NCBI GenBank assembly: GCA_965644295.1
Contig: CBFFRP010000080.1
Coordinates: forward strand, 248,001-312,000
Length of the DNA stretch: 64,000 bases
From: Paraphysomonas bandaiensis
Taxonomy: Eukaryota; Protista; Chrysophyceae
Reading direction: 5' to 3'
In this document: one piece after another, positions 1-64,000 of the stretch
How positions within the stretch are numbered: position 1 is the stretch's first letter
Layout of the letters: every line of letters begins with the position of its first letter
Made by a program: the position numbers and the translations under genes
Notes under the pieces: generated by a model
Seen by the model: the letters and a program-made list of their open reading frames with translations, nothing else
What the model was told of the DNA's origin: nothing
Databases searched by the model: none

Positions 1-479
1 CTGGCCTAGTTAGCACCAATGAGAAAGATAGCTGAAATGAGAGCGAAGCAGGCTGCTAACAGATCTTGGAACGCAGTTCGCATGAAGCGATTGTATGGTG
101 CCTGCAATGTACTATCAAATACTAGGTAGTTCATGACTCATCAAATACGTTTTCATTATTTTAATTTCATTGCCAACTGTTTTGATTTCTTTCTGGTGAT
201 ATTTATTTATTGTTTCATTTATTACTCTTTGACTTTTCTCACTATATATGAGTACTCTCAGTGGAAGTTATGCATTACACAGGTTACAGTACGTAATAAT
301 CGAATAACAACAAATTTTAAATTTCTTACTCGGTTAGTGCAAATTTTAAAAAGTAGTATCTATAAAATATAATCCATCTCTATGCACAACATGCTACACA
401 GTGTGTATCAATATTATAAATATGGTTAGAATTAGAATAGCATGCTACAAGTCGCCTTGTGATTCTACTTCCCAAGGCA

Positions 480-822
480 TGTTGTCAACAAGCAAATGCG
501 ACACTCACTGTGAGTGTCGAAGTAAGATCGTACGAGAAATGAGTGGTAGTAGAGACTACATGAATGATAAGAGATATTGATTATAATTTATAATTCTCAG
601 CATTGAGTATAAATTTACTTTCTTTTGTTAAGTTAATACTTCTCATATAATGTCGAACTTTGATAGCAATGAGTCACTACAACTTGTATATTCCGTTTTA
701 CTACTATATATTTATCGTCATTCATTCTCACAGTACGATTAACAAGGCTACAATTGTATACTACTGTAATTTAAATACCTTATAACTACAGCTTTCAATT
801 GCTCTCATAGCAGAACTCAACA
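480..822 (-). repeat. Probable 3' LTR of the Copia element
   Basis: TGTTG at 480 and CAACA at 818-822. On the minus strand a purine tract (GAGAGGAG, 823-830) directly precedes TG. The terminal ~33 bp recur at 11806-11839. Left boundary tentative. Confidence 0.6.
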
Positions 823-3100
823 CTCCTCTCAATTCAAAGCTGTAGATAGACTATTCATTTCACAAGACATAACTGACGGATACGCAACCACCGAAAACCA
901 AACAGGACAAACAAGTGGACGTATGACTCCAACATATCAGCTAGTCTCACTTCACAGTCAACTGATCACCTCTACGTCGTTTGAACGAATTCTCTCTAAT
1001 AACCTCAACAGATGATTTCTGATCCTCTCCTAGACATCTCTTCCTGTGCTTCTCGTAAGTCACACCACACAAAGATTTCGTAAATATGCTGCTGTCTGAT
1101 CATCAGTCCAAACGTTGTACAATATAGTAGTGTTAAAGGGACCATCTGGATCTACGTGTTCCCGAACCCAATGGTACTTGATCTCGATGTGCTTCGAACC
1201 GGATTCAATGCTAAGTCACGATCACTCCTGCTATCCAGGGAAAATGGTATGGGTTCGCGTAGACGAAGTCCTAATTCTTGCATGCCAGCATACATGGCCT
1301 GATAATCACTTTGTATTGATGACATTGAGACAAAAGCCTGTAATATGGACTGCCAGATAAGTGGTCCACCAGCAGCAAACACTATGTATCCAGTCGTAGA
1401 TCGATGTGACACTACATCGCCAGCCCAGTCTGCATCTGAAAAGATATGTATGTCGAAGTGCTTACCACTGAATCGAATACCCTTCCGCACTGTATCCCTA
1501 ACGAACTGTAATTATTGAGTCAATAAACAACATGTAGTAGCCCGAGTAGGTTTATATGCATATCTAGATAACAAACCAACTGCATATGCAATATCAGGGC
1601 GAGTATTCATAGATATATATAACATAGCACCCAGTAGACTGCGATAAGGATAATTATCTACTTCCTCTTTCTCATCAGCTGGGAGATCACTGTCTGCTTG
1701 ATTAATTCTGTCCATGGCTTCAAGAGGTAGCAAAGACTTTTCTTGTTTTTGATGCGGGCCCGAGGAGAAATCAGTGAATTTGTAAACAATTTTCTTCGCA
1801 TATATATGTCTGTTGATCCAGTTGAATGATATCCTGGCCTCAAGTGAAGCGGACATTAAGAAAATGTTCAACTGCTCCGTCATGTCGAAACGGTTGCAGA
1901 ATTTTTTGCTTTTACTTCTGTAATAATATGTTAAAGTCAACACATGCGATGACAATGTCATCCACATACACTTTATGACCTTTATATGCAAAATGATACA
2001 AGCATGTTCTAACACACACGGTCGAAATCCCAGTGATTTGATGAACTTGTTTACGTTTTCGACCATGATCATCTTGGTGAACTACGGAGCCCATATATTA
2101 AGGTTTTCTTTAATTTAAAACAATATTCAGATAGGATTTGAAAATTTGGGGTCGGATTTATGTAAACGTCACCTTCAATATCGGCATAACAGATCGCACT
2201 GAATACATCGAGCTGATGCACAAAAACATACTGAAAACAAGAGCTAACACCAGAATCAAGCAAACAGAGATACTCTTGACCACCGGGGCAAATGTATTCT
2301 CCACATCTACGCCAGACTGTTGACCATATCTTAGTGCTACAAGCCGTGCTTTATGCTTCTTGCTAGAGCCATTCTTGTTGTACTTTCGCTTATATACGTA
2401 GCGAGATTTGAGAGGTCAAGCAGCAGGTGAGTTTCAACTACTTCAAACACTTCATGCTAAAAAAGTGCGTTCCGTTCTGCTCTGCGAGCCTCCTTCCATT
2501 TTTCTGCATCCCTGCACTGGAGAGACTCTTCGTACGACTCAGGCTCCCTATAATCAGACTGGTCAGTAATCAATTAGTCATTGCTCGTCTTACACATATT
2601 AACGGCATCTTCCCCATATATAGGGAGTTGATTTCACCCAGAGTAGACATGTTGGTTACCACTCTTTGGGTGCGTACCCTCTTGCCTATAGCAGCCGGGT
2701 TAGCAGTTTGACTGCTAGGGACACACACACTGGTCTCTCTAGACGAAGTGCACACGCTTCTCTCGGGTAAGGCACTTGGAGTCTCCTCACTCCCTAATGA
2801 GTCATCTGCCGTAGACTGTTTGGGTGGCCCACCCCCAGCCGGCATCGATCGCTCCTTACCACCTGCCCCATCGTCACGGGTCGCAGGATTTTCCTGCCAC
2901 CTGTGGGCAAATTATACAACTTAGTTACCCTCAACAAAGTCGGACTCACACCTTCTCGTGGTGTTCTGGGGGATAAGTACAGGAGATATTTCTTCGGGAA
3001 ACTAACGTGAGCCGCAAACATAGTCACCAGATAATGTTCTGCACACTCATACCTGAAGGCGTCTTTGGGCCCTGACGAATAAACAGGCCCATCTCAAGGG
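480..3100 (-). mobile_element. Degenerate Ty1/Copia LTR retrotransposon (RT + RNase H fragments, PPT, 3' LTR)
   Basis: Fragmented minus-strand ORFs carry Copia motifs: KARLVA...TFAPVVK (~2270-2360), HQLDV..A (2069-2263), VYVDDIVIA (1912-2094), YRSLLGAMLYISMNTRPDIAYAVGLLSRY (1512-2072), RNase H FSDADWAGD..RSTTGY (1152-1490). Multiple stops/frameshifts. Right boundary approximate. Confidence 0.9.
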
Positions 3101-3649
3101 TAACCGAGGTATTGGACTGCCTGCTGAAGTTAAGCATCCGAGATGTTCACCTTGAGAACTAAAAAAATGAAGTCAGTAAATGTCAGGTATATATCAACAT
3201 TCTGCTTGCTCACTGCGTTTGATTTTTCAGTGATTGATGCTGAGTATAAGAATCTGTGTGGCCAATGACCGAGGTATAATGCGTCAAACTTTCCTCGTGG
3301 ATGCATGGCAATGGCAATGATGTGATTAGACCTGTCATGTCTTCTCACACATTTACTGCCTAGTCTTGGTTTCCCTGACTCAGGTCATTGAGATTATATC
3401 AAGGCTCTGGCACTGTTCTCCAAACAGTGTCAAGTGATTTGTGTGTGATTTTATGTTATTTCTTACTTTTTTAGTAGATTTTCATCCGAGCAAAGAAGAG
3501 GTGCACGGCTTCCTACTAGCGTAATGTAAGTCACTCAGGCGAAGATTGCAAGGTGAATGCATGTGCTGGACGAGTGCACATATAATGGAGGGAAGACATT
3601 GGAGTCAGCTTGAATTTGTAACAGATTTGGTAGGCATCTATTTCATGCG

Positions 3650-3960
3650 TCAGCGTGCAAAATTGCACCAGTGAGACCGCTTCGTGACCGTGGGAGGCCC
3701 CGGCGCTCTGGAGCTACTCTCTATTCTCCCCTCCACACTACCTGCTGCTGTGAACACCACCTTGAAGGGCCCAAACGATCTGCCGCGTATACAGGAGACA
3801 TATGCCGAAGACACCAACCACAAGTTTTTTTTGTGTTAGGACAAGTAGATTGGGCAGGAGCGTATGATTCGGCTTAATCACGCAACTCGTCGTATGCCCA
3901 TCATATACAGTGTATAGCATATACTAAATCGTGTTTGCGTTTTGCTATGAAAAATAATGT
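3650..3960 (-). mobile_element. Possible pogo/Fot1-like DDE_1 transposase remnant
   Basis: Minus-strand fragments VYDGHTT..., LLP...VGVFG and SFGPFKVVF resemble the DGH.SH / LP / FGPxK motifs of DDE_1 transposases. Heavily decayed. Confidence 0.35.
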
Positions 3961-4201
3961 ATATATAGTAGAGGTGTGAAGAGAACATGCTTTTCAACAG
4001 AATTTTAAAATTATGATCAACATCTGATCTCATCATCATTGTCGTGTTGTATAGTTGAGCACTTGTCGGTGCATGCAATAGTAACTAGATGAGAGTCCTG
4101 TTATGATTAGTGTCGCGCAAGTTGTTAGGTTAGTCGCGGCAACTCACAAGCTTGCGCTTCTTAATAATCAGATTTTCAATATCAGGATCCACTCCTGCCC
4201 T

Positions 4202-4399
4202 AAGAAAGTCTGATTATTACTTTGTTGGCTCTTTACTGATATAGAGTGAAGCTAATTTATACCACAGTATTATTGGTGCACGAATAACAACATCAGTAAT
4301 AATGTTAATCTACGTCTACAGATTCTTTATGTCAGTGCTACTGTATATATAGTAGGTAACAAGCGATATCACCCTCTATCTGTTAGCGCCCCGGAACTA
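4202..4399 (+). repeat. ~195-bp dispersed repeat, copy 1 (inverted copy at 7174-7365)
   Basis: AAGAAAGTCTGATTATTACTTTGTTGGCTCTTTACT...CTGTTAGCGCCCCGGAACTA matches the reverse complement of 7174-7365 with small indels. Confidence 0.9.
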
Positions 4400-4699
4400 C
4401 TTGTGCACATTCCTGCGAACAGTGCATTTTGTCTGGGGGCCACCTTTAGGTAAAATACCTCTGTTGTACTAGAGGTGGTGGGGACTACTGTATGCACTTC
4501 GGAGTATTGTATAGCATGTGTGCAGGGGTGAGGTCCGTGCTTTTGTACGATCCATCTGTGAAGGTGGCGTCATAGGTATCAGTGTGGGTCGTCGTGTAGT
4601 GCGTGTCGAGATCTGATATCATTTATTGTGGTTCTGTATTGGTGGGAGGTTGGTCGGGGGCTGCTGGTGAGTCGAATGCCAAGTGATCCACCCCTGCCA

Positions 4700-5600
4700 G
4701 TGCTCGCTTCTCAATTAAGGTCTTCTGGTAAAATCCGCTGACACTTGTCGAATCAGAGCCAAGTAAAATCGTTCAGCCTCTTTAATAGCTGATGTGACGG
4801 ATGATCACTGTCTCTCCCCTGCTGGGCAGCCATATAATAACATCCTTGAATTCAAATGTCAACTCAAACGGTGAGTACCCCGTTTTTCGCTACTCTCATG
4901 AGTATTGAGAATATACATATATTATAATGGCGAGAGTAACAGTTCCTCCAAGACACAGTCAGCACCTCCACTCGCTTATCAAAAACAATAGCCCGGATGT
5001 GACGAACAACAACAACAACTTCCTTAATGAGACGCTCACATCCGTTGACATGCCTGTTAGCGATTCTAAAGACATAACGAAGACCTGACAGCTTATATAA
5101 CCAATTCCCCAAAGTAGTTCCGATTTCAAATTAGGACCCATGTCTGAGATAATCATATCCGTGACCCCGTATGTGCACCAGCACTTCTATATCGCTGTAG
5201 CCAAGTTGATAGCTGCCATTCCTTTCACTGCATATAGTTGCACCTTCTTCGTAAACAGATTCACCATCATAACACCACAATGTGAGTGAATCCCGATTTC
5301 GAAACTGGTGTAATGGCAACCGCATCAATCCTCAAAAAGCACATCTGGAATGCGGTGGTTTTAAATGTCTTGTGATAGGAATTAAACGCTCCTTCAGGTC
5401 TCTCCGGTTCTTCTGACAGTTGATGCATTCATCCACGAAGTCGGCAATTACCTGGAAAGGCACACCGTGTCCAGGGAAACTGCTCACACAGACGTTTCCA
5501 CGTCTTTTTCGCACCCCAATGTCCTACCTGCGCGTTGAAGAGTCTTATACATATATAAACACATACTGTTCGTCCTCAATGTTTCTCACAAATGATCAGA
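4700..5600 (-). mobile_element. Degenerate Ty3/Gypsy-type integrase remnant
   Basis: Zn-finger-like FVDECINCQKNR (5332-5514), core IISDMGPNLKSEL and HVNGCERLIKEV...RHIRAIVFDKR (4864-5156). Frameshifted. Confidence 0.7.
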
Positions 5601-5639
5601 ATATATTTGATGAATCAACACCGTATCGTATAGAGTAAT

Positions 5640-6110
5640 CAAAGGTCCAAGAAAGGTACAGAGATACAAGTTACTGCTGTTGGTCGTGTGAATGATTGGA
5701 CTACTGTCATTGAATTCTCTGCAGACATAAATCGTTTTTCTTTGCTCTGGAAAAAAGATCAACGATATGGGCTACGAATTTGTTGTGTGGAATGGGATTC
5801 GAATCATTAATAATAAAACTGGAGCGACAGTACTGGAGGGACCTATGATCAACGGAATCACTGCGGTACCAACGCAACAACTACTGTATTAGTACACCAA
5901 ATGACTCAAGCAATGAAGCACGAGAATCAAACTTCACTGGCCAGTATGGAGAGAATGAGCTAGTAGAGCTGTTGCATAGGAGGCTTGTTGGTCATTTCAA
6001 CAAGGGAGCCCTGCCTGACAGAAGCACACACAGGAGAATGCCATTTACAAGATCCAACCTCCAGAGGAAATATTTTTGACAAAAAGACTGTGACAAGTCT
6101 GGCTTTATAT
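5640..6110 (+). mobile_element. Copia GAG-pre-integrase fragment
   Basis: ELLHRRLVGHFN at ~5966-6002 matches the LWHxRLGH pre-integrase motif. No intact ORF. Confidence 0.5.
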
Positions 6111-6515
6111 TTCTGTATATTGCCTAGTATGACACGCATGAGTTTATCAACATACTATAACATCTGATTAGTTTGACCCCAGGGATATCATATGGTCGAC
6201 GAACTATCTTCAAGACGCCTCTTCGTAGAAGAGCTTTCTTTTCTGTTCGTCTGGCTGTTCTCCTCTCGTCTGCCTGAGGAGACCTCCCCGCCTCTAGAAA
6301 ACTGTTTGGTTCACGAACATGCTCACTCACTGCACTTTCATCTAAACATACAGCATTGACATCGGCATCTAGTACTTTCTATCATGATAATTTCTCCTCA
6401 CACCGAAACGTTTGCTAGTCTCCTCCGTAGACGCCTTCTCCGCCCTCTGTGTGTATATGTTCTGTGGATACTCTCTGGGATTTGTACTGTTAGATTGTGC
6501 AACAGTATTGAAAAG

Positions 6516-6620
6516 TCAGGTACTTCCTGAGTCAAAACTCGTTCAGGTTCTCTCTGAGATGAATCTTCATCAGGTACTCTCTGAGATTTCTCTGCATCAA
6601 GTACTCCCTGAATACCATGA
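6516..6620. repeat. Four degenerate 27-bp tandem units in the retroelement linker
   Basis: TCAGGTWCTYYCTGAG-type core recurs every 27 nt (plus-strand reading QVLPESKLV/QVLSEMNLH/QVLSEISLH/QVLPE). Confidence 0.7.
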
Positions 6621-7173
6621 TTAACTAGCTGCTCCTGATGGCTCTCAGGTTCTGGGATAGTGGACGTACTCCGTCCATCAGTGGTACTAGAGGCGTCCCT
6701 CGTTCCCGTGTATCCAGGCATATTCCTCTTGTCATTACCTGAACATCTTCGATATGTATGTATACAGCAGGTACCTTCTGTTCATGTGGATTCTCCCCGC
6801 AGTTACTAACGACCGACATCCAACAACGATGATGCCCTTTCTTTCTATTACTCTATAGTGGTCTTGTACAAAGGTCCGTCTTCATCGTCTATGTAAAAAG
6901 TCTTCACGAGATGCTGATAATCATTCACCGTCTTCGGTCTAGGTGCTGTTCGTACTCACAGTGCGTCAATTTCCGAGAAATATTCTTCCGAACGCGGGGG
7001 TATATTTTCGTCCGTTAATATATGGACAGACGTGACAACCTTATCTGTAGCTGGGATACATACCTGATATCCCACCTTTTGTTTCCGAATATCTCATGAG
7101 AAATCCGACCTTCGCCATGTCATCCCACTCGTTGCGCCTGTCAGCCTTAGGAGTCAGTACACACGTCCTGCAC

Positions 7174-7365
7174 TAGTTCCGGGGCGCTAACAGATAAAGG
7201 GTGATATTGCTTGTTATCTACAGTAACACTGACATAAAGAATCTGTAGACGTAGATTAACATTATTTTTGATGTTGTTATTCGTGCACCAATACTGTGGT
7301 TTAAATTAGCTTCACTCTATATATCAGACTAGTAAAGAGCCAACAAAGTAATAATCAGACTTTCT
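7174..7365 (-). mobile_element. 192-bp insertion with ~16-bp target-site duplication (SINE-like or templated filler)
   Basis: Flanked by TACACACGTCCTGCAC (7158-7173) and TACATACGTCCTGCAC (7366-7381). It interrupts Copia integrase and is homologous to 4202-4399. Confidence 0.75.
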
Positions 7366-8039
7366 TACATACGTCCTGCACCCCCACACTCTAAAACAAT
7401 TCAGGCTAGGCGGTTGTCCTGTGACATATTCATATGGAGATATGTATCCTTTGTCCATCTTGGTCGGAAGTCGGATTAGAGTAGTGTAAAACGGGCGGCA
7501 AAATACGCATCTAGCTAGAACTGTACTGGTATAAGCCTGATTGCAATAACATAGCAAGCGCCATTTTTGAAGCAGTACGAAATTTTCTCTCCTCCACAGC
7601 ATTCATCTCAGGGGTATCAGTGGAAGACCATCATGTGAGTTTGAGACATCCTTGGGACCGAAAATAACTTCTAAGTTCTTGATTCACAAGCTCGCCTGCT
7701 CCATCAGCATAATAGTGAGTCGCTCTCAATTTGTGAACTGTTGTAAATATCTCCTTCGAACACCTCTCTAAAAAACTCAATGACTGACTCTTTAGTGCAC
7801 TGGCTGAGTCCTTTTACCAAGAACATCCTACTCGGGTGATGGGTGATTTTGACCACATTGCGCTCGCCTCTATATATGTGCAGAAGTACTGTATTAAGAA
7901 ATACTTGCACATCCGCAGATATATCCGGCTTGATGTTTGTGTATCATCCTTTCTTCGAAATGAAACCCTTGTAATTTTTGATCTAGCGCATATATGACAC
8001 AAACACATTTTCTTCAATGCACTAGGGAATCTTCAGGAA

Positions 8040-9020
8040 TAGTCAGAGGAAGAGCCATATATACGTTCGCACCGGTTGTCAAAGGGATAACTATCAGACT
8101 TGTGATTATTGCAATTGCTTTTATGTTTCACATGCATGTACACCAGCTCGATGTCAGCTCTGCATTTTGTTATGCGAACTTAGATGAAGACGTCTACATG
8201 TACCGACCTCCATATGACGAACTCAGCGATGGATGGTGCTTTAAACTCATCAAAGCGCTGTATGGTTACAATCCTCACCGCGCCAATGGAATTGCTACAT
8301 CCTCACACCGTTGCCATCGAATGCACAAGAATTACTAGCTGCAGAACGGGAACTTACATCAGAACGGGAGAGGACTGGGTCTCAAATTTTCCGTATCGTA
8401 GTATTATTGGAGCAATCCTGTATCTCGCACTTCATACAAGACCAGATCTTGCCTTTGCGATTGGACAACTATCGAGATACAGCAGTAAGCCTACGTGTAT
8501 GCATCTTGTCGGTTAGCAATTCATTTATTGAAATACTTGAGAGGAACGACGAATAAAGGGATCAAATTCAGTGGAACTAAATTCGATTTACATGTGTTCA
8601 GTGATGCGGACTCGGCAGGTGATATACTCACGAGACGTTCGACAACGGGATATATTGTATTCTTATGTGCAGGAGCTATTGCATGGCAGTTGTTACATCC
8701 AGCATGGAGTCCGAATATATGGCTGGGTATGCTGCAATGAAAGAATTGGTCTGGCTTCGGGGAGTGCTCCGGAACTAGGACTATCGCTAACGAAGCCAAC
8801 TCCATTCTTCATTTACAGCAAGAGCGCTAAAGATTTATCGGAAAATCCAGTGTATCATAAACGATCGAAACATATACAGATAAAGTATCACTGGGTACGG
8901 GAACACGTCAATGGTAAGTTCCCAACAGCCAGGCTAAACATTTTTCAACTAAAAACATGGCTGCTGACATTCGTTTTATCCTATAAGATGACTATGTGTG
9001 AAAGTCTGATTATTACATGA
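8040..9020 (+). mobile_element. Degenerate Copia RT + RNase H (second element, plus strand)
   Basis: TFAPVVKG..HQLDVSSAFCYANLDEDVYM, FPYRSIIGAILYLALHTRPDLAFAIGQLSRY, FSDADSAGDILTRRSTTGY, NPVYHKRSKHIQIKYHWVRE, spread over frameshifted ORFs. Confidence 0.92.
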
Positions 9021-9089
9021 GAACGGTTGCGTACAGAAACTAGTTTATGTCTATAGACTAGCTAATAACTAGATTTGCTATATACTACT

Positions 9090-10885
9090 AGTGGCGGGCA
9101 ACCGTCTCGGGACTGCTTGTGCATCGCTGCGAGCACCATGGTGCAACCGTCCCTTGTAGTGAGGTTAGTCGGGGGGTCTACCTTTGGGCAATGTGTCTGG
9201 CGGGCCTGTGCCATGGATTATGTGGGGGGTGGGTGAGGCGAGATGTATATGAGAGTGCAAGTCGGTGGTGGAGATGGTGCTGGTTGTTGAGGTGGGGTTT
9301 CGGCTACAAGTAAGGAGAAGTTGTTTCCGGAGTGGTTGCCCTTGCCTCTGTCGGGTCTGGGCTCTTGCAGAGAGTGTAGTTCGTGGGGTGGATGTCGCCT
9401 GGAGTAGCTGGAGTACTTTTGGTGTCGGGTGGGTATCCTGGGGCTGGCGTTGCTTTGCGTGTGTCGGGACCGGTGTCGCCGGTGCCGTGTCTACGTTGTG
9501 GTGTCTGTGTCCCCTATTGCGAAGCATGCGGAGCCCTCCATCATATAGGGGGAGTAGGATAGAGGCGATGGATTTTTCTAGGGCGTGGAATTGATGTTCG
9601 AGCAGTGAGCTGGATATGTGGCGTCCGAATGCGTCGGCCATTTGTGTGGCAGTAATGTGGCCGGTCCAGTAGCGCTCAACCTGGGGGGTGGTTGGGTTCC
9701 ATGCGGCTTTGGCTAGTTTGGTTATGGCGGTGTAAAACCAGGGATGGGGGAGCGTGCGTGTGCGAAGTTTGTCAAGCTTATTGTGGTGTGCTTGGTGGAC
9801 ATCTTCACGTATGTGAATGATGTCAGGGTGAGTGCAGGTGAGAAGCATGTGCGCCAAGTTGTCTGTGGGGTGTGCACAGTCTGCGCATGTGGAAGCCGTT
9901 GTGCGATCATGTCCGGATTTTCCTTTGGCTCGGTTTCTACCCATTGCAAAGGATTTGTCCCATACGTATGCCGTCTCGCGTATACGCTCTGCGAGGGGGA
10001 TGTAGTGTTTGGAGGAGTTATGGGTACGGAGGGGATGGAGCTTGTGTGGGAGCCTTGTTCCGCTGCGTGTCCAATACTGCGGGTCTCGTTGCGTTTGTGC
10101 AGCATACATGCTATCTCGTCGGAGGGTGTATTGATGGAGGTCCCACTGGTGGTGGAGATCTGTAACGTCTCCTAGCATAGGACCGAGGTCTGTGAGGAGG
10201 TGTGTATCGTATCTACGCCAGTGCCATTGACCCGTGGTGAAGAATTCTTCCAGTATGTGCGTAGCGTCAGTTGTGACAACACTGTAGTTGGAGGCTCCGA
10301 GCACTTTGTCTAGTGTCTTCCAGTCGCCGCTGGCGGCGGCGTCAGCTATATAAATGCCGTGGTCAGTGTAGGTCCAGTTGCTTTGATCTTGTGTTCTACG
10401 TTCGGGATGCGAGCGCGTCCATTGTATTGGACGCTGTTTAAGAGCTGTGGTGGCGAGACATTCGTAAAATATTCCCTGGGGCTTTGTTCCGAGGGCGCGC
10501 CGTCTGTGTGAGAGGGCCTCTTTGGTCCGCGTCTGTACCGCCTGGCAGTCAGTCCAGATTGGCACGGAAGAGTGGAGTACATTGGAGAATGTCAGTGCTG
10601 CTGACATTGCAAGGGTTTCGTATGTGTATGCGTTGAGGCCAGGCGCTGTGTGCTGTGGTGCCGTAAGTTGTAGGATTTTGGTTTGTCTGTGACCCCAGGT
10701 GTTCTTGGGCGGGAGCCATACAATTGCAGCTCCTCCGTCGTGAGAATTGGGCTGTGTGTGGGTGTTGCCGAGTAGGTGAGCAGGGGTGAGGTGTGTGCGT
10801 GTGAAGGATCCATCCGTGAAGATGGCTTTGTAAGCATATTTGTGATCATTGTACAGTTGTAGCTGTGATTGGACTTTGTCAATGG
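9090..10885 (-). mobile_element. 5'-truncated non-LTR (LINE-like) retrotransposon: RNase H + CCHC zinc finger
   Basis: GC-richer block. AIFTDGS (~10810-10830, alternate frame), IWTDCQAV and IQWTRSHP...GIYIADAAA are RNase H motifs. CADCAHPTDNLAHMLLTC (C-x2-C-x8-H-x4-C) lies in ORF 9165-10607. The 3'-end segment 9113-9150 recurs at ~11131-11168. Confidence 0.75.
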
Positions 10886-10960
10886 TAGCTCGGAATTGTT
10901 ATAAGATGACTAGATGATATACATAGCTGTAGCATAATGACGATTACTCGTTTCTACATT

Positions 10961-11839
10961 ATTGAGGAGGAGTGTTGGAATACGTATGTTGAAGGTCTTC
11001 TTATTTAGCAATAGGCGTTAAGAACTCGTTCCGATATAGTGGCTAGTTGAATGCTAGATCTACTAGTTAGACCTCTACCCATAACTAATCAGCACAAATT
11101 CTATTATCCTACTATTTAGCGCTACAGAAGCTGCTTGTGCGTCGCCGCAAGCACCAAGGTGCAACCACTTCCGTTCTTTTGGAAGACGTATGGATCTCTA
11201 AGATAGTACTGTAGAATACGTTAATACAATGTGAAAATCAGTAATACGTAGTCAAAGATACTATATAGCTATAACTGTGAAACTGAATTATTGTATCATG
11301 ACGATTCAAGATACGGAAGTTGAGCAGTGGTTGACATGAACGAAATAATTTATTATGTTGTTTACATGTTTTACATGACAACGCACACTATTGTGTATGA
11401 AATGATAATAAAGAGTCTATCTACTGTAGGTTAATAACAATAAAATCTTAATTGTGAAGATGACCAATAGTCAATACTCCTTATAGATCTGATATATAGC
11501 AGACAACAGCCAAACGCTACCAAGATGGAAATTGACATAACTGAACCATACTTTCACTCTATGCTTAGATATAAGTTAGAAAGATATAGTAACGTATACT
11601 TATAATCAATATCACTTGTCAATCGCCAAATTCGTATTGTCTCAACTACCGATCATATCCATACAATAGATATCACGATCTTATGCGGTCAATATATTTC
11701 AGTTTCACTACTATGACAGCTATCATAACATTAGTTCTCATAATACAGTCAACCACTTCTGTATTCTTCCATTAACAGTGAGAAGTCAAATATCTTTGAA
11801 CTATTGCTTTCAATTGCTCTCAAATAGCAGAACTCAACA
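10961..11839. repeat. PPT plus LTR-like sequence and a second LTR terminus
   Basis: GAGGAGGAG then TGTTGG at 10973 looks like a plus-strand PPT/LTR junction. 11806-11839 (GCTTTCAATTGCTCTCA..TAGCAGAACTCAACA) matches 791-822. Confidence 0.5.
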
Positions 11840-13127
11840 AACAATGCTAGGTGTCAGACCCTTCTGAGGCAGCTCAAGAACAATCTCACTCCCCAGGAAC
11901 AACTTGAGTATATACACAATAAAATGAGCAGCGTTTGGCTAATTTAGTCAGTTTGTAGATGAAGTAGACTGTTAAATAGTCACGATGGAGAAGTTGTGCC
12001 TTAGCTCTGATAAGGAATGTAAAAGCACTTTTGTGCACAGGTCAGGATAATTGATTACGAAGCGTATAAATTGATAATGCAATATATGCCGAGGCTTCAT
12101 TTCATGTTTGCATGATAGCTAGTGATCTACAGGCCGCTTGGCTACGCGGATGAGTCACCATCCCCAACACAACGCAGCACAATCGACAACGTAGTCACAT
12201 GCACAGGTTAGTACTACTAACAATAATACCTTGTTGACTACCTCAGCAACACATGGTGAACTGAAACAAATCTACAAATGGATTGATGCGTTTACCCTCC
12301 TAGGACTGCAACTATATATAGCACAGCGCATAATACATCTAAACAAGGTGCAACCACATACGACGTCCGCCGAGTTATTGTCGACGTGCAGCCAACACAG
12401 CATCCTTATCGACATCAATACACACAGGGCGCTGTGAGAAAGTAAATATAAATCTCACACTCATATCAGTATATACCTTCAAATCAGAGGGGTCAATTTG
12501 ACATGATACTCACTGGAGTTATTCTCATGTGAGTCTCTCTGATGATCAGCTCTGCAGTATGAGTATATTCATATGCTCTGTTTCAAATCACTAAATTGAA
12601 TATTATACAAAATCATCCGATCGTATTACCTGAGAGCCCTCTGGCGTTATATGACAGTCATGGCCACGGAATCAACTCTGCTATCTCTGTCTTTGAAATA
12701 GACCAACTCTCCTGTATGATCACCAGCTAATTCACAACCAGCAGCATGTGGCATGAAAACATTATGAGTTCATCTCCACGCAGAGTGTGTTCATGATTAC
12801 AGCAAATATCAGAGTCTGCTCCAGTGCACTGTATTCTATAGGCGTTGTTTGTTCCACTGGAGGACTTCCAAAAATGCTGCAGTATGGAGTACGGTGTATG
12901 AAGAAATGGTCGAAGTGCAGAATTCCCCTGCTGCTGCTGTACCTGGTGAACAGCAGTGTATTCTGCTGTATTCTGCATGTTGTATCCTGCCATATTTTAT
13001 GTACGACAGTGGTACTGTACGAGCAGAGTGTGAATGGAGGGAGGGCCAGGGGAGGGATCAAGTGGATATGATGTTAAGCTAACACATCGCATGGTCTTAA
13101 GATAGTTCAAATTTGATATTGATGTGA

Positions 13128-13260
13128 ATGAGGCCAAACTTTGGTAATAATCTTATGAAGTGCGTTTACCGTCAATTTTCACGATCGCACTTGCGTTATT
13201 TTTCAATCTCGGCTCAATCAATCCAACCATTTCTCAATCCAACCAAGCGTAACTTACCAA
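13128..13260 (+). CDS. Predicted first coding exon of the PKS (mitochondrial-presequence-like peptide)
   Basis: ATG 13128 (or in-frame ATG 13155) reads MRPNFGNNLMKCVYRQFSRSHLRYFSISAQSIQPFLNPTKRNLP. A phase-1 donor GTGTGT at 13261 (alternative GTAACT at 13249) and an acceptor ...CTAACACGAAG at 13343 join in frame to S-I-Q-N-I-K-M(13361). Confidence 0.55.
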
Positions 13261-13360
13261 GTGTGTTAGGAGCAATCCTAATGACTTTCCACATTATTAT
13301 TTGTTTAAAGCAACAGAAAATAATAGAAGGGTCTAACACGAAGGTATTCAAAATATTAAA

Positions 13361-14210
13361 ATGTACGCGAGAGCAGCGACGCAAAGTGATGTGTATGATT
13401 TACTGGAACTTGAGAGGTGTTGTTGGGCAACACACCTTCAAGCCACTGAACAAACCATTCGAAACAGGATAACTCGCAACCCTTATGGCCAGTTCGTTGT
13501 TGTAATTAATGATACACTATGCGGTGCTCTGTATACACAAACCATTTTGAGTTCTAAAGAATTAGTTTCCGGAAAATTTGAGAACCAAGAAGATCTCCAC
13601 AACGAGAGAGGAACCACACTTCAACTGCTTGCTATTGCGGTGCAGAGTGTCAGCACAGGAAATCCTGCGGCGTTTTTACGTGATTATGCTCTTCAAGTAG
13701 CCAGAGATGATGCCAAAATCACAACTGTTGTTGCTATGACACGGTGCAGTGCGTACGCACAACAGAGTACAGGTGACTACAACAGATATGTGTTAAGCTG
13801 TAAGGATCCAACTATATTTTTCCATGTTTCTGGTGGTGCTACGATTGAGCAAATTGTTGAGAACTACCGTCCTGAAGATCGTGCTAATCTGGGCAGTGCA
13901 ATTTTGATACGTTATTCTTTGGATGCTTGCGTCAATGCGCCCACCTCTGGGGCATTTCCCGAGAAGTCTGAGGAATTTAGTGCTCCAATAGCGAGCACTC
14001 TTCTTGAAGATATCTGCAAGAAGCTTATCGAAATAAATCCACAGTGTGCATTTGTTAATGATCTTGGCGGAACTCCACTGATGACTGTAATCGACTCGCT
14101 CCAAGTTCTTGTTCTACACAGTTGGTTGGAGACAAGGTTGAGCCGTGACCTCTCACCAACATTTCTCTTTAATTATACCACACCGAAGAGCATTATTAAC
14201 GGCATATATG
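13361..14210 (+). other. PKS loading module: GNAT-like domain + ACP0
   Basis: VVAMTRC, DPTIFFHVSGGA and NYRPEDRANLGSAILIRY match CurA/SxtA-type GNAT-like initiation domains (conserved Thr and His). ACP: IDSL...LSPTFLFNYTTP. Confidence 0.88.
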
Positions 14211-17200
14211 GATCACCAGTTGCATCTGAAATATCGTACCAATCTTCTTCTGAGCCATTGGCAATTATTGGTACCTCATGCAAATTTCCTGGTGAAATAA
14301 ACTCTCTGCATGATATGTGGCGGAATATTGTCTCGAAAGCATGTGCCTCATCTGAAGTCCCATTTGATCGGTGGGACTTAAACGCTTTAGATTTAGAGAA
14401 ACATGGACTCGATCCCAGCCGTCAAAGTTGTGTAAATTTGGGATCTTTTTTGTCCTCAGTCGCACAATTCGATCCTACTTTTTTCGGTATGGGCCAAAGC
14501 GAGGCAGAAAACGTGGATCCACATCAGAGACTTGTTTTAGAAATGGCTGTTCGTGCACTTGCGGATAGTAATATGTCACGAGATAAGTTAGAAGGGCAGT
14601 GTGTGGGAGTATGGGTTGGTATGTCGGGTACTGATGTTAATTCGTTGCCTGGTTGTGGACTGAATGAAAATCACACCGTCTACTCTGCAACTGGATCGTC
14701 TGTTGCTGTGACAGCTGGGAGATTGTCATATCTCTTGGGATTACGTGGACCGGCCATGGTGGTTGATACGGCATGTTCCTCTTCACTAGTTGCACTAAAT
14801 CAGGCTTGTGAGGCTCTCCGAACGGGGAAGTGTAATGCTGCTGTCGTCTCTGCTGTAAATCTCATTTTGACACCATGGACATCTGTTGCGTATGCACGGG
14901 CAGGAATGACATCGCCGGATGGCAAGTGCCACACCTTTGATGAATCCGCCAACGGATACTGCAGAGCTGAAGGATGTGGTGCCTTAGTGTTGAAACGATT
15001 GAGTGATGCAGAACGAGATAATGATGGTATTTATGCAGTTGTTCGAGGGTCGGCAGTGATGCAGGACGGTAAGAGTGCTAGTTTGACAGCCCCCAATGGT
15101 CTTGCCCAGGAGCAGCTTCTTCGTGCGGCATTATCAGATGCTGGAGTGGATGCTGGTGATGTATCTCTTATTGAGGCTCATGGGACTGGGACGAAATTAG
15201 GTGATCCTATTGAGACGGAGGCTTTATCGTCGGTATATGGTCATGGGCGGAGTGAAGAGAATACATTGTATGTTTCGAGTGTAAAAGCGAATATCGGTCA
15301 TATGGAGGCAGCAGCTGGTATAGGAGGTATATTGTCAGCGATATTGGCACTTCATTATAAGCAAGCTCCTCCAAATGCCCAGCTGCGTGAGCTGAATTCG
15401 AAGGTGGCAGCATCTGTGTCAGGCAGTCCAATTTCGTTTCCCACGGAACCTACACCCTTGGTTCGACATGGGGATCGTCCTTTGTTAGCTGGAGTGAGTT
15501 CATTTGGTTATAGCGGCACAATATCTCATGTGATATTGGAAGAAGCTCCCCTCTCTCACTCCCGCTCGCCTGGTGTACTTTCTAGTAGCAAATCCTCCTC
15601 CACTGTATTGTCGGAAACATGTATAGCGGGTATGGTGTGGCAGTTTGCTGGACAGGGGACACTCAGTGTTGGCGCATTGCGCGATATGTATGAGTCGGAG
15701 TCCACATTTCGTGACGCTTTGAGTCGGTGTGATGATATTCTTCGATCTCATCTGGGTGTAGGTGCATCTGAGTTATTGTATCCTGGGATCTGTGGTAGTT
15801 TGACTGAGATTAGTGCAGCGGAGCACCTTTCGGAGACTGTGTACTCTCAGCCTATACTGGTGGCTCTTGAGTATTGTCTGAGTCAGGTATGGTTGTCACG
15901 GGGTATTCGCCCAGCTGCAGTGATGGGTCACAGTCTAGGAGAGTATGCAGCTGCTATTGTCAGCGGAGTTTTGTCATTGGAGGATAGTTTGCGACTGGTG
16001 TGTATACGTGGTCGCTTGATGCAGGAGAGTGATGGATGTGTGGGTTGCATGTATGCCGTCCGAGCAACAGCTGATGAGGTAATCAGTGCAATCTCTGATT
16101 CAGGTTTGACGAACGAAGTGTCTGTGGCTGCAGTGAATGGACTTCGTAGTGTAGTAGTATCCGGGTCTGTGGATGGAGTTCAGAAAGTGTTGAACAGCAC
16201 TGGTTTGATGAATATAAGCCATCGTCAGTTGAATGTATCGAGGGCATTTCACTCTCCGTTGATGGCAGATATTATTTCTGCTTATGAGAAGGAGCTGCTA
16301 TTAGTACAGTTTAATCATCCGACGGTTAAGTTTGTGTCTACTGTGACGGGACATTATGCGGATGAGGAGTTAATATCATCGTCATATTGGTTGAAGCATA
16401 TATTGCAGCCAGTGTTGTATGAGTCAGCAGTGGAGGTATGTTATAGTGGAGAGAGTCGTGATGGCACCTGTGTGTTTGTTGAGATGGGAGCGAATTCTAC
16501 ATTGAGCCGTTTAGTTCGAGTTAATCGTTTTAACATTGAATGTCTTAATGGGTTTGATATAATTGATATTTCAGCGAAGTACTGTTGGGGTTACCGACCT
16601 CGATATGTTCGTTATAAGCATCCGAATCACCGCGTTTTCCATGATAGCACTATATCTTTACGTGATAAAAGTATATGCTTCTACGGAAATATAACTGGTT
16701 TTCATATTAAAGAGGGTGCTAAATGTTTCCGGAGTTCTGGTGTTTTAGAAGCTGTAACCAGTGCCTTTATTTTGAACACTTTTTCGAAGTTGAACTCTGA
16801 TAATGTCTTCGTATCTTTAATTAATGTAAAGTTTACGCAGCATCGATTTCAGAAAGAGCGCGTTAGCACGGTTGTCTGCGAACTGAATACTTCATCTGAG
16901 TTTTTGCTCTATGCGGCGACTGATAACGATATGTACGAGATTTCAAGTGGCAGTGTTGGACTTAAGAAGCAGTTTGCTACACTCCCGTGTACGAGAGATC
17001 GTAATGGCCTTGACCTTAGCTTTCTCTCCCCATTGGAATTGCGAAGTTTTTCTGATGCTTTTGTCACGCTGAGTACGTTTGAATTTAACGAGGTTTCATT
17101 CCAGAGCACTTTTCGTAATGTTGCAGTTTCCGAAGAGCCAGGCTTCTCGCTTCATCCTGTTATATTCGAAGCAGCATTTCGAAGTTGCACAGCCCATATG

Positions 17201-20200
17201 ACAAAACTTAATATGCACGACGTATGGATATCATACTGTGAGGAAGTTGTGATCAATGGGAATCGCGATTTCCTTCCACTACAATGTAGTAAGTTTTATT
17301 GTCATGGAGTTGTCAAGTCAAGAACTTTGACTAGTGTTGTATATGATATCTTTGTGTGGAATTCACATGGAGATTTTCTCACAACTTTGAGAGGTTTAAC
17401 TGTAGTTCGTAGTGCCACAATTTCAGATCTGTTGTACCTGAACAGTTCCCTCGTTGAGTGTAAGTTTTTGCCTTTATCAAATGACTTAATTGGTATTAGT
17501 ACTCTTGGAATTTTTGGTTTTGAGGGCTTGAGTGTTGGCGTGAAAGAAATTTTAGAAACGGTATATTCGAGCGTGCATATTGAAATGCATGAATTAAGTG
17601 ATATTACGAACAAAACAGCATTGGATAGCTGTGATGCTTGTGTGATTCTACTCGACAAACTGTCCTGTGGAGATATTCGTCATTGTTTAAATATTTTGGA
17701 GGCCGCTTATATGACGTCTTCACCGCGGTTTCTATTTCTTACAGTCAACGCATTATGCAAAGAAATTGAGCCTTTTTCCTCTTTTTATGCTACATTTGCT
17801 GGTGCTGCTCGATGCGCACAATTGGAAAATCGTGAGGCCAAAATATCTGTTGTAGATATGTACTGTACTGGGCAAATTGTCGAAAGTGCAAGCAAAGTCA
17901 TTATAAACGAGCTGCCACTTCTTGGCTCCGAAATGGAGGTAGCATATTGCAACGATTTGCGTAATGTTAGGAGATATGCGCCACTCGATATATCAACTAC
18001 AGGATATATACGCCTATCATGCAGCGAGGATGTCGATCAAGGTACATATATTATTACAGGTGGGTTAGGTGGACTTGGACTATTGACTGCAAGGGTATTA
18101 GCTAGTCATGGTGCGTCTAGATTAGTACTTTTATCTCGATCTGGCAAGGTATCATATACCGGCCAGGGTCTGGAGTTGGAATTGGAGTGGCTTCGGGAGT
18201 CTTCTGGCAGTGAGGTTCATGTGATGTGTTGCGACGTATCTGACGAGTCTTCTGTAGTGGATATGTTGCGAGAGGTTCGTGAGATGGGTGGGGGTATTCG
18301 GGGAATCATTCATGCAGCAGGAGTACTTCGTGATGCGTTGATTCGTGGGGGTGGTGCGGCATCTGGTTGTGCTGATGTGTGGGCATCTAAGGCGCACAGT
18401 GCGTGGTTATTACACAAGCACACGTTGGAGGATTCCCTTTCAACATTTGTTGTATATTCGTCAATCGTATCCGCTATCGGAAATATTGGTCAATCTGCTT
18501 ATGGTGCCGCAAATAGTTATTTGGATGGACTTGTAGAGTATCGTGTTCGTAACGGTTTACCTGGTGTTAGTATTCGGTGGCCGGCGGTTACTGGAGTTGG
18601 TATGGCGGCAGCAACGGGTGTTGATGGCGTAGGTATTACAATTGGGTCATCATCCGTTGAGAATGTATTGAAATGTTTGGTGCTAAGTAATCGTGCCGTT
18701 GAGGGTGTTATCACTATAGCTCCCCATGGTATGAAGGATTGGATGTCTGACAGTATTAAACAACAGTTTTCAAATGTTAGATTGCTTCAACCAGTGCAGA
18801 CTAATACATCTATGGCCGTAACTGGGTCGTCAACTAGGCCCCGAATAAGATCTATTGTCTGTGAGCGGTCTATTGAGGATGTGGTGTATACCGTTCGTAG
18901 TATAGTAGAATCGTTACTAGAAGTCTCCGGCGTCTCCGAAACTGACCAAGTGATGGACATGGGACTGGATTCTCTAGCTGTCACTGAGTTAGCCAGTAAG
19001 TTAGCATCTGAGTTTGGGGTTCGTGTTCTTCCGACGTTGGTGTTTAATTATCCTACACTACGGGATATAACAGGACATATTATAGATCTCCTGGGACTGT
19101 CAGAGTCCATCACAACCACGGAATCACCTGGGTGTCTGCCTCCATATGAGGGAAGGGGAAACAGTGACATGGCCATCATTGGTGTAAGTTGTCGCCTTCC
19201 TGGTGATATTAATGATCTTGAGTCCATGTGGAGCATGTTATGTGGGCGCTGCGACATGACAAGCGAAGTATCACCGTATCGCTGGGACACAGATGGATTG
19301 ATGGCACGTAGTTCACTGGCGGATCCAAGTATATTAAACCGTGTTCGATATGGTGGTTTCTTGTCTGATGAAGTTTTGGAAAGCTTTGATGCATCGTTGT
19401 TTGGAATTTCTGACGCAGAGGCCATGCATATGGATCCTCGTCATAGATTGTTATTGGAAAGCAGTTACGAGGCTCTGGTGGATGCAGGGTATAATGTTTC
19501 TGAGCTGAAAGGAAAGAAAGTTGGGGTTTTCGTCGGGATATCTGGCTTACCAGATAATGACACATCTGATCATCGAAAATCTTTCTCTGTCTATGATGCT
19601 ACTGGAAAGGCGTTGTCCGTAGCAAGTGGAAGAATATCTTATGCATTTGGATTGCAAGGTCCTTGCTGGACCGTAGATACAGCTTGTTCGTCATCAATTG
19701 TGGCTATTCACTCTGCTAGAAGAAGTCTTCAGTTGAAGGAATGTGAGGTGGCAATTGTAGGAACCGCAACGGCACTGACATCTGAATTGAGTATTGCATG
19801 TGCTATGGCTGGCATGACATCGCCTGATGGCAAGTGCTACACCTTTGACGAGTCAGCCAACGGATACTGCAGAGCGGAAGGATGTGGTACCTTAGTGTTG
19901 AAACGATTGAGTGATGCAGAACGAGATAATGATGGTATTTATGCAGTTGTACGAGGGTCGGCAGTGATGCAGGACGGTAAGAGTGCTAGTTTGACAGCCC
20001 CCAATGGTCTTGCCCAGGAGCAGCTTCTTCGTGCGGCATTATCAGATGCCGGTGTGGATGCTGGTGATGTATCTCTTATTGAGGCTCATGGGACTGGGAC
20101 GAAACTAGGTGATCCTATTGAGACGGAGGCTTTATCGTCGGTATATGGTCATGGACGAAGTGAAGAGAATACATTGTATGTTTCTGGTGTAAAAGCGAAT

Positions 20201-23200
20201 ATCGGTCACATGGAGGCAGCAGCTGGTATAGGAGGTATATTGTCAGCGATATTGGCACTTCATTATAAGCAAGCTCCTCCAAATGCCCAGCTGCGTGAGC
20301 TGAACTCGAAGGTGGCAGCATCTGTGTCAGGCAGTCCAATTTCGTTTCCCACGGAACCTACTCCATTGGTTCGACATGGGGATCGTCCTTTGTTAGCTGG
20401 AGTGAGTTCATTTGGTTATAGCGGCACAATATCTCATGTGATATTGGAAGAAGCTCCCATCTCTCACTCCCGCTCGCCTGGTGTACTTTCTAGTAGCAAA
20501 TCCTCCTCCACTGTATTGTCGGAAACATGTATAGCGGGTATGGTGTGGCAATTTGCTGGACAGGGGACACTCAGTGTTGGCGCATTGCGCGATATGTATG
20601 AGTCGGAGTCCACATTTCGTGACGCTTTGAGTCGGTGTGATGATATTCTTCGATCTCATCTGGGTGTAGGTGCATCTGAGTTATTGTATCCTGGGATCTG
20701 TGGTAGTTTGACTGAGATTAGTGCAGCGGAGCACCTTTCGGAGACTGTGTACTCTCAGCCTATACTGGTGGCTCTTGAGTATTGTCTGAGTCAGGTATGG
20801 TTGTCACGGGGTATTCGCCCAGCTGCAGTGATGGGTCACAGTCTAGGAGAGTATGCAGCTGCTATTGTCAGCGGAGTTTTGTCATTGGAGGATAGTTTGC
20901 GACTGGTGTGTATACGTGGTCGCTTGATGCAGGAGAGTGATGGATGTGTGGGTTGCATGTATGCCGTCCGAGCAACAGCTGATGAGGTAATCAGTGCAAT
21001 CTCTGATTCAGGTTTGACGAACGAAGTGTCTGTGGCTGCAGTGAATGGACCTCGTAGTGTGGTAATATCCGGGTCTGTGGATGGAGTTCAGAAAGTGTTG
21101 AACAGCACTGGTTTGATGAATATGAGTCATCGTCAGTTGAATGTATCGAGGGCATTTCACTCTCCGTTGATGGCAGATATTATTTCTGCTTATGAGAAGG
21201 AGCTGCTATTAGTACAGTTTAATCATCCGACGGTTAAGTTTGTGTCTACTGTGACGGGACATTATGCGGATGAGGAGTTAATATCATCGTCATATTGGTT
21301 GAAGCATATATTGCAGCCAGTGTTGTATGAGTCAGCAGTGGAGGTATGTTATAGTGGAGAGAGTCGTGATGGCACCTGTGTGTTTGTTGAGATGGGAGCG
21401 GATTCTACATTGAGCCGTATTGGAGCATCTGCTATTCGTAAAGTTTTGGTGGATACATCTTGTTGTAGTTGGTTACACGGTATGAGTGTTGAGAACTTTT
21501 CAGCTTCTGGATTTAACAAGTTGTTTTCTCATAAACGGTTCCGGCTGAGGAAATTTTATCATCGTTTACTTGATTGTGCTGTTACTAGTTTGTTATCCAG
21601 TGCGACGGAGATGCACACTATCCTACACGGTGGGATCATAAATGAATGGTTAGGTCAACATGTGGTCCGTGGAGACATTGTGCTACCGGGTGCAGCAATG
21701 ATAGATATGGGCCTTGCTGTGGCATTGAGACAGCGTGTTGTTCATCAGAGCACTTATTCTGACGTGGTACTTCACTTGGAAGCGTTCAGTGTCACTCGAC
21801 CTCTCATTGTAGTTGACAGCAGTGCGTCTTCTACGTCCCCAACTGAGATGTGGTGTGTACATAGGGATGATAATAATATTCAGTGGCAAAGTTGTTTGGA
21901 TGGAAATAATGTAGAATTGAATGCTCAGTGTTCTGTAAATACTGTAAAAAATGGGGTACCAGTGGAGTGGCATGAATTAGAGAAGAAACTGATTGCACTA
22001 CGTGAAATTTGCAACCACGAACTCAACGTTTCTCAGCTGTACGCACGATTTGTTGACAGTGGTTTGTGTTATGGGCCTAAGTTTCAACTAGTAACGTCCT
22101 TGCATTGTGATACTGATGGGAAGAATGTTATCTCTCGATTGTCAATCGGGGATGTCAGTATGACTAGTTTATATTTGTTGCCGCCTCCATTTTTGGATGC
22201 CGTGCTACAGTCTGCTGTGGCAGCTAATATGTTTAGAGGTATCGAAGAGATGCAAGTACCATATGCCATCGACAATGTATGGTTGCGATGTGATGGATTA
22301 GCATCTCTGTGGGCAGCCGAGTGGTGTGAGGTCCATGTCGAGGCTCGCAGCATCACATCTGAGATGTCGATATTCGACCTGTATTTGTTTAGTGGGTCTG
22401 GTGAAGCTGTTTTAGTTGTAAATGGGTTGCGATGTGTTAGTTTTTCCGGAGGCTTGATGGATTCATGCAATTTGTTCTTGCATCGGTGGACTCCCTCAGT
22501 TTCTCCTTGCATTGATGGGGTTGCATTACATCATGTGTTGATTCTTGGTGACCCCGCTATGGGGAATATGTTGGGTCATGCACTGAATGAATATACCACT
22601 GTTGGTGCGATTGACATGGCTGCAAAAGATAATGTGAAGAACTATGACTTGGTTATTTTACAAGCTGGTGGTGATGCTGAACATGGCGATAGTGGTAGGA
22701 TGGTTACAAAACTTTTAGCCGAACTGGAATGGCTATGTACTCGCACATCTCGTGTTTTAATTTTATCTTATTCAAATGCATCAAGTACCCAAATTAATGC
22801 ATTTAGAAACACTGCTTGCACTTTGTCCGGTATAGTGAAATGTCTTCAATTGGAATGCCCTTTTCTGAAAATGTCTGTTGTAAACGTTGAACCTTATGTT
22901 GCGCTCTCTCAATCCAGTGAATCTGTCCACGAAAATGATACATCATTGTCTTATGCGCAAAGGGTGTTCTCTGCTTTGCAGAATGAGATATCTATAATGG
23001 ACGATGAGATGGAAGTTAAGTATCGTGATGGTGTGCGTATGATGAAGCGCTACGAGCCACTAGATTTACCTGCTATCAATACTGGTGACAATCGCAATGT
23101 GGAGGGAGGTACATTCATCATAACCGGTGGGTTAGGTGGACTTGGACTATTGACTGCAAGGGTATTAGCTAGTCATGGTGCGTCTAGATTAGTACTTTTA

Positions 23201-26200
23201 TCTCGATCTGGCAAGGTATCATATACCGGCCAGGGTCTGGAGTTGGAATTGGAGTGGCTTCGGGAGTCTTCTGGCAGTGAGGTTCATGTGATGTGTTGCG
23301 ACGTATCTGACGAGTCTTCTGTAGTGGATATGTTGCGAGAGGTTCGTGAGATGGGTGGGGGTATTCGGGGAATCATTCATGCAGCAGGAGTACTTCGTGA
23401 TGCGTTGATTCGTGGGGGTGGTGCGGCATCTGGTTGTGCTGATGTGTGGGCATCTAAGGCGCACAGTGCGTGGTTATTACACAAGCACACGTTGGAGGAT
23501 TCCCTTTCAACATTTGTTGTATATTCGTCAATCGTATCCGCTATCGGAAATATTGGTCAATCTGCTTATGGTGCCGCAAATAGTTATTTGGATGGACTTG
23601 TAGAGTATCGTGTTCGTAACGGTTTACCTGGTGTTAGTATTCGGTGGCCGGCGGTTACTGGAGTTGGTATGGCGGCAGCAACGGGTGTTGATGGCGTAGG
23701 TATTACAATTGGGTCATCATCCGTTGAGAATGTATTGAAATGTTTGGTGCTAAGTAATCGTGCCGTTGAGGGTGTTATCACTATAGCTCCCCATGGTATG
23801 AAGGATTGGATGTCTGACAGTATTAAACAACAGTTTTCAAATGTTAGATTGCTTCAACCAGTGCAGACTAATACATCTATGGCCGTAACTGGGTCGTCAA
23901 CTAGGCCCCGAATAAGATCTATTGTCTGTGAGCGGTCTATTGAGGATGTGGTGTATACCGTTCGTAGTATAGTAGAATCGTTACTAGAAGTCTCCGGCGT
24001 CTCCGAAACTGACCAAGTGATGGACATGGGACTGGATTCTCTAGCTGTCACTGAGTTAGCCAGTAAGTTAGCATCTGAGTTTGGGGTTCGTGTTCTTCCG
24101 ACGTTGGTGTTTAATTATCCTACACTACGGGATATAACAGGACATATTATAGATCTCCTGGGACTGTCAGAGTCCATCACAACCACGGAATCACCTGGGT
24201 GTCTGCCTCCATATGAGGGAAGGGGAAACAGTGACATGGCCATCATTGGTGTAAGTTGTCGCCTTCCTGGTGATATTAATGATCTTGAGTCCATGTGGAG
24301 CATGTTATGTGGGCGCTGCGACATGACAAGCGAAGTATCACCGTATCGCTGGGACACAGATGGATTGATGGCACGTAGTTCACTGGCGGATCCAAGTATA
24401 TTAAACCGTGTTCGATATGGTGGTTTCTTGTCTGATGAAGTTTTGGAAAGCTTTGATGCATCGTTGTTTGGAATTTCTGACGCAGAGGCCATGCATATGG
24501 ATCCTCGTCATAGATTGTTATTGGAAAGCAGTTACGAGGCTCTGGTGGATGCAGGGTATAATGTTTCTGAGCTGAAGGGAAAGAAAGTTGGGGTTTTCGT
24601 CGGCTTAACAGGTTTACCAGATAATGACTCATCTGATCATCGAAAATCTTTCTCTGTCTATGATGCTACTGGAAAGGCGTTGTCCGTAGCAAGTGGAAGA
24701 ATATCTTATGCATTTGGATTGCAAGGTCCTTGCTGGACCGTAGATACAGCTTGTTCGTCATCAATTGTGGCTATTCACTCTGCTAAAAGTAGTATGTATC
24801 GAAATGAATGCGATATTGCAGTCGTTTGTTCTTCATCTGTCATTCCATTGGACAGTAGTGTTGCATGTGCTGTGGCTGGCATGACATCGCCTGATGGCAA
24901 GTGCCACACCTTTGACGAGTCAGCCAACGGGTACTGTAGAGCTGAGGGATGTGGTGCCTTAGTGTTGAAGCGATTGAGTGATGCAGAACGAGATAATGAT
25001 GGTATTTATGCAGTTGTACGAGGGTCGGCAGTGATGCAGGACGGTAAGAGTGCTAGTTTGACAGCCCCCAATGGTCTTGCCCAGGAGCAGCTTCTTCGTG
25101 CGGCATTATCAGATGCCGGAGTGGATGCTGGTGATGTATCTCTTATTGAGGCTCACGGGACTGGGACGAAATTAGGTGATCCTATTGAGACGGAGGCTTT
25201 ATCGTCGGTATATGGTCATGGGCGAAGTGAAGAGAATACATTGTATGTTTCTGGTGTAAAAGCGAATATCGGTCACATGGAGGCAGCAGCTGGTATAGGA
25301 GGTATATTGTCAGCGATATTGGCACTTCATTATAAGCAAGCTCCTCCAAATGCCCAGCTGCGTGAGCTGAATTCGAAGGTGGCAGCATCTGTGTCAGGCA
25401 GTCCGATTTCGTTTCCCACGGAACCTACTCCATTGGTTCGACATGGGGATCGTCCTTTGTTAGCTGGAGTGAGTTCATTTGGTTACAGCGGCACAATATC
25501 TCATGTGATATTGGAAGAAGCTCCCATCTCTCACTCCCGCTCGCCTGGTGTACTTTCTAGTAGCAAATCCTCCTCCACTGTATTGTCGGAAACATGTATA
25601 GCGGGTATGGTGTGGCAATTTGCTGGACAGGGGACACTCAGTGTTGGCGCATTGCGCGATATGTATGAGTCGGAATCTACGTTTCGTGACGCTTTGAGTC
25701 GGTGTGATGATATTCTTCGATCTCATCTGGGTGTAGGTGCATCTGAGTTATTGTATCCTGGGATCTGTGGTAGTTTGACTGAGATTAGTGCAGCGGAGCA
25801 CCTTTCGGAGACTGTGTACTCTCAGCCTATACTGGTGGCTCTTGAGTATTGTCTGAGTCAGGTGTGGTTGTCACGGGGTATTCGCCCAGCTGCAGTGATG
25901 GGTCACAGTCTAGGAGAGTATGCAGCTGCTATTGTCAGCGGAGTTTTGTCATTGGAGGATAGTTTGCGACTGGTGTGTATACGTGGTCGCTTGATGCAGG
26001 AGAGTGATGGATGTGTGGGTTGCATGTATGCCGTCCGAGCAACAGCTGATGAGGTAATCAGTGCAATCTCTGATTCAGGTTTGACGAACGAAGTGTCTGT
26101 GGCTGCAGTGAATGGACCTCGTAGTGTGGTAATATCCGGGTCTGTGGATGGAGTTCAGAAAGTGTTGAACAGCACTGGTTTGATGAATATGAGTCATCGT

Positions 26201-29200
26201 CAGTTGAATGTATCGAGGGCATTTCACTCTCCGTTGATGGCAGATATTATTTCTGCTTATGAGAAGGAGCTGCTATTAGTACAGTTTAATCATCCGACGG
26301 TTAAGTTTGTGTCTACTGTGACGGGACATTATGCGGATGAGGAGTTAATATCATCGTCATATTGGTTGAAGCATATATTGCAGCCAGTGTTGTATGAGTC
26401 AGCAGTGGAGGTATGTTATAGTGGAGAGAGTCGTGATGGCACCTGTGTGTTTGTTGAGATGGGAGCGGATTCTACATTGAGCCGTATTGGAGCATCTGCT
26501 ATTCGTAAAGTTTTGGTGGATACATCTTGTTGTAGTTGGTTACACGGTATGAGTGTTGAGAACTTTTCAGCTTCTGGATTTAACAAGTTGTTTTCTCATA
26601 AACGGTTCCGGCTGAGGAAATTTTATCATCGTTTACTTGATTGTGCTGTTACTAGTTTGTTATCCAGTGCGACGGAGATGCACACTATCCTACACGGTGG
26701 GATCATAAATGAATGGTTAGGTCAACATGTGGTCCGTGGAGACATTGTGCTACCGGGTGCAGCAATGATAGATATGGGCCTTGCTGTGGCATTGAGACAG
26801 CGTGTTGTTCATCAGAGCACTTATTCTGACGTGGTACTTCACTTGGAAGCGTTCAGTGTCACTCGACCTCTCATTGTAGTTGACAGCAGTGCGTCTTCTA
26901 CGTCCCCAACTGAGATGTGGTGTGTACATAGGGATGATAATAATATTCAGTGGCAAAGTTGTTTGGATGGAAATAATGTAGAATTGAATGCTCAGTGTTC
27001 TGTAAATACTGTAAAAAATGGGGTACCAGTGGAGTGGCATGAATTAGAGAAGAAACTGATTGCACTACGTGAAATTTGCAACCACGAACTCAACGTTTCT
27101 CAGCTGTACGCACGATTTGTTGACAGTGGTTTGTGTTATGGGCCTAAGTTTCAACTAGTAACGTCCTTGCATTGTGATACTGATGGGAAGAATGTTATCT
27201 CTCGATTGTCAATCGGGGATGTCAGTATGACTAGTTTATATTTGTTGCCGCCTCCATTTTTGGATGCCGTGCTACAGTCTGCTGTGGCAGCTAATATGTT
27301 TAGAGGTATCGAAGAGATGCAAGTACCATATGCCATCGACAATGTATGGTTGCGATGTGATGGATTAGCATCTCTGTGGGCAGCCGAGTGGTGTGAGGTC
27401 CATGTCGAGGCTCGCAGCATCACATCTGAGATGTCGATATTCGACCTGTATTTGTTTAGTGGGTCTGGTGAAGCTGTTTTAGTTGTAAATGGGTTGTATG
27501 CTCGAAGTTATCGGTCTCGACGTACCATTGATGCTGAAGATTTTGATTTCCTTATGCACAACTGGACTTTCAGTGAAGCCGAGTTGCCACCTGTTAGGAC
27601 AATGAGACAACATGGGGAAGTTTTATTGGTTTGTGAGTCATCTCTAACGGATGCCGTATCAAATTTGATTTCCTTGTTCTCCACAAAATTATACAAAGCA
27701 CTGATTTCCGATATTGTTTGTGGAAGTGCGAACTACTCCAATCTTGGAATTCATACAGCTGTTATTTGTTTTTCGGAAAAAGATATACATTCTTTGTTTT
27801 CTAATGGCGAGGAAACTCGTATATTATTCAGCATGTTGGAGTGCTTGTGTCCAATGATATCAAATTTATATTTTGTGCTCTATTTAAATGGCAATGATTT
27901 CGCTCATGCGTGTGTGACGGGTGCAATTAAAAGTGCACAGCTTGAATATCCGAGCGTACGGTTTATGGTGATCATTGCAGATTCATCGTTTTCTGAAGCC
28001 GAGAGCATTTGTTCGGCCTTGGAAGCTGAGATGCCTGTAAACAAAGAAGAATTAGAAGTAAAGTATCACCAAGGTAGACGCCAAACACTACGATATATAT
28101 CAGAAAATTTCTCTCCAACATCATCACCTCAGAATATACAAAGCAGTGATATTGGCACCGGTTCATTCATCATAACCGGTGGGTTAGGTGGACTTGGACT
28201 ATTGACTGCAAGGGTATTAGCTAGTCATGGTGCGTCTAGATTAGTACTTTTATCTCGATCTGGCAAGGTATCATATACCGGCCAGGGTCTGGAGTTGGAA
28301 TTGGAGTGGCTTCGGGAATCTTCTGGCAGTGAGGTTCATGTGATGTGTTGCGACGTATCTGACGAGTCTTCTGTAGTGGATATGTTGCGAGAGGTTCGTG
28401 AGATGGGTGGGGGTATTCGGGGAATCATTCATGCAGCAGGAGTACTTCGTGATGCGTTGATTCGTGGGGGTGGTGCGGCATCTGGTTGTGCTGATGTGTG
28501 GGCATCTAAGGCGCACAGTGCGTGGTTATTACACAAGCACACGTTGGAGGATTCCCTTTCAACATTTGTTGTATATTCGTCAATCGTATCCGCTATCGGA
28601 AATATTGGTCAATCTGCTTATGGTGCCGCAAATAGTTATTTGGATGGACTTGTAGAGTATCGTGTTCGTAACGGTTTACCTGGTGTTAGTATTCGGTGGC
28701 CGGCGGTTACTGGAGTTGGTATGGCGGCAGCAACGGGTGTTGATGGCGTAGGTATTACAATTGGGTCATCATCCGTTGAGAATGTATTGAAATGTTTGGT
28801 GCTAAGTAATCGTGCCGTTGAGGGTGTTATCACTATAGCTCCCCATGGTATGAAGGATTGGATGTCTGACAGTATTAAACAACAGTTTTCAAATGTTAGA
28901 TTGCTTCAACCAGTGCAGACTAATACATCTATGGCCGTAACTGGGTCGTCAACTAGGCCCCGAATAAGATCTATTGTCTGTGAGCGGTCTATTGAGGATG
29001 TGGTGTATACCGTTCGTAGTATAGTAGAATCGTTACTAGAAGTCTCCGGCGTCTCCGAAACTGACCAAGTGATGGACATGGGACTGGATTCTCTAGCTGT
29101 CACTGAGTTAGCCAGTAAGTTAGCATCTGAGTTTAGGGTTCGTGTTCTTCCGACGTTGGTGTTTAATTATCCTACACTACGGGATATAACAGGACATATT

Positions 29201-32200
29201 ATAGATCTCCTGGGACTGTCAGAGTCCATCACAACCACGGAATCACCTGGGTGTCTGCCTCCATATGAGGGAAGGGGAAACAGTGACATGGCCATCATTG
29301 GTGTAAGTTGTCGCCTTCCTGGTGATATTAATGATCTTGAGTCCATGTGGAGCATGTTATGTGGGCGCTGCGACATGACAAGCGAAGTATCACCGTATCG
29401 CTGGGACACAGATGGATTGATGGCACGTAGTACACTGGCGGATCCAAGTATATTAAACCGTGTTCGATATGGTGGTTTCTTGTCTGATGAAGTTTTGGAA
29501 AGCTTTGATGCATCGTTGTTTGGAATTTCTGACGCAGAGGCCATGCATATGGACCTCAGCCACCGATTGTTATTGGAAAGCAGTTACGAGGCTCTGGTGG
29601 ATGCAGGGTATAATGTTTCTGAGCTGAAGAGAAAGAAAGTTGGAGTATTTGTTGGCGTGATGGCAGATGTATCTAAACGGTTTGATCCTGTTGATAGTTT
29701 TTTTATTGGTGAAAAATCTTCTGTCTATGATGCCACTAAATCATCGTTGTCAGTGGCGTCCGGACGAATATCTTACGCTTTTGGATTCGAAGGGCCATGT
29801 ATGTCAATTGATACTGCATGCTCATCTTCTCTAGTTGCTCTCCATACTGCTAAAAGATGTATTGAAAACAATGAATGTGACATAGCGGTAGTATCTGGAG
29901 TATGTGTATTGACACCAGAATCTAGCGTAGCTTGTGCAGTAACTGGCATGACATCGCCTGATGGAAAGTGCCATACCTTTGATAACGCAGCCAACGGCTA
30001 TTGCCGAGGTGAGGGCTGTGGTGCCTTGGTGTTGAAGCGATTGAGTGATGCAGAACGAGATAATGATGGTATTTATGCAGTTGTACGAGGGTCAGCAGTG
30101 ATGCAGGACGGTAAGAGTGCTAGTTTGACAGCCCCCAATGGTCTTGCCCAGGAGCAGCTTCTTCGTGCGGCATTATCAGATGCTGGAGTGGATGCTGGTG
30201 ATGTATCTCTTATTGAGGCTCACGGGACTGGGACGAAACTAGGTGATCCTATTGAGACGGAGGCTTTATCGTCGGTATATGGTCATGGGCGGAGTGAAGA
30301 GAATGCATTGTATGTTTCGAGTGTAAAAGCGAATATCGGTCACATGGAGGCAGCAGCTGGTATAGGAGGTATATTGTCAGCGATATTGGCACTTCATTAT
30401 AAGCAAGCTCCTCCAAATGCCCAGCTGCGTGAGCTGAACTCGAAGGTGGCAGCATCTGTGTCAGGCAGTCCAATTTCGTTTCCCACGGAACCTACTCCAT
30501 TGGTTCGACATGGGGATCGTCCTTTGTTAGCTGGAGTGAGTTCATTTGGCTTCAGTGGCACAATATCCCATGTGATATTAGAGGAACCTGGTAGTTCGAG
30601 ATCTTTTTCTTCTGTTAATCATGGAGAAATGTTTCAGATGAAGAGATATCGTTTGCCTCGATTTTATCATCCTTTGTTACAAGTTGGAATGTTTGATGAA
30701 TTTTCTGGAGATGTTATTTTTACGATACACTTACATCAAAAGATTATTGAATCATTTTCAGTGTTTGAAGGTATGGACGATATTGTTTCACTGCCGAATT
30801 CGGTTATGTTGGAACTGTTCTGTTCTGCCGCGAATAGATGCGGTGGGCACGGAATATACCCGCGGGGTATGGAATTGTCAAAATCACTATTTATACGCGA
30901 ATTGAAGTTTATACACCCTTTTGTTTTTAGCAATAAACAGGCAACAACACTTTGGTGCGTATGTGATAAGAGTAACTCCTTTCGCTTGTACAGCAGTGAT
31001 AGGGGCTCCAGAGTGCTTCACGCGCAATGCTTTTTATCGAAAACAACCCCCGACAGCGATTTTCATGTCTCCTCTAGTTTAGAATCATCAAATAGAATAG
31101 ATCTAAAAACTGAAGAAGACACCAGCAAGCATTCAATACTCGAACGTCCTGGGCTGAGTTCAAGCTTGCTCAACAGTGTTCATGTTTCTGACTGCAGGTC
31201 CCGCGCTTTTGCAGTCATCAATGTTCCTGACAAACTAATGTGGTCAACATATCTGCTTCCACCCCCATTTATTGAGGCTATGTTTTTAGCGTCATCTGTT
31301 TTGTTCTCTGAATTTGATGGGTCAACAGGAGAAAGTATGGGCGACATGAAAGTACCTGGCGAAGTTGATAAGCTGTGGGTTATATCTGACAATATTGGTA
31401 GTTTATGGAATCAAAAATTTTGCGAGGTGTATATGGAACGTCAAAGTAATCGAAATGGTGTAGTTGTAAACTTCACTGTATTAAATAAAGAAGGGTCAGC
31501 TATATTGTGTGCTGAAGGCGTTGTTATGAGAAATATGGCAGAATTTAGTGGTGGTGCTCCAGACAACACTTCCACAGCCATATTACAGAGCCAGTGGAAA
31601 TTTTCTGGACCAGTTAATACTACGCCTTGCTCTATACCATCATGTTTGTTTGTTGGACCAGGTGAGACATGTACAGCAATTATAGATGTTCTAAATAGCA
31701 GCAATTTCACAATGGATATCGCTGACCATGTTAGCATCGGGCCCAATAACGTTTCTCTTATTATTCAAAACGACAAGAAGTACAATATGGCTGTTGTTGT
31801 TGTTGAAGGCATCGTTGCTTGTGATTCTATCGCAACGTCATACGACCCCATGAATGCTCTTCATTTAAAGGCTTGGCTTGAAGCTATTGAAATTTTGTGC
31901 GGAAGAACGAAGAATTTGATAGTTTTGTCTACAGTAGGAAATGAAGGCGATAACGTTTTCTACAACACGCTTATTGGTGCAGTACGATGCGCTCAGTTGG
32001 AATATCCAGCAGTGCATATAGTGGTTATTGATATCGATTCATCGATTTCTGATGTGGAAGGCATGTGTGCTGCTTTGCAGAATGAGATATCTATAATGGA
32101 TGGTGAGATGGAAGTTAAGTATCGTGATGGTGTGCGTATGGTGAAGCGCTACGAGCCATTAGATTTACCTGTTACCAATACTGGTGACAATCGCAATGTG

Positions 32201-35200
32201 GAGGGAGGTACATTCATCATAACCGGTGGGTTAGGTGGACTTGGACTATTGACTGCAAGGGTATTAGCTAGTCATGGTGCGTCTAGATTAGTACTTTTAT
32301 CTCGATCTGGCAAGGTATCATATACCGGCCAGGGTCTGGAGTTGGAATTGGAGTGGCTTCGGGAGTCTTCTGGCAGTGAGGTTCATGTGATGTGTTGCGA
32401 CGTATCTGACGAGTCTTCTGTAGTGGATATGTTGCGAGAGGTTCGTGAGATGGGTGGGGGTATTCGGGGAATCATTCATGCAGCAGGAGTACTTCGTGAT
32501 GCGTTGATTCGTGGGGGTGGTGCGGCATCTGGTTGTGCTGATGTGTGGGCATCTAAGGCGCACAGTGCGTGGTTATTACACAAGCACACGTTGGAGGATT
32601 CCCTTTCAACATTTGTTGTATATTCGTCAATCGTATCCGCTATCGGAAATATTGGTCAATCTGCTTATGGTGCCGCAAATAGTTATTTGGATGGACTTGT
32701 AGAGTATCGTGTTCGTAACGGTTTACCTGGTGTTAGTATTCGGTGGCCGGCGGTTTCTGGAGTTGGTATGGCGGCAGCAACGGGTGCAGACACTGCTGAA
32801 GTATCAATTGATCAAGAGTATGCCTGTATATTGGTTAGACTCTTTATTATTTGTAATCATTTTTGTGATGTATTTTCTGTTTGTCCAATTGGTGCATTTG
32901 GTTTGATGAGTCAAGCGGTTGAGATGCAGTTTTCTTCAACCACTTTGTCGCTTTTGAAGAAGCTTGAAGAGAAGCCACGGATTCACGACGTTGCAGTACT
33001 TTCTCCTAACGAAATTCGACTAAACGTGAAAACCTTGGTTTTGACGATGATTGATTCTGGTGACATCACCGATGACGCTCACTTAATGGACTACGGCATG
33101 GATTCTCTAGGTATGACGGAACTTGCGAATCAGTTATCAAATGAATTTAAATTGAAACTTTCCCCTACGTTGGTATTTAGCTATCCAACTATTGATGATA
33201 TCACTGGCCACATTCTTGAATTGCTTGGTGTTTCCGACGTAAAGGAAGAGCCAGAACATGGGCTGACCAGGACATCGAACTCTCGATTTGACAGTGGCGA
33301 TATGGCTATAGTTGGTGTAAGTTGTCGATTACCTGGCGATGTGAATGATTTGAATTCAATGTGGGAAATGCTCAGTGGAGGTCGTGATGCGACAAGCGTG
33401 GTGTCTCCATCTCGCTGGGATGTGGATGCATTAATTGCACGCAGTGATTTGATGGATCCGAGTGTGTTGGATCGTGTTCGTCACGGCGGTTTTTTGTCAG
33501 ATGATGTTTTGGAGGGTTTTGATGCACCTTTATTTGGAATTTCTGATGCAGAAGCCTCCCATATGGACCCTACCCACCGTTTGTTATTACAATGTGCCTA
33601 CGAGGCCTTATGTGATGCAGGGTACGATATGTCGACAATGAAAGGTCAGAAGATTGGGGTATTTGTGGGGATTTCTGGTGTGGTTTCTTGTGATAACACT
33701 TCAAATACGTCACATAGTAACGACAAGTCGTTGCCATCAGTGTATGATGCCACAGGAAACACTCTTTCTGTCGCATCGGGTCGAATATCTTACGCATTAG
33801 GGTTGTGCGGCCCTTGCATGACTTGTGACACCGCATGTTCATCCTCGCATGTAGCACTGCACTCTGCCCGGCGCTGCCTACAGCACAACGAATGTGACAG
33901 TGCTCTAGTTATCAGTGTGAATTGTTTATCCACGGCGTCATCTGTGGCGTGTGCTATGGCTGGCATGACATCGCCTGATGGCAAGTGCCACACCTTTGAC
34001 GAGTCAGCCAACGGGTACTGTAGAGCTGAAGGATGTGGTGCCTTAGTATTGAAGCGATTGAGTGAAGCTGAACGAGATAATGATGGTATTTATGCAGTTG
34101 TACGAGGGTCGGCAGTGATGCAGGACGGTAAGAGTGCTAGTTTGACAGCCCCCAATGGTCTTGCCCAGGAGCAGCTTCTTCGTGCGGCATTATCAGATGC
34201 CGGAGTGGATGCTGGTGATGTATCTCTTATTGAGGCTCACGGGACTGGGACGAAATTAGGTGATCCTATTGAGACGGAGGCTTTATCGTCGGTATATGGT
34301 CATGGGCGAAGTGAAGAGAATACATTGTATGTTTCTGGTGTAAAAGCGAATATCGGTCACATGGAGGCAGCAGCTGGTATAGGAGGTATATTGTCAGCGA
34401 TATTGGCACTTCATTATAAGCAAGCTCCTCCGAATGCCCAGCTGCGTGAGCTGAACTCGAAGGTGGCAGCATCTGTGTCAGGCAGTCCGATTTCGTTTCC
34501 CACGGAACCTACTCCATTGGTTCGACATGGGGATCGTCCTTTGTTAGCTGGAGTGAGTTCATTTGGTTACAGCGGCACAATATCTCATGTGATATTGGAA
34601 GAAGCTCCCATCTCTCACTCCCGCTCGCCTGGTGTACTTTCTAGTAGCAAATCCTCCTCCACTGTATTGTCGGAAACATGTATAGCGGGTATGGTGTGGC
34701 AATTTGCTGGACAGGGGACACTCAGTGTTGGCGCATTGCGCGATATGTATGAGTCGGAATCTACGTTTCGTGACGCTTTGAGTCGGTGTGATGATATTCT
34801 TCGATCTCATCTGGGTGTAGGTGCATCTGAGTTATTGTATCCTGGGATCTGTGGTAGTTTGACTGAGATTAGTGCAGCGGAGCACCTTTCGGAGACTGTG
34901 TACTCTCAGCCTATACTGGTGGCTCTTGAGTATTGTCTGAGTCAGGTGTGGTTGTCACGGGGTATTCGCCCAGCTGCAGTGATGGGTCACAGTCTAGGAG
35001 AGTATGCAGCTGCTATTGTCAGCGGAGTTTTGTCATTGGAGGATAGTTTGCGACTGGTGTGTATACGTGGTCGCTTGATGCAGGAGAGTGATGGGTGTGT
35101 GGGTTGCATGTATGCTGTCCGAGCAACAGCTGATGAGGTAATCAGTGCAATCTCTGATTCAGGTTTGACGAACGAAGTGTCTGTGGCTGCAGTGAATGGA

Positions 35201-38200
35201 CCTCGTAGTGTGGTAATATCCGGGTCTGTGAATGGAGTTCAGAAAGTGTTGAACAGCACTGGTTTGATGAATATGAGTCATCGTCAGTTGAATGTATCGA
35301 GGGCATTTCACTCTCCGTTGATGGCAGATATTATTTCTGCTTATGAGAAGGAGCTGCTATTAGTACAGTTTAATCATCCGACGGTTAAGTTTGTGTCTAC
35401 TGTGACGGGACATTATGCGGATGAGGAGTTAATATCATCGTCATATTGGTTGAAGCATATATTGCAGCCAGTGTTGTATGAGTCAGCAGTGGAGGTATGT
35501 TATAGTGGAGAGAGTCGTGATGGCACCTGTGTGTTTGTTGAGATGGGAGCGGATTCTACATTGAGCCGAATGGGTCAAAATATCTCTCGAAGTTCTAAAG
35601 TCCAGTGGAAATGCGGTGTTGATACAATCGAAGATTTGATAGTTTTATGTCCCCCAGTTGTGAGCAACGTGTCTAGAACTACTACACGGTATGCTTGGTA
35701 CAATAGATGTCACGCTCTTCTGCAAGAATCCAATGTGGATAGCGTCTCTGGAGATGTTATCTTTACGATTCGTCTGCATTCTAGTATACTGATGTCATGG
35801 TTGTTCGATTATAAACAAGGAGATAACGTAGTAGTCCCTGTCGGAGCAGTTGTGGAAATGTTTTGTGCCATTGCAAGTCGAAGGAATGAGCGTGGAGTGT
35901 TTGAAAATGCTACAAGGCTATCATCGGCTCAACTTGAGGGGCTGCAGCTGTTCGATAGAATCATAGTTGATACCACTGCTGCGAGTATATATGAAAACAA
36001 GGAAGTGACAACATTGTGGTGTTCTTGTAGTGATAGTGGTATTCTTAGCTTATACAGCATCTCTGCTGGTACGAAAGTAATTCACGCGCACTGTTCTATA
36101 TCGAAAAATAGTTTAGATATTGCAGTCCCTGAGAAAGTGCAGACCTATGCAGAAGAAGTTGATGTGGCTACTATTTATGATCGCCCTGATTTCGTACAAC
36201 TTGGACAATCCTTTCGTCTACTTCACAGTGTTCATGTTTCTGACTGCAGGTCCCGCGCTTTTGCAGTCATCAATGTTCCTGACAAACTAATGTGGTCAAC
36301 ATATCTGCTTCCACCCCCATTTATTGAGGCTATGTTTTTAGCGTCATCTGTTTTGTTCTCTGAATTTGATGGGTCAACAGGAGAAAGTATGGGCGACATG
36401 AAAGTACCTGGCGAAGTTGATAAGCTGTGGGTTATATCTGACAATATTGGTAGTTTATGGAATCAAAACTTTTGCGAGGTGTATATGGAACGTCAAAGTA
36501 ATCGAAATGGTGTAGTTGTAAACTTCACTGTATTAAATAAAGAAGGGTCAGCTATATTGTGTGCTGAAGGCGTTGTTATGAGAAATATGGCAGAATTTAG
36601 TGGTGGTGCTCCAGACAACACTTCCACAGCCATATTACAGAGCCAGTGGAAATTTTCTGGACCAGTTAATACTACGCCTTGCTCTATACCATCATGTTTG
36701 TTTGTTGGACCAGGTGAGACATGTACAGCAATTATAGATGTTCTAAATAGCAGCAATTTCACAATGGATATCGCTGACCATGTTAGCATCGGGCCCAATA
36801 ACGTTTCTCTTATTATTCAAAACGACAAGAAGTACAATATGGCTGTTGTTGTTGTTGAAGGCATCGTTGCTTGTGATTCTATCGCAACGTCATACGACCC
36901 CATGAATGCTCTTCATTTAAAGGCTTGGCTTGAAGCTATTGAAATTTTGTGCGGAAGAACGAAGAATTTGATAGTTTTGTCTACAGTAGGAAATGAAGGC
37001 GATAACGTTTTCTACAACACGCTTATTGGTGCAGTACGATGCGCTCAGTTGGAATATCCAGCAGTGCATATAGTGGTTATTGATATCGATTCATCGATTT
37101 CTGATGTGGAAGGCATGTGTGCTGCTTTGCAGAATGAGATATCTATAATGGATGGTGAGATGGAAGTTAAGTATCGTGATGGTGTGCGTATGGTGAAGCG
37201 CTACGAGCCATTAGATTTACCTGTTACCAATACTGGTGACAATCGCAATGTGGAGGGAGGTACATTCATCATAACCGGTGGGTTAGGTGGACTTGGACTA
37301 TTGACTGCAAGGGTATTAGCTAGTCATGGTGCGTCTAGATTAGTACTTTTATCTCGATCTGGCAAGGTATCATATACCGGCCAGGGTCTGGAGTTGGAAT
37401 TGGAGTGGCTTCGGGAGTCTTCTGGCAGTGAGGTTCATGTGATGTGTTGCGACGTATCTGACGAGTCTTCTGTAGTGGATATGTTGCGAGAGGTTCGTGA
37501 GATGGGTGGGGGTATTCGGGGAATCATTCATGCAGCAGGAGTACTTCGTGATGCGTTGATTCGTGGGGGTGGTGCGGCATCTGGTTGTGCTGATGTGTGG
37601 GCATCTAAGGCGCACAGTGCGTGGTTATTACATAAGCACACGTTGGAGGATTCCCTTTCAACATTTGTTGTATATTCGTCAATCGTGTCCGCTATCGGAA
37701 ATATTGGTCAATCTGCTTATGGTGCCGCAAATAGTTATTTGGATGGACTTGTAGAGTATCGTGTTCGTAACGGTTTACCTGGTGTTAGTATTCGGTGGCC
37801 GGCGGTTACTGGAGTTGGTATGGCGGCAGCAACTGGAGTTGTTACGGCTTGTAAATCTGTTGACAACAATTTTGTGGTGGATGTTCTGATGGGATGTATG
37901 TGTAATTCAATACCGGTGGTATTCACAATTGTTCCACGTGGAGTGTTAGATTTTATTTTTGATACTTGCAATCCTCAGTTTGTGAAAGCTTTTGGGCTGT
38001 TGAAGCCTTCAGAACTTTGTGATTCTCAAGTTGATAGCGGATGTAAGCTTTCAACTAAGGAAGTTCTTTGCACAGTAAGAGACGAGGTTCTTCTATCAAC
38101 TGGATGTGCATATATAGCAGATGATGCTCACTTAATGGACTATGGAGTGGACTCTTTGGGAGCAATTGAGATCGCGGTACAACTTGCTAGTAAACTTAAA

Positions 38201-41200
38201 TTGAAACTTTCCCCTACGTTGGTATTTAGCTATCCAACTATTGATGATATCACTGGCCACATTCTTGAATTGCTTGGTGTTTCCGACGTAAAGGAAGAGC
38301 CAGAACGTGGACTGACCAGGACATCGAACTCTCGATTTGACAGTGGCGATATGGCTATAGTTGGTGTAAGTTGTCGATTACCTGGCGATGTGAATGATTT
38401 GAATTCAATGTGGGAAATGCTCAGTGGAGGTCGTGATGCGACAAGCGTGGTGTCTCCATCTCGCTGGGATGTGGATGCATTAATTGCACGCAGTGATTTG
38501 ATGGATCCGAGTGTGTTGGATCGTGTTCGTCACGGCGGTTTTTTGTCAGATGATGTTTTGGAGGGTTTTGATGCACCTTTATTTGGAATTTCTGATGCAG
38601 AAGCCTCCCATATGGACCCTACCCACCGTTTGTTATTACAATGTGCCTACGAGGCCTTATGTGATGCAGGGTACGATATGTCGACAATGAAAGGTCAGAA
38701 GATTGGGGTATTTGTGGGGATTTCTGGTGTGGTTTCTTGTGATAACACTTCAAATACGTCACATAGTAACGACAAGTCGTTGCCATCAGTGTATGATGCC
38801 ACAGGAAACACTCTTTCTGTCGCATCGGGTCGAATATCTTACGCATTAGGGTTGTGCGGCCCTTGCATGACTTGTGACACCGCATGTTCATCCTCGCATG
38901 TAGCACTGCACTCTGCCCGGCGCTGCCTACAGCACAACGAATGTGACAGTGCTCTAGTTATCAGTGTGAATTGTTTATCCACGGCGTCATCTGTGGCGTG
39001 TGCTATGGCTGGCATGACATCGCCTGATGGCAAGTGCCACACCTTTGACGAGTCAGCCAACGGGTACTGTAGAGCTGAAGGATGTGGTGCCTTAGTATTG
39101 AAGCGATTGAGTGAAGCTGAACGAGATAATGATGGTATTTATGCAGTTGTACGAGGGTCAGCAGTGATGCAGGACGGTAAGAGTGCTAGTTTGACAGCCC
39201 CCAATGGTCTTGCCCAGGAGCAGCTTCTTCGTGCGGCATTATCAGATGCCGGAGTGGATGCTGGTGATGTATCTCTTATTGAGGCTCACGGGACTGGGAC
39301 GAAATTAGGTGATCCTATTGAGACGGAGGCTTTATCGTCGGTATATGGTCATGGGCGAAGTGAAGAGAATACATTGTATGTTTCTGGTGTAAAAGCGAAT
39401 ATCGGTCACATGGAGGCAGCAGCTGGTATAGGAGGTATATTGTCAGCGATATTGGCACTTCATTATAAGCAAGCTCCTCCGAATGCCCAGCTGCGTGAGC
39501 TGAACTCGAAGGTGGCAGCATCTGTGTCAGGCAGTCCGATTTCGTTTCCCACGGAACCTACTCCATTGGTTCGACATGGGGATCGTCCTTTGTTAGCTGG
39601 AGTGAGTTCATTTGGTTATAGCGGCACAATATCTCATGTGATATTGGAAGAAGCTCCTGTATCTCACTCCCGCTCGCCTGGTGTACTTTCTAGTAGCAAA
39701 TCCTCCTCCACTGTATTGTCGGAAACATGTATAGCGGGTATGGTGTGGCAATTTGCTGGACAGGGGACACTCAGTGTTGGCGCATTGCGCGATATGTATG
39801 AGTCGGAATCTACGTTTCGTGACGCTTTGAGTCGATGTGATGATATTCTTCGATCTCATCTGGGTGTAGGTGCATCTGAGTTATTGTATCCTGGGATCTG
39901 TGGTAGTTTGACTGAGATTAGTGCAGCGGAGCACCTTTCGGAGACTGTGTACTCTCAGCCTATACTGGTGGCTCTTGAGTATTGTCTGAGTCAGGTGTGG
40001 TTGTCACGGGGTATTCGCCCAGCTGCAGTGATGGGTCACAGTCTAGGAGAGTATGCAGCTGCTATTGTCAGCGGAGTTTTGTCATTGGAGGATAGTTTGC
40101 GACTGGTGTGTATACGTGGTCGCTTGATGCAGGAGAGTGATGGATGTGTGGGTTGCATGTATGCCGTCCGAGCAACAGCTGATGAGGTAATCAGTGCAAT
40201 CTCTGATTCAGGTTTGACGAACGAAGTGTCTGTGGCTGCAGTGAATGGACCTCGTAGTGTGGTAGTATCCGGGTCTGTGGATGGAGTTCAGAAAGTGTTG
40301 AACAGCACTGGTTTGATGAATATGAGTCATCGTCAGTTGAATGTATCGAGGGCATTTCACTCTCCGTTGATGGCAGATATTATTTCTGCTTATGAGAAGG
40401 AGCTGCTATTAGTACAGTTTAATCATCCGACGGTTAAGTTTGTGTCTACTGTGACGGGACATTATGCGGATGAGGAGTTAATATCATCGTCATATTGGTT
40501 GAAGCATATATTGCAGCCAGTGTTGTATGAGTCAGCAGTGGAGGTATGTTATAGTGGAGAGAGTCGTGATGGCACCTGTGTGTTTGTTGAGATGGGAGCG
40601 GATTCTACATTGAGCCGAATGGGTCAAAATATCTCTCGAAGTTCTAAAGTCCAGTGGAAATGCGGTGTTGATACAATCGAAGATTTGATAGTTTTATGTC
40701 CCCCAGTTGTGAGCAACGTGTCTAGAACTACTACACGGTATGCTTGGTACAATAGATGTCACGCTCTTCTGCAAGAATCCAATGTGGATAGCGTCTCTGG
40801 AGATGTTATCTTTACGATTCGTCTGCATTCTAGTATACTGATGTCATGGTTGTTCGATTATAAACAAGGAGATAACGTAGTAGTCCCTGTCGGAGCAGTT
40901 GTGGAAATGTTTTGTGCCATTGCAAGTCGAAGGAATGAGCGTGGAGTGTTTGAAAATGCTACAAGGCTATCATCGGCTCAACTTGAGGGGCTGCAGCTGT
41001 TCGATAGAATCATAGTTGATACCACTGCTGCGAGTATATATGAAAACAAGGAAGTGACAACATTGTGGTGTTCTTGTAGTGATAGTGGTATTCTTAGCTT
41101 ATACAGCAACTCTGCTGGTACGAAAGTAATTCACGCGCACTGTTCTATATCGAAAAATAGTTTAGATATTGCAGTCCCTGAGAAAGTGCAGACCTATGCA

Positions 41201-44200
41201 GAAGAAGTTGATGTGGCTACTATTTATGATCGCCCTGATTGCGTACAACTTGGACAATCCTTTCGTCTACTTCACAGTGTTCATGTTTCTGACTGCAAGT
41301 CCCGCGCTTTTGCAGTCATCAATGTTCCTGACAAACTAATGTGGTCAACATATCTGCTTCCACCCCCATTTATTGAGGCTATGTTTTTAGCGTCTACCTG
41401 TATACTTCCTAACTGTGTTGGTGTTGTCAGTATTGTTGATAAATGGTGGGTGAGTTGCGAGAATATACATAAGTTGTGGGCCCACGGCACTTGTTTCCTG
41501 TATATTACCTGTTCTCGTTTAGCTGATAATGATACTGTGATCAATTTTTGTCTTTTCTGTGGTAACGATATATCACTTGTATCTGCTGAATATGTAGTTT
41601 CCATGCGCCGTGATGTCGACTTAATTGTCACCGAGAAAAGGGATCATGTGTCTGTCCCATCACATCTTTACAAGAAAAATGCTACTTCTGTGACATCTAG
41701 AATATATGATATAGTTAAGAGTATGGTAGACTGCAGCGATTTTGATCGTGACGCACACTTAATGGATTTGGGATTGGACTCCCTCAGCGTTACTGAGCTA
41801 GCAACCCAGTTGTCGAATGAATTTAAATTGAAACTTTCCCCTACGTTGGTATTTAGCTATCCAACTATTGATGATATCACTGGCCACATTCTTGAATTGC
41901 TTGGTGTTTCCGACGTAAAGGAAGAGCCAGAACGTGGACTGACCAGGACATCGAACTCTCGATTTGACAGTGGCGATATGGCTATAGTTGGTGTAAGTTG
42001 TCGATTACCTGGCGATGTGAATGATTTGAATTCAATGTGGGAAATGCTCAGTGGAGGTCGTGATGCGACAAGCGTGGTGTCTCCATCTCGCTGGGATGTG
42101 GATGCATTAATTGCACGCAGTGATTTGATGGATCCGAGTGTGTTGGATCGTGTTCGTCACGGCGGTTTTTTGTCAGATGATGTTTTGGAGGGTTTTGATG
42201 CACCTTTATTTGGAATTTCTGATGCAGAAGCCTCCCATATGGACCCTACCCACCGTTTGTTATTACAATGTGCCTACGAGGCCTTATGTGATGCAGGGTA
42301 CGATATGTCGACAATGAAAGGTCAGAAGATTGGGGTATTTGTGGGGATTTCTGGTGTGGTTTCTTCCGATTTGAAATATGATTCGGCATCTCCTGTTCTC
42401 TTTAATAATTCTCTGTCGTCCGTTTACAGTGCTACGTCATCTGCTCTGTCTGTCGCGTCTGGTCGAATATCGTATACATTAGGGTTGAATGGTCCAAACA
42501 TGTCCTTTGATACTGCCTGCTCCTCATCATTGGTAGCACTGCACTGTGCTAAACGAAGTGTTCAGTTTGATGAATGTTGCACTGCTGTTGTTTTAGGAGT
42601 GAATTGTTTGTCTGAAGCAGCGTCAGCAGCATGTGCTATGGCTGGCATGACATCGCCTGATGGCAAGTGCCACACCTTTGACGAGTCAGCCAACGGGTAC
42701 TGTAGAGCTGAGGGATGTGGTGCCTTAGTGTTGAAGCGATTGAGTGATGCAGAACGAGATAATGATGGTATTTATGCAGTTGTACGAGGGTCAGCAGTGA
42801 TGCAGGACGGTAAGAGTGCTAGTTTGACAGCCCCCAATGGTCTTGCCCAGGAGCAGCTTCTTCGTGCGGCATTATCAGATGCCGGTGTGGATGCTGGTGA
42901 TGTATCTCTTATTGAGGCTCATGGGACTGGGACGAAACTAGGTGATCCTATTGAGACGGAGGCTTTATCGTCGGTATATGGTCATGGGCGAAGTGAAGAG
43001 AATACATTGTATGTTTCTGGTGTAAAAGCGAATATCGGTCACATGGAGGCAGCAGCTGGTATAGGAGGTATATTGTCAGCGATATTGGCACTTCATTATA
43101 AGCAAGCTCCTCCAAATGCCCAGCTGCGTGAGCTGAACTCGAAGGTGGCAGCATCTGTGTCAGGCAGTCCAATTTCGTTTCCCACGGAACCTACTCCATT
43201 GGTTCGACATGGGGATCGTCCTTTGTTAGCTGGAGTGAGTTCATTTGGCTTCAGTGGCACAATATCTCATGTGATATTGGAGGAAAGAGTGTGTCGTGGT
43301 CATAATTTACTCTTACGGCACAGTAAATTACCTTCTAGAGGAAATACAATGAAGCGTTATAATATTCCACGATCTGTTCGAAGTTGCTTTCAGGATGCTG
43401 CATATGAGGGGTATAGCCAAAGTGTGATATTTACGATAAGTGTTGATTGCTTAGCTCTTCGTCATTTAATGTCTGATTATGAACTTGGGTCAGAAATGGT
43501 ATTACCGATGGCAGTAATTTTCGAGATATTTAGTTCCGCTGCGAGTAGGTTGGGCGGTTTTGGCAATTATGCAAGAGGACTATCTACAAGCACCCATCTT
43601 AGTGACATTAGGGTGTTATGCCCAGTTGTTGTTGAATGGTCAGATATTCAAGGAGAAAAAATTCGCAATATCACCACACTGTGGTGCGTATGTGATAAAG
43701 ACGGTGGGTTGAGTATATACAGTGACGATGGTGGATCAAGAGTGCTACATGCGCAATGCTCGATTTGGAATAGGCAGTCGTCGAGTCAGTACAGCACGGC
43801 TTTCCCTGAAATACACTCAGCCGGCTTGCGTAATATCGATACTGCTACGGTGTACAAAAAGCACACAGAAAATGGGTTTCGGCTTGGAAGAACATACAAA
43901 CTGTTGGAGAGTATACAGGTCTCCAATTGTAGGTCCCGCGCTTTTGCAGTCATCAATGTTCCTGACAAACTAATGTGGTCAACATATCTGCTTCCACCCC
44001 CATTTATTGAGGCTATGTTTTTAGCGTCATCTGTTTTGTTCTCTGAATTTGATGGGTCAACAGGAGAAAGTATGGGCGACATGAAAGTACCTGGCGAAGT
44101 TGATAAGCTGTGGGTTATATCTGACAATATTGGTAGTTTATGGAATCAAAACTTTTGCGAGGTGTATATGGAACGTCAAAGTAATCGAAATGGTGTAGTT

Positions 44201-47200
44201 GTAAACTTCACTGTATTAAATAAAGAAGGGTCAGCTATATTGTGTGCTGAAGGCGTTGTTATGAGAAATATGGCAGAATTTAGTGGTGGTGCTCCAGACA
44301 ACACTTCCACAGCCATATTACAGAGCCAGTGGAAATTTTCTGGACCAGTTAATACTACGCCTTGCTCTATACCATCATGTTTGTTTGTTGGACCAGGTGA
44401 GACATGTACAGCAATTATAGATGTTCTAAATAGCAGCAATTTCACAATGGATATCGCTGACCATGTTAGCATCGGGCCCAATAACGTTTCTCTTATTATT
44501 CAAAACGACAAGAAGTACAATATGGCTGTTGTTGTTGTTGAAGGCATCGTTGCTTGTGATTCTATCGCAACGTCATACGACCCCATGAATGCTCTTCATT
44601 TAAAGGCTTGGCTTGAAGCTATTGAAATTTTGTGCGGAAGAACGAAGAATTTGATAGTTTTGTCTACGGTAGGAAATGAAGGCGATAACGTTTTGTACAA
44701 CACGCTAATTGGTGCAGTACGATGCGCTCAGTTAGAATATCCAGCAGTGCATATAGTGGTTATTGATATCGATTCATCGATTTCTGATGTGGAAGGCATG
44801 TGTGCTGCTTTGCAGAATGAGATATCTATAATGGATGGTGAGATGGAAGTTAAGTATCGTGATGGTGTGCGTATGGTGAAGCGCTACGAGCCATTAGATT
44901 TACCTGTTACCAATACTGGTGACAATCGCAATGTGGAGGGAGGTACATTCATCATAACCGGTGGGTTAGGTGGACTTGGACTATTGACTGCAAGGGTATT
45001 AGCTAGTCATGGTGCGTCTAGATTAGTACTTTTATCTCGATCTGGCAAGGTATCATATACCGGCCAGGGTCTGGAGTTGGAATTGGAGTGGCTTCGGGAA
45101 TCTTCTGGCAGTGAGGTTCATGTGATGTGTTGCGACGTATCTGACGAGTCTTCTGTAGTGGATATGTTGCGAGAGGTTCGTGAGATGGGTGGGGGTATTC
45201 GGGGAATCATTCATGCAGCAGGAGTACTTCGTGATGCGTTGATTCGTGGGGGTGGTGCGGCATCTGGTTGTGCTGATGTGTGGGCATCTAAGGCGCACAG
45301 TGCGTGGTTATTACACAAGCACACGTTGGAGGATACGCTTACAACATTTGTTGTATATTCATCGATTGCATCTGCTTTTGGTACTGTTGGGCAGGCCTCG
45401 TATTCGATGGCCAATGGATATCTGGATGATTTAATTTGTTTTCGAAGGCGTCATGGAATGTGTGGTGTTAGTATTCGGTGGCCGCCTGTGTCCTCTGTTG
45501 GTATGGCTGTACACGTTGGTGTGGCAACGGATGAAGCAAGTATTGATGCCGAGTATTTGCAAACGTTTGTTAGGAAGGTTCTTGATTCGAATTGTTCTCT
45601 TTCTGTTGTGACCTTATTGCCACATGGTCTTTTAGACTGGGTTGGGGAAGATCTGCGTACTCAACTTGAAGGAGTCAGCCAACCACAAGTGGTTACTAAG
45701 AAATCAGCAGCTCGAAACCCGAGCTCCAACCAAGGTATTACGAAAGAAGATGTTTTGAAAAAAGTGAGAAGCATTGTAATACAATTGGTGGAAAATTCTG
45801 ACGCCACCGACAGCAGCCAGCTCATGGACTACGGTTTAGATTCACTTGGAGTGACTGAACTTTCAACTCAATTAGCCAGTCAATTTCAAATTAAATTGCC
45901 TCCAACCTTGGTATTTAGCTATCCAACTATTGATGATATCACTGGCCACATTCTTGAATTGCTTGGTGTTTCCGACGTAAAGGAAGAGCCAGAACGTGGA
46001 CTGACCAGGACATCGAACTCTCGATTTGACAGTGGCGATATGGCTATAGTTGGTGTAAGTTGTCGATTACCTGGCGATGTGAATGATTTGAATTCAATGT
46101 GGGAAATGCTCAGTGGAGGTCGTGATGCGACAAGCGTGGTGTCTCCATCTCGCTGGGATGTGGATGCATTAATTGCACGCAGTGATTTGATGGATCCGAG
46201 TGTGTTGGATCGTGTTCGTCACGGCGGTTTTTTGTCAGATGATGTTTTGGAGGGTTTTGATGCACCTTTATTTGGAATTTCTGATGCAGAAGCCTCCCAT
46301 ATGGACCCTACCCACCGTTTGTTATTACAATGTGCCTACGAGGCCTTATGTGATGCAGGGTACGATATGTCGACAATGAAAGGTCAGAAGATTGGGGTAT
46401 TTGTGGGGGTATCTGGTTCTGTGTTCCGAGATAGCAATGGAAGTACATCCTGTGCGGTACACTCAAAACCCTCAGTGTATGATGCCACAGGATCGACTCT
46501 ATCTGTCGCAGCTGGTCGAATATCATATGTTTTGGCCTTGCAAGGTCCATGTGTTGCATTCGACACCGCTTGCTCATCTTCTCTAGTAGCATTGCACTAT
46601 GCCAAGCGAAGTATGCAGCACAGAGAGTGCGATGTGGTAATAGTTATGGGAGTCAATTTCTTGACAAAGCATTCGTCTCTGGCGTGTGCTATGGCTGGCA
46701 TGACATCGCCTGATGGCAAGTGCCACACCTTTGACGAGTCAGCCAACGGGTACTGTAGAGCTGAAGGATGTGGTGCCTTAGTGTTGAAGCGATTGAGTGA
46801 TGCTGAACGAGATAATGATGGTATTTATGCAGTTGTACGAGGGTCAGCAGTGATGCAGGACGGTAAGAGTGCTAGTTTGACAGCCCCCAATGGTCTTGCC
46901 CAGGAGCAGCTTCTTCGTGCGGCATTATCAGATGCTGGAGTGGATGCTGGTGATGTATCTCTTATTGAGGCTCACGGGACTGGGACGAAACTAGGTGATC
47001 CTATTGAGACGGAGGCTTTATCGTCGGTATATGGTCATGGGCGAAGTGAAGAGAATACATTGTATGTTTCTGGTGTAAAAGCGAATATCGGTCACATGGA
47101 GGCAGCAGCTGGTATAGGAGGTATATTGTCAGCGATATTGGCACTTCATTATAAGCAAGCTCCTCCGAATGCCCAGCTGCGTGAGCTGAACTCGAAGGTG

Positions 47201-50200
47201 GCAGCATCTGTGTCAGGCAGTCCAATTTCGTTTCCCACGGAACCTACTCCATTGGTTCGACATGGGGATCGTCCTTTGTTAGCTGGAGTGAGTTCATTTG
47301 GTTACAGCGGCACAATATCTCATGTGATATTGGAAGAAGCTCCCATCTCTCACTCCCGCTCGCCTGGTGTACTTTCTAGTAGCAAATCCTCCTCCACTGT
47401 ATTGTCGGAAACATGTATAGCGGGTATGGTGTGGCAATTTGCTGGACAGGGGACACTCAGTGTTGGCGCATTGCGCGATATGTATGAGTCGGAATCTACG
47501 TTTCGTGACGCTTTGAGTCGGTGTGATGATATTCTTCGATCTCATCTGGGTGTAGGTGCATCTGAGTTATTGTATCCTGGGATCTGTGGTAGTTTGACTG
47601 AGATTAGTGCAGCGGAGCACCTTTCGGAGACTGTGTACTCTCAGCCTATACTAGTGGCTCTTGAGTATTGTCTGAGTCAGGTGTGGTTGTCACGGGGTAT
47701 TCGCCCAGCTGCAGTGATGGGTCACAGTCTAGGAGAGTATGCAGCTGCTATTGTCAGCGGAGTTTTGTCATTGGAGGATAGTTTGCGACTGGTGTGTATA
47801 CGTGGTCGCTTGATGCAGGAGAGTGATGGATGTGTGGGTTGCATGTATGCCGTCCGAGCAACAGCTGATGAGGTAATCAGTGCAATCTCTGATTCAGGTT
47901 TGACGAACGAAGTGTCTGTGGCTGCAGTGAATGGACCTCGTAGTGTGGTAATATCCGGGTCTGTGGATGGAGTTCAGAAAGTGTTGAACAGCACTGGTTT
48001 GATGAATATGAGTCATCGTCAGTTGAATGTATCGAGGGCATTTCACTCTCCGTTGATGGCAGATATTATTTCTGCTTATGAGAAGGAGCTGTTATTAGTA
48101 CAGTTTAATCATCCGACGGTTAAGTTTGTGTCTACTGTGACAGGACATTATGCGGATGAGGAGTTAATATCATCGTCATATTGGTTGAAGCATATATTGC
48201 AGCCAGTGTTGTATGAGTCAGCAGTGGAGGTATGTTATAGTGGAGAGAGTCGTGATGGCACCTGTGTGTTTGTTGAGATGGGAGCGGATTCTACATTGAG
48301 CCGAATGGGTCAAAATATCTCTCGAAGTTCTAAAGTCCAGTGGAAATCTGGGAATGAGCCTTTTGGTTGTACTTCTGAAGAGAGTTTGATGACTGCATTC
48401 AATGTTTGTAAGAAGTCGAAGATGTATTGCAGTTATGAACGAAGCCATGCGCTCTTACAAGATACCAAAATTGATCCAATATCTGGGGATATTGTATATA
48501 CCATAGCATTACATGAGGGTATACTTTCGAGTTGGCTATCGGATCACGTATTGCATGATGCTATTGTTTTGCCTGGAGCTGCCATTGTTGAAATAATGAG
48601 TTCTGCCCTGATGTTTTGCAGCGACAACAAGCATACTGATGTCATTTCCCTAGAAGGAGTCACTGTGGTGCGCCCTGTGGTTGTGAGTAACACTAGAGAC
48701 GCTACTGGAAGGCTAAACGCAACCACACTTTGGTGTGTATGTAGCAAAGAGAATGGAATCGTCAGCATGAATTTATTCAGTATGGAAAGTGGCACTCGAG
48801 TGCTGCATGCACGGGGAACTGCTGAAACAGCAGGAAAAGGTCAACCTTTACCGCTTCAGAAGGTGCTGTTGGCGTTTGATACTTTAAAGTCGCAGTGCTC
48901 TGTTGAAATTGATGTTAACCGTGCCTACAACAATATTTCGAAGGAAGGTTTGAAATTCGGACCGAGCTTCAAAATTTTACAAAGAGCACATATTTCCAAA
49001 GACATGTCGAGTGCAATTGCTGTGTTAAATATATCGAATATATCTCTTTCTAACTACCTGCTTCCACCACCAATTATTGACGCCATGCTGCAAACAGGAT
49101 TTACTTTGTCCGTTGTTGGCAGTCATGATGAAAACAGCGAGGACACGGCACGTATTCCGTATTCTTTCGATCATGTGTGGATACTGCATGATGTTATCAA
49201 GGAAACGCGTGGTACTAGTACTTGTTTTGCCTATGTTCAAACAGTCAAAACTGATAGAAGTACAAGTATATGTAATTATGCCCTTGTTAACGAGAACGGG
49301 CACGTAATGCTGTATGCCGAAGGCGTTTATTGTAGACGTTCGAACTCCAATATTCAGCAAGGAAACGAAACGAGTTCAGTGCTACAGTATAAGTGGACTA
49401 AATCACCTGATATTTTATTGGATACGGTGGTTGATTTGGGAGGTGAAAAAAAGCTACTGCTAGTGGGAAGTGAAAGAATTTTTTCCGTATTGATGGAAAA
49501 GGAGTGGTGGAGTGGCCATGACAACACTTTCGTGGAATTATCTTCCCTCTTGCAAGAGCCTGGGAGTATTGGTAGTGCTTCATATGACAAGATATTTGTT
49601 GTAGGCGATGAGTGTTGGCCTGATACCGAATATTTCTGTCAAACTCCTATGTCTGATTGGATAAAAGTCATTGAGGTGTTGTATGGGAAAGCAGAAACAA
49701 TTTTCTTTATTTTCTCGAATACTTCAGCAGCATACAGCTCTATTCTAGGCTCAATTCGATGCGCCCAGTTGGAATATTCCGGAACGAGATCTTCTTTCAT
49801 TGTAACTGATCCATCCATACCTTATGAGCGGAGCTTGTGCTCTGCTTTGCAGAATGAGATATCTATAATGGATGGTGAGATGGAAGTTAAGTATCGTGAT
49901 GGAGTGCGTATGGTGAAGCGCTACGAGCCATTAGATTTACCTGTTACCAATACTGGTGACAATCGTAATGTGGAGGGAGGTACATTCATCATAACCGGTG
50001 GGTTAGGTGGACTTGGACTATTGACTGCAAGGGTATTAGCTAGTCATGGTGCGTCTAGATTAGTACTTTTATCTCGATCTGGCAAGGTATCATATACCGG
50101 CCAGGGTCTGGAGTTGGAATTGGAGTGGCTTCGGGAATCTTCTGGCAGTGAGGTTCATGTGATGTGTTGCGACGTATCTGACGAGTCTTCTGTAGTGGAT

Positions 50201-52166
50201 ATGTTGCGAGAGGTTCGTGAGATGGGTGGGGGTATTCGGGGAATCATTCATGCAGCAGGAGTACTTCGTGATGCGTTGATTCGTGGGGGTGGTGCGGCAT
50301 CTGGTTGTGCTGATGTGTGGGCATCTAAGGCGCACAGTGCGTGGTTATTACATAAGCACACGTTGGAGGATACGCTTACAACATTTGTTGTATATTCATC
50401 GATTGCATCCGCTATCGGAAATATTGGTCAATCTGCTTATGGTGCCGCAAATAGTTATTTGGATGGACTTGTAGAGTATCGTGTTCGTAACGGTTTACCT
50501 GGTGTTAGTATTCGGTGGCCGGCGGTAACTGGAGTTGGTATGGCGGCAGCAACGGGTGCGGACATTGCTCATTTTTCGGTAGACTTACGTTTTGTTAAGA
50601 AAATTTTGGAAAACGTTTTCAACAGTCCTTTTTGTTGCTCTGGTGTTGTGACGTTGATGCCACACTCAGTATGTTGTGCACTGGATGAACCTCTGCGGAA
50701 AGAATTTTCTGAGATTGGAATTGGGTCACGAGGAGTTTCGACCGTACCCCATGATATTTCTCCTGGGTCCTTGAATATCCATAGGTGTCCTTCGAATATG
50801 TCTGATATTACCTCCAAAGTTCGCGATTTAGTTTTATCTCTTATGGGAACTGATGACATCTCCGATGATGCTGAACTGTTGGACTTTGGGTTGGATTCGT
50901 TTGGAACAATGGAAGTATCAACCCTTCTATCTTCGGAGTTTGGCGTTCGACTTCTACCGACATTAGTTTTTACTTGTCCAACAATCAAAAAAATATCTTA
51001 TTACATATCAGAGCTCATAGGGGGTGTTGAAAACGACAACGTTGATGACATATCATCGCAACCAAACAATTCAAGACCAAGCCTTTATGCGAACCATGTC
51101 AGCGGGAAGCCGCTCGCAAGTAATTCAAGATTTTCTTGCTTCTTTAGTCCATCTTCACCAGAGTAAGCTCAACTATAATGCCGATGCGACTTATTTAATT
51201 TAGTATTCGTCATACAGTTATCGTATTGTTATATTTTCTGCAGCCGGACAGATTCCATTGGCATGGCATTATTTTGCGACATGTCTGGCCCAGCGTGGGT
51301 GTGATGTGTATGTTGTACATTTACCAGGTGCGTTTTGGATGCGTTTTGGACTTATGGTGGTAGTTTATGGCTGATGTTTTTTCAGGGCGGTTTGATAGAA
51401 TGGATGAAACTCCATTTCAGAATTTTGAGAAACTAGTAGAAGGATTGTCCGAGGTATATATTCCACTTTGTATATTTCACTGTAAATGTTTTCGTGTGTA
51501 GAGTATGAAAACATCTGGCTTCCTGAACGATATTCCCCTCGCTTTCATCGGCTACTCCTTCGGTACTTATTTAGCATACGACTGCGCTCGTTACCTTTAT
51601 GACGTCTACGGTTACAAAATCGAACATATCGTGTCGATTGCTGGAATACCAGTGTGCGATCTATTGAATTTTAATGGAATTTCGGACATGCCTGGAGAAA
51701 ATGATATCGAAAAGCTTAGAAATTTGTTTCTGACAAACCATGGACACGTTCCAGACGCCTTTAACTCTAGTTCTGCGAAAGATATTGCAGGGCCGATTTT
51801 AGAAGGTTATTACTTTGAACAGTATCAAGTATTTTTTAACAATTAGACTAGATTTCAAGCTCTCTGATGAATGGACGGAAAGTATGCTGAAGCGGGAAGC
51901 AAGTGATGATGGGGGGCCGTTGGAATGTAACTTTACGTGGATACTGGGATCTGATGATCCTAGTATCGGAAAAAACTCGACCTGGGAGGTATAACCATTG
52001 ATTTTTGTCTTATGTTGTTTAGATTTTGTTGTAGACCACTGTATCTGGCGTTTACCAAAAAATTGTATACCGTGGCGATCACTTTTTTATATTCAGTAGC
52101 GATACTGTTGATAAAGATATTGCAGAAGAATGCATCAATTGTATTACGCGTTGCAAACGTGTTTAG
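13361..52166 (+). CDS. Giant modular type I polyketide synthase: GNAT-ACP, 8 extension modules, TE (~12,850 aa from ATG 13361; exons 13361-51162, 51218-51327, 51386-51453, 51502-51805, 51852-51988, 52035-52166)
   Basis: 12,601-aa ORF with 8 KS (DTACSS, EAHGTGT, NIGH), 6 AT (GHSLG, RAFHS), 8 DH-like folds, 7 KR (TGGLGGLG, YxxAN) and 9 ACP (DSL/DSF). The stop at 51164-66 overlaps donor GTAAGC. Five GT-AG introns restore a continuous frame ending TAG at 52164-66. Confidence 0.97.
14252..19095 (+). other. PKS module 1: KS-AT-DH(degenerate)-KR-ACP
   Basis: KS C-H-H intact; AT GHSLG/RAFHS. DH region has HIKEGAKCFR (no Pro) and HPVIFEAAF (Asp to Glu). KR LRD / YGAAN; ACP GLDSL. Confidence 0.88.
19163..24162 (+). 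other. PKS module 2: KS-AT-DH-KR-ACP
   Basis: DH with intact HVVRGDIVLP and DAVLQ; other catalytic motifs intact. Confidence 0.92.
24230..29214 (+). other. PKS module 3: KS-AT-DH-KR-ACP
   Basis: Near-copy of module 2 at a 5067-bp offset. Differs in the KS active-site segment and the KR structural subdomain. Confidence 0.92.
29282..33228 (+). other. PKS module 4: KS-DH(inactive)-KR-ACP, no AT
   Basis: HVILEEPG is followed within ~30 aa by YHPLL (DH start). No GHSxG. DH lacks His and has FIEAMF. Confidence 0.9.
33296..38277 (+). other. PKS module 5: KS-AT-DH(inactive)-KR-ACP
   Basis: DH motif DYKQGDNVVVP (His to Tyr) and FIEAMF (Asp to Glu). Confidence 0.9.
38345..41905 (+). other. PKS module 6: KS-AT-DH(inactive)-ACP, no KR
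   Basis: Copy of module 5 at a 5049-bp offset up to ~41390, then runs directly into ACP (LGLDSL) with no TGGLGGLG. Confidence 0.9.
41972..45965 (+). other. PKS module 7: KS-DH(inactive)-KR-ACP, no AT
   Basis: HVILEERV with no AT following. DH DYELGSEMVLP (His to Tyr). KR has a divergent catalytic loop, SAFGTVGQASYSMAN. Confidence 0.9.
46034..51020 (+). other. PKS module 8: KS-AT-DH-KR-ACP
   Basis: DH with HVLHDAIVLP and DAMLQ (both catalytic residues present); ACP FGLDSF. Confidence 0.9.
51163..52034 (+). other. Five short spliceosomal introns: 51163-51217, 51328-51385, 51454-51501, 51806-51851, 51989-52034
   Basis: All GT...AG, 46-58 nt. Phases 2,1,0,1,0 are mutually consistent and join TE motifs (e.g. 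LP-G-RFDR across the second intron). Confidence 0.85.
51218..52166 (+). other. PKS C-terminal thioesterase, encoded on five small exons
   Basis: Spliced translation: YRIVIFSAAGQIPLAW...VVHLPGRFDRMDETPF...FIGYSFG...ILGSDDP...YRGDHFF. Contains GxSxG and GxHFF, GrsT/TEII-like. Confidence 0.9.
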
Positions 52167-53896
52167 TACTTGAGAAAAGTATCTGTCGTACCAGTAGCAG
52201 AAATATTCAAGAAATTGTCATAGTGTAGAACAATATGTAAGTGAATATCATATTTCATGCACACACTTGCTCTTAGGTGAGGAAAAATGCAACTGATCAG
52301 TCAGTTGCTATTTTACACATTCAATTTTCTATTGCATTGCAATACTTGTAGATATTTTACGAAGTCATGTTACTACTCGAGAGCAATGTAAGTTCATTCT
52401 TACAAGTCCTGCTATTTGCATGGCTAAGAATATCAAATGTTAAGCTTATTTTACAACCTATTCGTTTGTGAAACATAGTCATTCCAAACACTTAGTTTAA
52501 TCTATTGACTGCAGATGCAAGAGTAGTAGTTTGTAGTATAGGAGGTACAAGCGAAGTAATATTAACACGGCGGGCGTAAAATATATTGGATTGCAATATA
52601 TTGGTGTATATATTGTTCATGCTTGTGTGTATTTGACAATATATATATATTATAAATCATAAATTACTCTGCCTTCATAGTCATGTCAACAATTATTAAT
52701 ATAATATCGACCAATTCTGATAATTACCTGCTACGAAGGATACTATTCATGTTCGATATTAGAATTCGTACTGTCTCTATCAAGCATATTGGACAGTGTA
52801 CATGACTCAGTTCCGAGATTCTTACGTCTGCGCCATAACGTTGTTCACTTGTGGAAGGGCTAGAAAACTTAAGATAATGCATTCAAACAATCACAGCATC
52901 AACGAGATTCAGGTGTGGTTACGTCCAATGAATATTGAAGTATGCCAGTTCGTATATGCTTTCTCTTTTTCTACATATTTAAGTTCACTGGTATTTAAAC
53001 GTGTTTATAGTGTGCGAAAAGTATCGTAATAATATTATTTTACACAATGGTATCTCAATTGTATATTCTTCTGCTTGTACATAATATATGTTTGAATACG
53101 TCAATCATTTTAATTACTGGATATGTACGAAGATCTAGATCATATTATTATGAGTTTGCTACCAATAGGATAATTTATTTAAAAAAAATGACAAATAGAA
53201 AACAGAATGGTAACAAAGAGTAAAAATGAAGAAGAATGATGAAAAAGGGAATAATGATGTTCATTCCGTTATATTGATATAGAAAGTGAATGACGGTCAT
53301 TTTTTTGGCCAGGGAATTGCATGTGGTGTTAGAATTGAAAATTACACTGAAGTTAACCTTCCTCTATACGTAAACCTTAAACTTGCTTTCTTGCACACAA
53401 ACGTGCTTTCAATAAAGAAATATAATTTTAATCACAACACTCCGCTACATACTTATGTAGTAACATTCATGTAGTGAATATCTGTTCTCATAAACATCTG
53501 TTTATAAAATGTTCACCAATCTTATATAGTCACTTATTTCATTGATAATAGAATCCTATTTCTTGACTTGGGAAGTTGCTTATAGTTAGTCAGTAGCTAT
53601 AGACATATTTATTCATGTTGATTATTGCGGAAGGGAACCTAAGATGCAGCTAAAACCTATATCATTGGTAAGGGCTGTTGGAACACTTTCTGGACACGAC
53701 GAACCAGAGTTAAATATCCTGACATTCCTGGTAATGCACTTAATTACGATACGGAGAGCCTTTTTGGCTCAGCGGCATCATCGTCCATTTTCCTCCTTCT
53801 CCCTGTGTGTGAAGTAGTTATCTAAAATTTATTCATCTCAATCAAGGCATATTCGCGGTTACGTTGTCTGTTAGACTGCCAAAATTCACGGACTCT

Positions 53897-54070
53897 CACA
53901 CTAGACCTATACTGAGTCATGATGGTATTCTTTGTGTGTCGGCACCAAGCAAACTCTAGCTAGATCTACACTATACTTGCATAGCCCATATGGGATTACG
54001 AGAAACCCCACGCATTCTAGGAGAGGGGAAAGGCGGCCAATGTTACACTAGACCTATACTGAGTCATGAT
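53897..54070 (+). repeat. Partial, rearranged copy of the ~500-bp TIR element
   Basis: Contains GTATTCTTTGTGTGTCGGCACCAAGC...ACACTAGACCTATACTGAGTCAT, also at ~54178-54320. Confidence 0.85.
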
Positions 54071-54095
54071 GATATTACTCATTGCATCATACCTA

Positions 54096-54597
54096 CCCCA
54101 TTCCAAGGGCTTACCCTAGTAAAGTGCTAGCGTTGATTAAGCTAAGTAACGTATAGATTGTTAATAAAAATCTCAGCGTATTCTTTGTGTGTCGGCACCA
54201 AGCAAACTCTAGCTAGATCTACACTATACTTGCATAGCCCATATGGAATTACGAGAAACCCCGCGCATTCTAGGAGAGGGGAAAGGCGACCAATATCACA
54301 CTAGACCTATACTGAGTCATTCATGGTCACGAGAAGCTCCACATAATCTTTGTTAGGCAATGGGAAGGTCAACATGGTCCCACTAGAATCTGCGCGAATT
54401 ACATATATATTATATAAGTCATACATAGCTATGAGAAATCCCGCGTAATCTTAGCAAATGTGAACACGGGTGGAGCGGCAACAGAATCTGCGCGTGATCT
54501 ATGCGGTCAGTTACGTTGGTAAGTCAGTGTTATGTATGATATGTGGTATACCACCGAGCCCAAACTATGGCCACATGGCCACGCCCTCGGAATGGGG
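54096..54597 (+). mobile_element. MITE-like element, full copy
   Basis: CCCCATTCCAAG ... CTCGGAATGGGG terminal inverted repeats, ~500 bp, non-coding. Homologous to 57551-58046 and to the reverse complement of 62874-63377. Confidence 0.85.
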
Positions 54598-55050
54598 CAA
54601 TACTTTATATCACTTTTAAGTCAATTTGCAAAGCACCACTAGTAATAGAGAAATATAGCTACGAGTAGTCATGATAAATATCTTAGTTATGTGATATGTC
54701 TCGCACAGTAACACACCTATTCACACTCATCTTATTTTCACCAGAGCATAGGTCTCAGAGCACATAGATAGCCCAACTTCTTCAGTTCTGGTAGGTTGCT
54801 AGTGGATGTCTAACAAAACTTCGACATTCAGACGATATTGTTTTTCAGGGAATGGTAGATCGTTAGGAAATAGCAAGGAGATTAATTAATGCTGGTGTAT
54901 TATATTGAACAAGATAAATCATGAGCTACACAAGAAACAGTCATAAGTAAAATTTATTTCTAATTATATTTAATATAACAAATATAACAGTGTACTAAAA
55001 TTCTATATAATGTGAGCTAGTAAAGTTCATGTTATCTCATCACTTATGAC

Positions 55051-56214
55051 CTACACAACAGGGCATGAGAGTTGTGGGGAGAATGCTTCCCACTTGAGGT
55101 TCTCCTTCTTAACGCCGGCTGTAATCAATCCGTGTGCCATCCCCCCCATGAAAGATGTCGGACCACATAGATAAAACATACAGTCGGCTCCTACTTCATT
55201 AACCAAAGCGTTAGCGATGTCATTGACAACAGGACGGCCTAATTTTTCTGTAAAATAATACTGATTATTTCCGGTATTTACTTTTTCAAAGTGGTCGTAG
55301 AATGGTACCGCAGCTTGGTTTTTGTCAACATGAATAGTTTTAACATGGGTAGTTCCAGCATTCGTGAGAGCATCAATGAAAGACTTCATTATTGTCCTAC
55401 CAATTCCGGCACTGACAAGAACAGGCTTCATTTCATTTGAAACCAATGTGAAAGGACCAAATGGAGGAGACAGTTGAACTATGCCCCCAACAGCAAGTAC
55501 ATCGTGTAGATATGTACTAACAACACCTCCATCTATCTTTTTAAGGCTGACTTCGAAGAAATTATCTCCTGGTTTAGACGTGACCGTGTAGTGTCTAGGG
55601 CTAGTATACGTGCCGTCACCGTTTAAGTCCACACGAATGCTCAAGTACTGTCCCGGTGTGAACTCGAAGGGCCCACTAGAACCGTCAGCAGGAACAAACC
55701 GGAAGGTCTTGACACCAGTAGACAAATCCTTGATGCTGTTAACAGTGAAGTTCTACCAACCTCTCCAGCCACCGGAGCGGGCTGCCGCCGCCTCATAGCG
55801 GCCTTCTTCATTGTCAATGAGCAACTTGGCCAAGAAATTGACGGCCTCAGACCACGCCGCTCCGATCTCTGGAGTCACAGCAGGCTTGAGAACTTCAGCA
55901 ACAGCAATAAGTAAGTTGTCGTGGACGATGGGATAGTGCTCTGGTAGGACCTGTAGACCACAGTGCTTGCTTGCAATCAGTTCTACTGCATCACCAAGAG
56001 CCCCTAAGTTATCAATATTCAAGGCATATGCAATGATTGCATTTGCGAGGGCCTTGGACTGTCTCCCTGCAGATTGGTTGGCTACATTAAAAAACTGAGA
56101 TGCCTCAGGATTATTACGAAACATAGTCTCATAAAACACCCTCGTGATCTCCTCGGCATGCTCCGCTACCAGTGGTGCAGTGGCCTTGACAATATCAATA
56201 GTGGACTGGTTCAT
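55051..56214 (-). pseudogene. hmp: Flavohemoglobin (NO dioxygenase) with a single in-frame TAG at 55753-55755
   Basis: Globin: FYETMFRNNPE, IASKHCGLQVLPEHYPIV. Then GGWRGW*NFTV in the same frame, followed by FAD/NAD domains (PGQYLSI, RHYTVTS, GVVSTYLH, PPFGPF, YLCGP). 388 codons, no introns. Confidence 0.88.
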
Positions 56215-57550
56215 GTGAAAGAACGGAAGATGTTGAGTGGGATACTTATACCTAAACAGATATGAATAGTGATATCCGATGCATAATGATACCTATCTGC
56301 ACCTCTCTTTTGCACATTGAAGTATATGGTAGTTGAAGATGAGGATAACTTTGAGTTGAATTTAAAGTAGAGTGTTTTTGTTCTACATCTTCATATGTGG
56401 CCAACAGCACGTGCACAAACTCAGGAATTTTCAGTTAATTTTACAAAAAAAAATGTGCTAAAAAAGTCGTACAGCAGTTCTCTCTTTATTGTGGAGACAA
56501 AAGACATTTTTTTTCAAGAAAATTGTTTTTGTCAGGTGCAAACGAAGCCGTAATTATAGTGCACAGAAAGACAAAAGACAAAACAGTGTCGCTTGTTCTC
56601 ACTGAATACACAGTATTGCGAAGCAAAGTATTCACTGAATAATGCTGCGATTTCTAGAAATCCCATTCAGAAATGTGGAGTTTGGGAAAATCTATTCTTG
56701 TAAAGGACAATGCCACAAGAACTACGATTTGGTTAAGTTCTTTAAACTTCTAGTGGCACCCTGCCAGCTGCGTACCCCAGAAGCAGGCTATAAACATGGT
56801 GTTGAGGCACTTGACTGTGACGGAGGCATTGACAAAAGGAAACCAAAATGCTTTCCATGGCTAGAGGAAGGGATCTAATTGAAGCTTTATGAAAGTGTTT
56901 CCTCAAGTGGAACTTCCCACTGTGCATGCCTGCTATTGATCTGAGGCCCCGTCAGACCCACTCTAATCACAGGCTTTCCAATCAACAGCGGCTAAGAAAC
57001 GCGCACGAGAGCACTTCTGAATAGCAGCCGGTGACTATAGAGTAAAAATCAGTGCCTCATATTAGAAGTGGCGATCGCCGGGAGAATCATCTTTTCCACG
57101 TGCTTCCATGAGCAGTGTAGAGGTTGGGGACGAATCCGATGAATATAAACAGGAGCTTTACGTTGGAGGTCGTGATGTATATCCCCATATCGGGCGGGGG
57201 ACTGCCAGATTAAACAGCAAAAAATGCTCCAGGGATTAACCCTACAACAAAAGGTTGGTATGTGACAATGCTCGAATAACCAATGGTCTCTACACTGCAA
57301 TAAACCCCGAAACAATAGTCTATTTAGTTATTTACTATAAGTTAATGTGTGCATTTTATCTTCCCTTCACACAATTTTGTTTTTGTCATTTCCGTATTGA
57401 GTTGTTTATTGTCTTATATTACCAAAATTGTATATTCGAATGATCAATTATGTTAAAAAATCGGTATACCTAGCAAATAGAAATCAATATATGAATGTAG
57501 CCCGGTGTATTAAAGATGGTTGATTGATATTACTCATTGCATCATACCTA

Positions 57551-58046
57551 CCCCATTCCAAGGGCTTACCCTCGTAAAGTGCTAGCGTTGATTAAGCTAT
57601 GTAACGTATAGATTATTAATAAAAATCTCAGCGTATTCTTTGTGTGTCGGCACCAAGCAAACTCTAGCTAGATCTACACTATACTTGCATAGCCCATATG
57701 GAATTACGAGAAACCCCGCGCATTCTAGGAGAGGGAAGGGGCGGCCAATGTCACACTAGACCTATACTGAGTCATTCATGGTCACGAGAAGCTCCACATA
57801 ATCTTTGTTAGGCAATGGGAAGGTAAACATGGTCCCACTAGAATCTGCGCGAATTACATATATATTATATAAGTCATACATAGCTATGAGAAATCCCGCG
57901 TAATCTTAGCAAATGTGAACACGGGTGGGGCGGCAACAGGATCTGCGCGTGATCTATGCGGTCAGCTACGTTGGTACACGGGTAGGCGGGGGGTAGAGTC
58001 AGTGTTATATGTGATATGTGGTATACCAGTGGCACTCGGAATGGGG
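57551..58046 (+). mobile_element. MITE-like element, full copy
   Basis: Same TIRs and interior as 54096-54597; also shares a ~25-bp left flank with that copy. Confidence 0.85.
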
Positions 58047-59013
58047 CTGATGTTAATGAGGACTCTAAAATACAGAATTCATGAATAGCGCAGATAATAT
58101 TGATCATGATTTATAAGTACTGGCATTGCACTGGCAAGTACTGATATAGGGTACAACCATCTAAACTGGTGTGCAGTTACATGATGGTTACTCTGTTTTA
58201 TAGGTACTTCACTAGTTTGCGTAGATATACCTATACGTGGGGGTCCTCTTAAAACCAATATATAAGTATAGAATTCGGCACACAAATGTGGATAAATCAA
58301 CAATCGAGATTTTTTACATCCCCTAAATTACAGATACTTGCTAATTGAGCTCACGGCAAATAGATTTGCCGAACTATAAATCTGCTCTCCCCCAACCCCA
58401 ACAACACTACCAATAAAATATTGCAATATTGCACTCTCTTCCCCTCGACGCTCCCTACTGTGCCCCCAAAACTTACTTGATGCAGCTTGTAAAAATCAGG
58501 CTTCAAATAATATTTTCAAAACAAGTAAACCGCATTTTCCAATTGTTTATTTTAATATTCAGGGCCCGATAACAATATAAATATATATATTGATATCGGT
58601 AGTAAATATAGTAGCAACTCTGTAGAGGTCACAACATGATGATGAATCCCAATTGTAATTCAGCAACTAGTACTCTAAGTATGCCAACACTTCGTCACTG
58701 CCGTCCTCATTCTTGTCTGTCTTTTGCTTTACTGTATATATAATGCACTAACACTAACATTGAGTAGCCATTATATCGCTATATCCAAAAATGAATAATT
58801 ACTTGAGCAGGTGATTCCCATGATTATTTTTCCCTCTCCCTATATCTACTATTAAATCTACTTATTAAATCTACTTTGTTATCTATATTACTTTTTATTA
58901 TAACATTATAAATAATATATAAAGTAATTAATTTTATTATAAGAATATAAATAATATATAAAGTAATTAAGTTATTAATAATAAGTTATAAAGTTAAATT
59001 AGCAAGGAGAGAT

Positions 59014-59044
59014 AATTACAACCGCAAGCCTTGCGGTTGTAATT
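59014..59044. repeat. Perfect inverted repeat (hairpin) next to an AT-rich low-complexity tract
   Basis: AATTACAACCGCAAG-C-CTTGCGGTTGTAATT. Confidence 0.9.
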
Positions 59045-59202
59045 GGAAACTCTCGAAGAGAAGGCCCCAATGAAATGGGGTAGGGGTTAAAAAAAGGGCT
59101 TGCCTCTTTTCCCGCCTCCGTGTTTTTTTTGAACTCATTGGTATTGAGCAATGACTTGCGGTACCATTTAATTGCATTTGTTTTAATGCAGTAGAACGTC
59201 AG

Positions 59203-59409
59203 GTGACATTGGCCGCCTTTCCCCGCTCCTAGAATGCGCGGGGTTTCTCGTAATCCCATATGGGCTACGCAAGTATAGTGTAGATCTAGCTAGAGCTTGC
59301 TTGGTGCCGACACACAAAGAATACGCTGAGATTTTTATTAACAATCTATACGTTACTTAGCTTAATCAACGCTAACACTTTACTTGGGTACGCTCTCGGA
59401 ATGGGGCAG
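59203..59409 (-). mobile_element. MITE-like element, truncated inverted copy
   Basis: Matches ~63175-63380; ends CTCGGAATGGGGCAG followed by TA. Confidence 0.85.
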
Positions 59410-59608
59410 TAACTATACAGTAAATATTTATACAGGACACAAAAGAATTCATACAGGAAACAAAAGACGACGGCATATATTGTACACTAGAGATTGTATA
59501 TACAAGCACACATTTTTCGCGTCTCAATCCTATCTCATTACGATAACAAAGAAACGTTCATCATAGTCATACTTCTTATATCAGAGTGGCTATCACACAA
59601 TAAAAATG

Positions 59609-61006
59609 TTAATAATCAGAGTAATCAGAGTAATCAAAATCATCCAGGCCTGATTCAGAATAATAATGAGATTCAAAGTCACCTGCAACATCGTCGTATT
59701 CACTATCGTATTCACTGTCGTTTTCACTATCGCCTTCACTATCGTCTTCACTGTCGTTTTCACTATCGCCTTCACTTTCGCCGTCACTGTAGTAATCAGA
59801 GGAATCAAAATCGGAAACCTCAACATACACCGCTGCGTTGGAATTATTGATGTAGCCGTTCTTATACATTGACGAATCAATGCTCACAACAAAATCAGGT
59901 GTTCGCCACTCGCAGAGCGCTCTTACAGCATCTGGAGTTATACTGTACGTAATAAACCTATCTCTCGAATACCCCTTGAAGTCCATCAGGTCCAGCTGCC
60001 GTAGTTTCGGAAAGCCATTGTGAAAGTAACGCAGAGTAGAATCTGATATATCCTTCCAACCAGTGAGGGATAAGTATTGCAGCTCCAAACATCCACAGGA
60101 GAGTTTGTGAATAGCTTCATCACTTAGCACTCGACAGAAGGACAGTTTAAGTGAAATTAATGTTGTGGCGGAGGCGGCAAGACACTCAAACGTCGATTCA
60201 TCGATTCCGTCACACCCCGACAGATCCAGGGTTTGTATAAGGCTTCCACGTCGAGAAATAAGGAGACACAGAGAATTGCTGGTTATATCTGGACAGTAGG
60301 CCAGTGCAAGGTGTCGGAGTTGGTTCAAGGAGTGAAGGGAACATACAGCAGGATCGGTCAACTGAGAGGAGTTAGAAAAGTCCAGATAACTCAAATTCGG
60401 ACACCCAGCGCAGAGTTCACCAATCGCGTCATTGGAAATCAACCAGCAGTTCTGAAGGACCACTGAGCGGAGAGCATGGGCATATCGAGCTAGAAATAAA
60501 ATAGCATTATTACTTAATTTCGAGCACCCAGAAAGATTAATTTCAGTGAGTTTGTTGCACAGATCTCCAGAATACGCCGTGTCCACACGCACAAGATTAT
60601 GCAACTGGTCGTTATTCAACACAGTCAATTTCTGAATATTAACACAACGAGTTAGTATGAAGTTAAGTCCTATACTCGTGAAGCGTCCACCACTCAGCAC
60701 TATGCTTGTAAAGGCGGTACTCTTACTAAACAATTGGAAGATATCGCCATCAGCCATATCAGTATCATGCACTTCAATATCCCGCAACATCGGGAAGGCA
60801 TTGCAAATCCACCATGCTGTGTAAGTATCTATTTCTTTCGGTATACCGCAGAGATGGGTGACAGAAGCATAGCTCTCAGATAGTTTTGATCTGCAGCTCT
60901 TATTGGACACAGCACTATCAAGAGAGGCTATTTCACCTAGCGTCAGGTAACTTCCAATAGTAAACCCAATAACTTCCGCTGGTAGCAAATCAATAAACGA
61001 TCCCAT
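59609..61006 (-). CDS. F-box-like / cysteine-containing LRR protein (FBXL/AMN1-type) with acidic C-terminal tail
   Basis: 465-aa intact ORF. N-terminal LLPAEVI...YLTLGEIASLDSA (F-box-like); repeated LxxLxLsgCxxIsD units; Asp/Glu/Ser tail. Confidence 0.88.
   Translation of the reverse strand: MGSFIDLLPAEVIGFTIGSYLTLGEIASLDSAVSNKSCRSKLSESYASVTHLCGIPKEIDTYTAWWICNAFPMLRDIEVHDTDMADGDIFQLFSKSTAFTSIVLSGGRFTSIGLNFILTRCVNIQKLTVLNNDQLHNLVRVDTAYSGDLCNKLTEINLSGCSKLSNNAILFLARYAHALRSVVLQNCWLISNDAIGELCAGCPNLSYLDFSNSSQLTDPAVCSLHSLNQLRHLALAYCPDITSNSLCLLISRRGSLIQTLDLSGCDGIDESTFECLAASATTLISLKLSFCRVLSDEAIHKLSCGCLELQYLSLTGWKDISDSTLRYFHNGFPKLRQLDLMDFKGYSRDRFITYSITPDAVRALCEWRTPDFVVSIDSSMYKNGYINNSNAAVYVEVSDFDSSDYYSDGESEGDSENDSEDDSEGDSENDSEYDSEYDDVAGDFESHYYSESGLDDFDYSDYSDY
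59694..59790 (-). repeat. 12-bp tandem repeat encoding (DSEx)n acidic tail
   Basis: TTCACTRTCG-type unit repeated ~8 times; translates DSEGDSENDSEDDSE... Confidence 0.85.
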
Positions 61007-61128
61007 GCTTTACTGACAAAATATAAGCAGAGTATCTTCACCCTCTGCCCAATGGGTGTAGCATATACACTACACCTCACCCTCCTGTACACTGCTGGTG
61101 TATAGCATAACAGCAGTAGGAATTCCTA

Positions 61129-61900
61129 CAGTCCGTACCACCATAATAAGCCATACTTCGAATACTGTCCACCATAAGGGCACTATCAACAATTAGAAAA
61201 CCCAGATTTTGTTTAAAAAACAAGTTTTTTCTACAAAACACAGTTTCTGACTTGTAAAACCATGGTTTAATACTGAAAACCCCTAAGTTAATGTTTAAAG
61301 TATCGTATTCCACACTCCAGTATGGAAACTTTTTATTATCGCACTACGAATAAATAAGTATGTAAATTATAACTACGTCGACTTAGATCTTCAGACAGAG
61401 AAAAAATGGTGTATCGCTCATTGTGACGAAGATTGGGTGCGCTCCTGTGAGTAGCATTTAGTCAATTCACAAGCGTTCTTGAAAAAATTGTAGTGAATAG
61501 CAGGAGCATTTTCACAACTACTTTGCATGGTGAAGTCGTATACAACACGCATTGCATCATGAAATTGATTCAAAGTTACTGTAGATGAAGTGGTAGTAGT
61601 ATCAACACTCGTGTCAGTTAGATCATCATCATCTACTGTAGCTGTTAGTGGAGAAATAGAAAAAGCTTCGAAGCGCTCCTTGGCTTCCTCAATTTCAGCT
61701 TCTACGACCATAGGGTCACTCGCGAACTGACTGTACCAGGAACTTTTCTGCTGTGTACCTGGATGGCTGAATAGCTAGCTAAATCTGGACACCCACTGAC
61801 TGCAGTGTGTTGAAGAACAAGGGTCTGGTTCAACTATGAGCTCTACTGCATCAGCCACTGAGGTATAGACACAGATTAAAACACTAAATTTCTTAATCGA
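61129..61900 (-). mobile_element. Possible pogo/Tigger-like transposase C-terminal remnant
   Basis: ORF 61418-61711 has an acidic stretch plus TLNQFHDAMRVVYDF and continues past the stop as AIHHFF (QxxIxxFF-like end). TA-CAGT at 61127-61132 resembles a pogo terminus. Confidence 0.35.
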
Positions 61901-61924
61901 TTTGCATACCAATCGCAAGCTACG

Positions 61925-62740
61925 ATGTCTATGAAGCGCACCCTTCTCCGCAATATGCGCTTCGAATTGATTCCTCTCAACGATCAACTGCTAGAGGCAT
62001 AACTACCACATTGTCTTGTTCATTGAATAAAGGTATATAATCCACAGCGGAACTGACAGGGGTCTTAATGTCAAGAGGTCACCCAACAGCACCACATATA
62101 GTTGCACGTCAAATTGACGGCCCGAAACACACAAGAGAACTAGTCGAGTGGCTTCGAGGGAATAAGCTTGTAAGTGGGAGTGATGTAGCTACTCCACGAT
62201 ATTATCCAGACTCACTCTCTTTTATGAGAAGTTTACTAGAGCTCGACACAGACTTAAAAGTGGTGGACATTGCTGTGCATTCCGAAACATAGCAATGCTG
62301 ACCCTAACATAGCAATGCTCCATGAGGCGATACTTGCCAAACAGAAACTTCTCCGGCAGGCAGGCGTTAAAGGAGTTGGTGTATCACAGTTGTGTTTTGA
62401 TGCATACAGCTTTATTGAATGGCTCCGTGCCGAACGTGACACCGGATTTGAAGTACCGTTCATGGTTCGTATAGCCAGTGTTGTTGGTGTACATAGGCTT
62501 GTAGAAATTGAATGTAAGTTGGGAATCGGAAATTCTCTTCATATGCTAGGAAAAATGAACTCGGGTCTTCAACCACTACTTATGACAAGTGGCTATGATC
62601 CTTCTGATTACTTAGATTCGATTGACCCTGAAGCCAAGCGGCTGAATATTGTAGGTATTCATAGCTGCACTTTTAACTGTGTTGCCTCCACTGCGCAGTG
62701 GCGTAAACAGCATGCATATAATATTGACTGGTTAATATAA
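61925..62740 (+). pseudogene. Bacterial-type methylenetetrahydrofolate reductase (MetF-like) pseudogene
   Basis: Ordered fragments MRFELIPL, TLSCSLNKGI*ST, APHIVAR, LAKQ, VSQLCFDA..IEWLRAER..G, GIGNSL, YDP, GIHSCTFNCVASTAQWR. Internal stop, at least two frameshifts, no introns. Confidence 0.72.
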
Positions 62741-62873
62741 TTATTTGTTTTTCTCTAAAACAACCTGATAGAGCATCATATAGGTAGGAATGACCAACGA
62801 ATCGCGAGCGAGAATGAAATAATACTCACTATAGTCAATAAATATTACGAATTAAAAGTGACGTTAGGTATTG

Positions 62874-63377
62874 CCCCATTCCGAGGGCGTGGTCATGTGG
62901 GCTCGCTGGTATACTGGTATATCACATATAACACTGACTCTACCCCTCGCCTACCCGTGTAACAACGTAGCTGACCGCATAGATCACGCGCAGATTCTGT
63001 TGCCGCCCCACCCGTGTTCACATTTGCTAAGATTACGCGGGATTTCTCATAGCTATGCATGACTTATATATGTAATTCGCGCAGATTCTAGTGGGACCAT
63101 GTTTACCTTCCCATTGCCTAACAAAGATTACGTGGAGCTTCTCGTGACCATGCATGACTCAGTATAGGTCTAGTGTGACATTGGCCGCCCCTTCCCTCTC
63201 CTAGAATGCGCGGGGTTTCTCGTAATCCCATATGGGCTATGCAAGCATAGTGTAGATCTAGCTAGAGTTTGCTTGGTGCCGACACACAAAGAATACGCTG
63301 AGATTTTATTAACAATCTATACGTTACTTAGCTTAATCAACGCTAGCACTTTACTAGGGTACGTTCTCGGAATGGGG
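62874..63377 (-). mobile_element. MITE-like element, full inverted copy
   Basis: TA-TTGCCCCATTCCGAG ... CTCGGAATGGGGAAA-TA. Perfect 12-bp core TIR with TA on both flanks. Confidence 0.88.
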
Positions 63378-64000
63378 AAATATCAATTTACGAAAAGCGA
63401 AATTACCTTCTCCATTGACACCCACGACAACTGTGTCAGATTTATTGTCATAGTATATGCGATGAATTGTCCACAATTGGATTACATTCGTTTTCGCTTT
63501 CGTCATTCGAAGCAAAACTACCATAGAACCTTCACAAAATACGCCTAATTTATCTATAATTTCCCCACAAGGAGTGTTAGTGGGATTAGGAATGCGACAA
63601 CGTCCATCATAAGGAGCTTTTGGCCCCGCTCCATGTAAATATTAAAGAAAGAAACGCTGGATTTGAGATATTTCATTGAATAGCTAACACGATTGTATTG
63701 CTACATTGTTATACCACATCAGTGTTGTTGTTCACTCATTCCACTCTATAAAGAACTCGAAAGCCCTCTGCATAGCTTCCAGATAGGACAGCACAGACAT
63801 CGAGAGCAGTGGACCAGACCGTTGGACCACTGGCAGTACATTTAGACCAAAACAGTTGGACCACTGGCAGTACCATACAGTTTGCTTGACCATTATAGTT
63901 ACGATGAAGACCAGTACAGTGGACTGCTGTACTCGTTTTTTCTGTCCACTGTAGTGTACCGTATAGTACGACCGTAGAGTTTTTATAGGTTGCGTTTCTT

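What the first reader, a model, noticed from the sequence alone, without database searches (positions are those of the whole stretch)
13128..52166. Self-contained ~12,900-aa, 8-module assembly-line PKS in a eukaryotic (protist-like) genome
Seen: one gene encodes loading (GNAT-ACP), eight extension modules and a release TE, with every KS triad and ACP serine intact and no stop in 37.8 kb, while neighbouring elements are decayed. Established: eukaryotic multimodular PKSs are known mainly from haptophytes, chlorophytes, dinoflagellates and apicomplexans, and the algal ones (e.g. Prymnesium PKZILLAs) are largely trans-AT. Inference: a start-to-finish, mostly cis-AT, ER-free single polypeptide of ~1.4 MDa is a complete pathway to an unassigned natural product, probably in a lineage with little described polyketide chemistry. 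No PPTase or tailoring gene is visible in the window.
Basis: partly seen in the sequence, partly recalled or inferred. Interest (0 to 1): 0.93.

Follow-up and report, generated by a model that had tools for sequence, protein, structure and literature searches.

The report
Giant eight-module protist polyketide synthase
A colourless marine flagellate related to golden algae carries a real, transcribed 12,850-residue gene for an assembly-line enzyme that probably builds an 18-carbon polyketide of unknown role; such giant enzymes are known in other protists, so this is a well-documented new member and not a new kind.

Summary
Window 13361-51162 is one uninterrupted exon. RNA contigs from three runs splice it through five GT..AG introns to five small thioesterase exons, ending at the stop at 52164-52166. 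The product has 12,850 aa: GNAT-ACP loading, eight KS modules and a TE. All eight KS Cys-His-His triads and all nine ACP serines are intact. Six modules have near-identical malonyl-type ATs, two have none, and there is no ER.

New points:
- DH4 to DH7 lack both catalytic motifs.
- The modules are a mosaic: 95-100% identical from the KS C-half through the AT and in the KR core, but divergent in the KS N-half, DH and ACP.
- Two more giant PKS genes lie just upstream on the same contig.
- An orphan 5,052-bp contig equals one module period, so the count of eight could be off by one.
- The start at 13128 is unsupported. The ATG at 13361 matches the paralogue and a chrysophyte homologue.

The host has no light-harvesting genes, and its HSP90 is nearest to ochrophyte algae. 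The closest loading modules are chrysophyte (Epipyxis 45%, Mallomonas 43%). No close or characterised orthologue was found. Multi-domain PKS transcripts in chrysophytes were already reported in 2016.

Verdict: new member of a known kind, moderate interest. The scan had already noted the GNAT, the TE and the sister-gene TE separately.

The parts
13361..51162 (+). Exon 1 of the PKS gene: 37,802 nt without intron or stop, encoding aa 1-12600 (GNAT-ACP loading plus modules 1-8).
   Evidence: ORF list. Splice donor at 51162|GT seen in RNA contigs. Start ATG is conserved with paralogue A and with Epipyxis P0368.
13361..13960 (+). GNAT-fold decarboxylase-type loading domain (aa 1-~200), with no N-terminal adaptor region.
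   Evidence: PDB sequence search: SxtA 7UCL E 5.5e-32, CurA 2REE 8e-23, GphF 6MFC 1e-22. The TRC threonine and FHVSGGA histidine align. Pfam finds nothing.
13973..14230 (+). Loading ACP (aa 205-290) with an IDSL serine and a small insertion.
   Evidence: Pfam PP-binding E 3.6e-4. Alignment. 98.8% identical to the loading ACP of paralogue A. The same unusual motif occurs in Epipyxis.
14252..19168 (+). Module 1: KS-AT-[510 aa with no recognisable family; its C-terminal part resembles the KR structural subdomain]-KR-ACP.
   Evidence: The gap region has no Pfam or PDB hit and only weak internal similarity.
19169..24235 (+). Module 2: KS-AT-DH(active motifs)-KR-ACP.
24236..29287 (+). Module 3: KS-AT-DH(active motifs)-KR-ACP. 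It forms a 4.4-kb DNA repeat with module 2 at 98.5% identity.
29288..33301 (+). Module 4: KS-(no AT)-DH*(His->Glu, DxxxQ lost)-KR-ACP.
33302..38350 (+). Module 5: KS-AT-DH*(His->Tyr)-KR-ACP. KS5 is 100% identical to KS6.
   Evidence: Orphan contig C595 is a circular permutation of this unit.
38351..41977 (+). Module 6: KS-AT-DH*(dead)-ACP, with no KR.
41978..46039 (+). Module 7: KS-(no AT)-DH*(dead)-KR-ACP. Its KR is 88% identical to the others.
46040..51162 (+). Module 8: KS-AT-DH(His and DxxxQ kept)-KR-ACP.
   Evidence: RNA contigs cover this stretch.
51163..51217 (+). Intron 1 (55 nt, GT..AG). It removes the in-frame stop that ends the mega-ORF.
   Evidence: Joint 51162>51218 in X11 (polyA metatranscriptome), X8 and X14. 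The DNA run X1 is unspliced.
51218..51327 (+). Exon 2: start of the thioesterase (IVIFSAAGQ...LPG).
51328..51385 (+). Intron 2 (58 nt).
51386..51453 (+). Exon 3 of the gene (TE).
51454..51501 (+). Intron 3 (48 nt).
51502..51805 (+). Exon 4: TE core with the nucleophile motif GYSFG.
   Evidence: Pfam PF00975 Thioesterase E 3.6e-5, 24.5 bits, which is below the 26.4 cut-off when this exon is scored alone..
51806..51851 (+). Intron 4 (46 nt). It is absent at the matching place in sister gene B.
51852..51988 (+). Exon 5: TE part with the GSDDP aspartate.
51989..52034 (+). Intron 5 (46 nt).
52035..52166 (+). Exon 6: TE end with the GDHFF histidine, and the stop codon at 52164-52166.
   Evidence: RNA coverage stops in the 52119-52315 bin.

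Best explanation
This is a functional, transcribed nuclear gene of a colourless ochrophyte-type stramenopile, most likely of chrysophyte affinity. It encodes one 12,850-aa (about 1.4 MDa) collinear type I polyketide synthase.

Shown:
- The architecture is GNAT-ACP | KS-AT-x-KR-ACP | 2 x KS-AT-DH-KR-ACP | KS-DH*-KR-ACP | KS-AT-DH*-KR-ACP | KS-AT-DH*-ACP | KS-DH*-KR-ACP | KS-AT-DH-KR-ACP | TE.
- The catalytic motifs are intact in the KS, AT, KR, ACP and TE domains and in the GNAT.
- The TE exons are spliced onto the mega-exon.
- Differences between strains are mostly synonymous.

Inferred mechanism:
- A PPTase encoded elsewhere activates the nine ACPs.
- The loading ACP receives malonate, probably from a neighbouring AT. 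The CurA/GphF/SxtA-type GNAT decarboxylates it to an acetyl starter.
- Eight malonyl extensions follow. The ATs carry GHSLG and RAFH motifs. The two AT-less modules are served by adjacent identical ATs or by a free malonyl transferase.
- The KRs are B-type (LRD motif). Only DH2, DH3 and DH8 can dehydrate.
- The predicted chain is therefore a C18 acid with 17-OH, 14-ene, 12-ene, 11-OH, 9-OH, 7-oxo, 5-OH and 2-ene.
- The fused type II-like TE (Ser-Asp-His) releases it by hydrolysis or lactonisation.

Evolution: the gene grew by in-frame tandem duplication of modules. It is kept mosaic by gene conversion within the gene and with its two neighbouring paralogues.
For: - ORF and its improbability by chance.
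- Domain order.
- KS triads. AT, DH, KR and ACP motifs.
- GNAT homology with aligned Thr and His.
- Five introns removed in a polyA marine metatranscriptome and in two culture RNA-type runs, but not in the DNA run. Spliced frame open to 52166.
- 17 synonymous against 12 non-synonymous strain differences. This is rough, because some positions lie in repeats.
- Collinear GNAT-ACP-KS-AT homologue in Epipyxis, 45% over 1,100 aa starting at residue 1-2, and one in Mallomonas.
- Host placement: no LHC genes. HSP90 is an MMETSP transcript nearest to Ectocarpus (86%) and Ochromonas (85%).
- PPTase candidates on C199 and C360.
- Mosaic identity profile and DNA repeats of 98.5-99.8%.
- KS N-half tree clusters the extension KSs by gene.
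Against: - RNA evidence covers only the last ~5.5 kb (46.8-52.3 kb). A full-length 38.9-kb mRNA and the protein have not been seen.
- Module number is not secure. Repeats of 3.2-4.4 kb are 98.5-99.4% identical, and orphan contig C595 equals one module period.
- The TE rests on a sub-threshold Pfam hit for one exon, on motifs in the spliced reading and on the paralogue. The PDB search of that exon alone was not significant.
- The product structure assumes strict collinearity, active KRs, no module skipping or iteration, and loading in trans for two modules. None of this was tested.
- How the loading ACP gets its malonate is unknown.
- The 510-aa region in module 1 is unassigned.
Confidence: 0.8

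Rival explanations
1. The gene is real, but the eight-module structure is partly an assembly product. Near-identical module-length repeats were collapsed, expanded or mis-ordered. The true gene, or one haplotype, has a different number of modules, for example a second copy of the module-5 unit giving nine modules and a C20 product.
For: - DNA repeats of 4.4 kb at 98.5% and 3.2 kb at 99.4% identity. KS5 and KS6 are identical.
- Orphan contig C595 is 5,052 bp, exactly one in-frame module period. It is a circular permutation of window 33137-37833 plus 32782-33136, with only 1-3 mismatches.
- The KS tree shows that modules multiply within each gene, so copy number is labile.
Against: - The repeats are not identical (17-58 differences), which long accurate reads can resolve.
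- The assembled gene is collinear and in frame from GNAT to TE.
- C595 can equally be a leftover cycle of the assembly graph.
Confidence: 0.25
2. The enzyme does not make a secreted toxin-like secondary metabolite. It makes a structural or storage lipid, for example a polyhydroxy acid for a cyst or cell covering, as proposed for the giant PKSs of Chlamydomonas zygospores and apicomplexan oocysts. This rival concerns biological role only. The enzymology is the same.
For: - The family is conserved across chrysophytes and synurophytes at 43-52% identity in the loading module, which suggests an old, retained function.
- The gene is expressed in ordinary cultures and in seawater polyA RNA.
- There are no tailoring genes nearby.
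- The analogy with Chlamydomonas and apicomplexans comes from my own knowledge.
Against: - Three rapidly diversifying paralogues with labile module numbers look more like evolving secondary metabolism than a conserved structural pathway.
- No direct evidence either way.
Confidence: 0.3
3. The gene is a recently inactivated relic, or a bacterial contaminant or recent transfer that is not used by the host.
For: - The long exon has no introns.
- The best giant database hits are bacterial at 35-48% identity.
- GC3 is 0.37 against 0.64 in HSP90.
- Four of seven DH domains are dead.
Against: - There is no stop in 12,601 codons.
- Five spliceosomal introns are removed in polyA RNA.
- The contig is 456 kb and carries host genes, including an HSP90-family gene.
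- Collinear homologues occur in other chrysophytes.
- Strain differences show a synonymous excess.
- Overall GC matches the flanks.
Confidence: 0.03

Closest known systems
CurA / GphF / SxtA GNAT-type loading modules of bacterial PKSs (curacin, gephyronic acid, saxitoxin)
   Same: - Homologous GNAT fold (E 5.5e-32 to 1e-22).
- The catalytic Thr and His align.
- The GNAT is followed directly by an ACP and then by a KS.
- The expected chemistry is decarboxylation of malonyl-ACP to an acetyl starter (established knowledge for CurA and GphF).
   Different: - There is no N-terminal adaptor or methyltransferase region. The GNAT begins at residue 1-4, whereas in the bacterial relatives it starts near residue 500.
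- Identity to the bacterial ones is only 31-36%, against 43-52% to a eukaryotic (chrysophyte) group.
- The host is eukaryotic.
Chrysophyte/synurophyte GNAT-ACP-KS-AT proteins (Epipyxis sp. PR26KG P0368 and P0367, Mallomonas annulata P0365; EukProt transcript models)
   Same: - Collinear GNAT-ACP-KS-AT from the first residue.
- 45% identity over 1,100 aa.
- The same peculiar loading ACP motif.
- KS1 groups with Epipyxis KS1 in the tree.
   Different: - The relatives are known only as partial transcript models (381-1,540 aa) with no described function.
- Identity is too low for orthology of the whole assembly line.
- Their module number and release domain are unknown.
Giant modular type I PKSs of other protists (Cryptosporidium CpPKS1, about 13,400 aa; Toxoplasma PKSs; Chlamydomonas PKS1; Ostreococcus and Emiliania PKSs; Prymnesium PKZILLAs). 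This comparison rests on my own knowledge.
   Same: - Single nuclear genes encoding many collinear KS modules in one polypeptide of megadalton size.
- The product is mostly unknown.
   Different: - CpPKS1 starts with an acyl ligase and ends with a reductase. This gene has a GNAT start and a TE end.
- The PKZILLAs are far larger, trans-AT and rich in introns. This gene is 6/8 cis-AT, with one 37.8-kb exon plus five micro-exons.
- No sequence-level orthologue was seen among proteins of 1,060-3,377 or 5,500-17,500 aa.
Mycolactone PKS (MLSA1/2, MLSB) of Mycobacterium ulcerans and other highly homogenised bacterial assembly lines. This comparison rests on my own knowledge.
   Same: Domains of the same type are nearly identical between modules and between separate genes of the locus. 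This implies recent duplication plus gene conversion.
   Different: - This one is eukaryotic and nuclear.
- Homogenisation is mosaic. It spares the KS N-terminal half (including the region around the active-site cysteine), the DH and half of the ACP, rather than covering whole domains.
Type II (editing) thioesterases such as RifR, and TEII/SrfTE-like alpha/beta hydrolases
   Same: Size and motif pattern match: an N-terminal motif like FxxAGG, then GxSxG, GxDD, and His in GDHF. Pfam PF00975 hits the core exon.
   Different: - It is fused in cis to the last ACP and split by five introns.
- Significance is weak when exons are searched singly.
- The sister gene B has the same fused arrangement at only 29% identity.

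Membership tests
Modular (assembly-line) type I PKS, cis-AT type | Several KS domains in one polypeptide, each followed by its own ACP in repeated module order | tested here: met
   8 KS and 9 ACP domains lie in collinear modules.
Modular (assembly-line) type I PKS, cis-AT type | KS catalytic Cys-His-His | tested here: met
   DTACSSS, EAHGTGT and KANIGH are present in all eight KS.
Modular (assembly-line) type I PKS, cis-AT type | An AT domain with GHSxG serine and the xAFH histidine inside each module | tested here: inconclusive
   Six modules carry near-identical ATs with GHSLGE and RAFHS. Modules 4 and 7 have no AT. The system is therefore mixed.
Modular (assembly-line) type I PKS, cis-AT type | ACP phosphopantetheine serine (DSL) | tested here: met
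   All nine ACPs have it.
Modular (assembly-line) type I PKS, cis-AT type | Collinear, non-iterative use of modules | not testable with these tools
   This needs product chemistry or in vitro reconstitution.
GNAT-type (CurA/GphF/SxtA) decarboxylating loading module | Sequence homology to the GNAT-fold decarboxylase domain | tested here: met
   7UCL E 5.5e-32, 2REE 8e-23, 6MFC 1.2e-22 over query residues 4-194.
GNAT-type (CurA/GphF/SxtA) decarboxylating loading module | Catalytic Thr and His of the decarboxylase site | tested here: met
   MTRC and FHVSGGA align with the TRC and FHVSGGA of SxtA. The residue roles come from the published CurA/GphF work (my own knowledge).
GNAT-type (CurA/GphF/SxtA) decarboxylating loading module | N-terminal adaptor region (or MT) before the GNAT | tested here: not met
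   The GNAT starts at residue ~4 of the protein. In the bacterial relatives it starts near residue 500. There is an in-frame stop 24 nt upstream of the ATG.
GNAT-type (CurA/GphF/SxtA) decarboxylating loading module | Malonyl-ACP decarboxylase activity | not testable with these tools
   Needs an enzyme assay.
trans-AT PKS | Modules generally lack AT, and a free-standing AT is encoded with the system | tested here: not met
   Six of eight modules have a cis AT. Outside the FAS and PKS genes the genome shows only a weak AT hit, in a 339-aa open frame on C218.
Apicomplexan CpPKS1-type megasynthase | Acyl-ligase loading unit and terminal reductase | tested here: not met
   No AMP-binding or terminal reductase family was hit. 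The gene has a GNAT start and a TE end instead.
Thioesterase (PF00975, alpha/beta hydrolase) release domain | Profile match over the curated cut-off | tested here: inconclusive
The core exon alone scores 24.5 bits against a cut-off of 26.4, E 3.6e-5.
Thioesterase (PF00975, alpha/beta hydrolase) release domain | Ser-Asp-His triad in the usual order | tested here: met
   GYSFG, GSDDP and GDHFF occur in the spliced reading. The same motifs occur in sister gene B.

The most novel reading that the evidence does not exclude
The 105-kb locus holds three megasynthase genes: this one, and an out-of-order split pair A and B upstream. It may be a eukaryotic example of a rapidly evolving assembly-line 'module factory'. 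In-frame tandem duplication changes module number between genes, and perhaps between haplotypes. Gene conversion keeps the KS C-half, AT and KR scaffolds 95-100% identical, while the KS N-half, DH and ACP are left free to diverge. On this reading a bacterivorous colourless flagellate makes a small family of related C18-C20 polyol-enone polyketides, possibly lactones, for predation or defence. That chemistry is undescribed in this lineage.
Probability: 0.25. Interest if true: 0.7.

Novelty: new member of a known kind. Interest (0 to 1): 0.5.

Why it matters
- It gives a complete gene model, with RNA support at the 3' end, for a giant modular PKS in a heterotrophic golden-alga relative. In this group PKSs were known only as transcript fragments, and I know of no assigned assembly-line product.
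- The architecture allows a concrete product prediction (acetate plus eight malonates, three double bonds, four hydroxyls, one ketone). Metabolomics or labelling can test it.
- The locus is a clean natural case of module duplication and mosaic gene conversion in a eukaryote. This is useful for understanding how assembly lines evolve and for engineering.
- The transcript is seen in seawater polyA RNA, so the product may matter in microbial food webs.

Tried and rejected
- Pfam on the first 300 aa found no GNAT family. The PDB sequence search settled the GNAT instead.
- The 510-aa gap of module 1 has no Pfam or PDB match. Only its C-terminal part resembles the KR structural region of other modules. 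It stays unassigned.
- The PDB search of the TE core exon alone was not significant.
- The ESM Atlas feature search of loading plus module 1 gave only generic bacterial PKS clusters without taxa. On the 480-aa upstream ORF it gave only hypothetical or RNase H-like clusters.
- The look-up of encoding contigs on a flanking ORF returned nothing.
- A thraustochytrid host was considered and rejected: there is no FabA-type PUFA-synthase domain in the genome. An algal (photosynthetic) host was rejected: there are no LHC genes.
- The hidden first exon at 13128 was considered. There is no conservation upstream between this gene and paralogue A. The homologues start at the same Met. I could not test it with reads, because the single read-laying run was used on the 3' end.
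- Two searches for giant or module-sized homologues found no near relative. The best were 48% partial (P0121) and 35-45% in bacterial giants.
- Literature searches found no characterised orthologue. The supplement of Kohli et al. is not held.
- Species naming was not pursued beyond phylum-level placement, since records of this genome are withheld by the tools.
- The joined (spliced) TE protein was not sent to any search tool. Exons were searched singly by reference. The joined reading was used only in local scripts, to check the frame and to compare with the paralogues.
Full report
**1. Is it there?**

The window (G000:C80:248001-312000) holds one ORF of 12,601 codons at 13361-51166 on the + strand. 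The other five frames of the same stretch carry 386-1037 stops. From base composition, the chance of no stop is about 1e-330.

Pfam finds KS, AT, DH, KR and ACP families many times over and no ER family. A self-BLAST with one copy of each domain places these in collinear order:
- 8 KS, at aa 298, 1937, 3626, 5310, 6648, 8331, 9540 and 10894
- 6 AT
- 7 DH-like domains
- 7 KR
- 9 ACP

All eight KS keep DTACSSS, HGTGT and NIGH. All nine ACPs keep the DS(L/F) serine.

**2. The two ends**

N-terminus. Pfam misses the first domain. The PDB sequence search matches residues 4-194 to the GNAT-fold decarboxylases of SxtA (7UCL, E 5.5e-32), CurA (2REE, 8e-23) and GphF (6MFC, 1.2e-22), and the TRC threonine and FHVSGGA histidine align.

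Start codon. An in-frame stop lies 24 nt upstream of the ATG at 13361. The paralogue on the same contig and the Epipyxis homologue both begin at this same methionine. Nothing upstream is conserved between the paralogues. It is not excluded by reads, because none were laid there.

C-terminus. Contigs from a polyA marine metatranscriptome (X11) and two culture RNA-type runs (X8, X14) skip five GT..AG introns: 51163-51217, 51328-51385, 51454-51501, 51806-51851 and 51989-52034. A DNA run (X1) is unspliced.

The added 250 aa read as a type II-like thioesterase with GYSFG, GSDDP and GDHFF. The core exon alone hits Pfam Thioesterase at E 3.6e-5, just under the cut-off.

I did not send the joined protein to any search tool. 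It was used only in local scripts.

**3. Anatomy and predicted chemistry**

| Unit | Domains |
|---|---|
| Loading | GNAT-ACP |
| M1 | KS-AT-x-KR-ACP |
| M2, M3 | KS-AT-DH-KR-ACP |
| M4 | KS-DH*-KR-ACP |
| M5 | KS-AT-DH*-KR-ACP |
| M6 | KS-AT-DH*-ACP |
| M7 | KS-DH*-KR-ACP |
| M8 | KS-AT-DH-KR-ACP |
| Release | TE |

- The six ATs are virtually identical. They carry GHSLGE and RAFHS, the malonyl pattern.
- The KRs carry the NADPH loop, the K/S/Y/N set and an LRD (B-type) motif.
- DH2, DH3 and DH8 keep the HxxxG/DxxxxP histidine and DxxxQ.
- DH4 to DH7 have His replaced by Glu or Tyr, and DxxxQ replaced by ExxxL. They are catalytically dead.
- The 'x' in M1 is a 510-aa stretch with no recognisable family.

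With strict collinearity (an inference), acetate plus eight malonates give a C18 acid with 17-OH, 14-ene, 12-ene, 11-OH, 9-OH, 7-oxo, 5-OH and 2-ene. Release would be by hydrolysis or lactonisation.

The two AT-less modules and the loading ACP must be charged by neighbouring ATs or by a free transferase. PPTase candidates exist on contigs C199 and C360, not in the window.

**4. Mosaic repeats and the assembly caveat**

Across the eight modules, identity is as follows:

| Segment | Identity between modules |
|---|---|
| KS C-terminal half through the AT | 95-100% |
| KR core | 99-100% |
| DH and KR structural part | 26-55% |
| KS N-half, around the active-site cysteine | 49-74% |
| ACP | 34-67% |

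At the DNA level there are repeats of 4.4 kb (98.5%), 3.2 kb (99.4%) and 1.6 kb (99.75%). KS5 and KS6 are identical.

An orphan contig, C595, is 5,052 bp, which is one in-frame module period. It is a circular permutation of window 33137-37833 plus 32782-33136, with 1-3 mismatches. It is either a leftover cycle of the assembly graph or a sign of an extra copy of the module-5 unit. Eight modules is the assembled number, and nine is possible.

**5. Surroundings**

The same contig holds two more giant PKS ORFs on the minus strand, just upstream of the window.
- Gene A (C80:194294-216169, 7,292 aa) runs GNAT-ACP, four modules, then KS and a truncated AT. It has no TE.
- Gene B (C80:225233-247273, 7,347 aa) begins mid-module with DH*-KR-ACP, has four more modules, and ends with its own TE in small exons.
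- A and B are complementary halves, but they lie in the order B then A.
- ACP0 and KS1 of A are 99-100% identical to those of this gene, while the GNAT is 76% and the module-1 gap is 29% identical. This points to gene conversion between paralogues.

A tree of the variable KS N-halves groups KS1 of A and of this gene with Epipyxis KS1. It clusters all extension KSs by gene. Modules therefore multiplied, or were homogenised, within each gene.

In the window itself, the flanks show a Copia RT fragment (7994-8338), an unassigned 480-aa ORF and a flavohaemoglobin gene (55051-56214, minus strand). There is no tailoring enzyme.

**6. Host and relatives**

- The genome is 62.5 Mb in 669 contigs. It has no LHC genes and no FabA-type domain.
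- Its single-exon HSP90 is an MMETSP transcript. The nearest named relatives are Ectocarpus (86%) and Ochromonas (85%), with unnamed metagenome proteins at up to 92%.
- An exhaustive profile-free search with GNAT-ACP found 48 cluster representatives (one per 50%-identity cluster) at E <= 1e-30. The best (43-52%) all start with the GNAT at residue 1-5. They include Epipyxis sp. and Mallomonas annulata. The bacterial CurA-like proteins follow at 31-36%, with the GNAT near residue 500.
- Epipyxis P0368 is collinear GNAT-ACP-KS-AT at 45% over 1,100 aa.
- The host is thus a colourless ochrophyte, most likely of chrysophyte affinity. This is an inference. A paper names a JGI genome of the colourless chrysophyte Paraphysomonas imperforata, but I did not establish the species.
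- Searches for giant (5,500-17,500 aa) and module-sized (1,060-3,377 aa) homologues found nothing above 48% identity.

**7. Is it used?**

- Sampled 31-letter words of the 3' 6 kb are held by runs of 13 studies, including polyA marine metatranscriptomes.
- The spliced form is present in three RNA-type runs.
- Of 29 listed strain differences, 17 are synonymous and 12 are not. This suggests purifying selection. It is rough, because part of the stretch is repeated.
- Only the last ~5.5 kb were examined. A full-length transcript and the protein remain unshown.

**8. Comparison and novelty**

It works like a bacterial cis-AT assembly line primed by a CurA/GphF-type GNAT. It lacks the adaptor region of those loading modules and has two AT-less modules.

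It differs from the apicomplexan CpPKS1 type (ligase start, reductase end) and from the trans-AT, intron-rich PKZILLAs. Those comparisons rest on my own knowledge.

Its homogenised domains recall the mycolactone PKS, but here the homogenisation is mosaic.

Kohli et al. 2016 (PMC5029157) already reported multi-domain type I PKS transcripts in chrysophytes, synurophytes, dictyochophytes and pelagophytes. No paper I could find describes this gene, its architecture or a product.

I therefore rate it a new member of a known kind. Three features are worth following up: the module mosaic, the three-gene locus with an out-of-order split pair, and the micro-exon TE on a 37.8-kb exon.

**9. Earlier scan notes**

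The scan had separately noted the GNAT start, the intron-dense TE, the proposed hidden first exon and the sister gene's TE. I tested the first two and they hold. I tested the third in part, and it is not supported. The fourth I checked in part.

Noticed in passing
G000:C80:194294-216169 (L001-L003) and C80:224400-247273 (L004-L006), minus strand, upstream of the window: Two more giant PKS ORFs. Gene A (7,292 aa) runs GNAT-ACP, four modules, then KS and an internally deleted AT, with no TE. Gene B (7,347 aa) starts mid-module with DH*-KR-ACP, has four more modules (three KS-AT-DH*-KR-ACP, then KS-AT-DH*-ACP), and ends with a TE in small exons. They are complementary halves encoded in the order B then A. 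This is either a two-subunit synthase with a split module, or a rearranged copy.
   Followed up: partly
G000:C595:1-5052 (L010): An orphan contig of exactly one in-frame module period (1,684 codons, open throughout). It is a circular permutation of window 33137-37833 plus 32782-33136, with 1-3 mismatches. It is either an assembly leftover or evidence for an extra module-5 copy.
   Followed up: partly
window 30.6-31.5 kb, 35.7-36.5 kb, 40.8-41.6 kb, 43.6-44.3 kb (DH4-DH7): Four of the seven DH-like domains have lost both the catalytic His (to Glu or Tyr) and the DxxxQ motif (to ExxxL). They are still kept as full-length domains, and their C-terminal halves are shared almost identically between modules.
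   Followed up: yes
window 16511-18040 (aa 1052-1560, module 1): A 510-aa stretch between AT1 and KR1 has no Pfam or PDB match. It is only 29% identical to the matching stretch of paralogue A, although the flanking KS1 and AT1 are 95-100% identical between the two genes.
   Followed up: partly
window 55051-56214, minus strand: A flavohaemoglobin-like gene (globin plus FAD-binding domain of a ferredoxin-reductase type) lies 3 kb downstream of the PKS, apparently with one short intron. There is no evident link to the PKS.
   Followed up: no
window 7994-8338 (+) and 9165-10607 (-): A Copia-type reverse transcriptase fragment and a 480-aa ORF without a family (Atlas: hypothetical or RNase H-like clusters) lie in the 14-kb spacer between the divergently oriented genes B and C.
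   Followed up: partly
C80:224440-225201 (L004) compared with window 51218-52166: The TE of sister gene B is only 29% identical to this TE, although the AT domains of the two genes are about 95% identical (KR 80-86%, KS about 70%). B shares the first three intron positions but lacks intron 4. The TE fusion and most of its introns are therefore older than the homogenised parts suggest.
   Followed up: partly
whole genome G000: No light-harvesting (PF00504) and no FabA (PF07977) matches were found anywhere. The organism is colourless and lacks a PUFA-synthase-type dehydratase. Two PPTase candidates lie on C199 and C360.
   Followed up: partly
window 13361-51162: The coding strand has a strong and uniform G-over-C skew (+0.15 to +0.25) and T-over-A skew along the whole exon. 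GC3 is only 0.37, against 0.64 in the host HSP90.
   Followed up: no

What the first reader, a model, noticed from the sequence alone, without database searches (positions are those of the whole stretch)
14252..52166. Colinear product prediction: C18 5,9,11,17-tetrahydroxy-7-oxo-2,12,14-triene, possibly an 18-membered macrolide
Seen: all ATs have GHSLG/xAFH (malonyl type). There is no ER or MT. DH catalytic His+Asp are intact only in modules 2, 3 and 8; KR is absent in module 6; all KRs have LRD (B-type-like). Inference by standard colinearity: acetyl + 8 malonyl gives 17-OH, 14E/12E diene, 11-OH, 9-OH, 7-keto, 5-OH, 2E-enoyl. The 7-keto/11-OH pair could form a pyran hemiketal as in polyene macrolides, and TE attack by 17-OH would close an 18-membered lactone (C18H26O6; free acid C18H28O7). 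DH1 retains a His, so a terminal triene is an alternative.
Basis: inference. Interest (0 to 1): 0.78.

Follow-up and report, generated by a model that had tools for sequence, protein, structure and literature searches.

The report
Eight-module algal polyketide synthase, orphan product
A marine single-celled eukaryote, likely a golden alga, carries a 12,850-residue, eight-step polyketide assembly-line gene with a spliced, transcribed 3' end, in which two steps lack their own loading domain; it is predicted to make an 18-carbon hydroxylated chain that would more likely be released as an open acid than as the large ring first proposed.

Summary
The gene (13361-52166) encodes a 12,850-aa PKS: GNAT-ACP loading, eight KS modules and a thioesterase split by five introns that RNA contigs confirm. 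Modules 4 and 7 have no AT, so 'standard colinearity' does not apply. The TE is type II-like, not the macrolactonising type. Relatives rescue the chain length: 10 of 30 family KSs lack an AT, three lie in a row in one protein, and some AT-less modules keep an intact DH, so such modules likely elongate using another module's AT. DH1 is the most decayed DH (0.4 bits against a profile of active family DHs), so the triene is unlikely. The predicted C18 skeleton holds at about 0.5. The 18-membered macrolide is about 0.14; a free acid existing as a hemiketal or 6,6-spiroketal (about 0.3) is likelier, and a delta-lactone is a further option. The proposed formulas cannot tell these apart; NMR is needed. 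The KSs fall in a eukaryote clade whose only named member is the chrysophyte Epipyxis. This is an uncharacterised variant of a known enzyme class with an unknown product.

The parts
13361..52166 (+). Whole PKS gene, 12,850 aa after splicing; exon 1 (13361-51162) is a single intron-free reading frame
13361..13930 (+). GNAT-like loading domain of the CurA/GphF type (Thr127, His155), predicted malonyl-ACP decarboxylase giving an acetyl starter
   Evidence: PDB 7UCL E 4e-32, CurA 2REE E 1e-22, GphF 6MFC E 2e-22; role from passages of PMC10127204
13988..14215 (+). Loading ACP0 (IDSL)
14255..19084 (+). Module 1: KS-AT-decayed DH-KR-ACP; predicted 17-OH
   Evidence: DH1 (16619-17416) has no Pfam DH hit and scores 0.4 bits against the family active-DH profile
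19166..24151 (+). Module 2: KS-AT-DH(His/Asp)-KR-ACP; predicted C14=C15
24233..29203 (+). Module 3: KS-AT-DH(His/Asp)-KR-ACP; predicted C12=C13
29285..33217 (+). Module 4: KS-(no AT)-inactive DH-KR-ACP; predicted 11-OH
   Evidence: KS runs directly into DH after 30589
33299..38266 (+). Module 5: KS-AT-inactive DH(Tyr/Glu)-KR-ACP; predicted 9-OH
38348..41893 (+). Module 6: KS-AT-inactive DH(Tyr/Glu)-ACP, no KR; predicted 7-oxo
   Evidence: DH6-ACP6 junction on single contigs in X1, X5, X8
41975..45955 (+). Module 7: KS-(no AT)-inactive DH(Tyr/Glu)-KR-ACP; predicted 5-OH
   Evidence: KS7-DH7 junction on single contigs in X1, X5, X8
46037..51010 (+). Module 8: KS-AT-DH(His/Asp)-KR-ACP; predicted 2E-enoyl
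51011..52166 (+). Linker and type II-like thioesterase in six exons (..51162, 51218-51327, 51386-51453, 51502-51805, 51852-51988, 52035-52166); Ser12679 (GYSFG), Asp12796/12797 (GSDDP), His12823 (GDHF)
   Evidence: five GT-AG introns predicted; all five joints seen in the 3 RNA-type runs X10, X8, X14 and not in X5; alignment

Best explanation
This is a single-chain, eight-module type I polyketide synthase with only six acyltransferases, likely from a chrysophyte, predicted to build a C18 chain (2E,12E,14E-triene, 5,9,11,17-tetrahydroxy, 7-oxo) that its type II-like thioesterase would most likely release by hydrolysis as the free acid C18H28O7. Shown: the domain order, the active-site motifs, the absence of AT4, AT7 and KR6, and splicing of the TE. 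Inferred: the GNAT domain decarboxylates malonyl-ACP0 to an acetyl starter; an embedded AT (the six are nearly identical) loads ACP4 and ACP7 across modules; DH1 and DH4-7 are silent; B-type KRs give D-hydroxyls and E-olefins; 11-OH closes on the 7-ketone to a pyran hemiketal. Because the chain is symmetric about C7 (3,5,7,9,11), the hemiketal OH could add to the 2-enoate to give an isomeric 6,6-spiroketal (chemistry recalled, untested).
For: Architecture and motifs. Module count: contig depth over segments present in 2, 3 and 4 copies was 1.8, 2.8 and 4.3 times unique depth in X1, and 1.9, 3.0 and 3.4 in X5. AT-less modules likely elongate: of 30 KSs in 14 relatives, 15 are followed by an AT, 10 by none, 1 by a degenerate AT and 4 are cut off; P0135 has three successive AT-less KS-KR-ACP modules; AT-less modules in P0139 and P0497 keep DH His+Asp. 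Precedent for one AT loading successive modules: aureothin, as stated in PMC9899208 (passages). KS5 and KS8 match beta-hydroxy acceptors at 3 of 3 diagnostic columns, which fits module 4 elongating and reducing. DH1 scores 0.4 bits against a profile of 8 family DHs chosen as active, while His-less DH4-7 score 110-164 and DH2/3/8 score 222-241. KS2 differs from the 94% identical KS3 in the gatekeeper loop (ISG versus LTG); Ser there occurs in 12 of 13 hydroxy acceptors and 0 of 4 enoyl acceptors (loop defined in PMC11321453). TE: no Asp after strand 6 (IVSIAG), Asp after strand 7, LPGR..R motif; the family TE P0122 hits human TE2, RifR, YbtT and other stand-alone thioesterases among 11 PDB sequences and type II TE clusters in the Atlas. 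Type II TEs can release final products by hydrolysis (PMC4147253, passages).
Against: No metabolite, enzyme assay or whole genome was available. KS2 is not cleanly hydroxy-type: it has Ala at the TGxT column (Thr in 11 of 13 hydroxy acceptors) and Thr at the GVN column (seen in neither class). Two of the three columns were picked after looking, and the training KSs are related, so the p-values are not real probabilities. In Epipyxis P0003 a KR-less module is also followed by a module with a dead AT, which would fit a split reducing module instead. A (omega-1)-OH recurs in 4 of 5 loading-type modules, as a macrolactonising system would need. The window's own TE exon gave no PDB hit below E 0.03, so the type II call rests on alignment and on a homologue. 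A fused type II TE can be an editing domain only (CylH, PMC5707447). Loose contig ends show further PKS genes with near-identical KS/AT/KR in the same runs, which could act in trans. The copy number of modules 2 and 3 was not checked against reads.
Confidence: 0.3

Rival explanations
1. Same C18 chain, but the TE closes 17-OH onto C1 to give the 18-membered macrolide C18H26O6.
For: Ring count and formula are correct (for mass). Module 1 with KR and a dead DH, giving a (omega-1)-OH, occurs in the window, P0004, P0010 and probably P0138; P0140 is the exception. A 2E-enoate fits a large ring. The TE classification comes from bacterial enzymes and may not predict chemistry in this lineage.
Against: The TE lacks the type I Asp and has type II hallmarks. 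None of the papers read describes a type II-like TE forming a macrolactone: CylH edits, and JerTE makes a delta-lactone.
Confidence: 0.14
2. The TE selects the hydrated 3,5-dihydroxy intermediate and closes a six-membered delta-lactone through 5-OH. This gives a 3-hydroxy lactone (C18H28O7) or, after elimination, an alpha,beta-unsaturated delta-lactone (C18H26O6) resembling the fostriecin backbone.
For: JerTE is type II-like (PMC5707447) and forms a delta-lactone (PMC12979598). Like AjuTE and JerTE, the window TE has lost the His of GHSxG (GYSFG). A DH only sets an equilibrium that a downstream enzyme pulls (PMC11321453). Fostriecin comes from a nonaketide with 9-O, 11-OH and a triene.
Against: DH8 has His+Asp and follows a B-type KR, which predicts an E-olefin that cannot sit in a six-membered ring (PMC7327777). 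Fostriecin module 8 is described as having a KR and a TE. The terminal module of P0002 also keeps an intact DH before its TE.
Confidence: 0.1
3. Module 7 does not elongate: KS7 passes the beta-keto chain to ACP7 and KR7 reduces it. The product is a C16 chain without a ketone (C16H26O6 acid), or C14 (C14H22O5) if module 4 is also a pass-through.
For: Module 7 has no AT and directly follows the KR-less module 6; Epipyxis P0003 shows a KR-less module followed by a dead-AT module. KS8's hydroxy-type signature fits this model equally well.
Against: KS7 keeps HGTGT. AT-less modules are common in the family (10 of 26 scorable KSs, plus 1 degenerate), so the pairing can be chance. AT-less modules occur three in a row and with intact DH. 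KS5 is identical to KS6 and hydroxy-type, which argues against module 4 being a pass-through.
Confidence: 0.15
4. DH1 is active through a His/Glu pair, giving a terminal 12,14,16-triene and no 17-OH.
For: A His and a Glu lie near the catalytic positions. KS2 shares GKALS with enoyl acceptors and lacks N/G/Q/H at the GVN column.
Against: No Pfam DH hit; 0.4 bits against the active-DH profile; the Hx8P proline is lost; the counterpart in P0010 has no His; the KS2 gatekeeper loop is hydroxy-type.
Confidence: 0.07
5. The fused TE only edits, or paralogous PKSs and tailoring enzymes act in trans, so the final molecule differs from any colinear reading (transfer to another acceptor, extra reduction, hand-off to a second PKS).
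For: CylH precedent; cross-module enoylreduction precedent. Contig ends reveal KS and AT variants absent from the window, and KS C-half depth is 10.9-fold in X1 against 8 copies here. Some relatives carry ER domains.
Against: The gene is self-contained from loading domain to TE, and the flanking ORFs examined (flavohaemoglobin, LRR protein) are not release or tailoring enzymes. Depth in X5 (8.4-fold) matches 8 copies.
Confidence: 0.15

Closest known systems
Bacterial cis-AT modular type I PKS (cyanobacterial and myxobacterial type)
   Same: KS-AT-DH-KR-ACP modules; malonyl-type ATs; B-type KRs; KS about 45-49% identical to bacterial KSs.
   Different: One 12,850-aa eukaryotic chain; 2 of 8 modules have no AT; intron-split type II-like TE; KS C-halves, ATs and KRs are homogenised to near identity.
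Mixed cis-/trans-AT assembly lines (122 of 8,799 in PMC10394414) and aureothin-type cross-module AT use
   Same: AT-less modules sit among AT-bearing modules.
   Different: Here AT loss is a recurrent family trait (10 of 30 KSs) in a eukaryote clade. No stand-alone AT was seen in the window, and KSs cluster by gene, not by substrate.
CurA/GphF GNAT-like decarboxylase loading modules
   Same: Sequence match E 1e-22 to 4e-32; Thr and His motifs present.
   Different: No MT or adaptor region; GNAT-ACP is fused to the whole assembly line.
In-cis type II-like TEs (CylH, AjuTE, JerTE)
   Same: C-terminal TE lacking the type I Asp, with RifR-class nearest structures (through the homologue P0122).
   Different: Signature GYSFG; encoded in six exons; activity unknown.
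Fostriecin/phoslactomycin-class nonaketides
   Same: Nonaketide with oxygen at C5, C9 and C11 and a distal polyene (the finer positional match is recalled).
   Different: 7-oxo instead of a 6-ene (recalled), no methyl branch, intact DH in module 8, predicted E geometry, no kinase or demalonylase gene seen in the window.
Other protist giant PKSs (haptophyte PKZILLA, apicomplexan CpPKS1)
   Same: Very large single-chain eukaryotic assembly lines (PKZILLA recalled; CpPKS1 from the search listing).
   Different: PKZILLAs are trans-AT and far larger (recalled); CpPKS1 ends in a reductase (listing).

Membership tests
Canonical cis-AT modular PKS | Every extension module has KS, AT and ACP | tested here: not met
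   6 ATs for 8 KSs; none in modules 4 and 7
Canonical cis-AT modular PKS | Condensation-competent KS (Cys-His-His) and ACP serine in each module | tested here: met
   8 of 8 KS and 9 of 9 ACP
Canonical cis-AT modular PKS | Product colinear with domain order | not testable with these tools
   No metabolite data
trans-AT PKS | All modules AT-less, served by a stand-alone AT | tested here: not met
   Six embedded ATs with intact motifs; a stand-alone AT elsewhere in the genome could not be sought
trans-AT PKS | KSs cluster by incoming substrate across pathways | tested here: not met
   The eight window KSs form one clade (support 0.999), away from the PksL-type KSs used as root
Macrolactonising type I PKS thioesterase | Catalytic Asp at the type I position after strand 6 | tested here: not met
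   IVSIAG in the window versus Asp in 3 of 4 bacterial C-terminal TEs aligned; criterion as used in PMC5707447, strand numbering recalled
Macrolactonising type I PKS thioesterase | N-terminal dimerisation helices (recalled feature) | tested here: inconclusive
   Only a roughly 50-aa Ser/Asn-rich linker lies between ACP8 and the TE core; the TE was not folded
Macrolactonising type I PKS thioesterase | Macrolactonisation activity | not testable with these tools
   Needs an assay
In-cis type II-like thioesterase | Ser-Asp-His triad aligns with type II TEs; nearest structures are RifR-class | tested here: met
   Ser12679, Asp12796/7 and His12823 align with P0002/P0122; P0122 hits TE2, RifR and YbtT; the window exon alone gave only Pfam Thioesterase E 4e-5 and no PDB hit below E 0.03
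In-cis type II-like thioesterase | GHSMG signature of editing TEs | tested here: not met
   GYSFG in the window; GHSMG in P0002, GHSFG in P0140
GNAT-like decarboxylase loading domain | Homology to CurA/GphF with conserved Thr and His | tested here: met
   Thr127 and His155; the catalytic role of these two residues is recalled because the primary paper was not held
Fostriecin-type unsaturated delta-lactone pathway | Terminal module with KR and an O-malonylating TE; kinase and demalonylase partners | tested here: not met
   Module 8 has an intact DH; no such partner among the three flanking ORF pieces scanned; rest of the genome not available

The most novel reading that the evidence does not exclude
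Chrysophytes carry a widespread, undescribed family of giant modular PKSs in which a few embedded, sequence-homogenised ATs load AT-less modules across the chain. This member makes a new C18 polyketide whose 3,5,7,9,11 pattern folds into a 6,6-spiroketal (or an 18-membered hemiketal macrolide), which would be the first complex polyketide traced to a gene in this algal group.
Probability: 0.25. Interest if true: 0.75.

Novelty: new variant of a known kind. Interest (0 to 1): 0.5.

Why it matters
Modular PKSs with predictable products are mostly studied in bacteria, and eukaryotic assembly lines are about 4% of those catalogued (PMC10394414, passages). This gene is complete, transcribed at its 3' end, present in marine poly(A) metatranscriptomes, and gives specific masses to look for in what appear to be single-organism datasets. 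It makes two questions testable: how AT-less modules inside an AT-bearing chain are loaded, and what a fused type II-like TE does with a long polyol-enoate. My searches (plus term searches inside two papers) found no description of such a chrysophyte assembly line or its product; a transcriptome survey reports only that type I KS domains exist in chrysophytes (PMC5029157, passages). The enzymology itself belongs to a known class.

Tried and rejected
1) No whole genome is held, so paralogues, a stand-alone AT and a PPTase could not be searched. 2) The metagenome locus scan used generic KS patterns; 0 of 77 loci carried the family KS motif, so no full-length orthologue with neighbours was obtained. 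The representative search also gave only partial family proteins. 3) Two AlphaFold models of DH1 (mean pLDDT 43 and 48) were too poor to place the His and Glu, and no fold search was run on them. 4) The KS marker YDATG to YSA/YAA for keto acceptors fits KS7 and the Epipyxis keto acceptor but also appears in two KSs downstream of a KR (P0002 KS368, P0308), so it is not used as evidence. 5) Run X16 has holes over module 6/7-specific segments at depth 4-7; this is treated as low coverage, not as a shorter gene. The 41298-43933 'joint' in X16 matches the DH5 sequence. 6) One search returned only chance-level hits, mostly to leucine-rich-repeat proteins. 7) NCBIfam gave nothing useful for the TE, GNAT or DH1. 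8) A literature search for conglobatin-type AT sharing returned 0 papers. The spiroketal search listed 7 papers; two term searches, in one of them and in a heterocycle review, gave no spiroketal passage, so the spiroketal route is recalled chemistry. 9) One of five bacterial TEs chosen for (P0222) dropped out because no motif matched. 10) Look-ups of earlier scan findings returned nothing. 11) No complex prediction was run. Supplements were not read; those of the bioRxiv chrysophyte genomics preprint could list PKS genes that its main text does not mention.

Full report
Gene and organism. The window is eukaryotic DNA with transposon-like debris, and no whole genome is held. One ORF of 12,601 codons runs 13361-51166. 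Five GT-AG introns of 46-58 nt predicted after 51162 extend it to a thioesterase ending at 52166. All five joints appear in contigs of the three RNA-type runs laid (X10, X8, X14) and in none from X5, so the 3' end is transcribed and spliced and the protein is 12,850 aa. Of 24 runs listed, 20 hold the 3' stretch or part of it, including marine poly(A) metatranscriptomes. The best-scoring named relative is from the chrysophyte Epipyxis. In a FastTree of 80 KS domains the eight window KSs are monophyletic (0.999) inside a clade (0.983) of Epipyxis, environmental sequences and one 'archaeon' bin; its sister clade holds diatom and environmental KSs. A chrysophyte host is therefore inferred, not shown.

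Checking the observation. The order is GNAT-ACP0, then KS-AT-DH*-KR-ACP, KS-AT-DH-KR-ACP twice, KS-DH0-KR-ACP, KS-AT-DH0-KR-ACP, KS-AT-DH0-ACP, KS-DH0-KR-ACP, KS-AT-DH-KR-ACP, TE. xAFH marks malonyl ATs, LDD-like motifs mark B-type KRs that give D-hydroxyls and trans olefins, and loss of the DH His abolishes activity (PMC7327777, passages). The GNAT matches the CurA and GphF loading domains, which decarboxylate malonyl-ACP to acetyl-ACP (PMC10127204, passages).

Is the module count real? The gene is highly repetitive: 77% of exon 1 has a copy at least 90% identical elsewhere in the gene, with exact repeats up to 1,632 nt. For 40500-44300, single contigs in X1, X5 and X8 span DH6-ACP6 (no KR) and KS7-DH7 (no AT). 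Depth over 2-, 3- and 4-copy segments was 1.8, 2.8 and 4.3 times unique depth in X1, and 1.9, 3.0 and 3.4 in X5, in line with the assembly for modules 4-8. The module 2/3 duplication was not tested. The fourth run, X16, was too thin to judge.

Unmentioned fact 1: two modules have no AT. In modules 4 and 7 the KS runs straight into the DH. If they only passed chains on, the product would be C16 or C14. Among 30 KSs in 14 family proteins, 15 are followed by an AT, 10 by none, 1 by a degenerate AT and 4 are truncated; several of these proteins probably come from the same genes, so the counts are not independent. P0135 has three AT-less KS-KR-ACP modules in a row, and AT-less modules in P0139 (with ER-sized spacing) and P0497 keep DH His+Asp. 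Such modules make sense only if they elongate. Precedents exist: one AT loads successive modules in aureothin biosynthesis (PMC9899208, passages), and 122 of 8,799 catalogued assembly lines mix both module types (PMC10394414, passages). Module 7 remains the weaker case, because it follows the KR-less module 6 and Epipyxis P0003 shows the same pairing with a dead AT.

KS gatekeeper comparison. Using the loop defined in PMC11321453 (first of three parts read), I sorted 29 family KSs and the 8 window KSs by upstream chemistry. Ser at loop position 2 occurs in 12 of 13 hydroxy, 0 of 4 enoyl and 3 of 4 saturated acceptors. Thr in TGxT occurs in 11 of 13, 1 of 4 and 0 of 4. N/G/Q/H at the GVN column occurs in 13 of 13, 0 of 4 and 2 of 4. 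KS5 and KS8 are hydroxy-type at all three columns; KS4 reads VMAD, recalling the VMYH enoyl motif. KS2 is hydroxy-type at the first column, enoyl-like at the second and unclassified at the third. Two columns were chosen after inspection and the sequences are related, so this is supporting evidence only.

DH1. It has no Pfam DH match and has lost the Hx8P proline. It scores 0.4 bits against a profile of eight family DHs chosen as active, whereas the His-less DH4-7 still score 110-164. Both structure predictions were too poor to use. The 17-OH reading is favoured over the triene.

Unmentioned fact 2: the TE is type II-like. The spliced TE has Ser12679, Asp12796/7 and His12823, an LPGR..R..E.P motif, and no Asp at the position where three of four aligned bacterial TEs have it. 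Its family homologue P0122 matches human TE2, RifR, YbtT and related stand-alone thioesterases and type II TE clusters. The window's central TE exon alone gave only a weak Pfam hit and no significant PDB hit. In PMC5707447 (two of four parts read) the same diagnosis marks CylH TE, an editing domain, and AjuTE and JerTE are named as type II-like. JerTE forms a delta-lactone (PMC12979598, passages, abstract and introduction). Type II TEs also release polyether products by hydrolysis (PMC4147253, passages). I found no case of macrolactonisation by such a domain in what I read. Against this, a (omega-1)-hydroxyl from module 1 recurs in 4 of 5 loading-type modules seen, which keeps the macrolide alive.

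Likely product. With an E-enoate a 5-O-lactone cannot form, so hydrolysis to C18H28O7 is the simplest outcome. The 3,5,7,9,11 pattern also allows the hemiketal OH to add to C3, giving an isomeric 6,6-spiroketal like the spongistatin AB rings (recalled; oxa-Michael and hemiacetal steps in general are covered in PMC4979870, passages). My estimates are: exact skeleton about 0.5; overall, acid/hemiketal/spiroketal 0.30, macrolide 0.14, delta-lactone 0.10, shortened chain 0.15, triene 0.07, editing TE or trans-acting partners 0.15.

Other PKS genes. Loose contig ends give AT and KS variants absent from the window, and KS C-half depth in X1 is 10.9-fold against 8 copies (8.4-fold in X5). Paralogues could supply AT or other activities in trans.

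Novelty. Paper searches for chrysophyte or stramenopile modular PKSs (listings only) and term searches in a 2026 chrysophyte genomics preprint (0 hits for polyketide or PKS in the main text) and in a phytoplankton chemistry review (0 hits for chrysophyte terms in the first 300,000 of 423,462 characters) found no description. PMC5029157 (passages) reports expressed type I KS domains in chrysophytes. PMC6164871 (passages) covers engineered cis-to-trans AT complementation. The library lacks most subscription journals, so absence from it is weak evidence. Verdict: a real, complete, orphan modular PKS that is a new variant of a known kind; the skeleton prediction is reasonable, and the macrolide is a minority outcome.

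Noticed in passing
window 13361-51162: GRINS-like signature: repeated parts of the PKS gene have GC skew 0.23 (0.32 at third codon positions) versus 0.12 (0.10) in unique parts; the C-terminal halves of the KSs, the ATs and the KR catalytic domains are nearly identical across modules, suggesting gene conversion.
   Followed up: partly
window 55051-56214 (-): Flavohaemoglobin-like gene (globin plus FAD-binding domain) with one in-frame TAG at codon 154; pseudogene, allele or assembly error.
   Followed up: partly
window 59609-61006 (-): Intron-free 465-aa leucine-rich-repeat protein with weak F-box-associated LRR hits.
   Followed up: no
window 53925-63387: A dispersed repeat of a few hundred nt in about five copies and both orientations, 89-98% identical; possibly a small non-autonomous element.
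   Followed up: partly
window 1152-10607: Short broken ORFs and fragments that read like copia-type and LINE-type retroelement remains (my reading; not scanned).
   Followed up: no
loose ends at window 40599-40617, 42644, 49979-50377: Contig ends that continue near-identical AT, KS and KR sequence into text not found at those places; two were searched and are absent from the window, indicating further PKS genes in the same runs.
   Followed up: partly
proteins P0027, P0135, P0136 (longest contig 122,648 nt): Pieces of a related, probably longer PKS with many AT-less KR-only modules, predicting a long 1,3-polyol.
   Followed up: partly
protein P0276: A family KS deposited as 'archaeon' falls inside the eukaryote clade, probably a mis-binned contig.
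   Followed up: no

What the first reader, a model, noticed from the sequence alone, without database searches (positions are those of the whole stretch)
15540..48310. Hybrid cis-AT / AT-less architecture, with the AT behaving like an inserted cassette
Seen: modules 4 and 7 have no AT; the other six share an almost identical one. Only ~30 aa of Ser-rich linker separate KS (HVILEE) from AT (WQFAGQG), with no recognizable KS-AT linker domain. The post-AT sequence of modules 2/3 (LFSHKRFRLRKFYHRLL) aligns with the post-KS sequence of AT-less module 4 (MFQMKRYRLPRFYHPLL). Both AT-less KSs end SSFGFSG, whereas all six AT-bearing KSs end SSFGYSG. Inference: a KS-tail+AT cassette was copied into trans-AT-style modules (or cleanly lost twice), a snapshot of a trans/cis-AT transition. 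Modules 4 and 7 need a neighbouring or free-standing AT.
Basis: partly seen in the sequence, partly recalled or inferred. Interest (0 to 1): 0.8.

Follow-up and report, generated by a model that had tools for sequence, protein, structure and literature searches.

The report
Chrysophyte polyketide synthase with missing acyltransferases
A 12,601-residue polyketide assembly line of a marine chrysophyte flagellate really lacks the loading enzyme (acyltransferase) in two of its eight modules, but this mixed layout and its very short KS-AT junction look like an old, stable design of chrysophyte-type synthases, kept while the modules constantly overwrite each other, and not a transition caught in the act.

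Summary
One intron-free ORF (13361-51166, +) encodes a loading region and eight KS modules. Six modules carry a linker+AT block that is 98.5-99.7% identical at DNA level. Modules 4 and 7 go from the KS end to the DH start in 27-33 residues, with no AT or linker-domain remnant. The roughly 100-residue KS-AT linker domain of canonical cis-AT and trans-AT synthases is absent everywhere.

The AT is one of several blocks homogenised by gene conversion (also the KS C-half, the KR and parts of DH and ACP). KS and AT are both closest to a cyanobacterial cis-AT module (CurL). KS4 and KS7 are not trans-AT-like. The same linker-less mix of AT-bearing, AT-less and decayed-AT modules occurs in the neighbouring gene, in other chrysophytes (Spumella, Epipyxis) and in a metagenomic relative.

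The hybrid layout is therefore a long-lived design, most likely reached by AT loss. The three AT-less junctions in this genome share a private DNA haplotype. ACP4 and ACP7 must be loaded in trans. An adjacent embedded AT or the genome's FabD-like enzyme are the candidates; neither was tested.

Mixed protist and fungal synthases are already published. The scan noted KS homogenisation in the neighbouring gene earlier. Read-level checks were not possible.

The parts
13361..51166 (+). PKS-C: single 12,601-codon ORF. Layout: GNAT-like/ACP loading region, then M1 KS-AT-x-KR-ACP; M2 and M3 KS-AT-DH-KR-ACP; M4 KS-DH*-KR-ACP; M5 KS-AT-DH*-KR-ACP; M6 KS-AT-DH stump-ACP; M7 KS-DH*-KR-ACP; M8 KS-AT-DH-KR-ACP (DH* lacks the catalytic His).
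15551..16492 (+). M1 short linker (29 aa) plus AT block
20459..21400 (+). M2 short linker plus AT block. In the AF2 model the linker is disordered and KS and AT are confident.
25526..26467 (+). M3 short linker plus AT block
34610..35551 (+). M5 short linker plus AT block. Candidate in-trans loader of ACP4 (inference).
39659..40600 (+). M6 short linker plus AT block
47345..48286 (+). M8 short linker plus AT block. Candidate in-trans loader of ACP7 (inference).
29285..30592 (+). KS4 (AT-less module). The catalytic Cys and both His are present. The C-half is 94.6-96% identical at nt level to the other KSs.
30551..30559 (+). AT-less haplotype in the KS4 tail (TTC AGT, Phe in SSFGFSG). It is shared with KS7 and with PKS-A module 3.
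30593..30673 (+). M4 AT-less junction. 27 aa run from the KS end to the DH 'HPLL' start and contain the K-R-Y-R-L motif that follows the AT in other modules.
41984..43291 (+). KS7 (AT-less module). Catalytic residues are present.
43250..43258 (+). AT-less haplotype in the KS7 tail (TTC AGT)
43292..43390 (+). M7 AT-less junction. About 33 aa, containing K-R-Y-N-I, leading straight into a DH-like domain.
33044..33214 (+). ACP4, which has no AT in its own module
45761..45952 (+). ACP7, which has no AT in its own module

Best explanation
PKS-C is a genuine eight-module assembly line of a chrysophyte-type clade of type I PKSs. This clade descends from CurL-like cis-AT modules and has lost the roughly 100-residue KS-AT linker domain.

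In this clade the AT is a loop-out. It is held by two short, probably flexible tethers between the KS C-terminus and a basic-aromatic motif (K-R-[FY]-x-[LFI]) that precedes the DH 'H-x-L-L' start. A module therefore exists in one of two clean states. In one the AT is present. In the other the KS is joined to that motif by about 20-35 residues.

Both states, and decayed ATs, coexist in relatives, so the hybrid layout is old and stable. It was most likely produced by AT loss.

In this genome the three clustered PKS genes undergo intense concerted evolution (gene conversion or unequal exchange). This homogenises the KS C-half, the linker+AT, the KR and other blocks to 98-100% DNA identity. The AT-less junction survives as its own short 'allele', marked by a private TTC-AGT haplotype and present in M4, M7 and PKS-A module 3.

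Shown here: the anatomy, the homogenisation, the absence of the linker domain, the relatives and the shared haplotype.

Inferred: loss as the direction of change, and that ACP4 and ACP7 are malonylated in trans. The favoured loader is the embedded AT of the next module, whose KS they must visit anyway (AT5 and AT8). Otherwise the loader is another embedded AT or the FabD-like enzyme encoded elsewhere in the genome.
For: Architecture and junctions.

Mosaic of 97-100% nt-identical blocks with sharp drops to 30-60%. AT blocks 98.5-99.7% identical.

Linker domain missing: spacing of 26-39 aa against 100-130 aa; CurL and DEBS alignments; Pfam PF16197 matched only at profile positions 11-52 of 111 and below its cut-off; in the AF2 model residues 445-460 have pLDDT <50 between confident KS and AT; Foldseek TM is about 0.5 to KS-AT didomains.

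cis-AT ancestry: CurL is the best PDB hit for the whole KS-AT didomain and for the AT alone.

KS4 and KS7 are not trans-AT-like.

The same design occurs elsewhere: PKS-A module 3; Spumella vulgaris P0168 and Epipyxis P0002, the latter with a dead AT; metagenomic locus L028 with 3 AT-bearing and 2 AT-less KSs.

Shared AT-less haplotype.

PKS-A module 3 is flanked on both sides by blocks identical or nearly identical to those of its AT-bearing neighbours yet keeps the AT-less junction.

A FabD-type exon is present at C218. No AT is found in the window flanks or in the 60 kb upstream outside the PKS genes.

Precedents: a fungal LasC/LasD line with ATs in only 3 modules and no trans-AT (PMC13749307); the AT-displacement model for algal PKSs (PMC4661987).
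Against: No reads or transcripts could be examined. Assembly correctness across 5-kb repeats at 99% identity, and expression, are therefore unverified. Two small contigs (C595, C544) are redundant module-repeat units, which shows the assembler struggled here.

The direction of change (loss or gain) cannot be proven, because recombination has erased module histories. The KS-core tree needs many changes under either direction.

The AF2 inter-domain geometry is of low confidence (pTM 0.65), so 'flexible tether' is an inference.

Nothing here shows which AT loads ACP4 and ACP7, or that these modules elongate at all.
Confidence: 0.6

Rival explanations
1. One reading: the ancestral modules were AT-less (trans-AT style). 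A KS-tail+AT cassette is spreading into them by copying. M4 and M7 are the last unconverted modules, so this is a trans-to-cis transition in progress.
For: The homogenised tract in AT-bearing modules runs without a break from the KS C-half through the AT and stops within about 10 codons after the AT end, as expected for a copied block. With homologous flanks on both sides, one conversion event could install an AT. Absence of the linker domain would be easy to explain if an AT had been inserted into a linker-less AT-less module. Linker-less AT-less KS-DH junctions also exist in bacteria.
Against: The AT is of the cis-AT PKS lineage and its best match is the same CurL module that is the best PDB hit for the KS-AT didomain. 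KS4 and KS7 cores show no trans-AT affinity beyond that of AT-bearing KSs. Relatives at about 50% identity already have the same mix, and some ATs are decaying in place (Epipyxis dead AT; terminal AT stumps). That fits erosion and long-term coexistence better than a recent sweep. KS C-half, KR and DH blocks are homogenised just as strongly.
Confidence: 0.2
2. M4 and M7 do not elongate. Without malonyl loading they are skipped, or they act only as processing or transfer stations. Their intact KS residues are kept merely because gene conversion keeps overwriting the KS C-half.
For: Both catalytic His lie inside the homogenised block, so their presence is not independent evidence of selection. 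The DH domains of M4 and M7 lack the catalytic His.
Against: The active-site Cys lies in the non-homogenised KS core and is intact in both. Each module keeps a full KR and an ACP with its Ser. The 37.8-kb frame is open. The AT-less junction type is conserved across species. A functional eukaryotic line with AT-less elongating modules and no trans-AT is published (PMC13749307).
Confidence: 0.12
3. Assembly artefact: the AT was dropped from M4 and M7 when near-identical 5-kb repeats were collapsed.
For: The repeats are 5 kb long and up to 100% identical, and leftover repeat-unit contigs exist. Reads could not be checked.
Against: A collapse joins identical sequence. Here each junction has 80-100 nt of unique, in-frame DNA carrying the conserved post-AT motif, followed by a unique DH. 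The junction DNA is single-copy, with no AT-bearing alternative copy. A third junction of the same kind lies in another gene, and further ones occur in other organisms.
Confidence: 0.03

Closest known systems
Bacterial cis-AT modular PKS modules (CurL of curacin, DEBS)
   Same: They give the best sequence matches for the KS-AT didomain and for the AT alone. The domain order KS-AT-DH-KR-ACP, the catalytic motifs and a basic-aromatic motif after the AT before the DH 'HPLL' are the same.
   Different: The well-structured KS-AT linker subdomain of about 100 residues (PMC11907408) is missing; only 29 residues remain. Two of the eight modules have no AT.
trans-AT PKSs (bacillaene PksJ/L, the Brevibacillus bimodule 7zma)
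   Same: Modules 4 and 7 lack an AT and must be loaded in trans.
   Different: Only 2 of 8 modules are AT-less. No dedicated trans-AT gene lies in or near the cluster. trans-AT KSs keep the linker subdomain (PMC11907408), and these do not. The KS cores are not closer to trans-AT KSs than those of AT-bearing modules are.
Mixed cis-AT/AT-less eukaryotic PKSs already described: Karenia brevis contig 28414, the Gambierdiscus 7-module PKS (PMC5725682), EhuPKS9 (PMC4661987) and fungal LasC/LasD (PMC13749307)
   Same: One polypeptide or line mixes modules with and without an embedded AT. For LasC/LasD no trans-AT takes part, and extender supply from embedded ATs to other modules is proposed.
   Different: Here most modules keep the AT (6 of 8). 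The linker-less junction and the module homogenisation have not been described for those systems in the papers I could read.
[quoted passage not shown]
   Same: Domain blocks are near-identical between modules and genes, with sharp boundaries, so the modules are mosaics.
   Different: This is a eukaryotic nuclear gene. One conserved indel state (AT present or absent) persists inside the homogenised array.
AT-displacement model for algal multimodular PKSs (Shelest et al. 2015, PMC4661987)
   Same: The model predicts multimodular cis-AT lines that lose ATs. This gene and its relatives fit as partly AT-depleted lines.
   Different: The state here appears long-lived and not transitional. No displaced, dedicated AT gene was found, only a FabD-type gene.

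Membership tests
cis-AT modular type I PKS | KS, AT and ACP in every extension module | tested here: not met
   6 of 8 modules have an AT. M4 and M7 have none, even at Pfam E<=10.
cis-AT modular type I PKS | Structured KS-AT linker subdomain of about 100 residues | tested here: not met
   29-residue spacer against 100-130. About 90 residues of CurL and DEBS are unmatched. The spacer is disordered in the AF2 model.
cis-AT modular type I PKS | KS and AT sequences of the cis-AT lineage with catalytic residues intact | tested here: met
   CurL is the top hit for the KS-AT didomain and for the AT alone. Cys/His/His, GHSLG, the GQG oxyanion motif and the AFH His motif are present.
cis-AT modular type I PKS | Post-AT linker that returns to the KS | tested here: inconclusive
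   A conserved K-R-[FY]-x-[LFI] motif precedes the DH in modules with and without an AT. The AF2 confidence there is <50.
trans-AT PKS | Modules generally AT-less and served by a dedicated free-standing AT encoded with the cluster | tested here: not met
   Only 2 of 8 modules (and 1 of 9 in the neighbouring genes) are AT-less. The PF00698 scan of the whole assembly finds no AT in the flanks. The only free-standing candidate is a FabD-type exon on another contig.
trans-AT PKS | KS of the trans-AT clade with a retained linker (flanking) subdomain | tested here: not met
   The KS4 and KS7 cores behave like AT-bearing cores and nest among them. 27-33 residues separate KS from DH.
Mixed cis-AT/AT-less eukaryotic modular PKS | Embedded ATs in some but not all modules of one line | tested here: met
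   literature precedents PMC5725682 and PMC13749307
Concertedly evolving (gene-converted) modular PKS | Near-identical DNA blocks shared by paralogous modules, sharp mosaic boundaries, and identity higher within a gene than between genes | tested here: met

The most novel reading that the evidence does not exclude
Chrysophyte-type PKSs are a natural clade in which the supposedly universal KS-AT linker domain is dispensable. The AT hangs on two flexible tethers and can serve the ACP of the preceding AT-less module as well as its own. A line can therefore run stably with fewer ATs than modules and no dedicated trans-AT.
Probability: 0.3. Interest if true: 0.7.

Novelty: new variant of a known kind. 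Interest (0 to 1): 0.5.

Why it matters
Mixed cis-AT/AT-less lines and module homogenisation are known, so the headline 'hybrid' is not new. What seems undescribed is a whole eukaryotic clade of modular PKSs with no KS-AT linker domain, in which the AT is a cleanly removable loop-out and AT-bearing and AT-less modules coexist for a long time. If confirmed, it shows that the linker domain is not essential for KS-AT cooperation. It also offers natural, minimal splice points for AT exchange or removal in PKS engineering. Finally, it gives a testable case of embedded ATs serving neighbouring modules, the open question raised by the fungal LasC/LasD system.

Tried and rejected
I did not try to get around it.

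2. Mobile-element-like or microhomology boundaries of the AT block. No direct repeat of 8 nt or more flanks the block beyond one chance 8-mer.

3. KS4 and KS7 as trans-AT-type KSs. Their variable cores gave the trans-AT bimodule 7zma as top hit, but the AT-bearing controls M2, M5 and M8 gave the same, so this was rejected.

4. AT recruited from a free-standing AT or FabD. Rejected, because cis-AT PKS ATs score about twice as high.

5. F versus Y in the KS tail as a functional signature of lacking an AT. Rejected as a rule, because AT-less relatives in Spumella, in a protein deposited as a Planctomycetes MAG and in L028 carry Y. It is a linked haplotype marker in this genome. From general knowledge, that position corresponds to the gating Phe of FAS-type KSs and is not a KS-AT contact; this was not tested.

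6. Contig context of relative P0007. It is a stand-alone two-module gene among ordinary eukaryotic genes and gives no help in polarising AT gain or loss.

7. A second structure prediction (M4 KS-DH) was not run. The tool returns no contacts, and the 27-residue gap already excludes a hidden domain.

8. The word search found enough relatives.
Full report
**What is there.** The window is C80:248001-312000 of a 62.5-Mb, 669-contig eukaryotic assembly. Earlier notes of the scan describe the organism as a colourless marine chrysophyte. A single ORF, 13361-51166 (+), encodes 12,601 residues.

Motif scans and Pfam give:
- a GNAT-like/ACP loading region;
- M1: KS-AT-x-KR-ACP;
- M2 and M3: KS-AT-DH-KR-ACP;
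- M4: KS-DH*-KR-ACP;
- M5: KS-AT-DH*-KR-ACP;
- M6: KS-AT-DH stump-ACP;
- M7: KS-DH*-KR-ACP;
- M8: KS-AT-DH-KR-ACP.

DH* lacks the catalytic His. All KSs have Cys/His/His and all six ATs have GHSLG and the other catalytic motifs.

- The six linker+AT blocks (942 nt each) differ pairwise at 3-14 positions.
- In M4 and M7 the KS end is followed by 27 and about 33 residues and then by a DH-like domain.
- Pfam at E<=10 on the whole KS-to-KR interval of M4 and M7 finds only DH families.
- The interval has the same length as AT end to KR in M2, so no AT or linker-domain remnant can be hidden there.
- The post-KS motif of M4 matches the post-AT motif of M2/M3 at 10 of 17 positions.
- This stretch is the end of the post-AT linker plus the 'H-x-L-L' N-terminal motif of PKS dehydratases (general knowledge of DH motifs), which is why the two align.

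**No KS-AT linker domain.**
- HVILEE to WQFAGQG is 29 residues.
- Among 202 KSs in the 120 best database hits, KS end to AT start is 100-130 residues in the bacterial proteins. It is 26-35 residues only in four protist-type proteins.
- Alignment to CurL leaves CurL residues 488-581 unmatched, and DEBS behaves likewise.
- Pfam PF16197 matches only profile positions 11-52 of 111, below its cut-off. That is the KS tail, not the linker domain.
- An AlphaFold2 model of M2 KS-AT built on a 93-sequence alignment has confident KS (1-434) and AT (464-768). Residues 445-460 and the post-AT segment 773-811 have pLDDT below 50, and pTM is 0.65.
- Foldseek finds KS-AT didomains, but only at TM about 0.5 and rmsd about 15 A. 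The canonical rigid arrangement is therefore not reproduced.
- A review states that the roughly 100-residue linker subdomain is structurally conserved in cis-AT cores and also in trans-AT KSs (PMC11907408). Its absence is the unusual feature here.

**The AT is one of several homogenised blocks.** A codon alignment of the eight modules shows a mosaic:
- the KS N-terminus occurs in two versions, M2-4 and M5-8, each 100% identical internally;
- the KS core of about 120 codons is variable;
- the KS C-half is 95-100% identical in all eight modules;
- the linker+AT is about 99% identical in six modules;
- DH-C plus psi-KR is 100% identical in M4, M5 and M7;
- the catalytic KR is 99-100% identical in seven modules;
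- the ACP C-terminus and the interdomain linker are identical in M4-M7.

Between these blocks identity falls to 30-60%. Identity is higher within a gene than between the three clustered genes, at about 93-94% for KS-C/AT against PKS-A/B. This is concerted evolution by gene conversion or unequal exchange, as known for mycolactone and many bacterial PKSs (PMC2569948, PMC8256042).

**A third AT-less module and a shared haplotype.** The two PKS ORFs upstream on the minus strand (7,292 and 7,347 residues) have nine KSs. PKS-A module 3 is AT-less with the same kind of junction.
- All three AT-less KS tails read SSFGFSG. All 16 AT-bearing tails, including two redundant contigs, read SSFGYSG.
- At DNA level the three share TTC AGT against TAT/TAC AGC, so a synonymous change is shared as well.
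- Their 46-nt tails are 96% identical to each other and 89-91% identical to the others.
- Upstream of that site each AT-less KS carries the variants of its own gene.
- In PKS-A module 3, both the KS C-half before the junction and the DH after it match those of its AT-bearing neighbours.
- The AT-less junction is therefore a short, separately inherited 'allele' of common origin. It has resisted being overwritten, and it does not represent two or three independent deletions.

**Not trans-AT modules in disguise.**
- The variable cores of KS4 and KS7 hit a trans-AT bimodule first, but the cores of M2, M5 and M8 do the same.
- In a maximum-likelihood tree of KS cores the protist sequences form one clade (95/94). 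AT-less KSs are scattered among AT-bearing ones: nine changes are needed, which is no more clustered than shuffled labels.
- The AT alone matches cis-AT PKS ATs (CurL 186 bits) far better than a trans-AT (PksD 93) or FabD (80-93).

**The design is shared with relatives.**
- The closest database proteins are chrysophyte or unnamed eukaryotic metagenome sequences.
- Epipyxis sp. (P0002) has one linker-less KS-AT and one module whose AT has lost GQG and the GHSxG serine.
- Spumella vulgaris (P0168) has a direct KS-to-DH junction.
- Metagenomic locus L028, about 53% identical, holds three AT-bearing and two AT-less KSs, all linker-less.
- P0007 and P0015, like PKS-A, end in AT stumps.
- AT-less relatives outside this genome mostly carry Y, so F is a marker of this genome's junction allele and not a functional rule.
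- The mixed architecture is therefore old and stable. ATs eroding in place favour loss as the direction, in line with the AT-displacement model for algae (PMC4661987). Polarity is not proven.

**How it probably works (inferred).** Because there is no linker domain, the AT is an excursion between the KS C-terminus and the K-R-[FY]-x-[LFI] motif that precedes the DH. Removing it leaves a short linker and an otherwise normal module.

ACP4 and ACP7 need malonyl from elsewhere. A PF00698 scan of the whole assembly finds ATs only in PKS or FAS-like genes, plus one FabD-type exon on contig C218 (TIGR00128, 179 bits). No AT gene lies in the window flanks.

I favour loading by the embedded AT of the following module (AT5 for ACP4, AT8 for ACP7). 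ACP(n) must dock on KS(n+1) anyway, and every AT-less module here is followed by an AT-bearing one in the same polypeptide. A housekeeping FabD or ACP-to-ACP transfer, as proposed for the fungal LasC/LasD line that has ATs in three modules only and uses no trans-AT (PMC13749307), are alternatives. None of this was tested.

**Known or new.** Mixed cis-AT/AT-less polypeptides are published for dinoflagellates (PMC5725682), for a haptophyte candidate (PMC4661987) and for a fungus (PMC13749307). Module homogenisation is also known. I found no description of a linker-domain-less KS-AT clade, or of chrysophyte PKS architecture beyond KS counts (PMC5029157; searches). The library lacks most subscription journals, so this absence is weak evidence. 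I rate the finding a new variant of a known kind.

**Limits.**
- Contigs C595 and C544 are redundant module units, so the module number could be off.
- The junctions themselves are unique, in frame and single-copy.
- The neighbouring genes were noted earlier by the scan, including KS homogenisation. My analysis of this window agrees with that note.

Noticed in passing
G000:C80:188001-248000 (loci L013-L015, L021-L023), upstream of the window: Two more giant PKS ORFs lie on the minus strand (7,292 and 7,347 residues). PKS-A has five KSs, its module 3 is AT-less and it ends in a truncated AT. PKS-B has four near-identical AT-bearing modules.
   Followed up: partly
G000:C595 (L017, 5,052 nt) and C544 (L019, 4,248 nt): These small contigs are redundant single repeat units. 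C595 is 99.94% identical to M5 of the window, and C544 is 99.96% identical to a PKS-A module. Either they are unplaced copies or the module count in the assembly is uncertain.
   Followed up: partly
window 13361-51166: There is strong strand composition bias over the whole ORF (GC skew about +0.2, AT skew about -0.12) that stops at its ends. It recalls the nucleotide-skewed repeats (GRINS) linked to gene conversion in bacterial PKS genes, but here it covers the entire gene.
   Followed up: no
window 21659, 26726 and aligned positions in M4-M8: Only M2, M3 and (with Asp in place of Gly) M8 keep the DH catalytic His. M4, M5, M6 and M7 have Phe or Tyr there. M6 has only a DH stump and no KR, and M1 has an unrecognisable spacer in place of a DH.
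   Followed up: partly
window AT blocks, e.g. 20459-21400: The AT specificity motif reads R-A-F-H instead of the usual H-A-F-H of malonyl-specific ATs. Relatives have N, H, R or C at that first position.
   Followed up: no
G000:C619:6089-16825 (-) (L018, L025): A 3,579-residue open frame encodes a PKS-NRPS hybrid (KS-AT-ACP-C-TE-A...). Its KS-AT spacer is also only about 33 residues although the KS tail is of the ordinary type. The linker-less junction is therefore not confined to the PKS-A/B/C family.
   Followed up: partly
G000:C288:467725-481683 (L001, L002, L016): Two inverted copies of a 1,868-residue FAS-like open frame (KS-AT-ER-KR-ACP, plus a possible DH seen only by motif scan) lie about 10 kb apart.
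   Followed up: no
window 55051-56214 (-): Adjacent globin and FAD-binding ORFs are probably exons of one flavohaemoglobin-like gene downstream of the PKS.
   Followed up: no
P0205 (NCBI NDG63455.1, labelled Planctomycetes MAG): This KS-DH-KR-ACP fragment on a 4.2-kb contig has the chrysophyte-type KS tail and AT-less junction. It is probably a eukaryotic contig mis-binned into a bacterial MAG.
   Followed up: no
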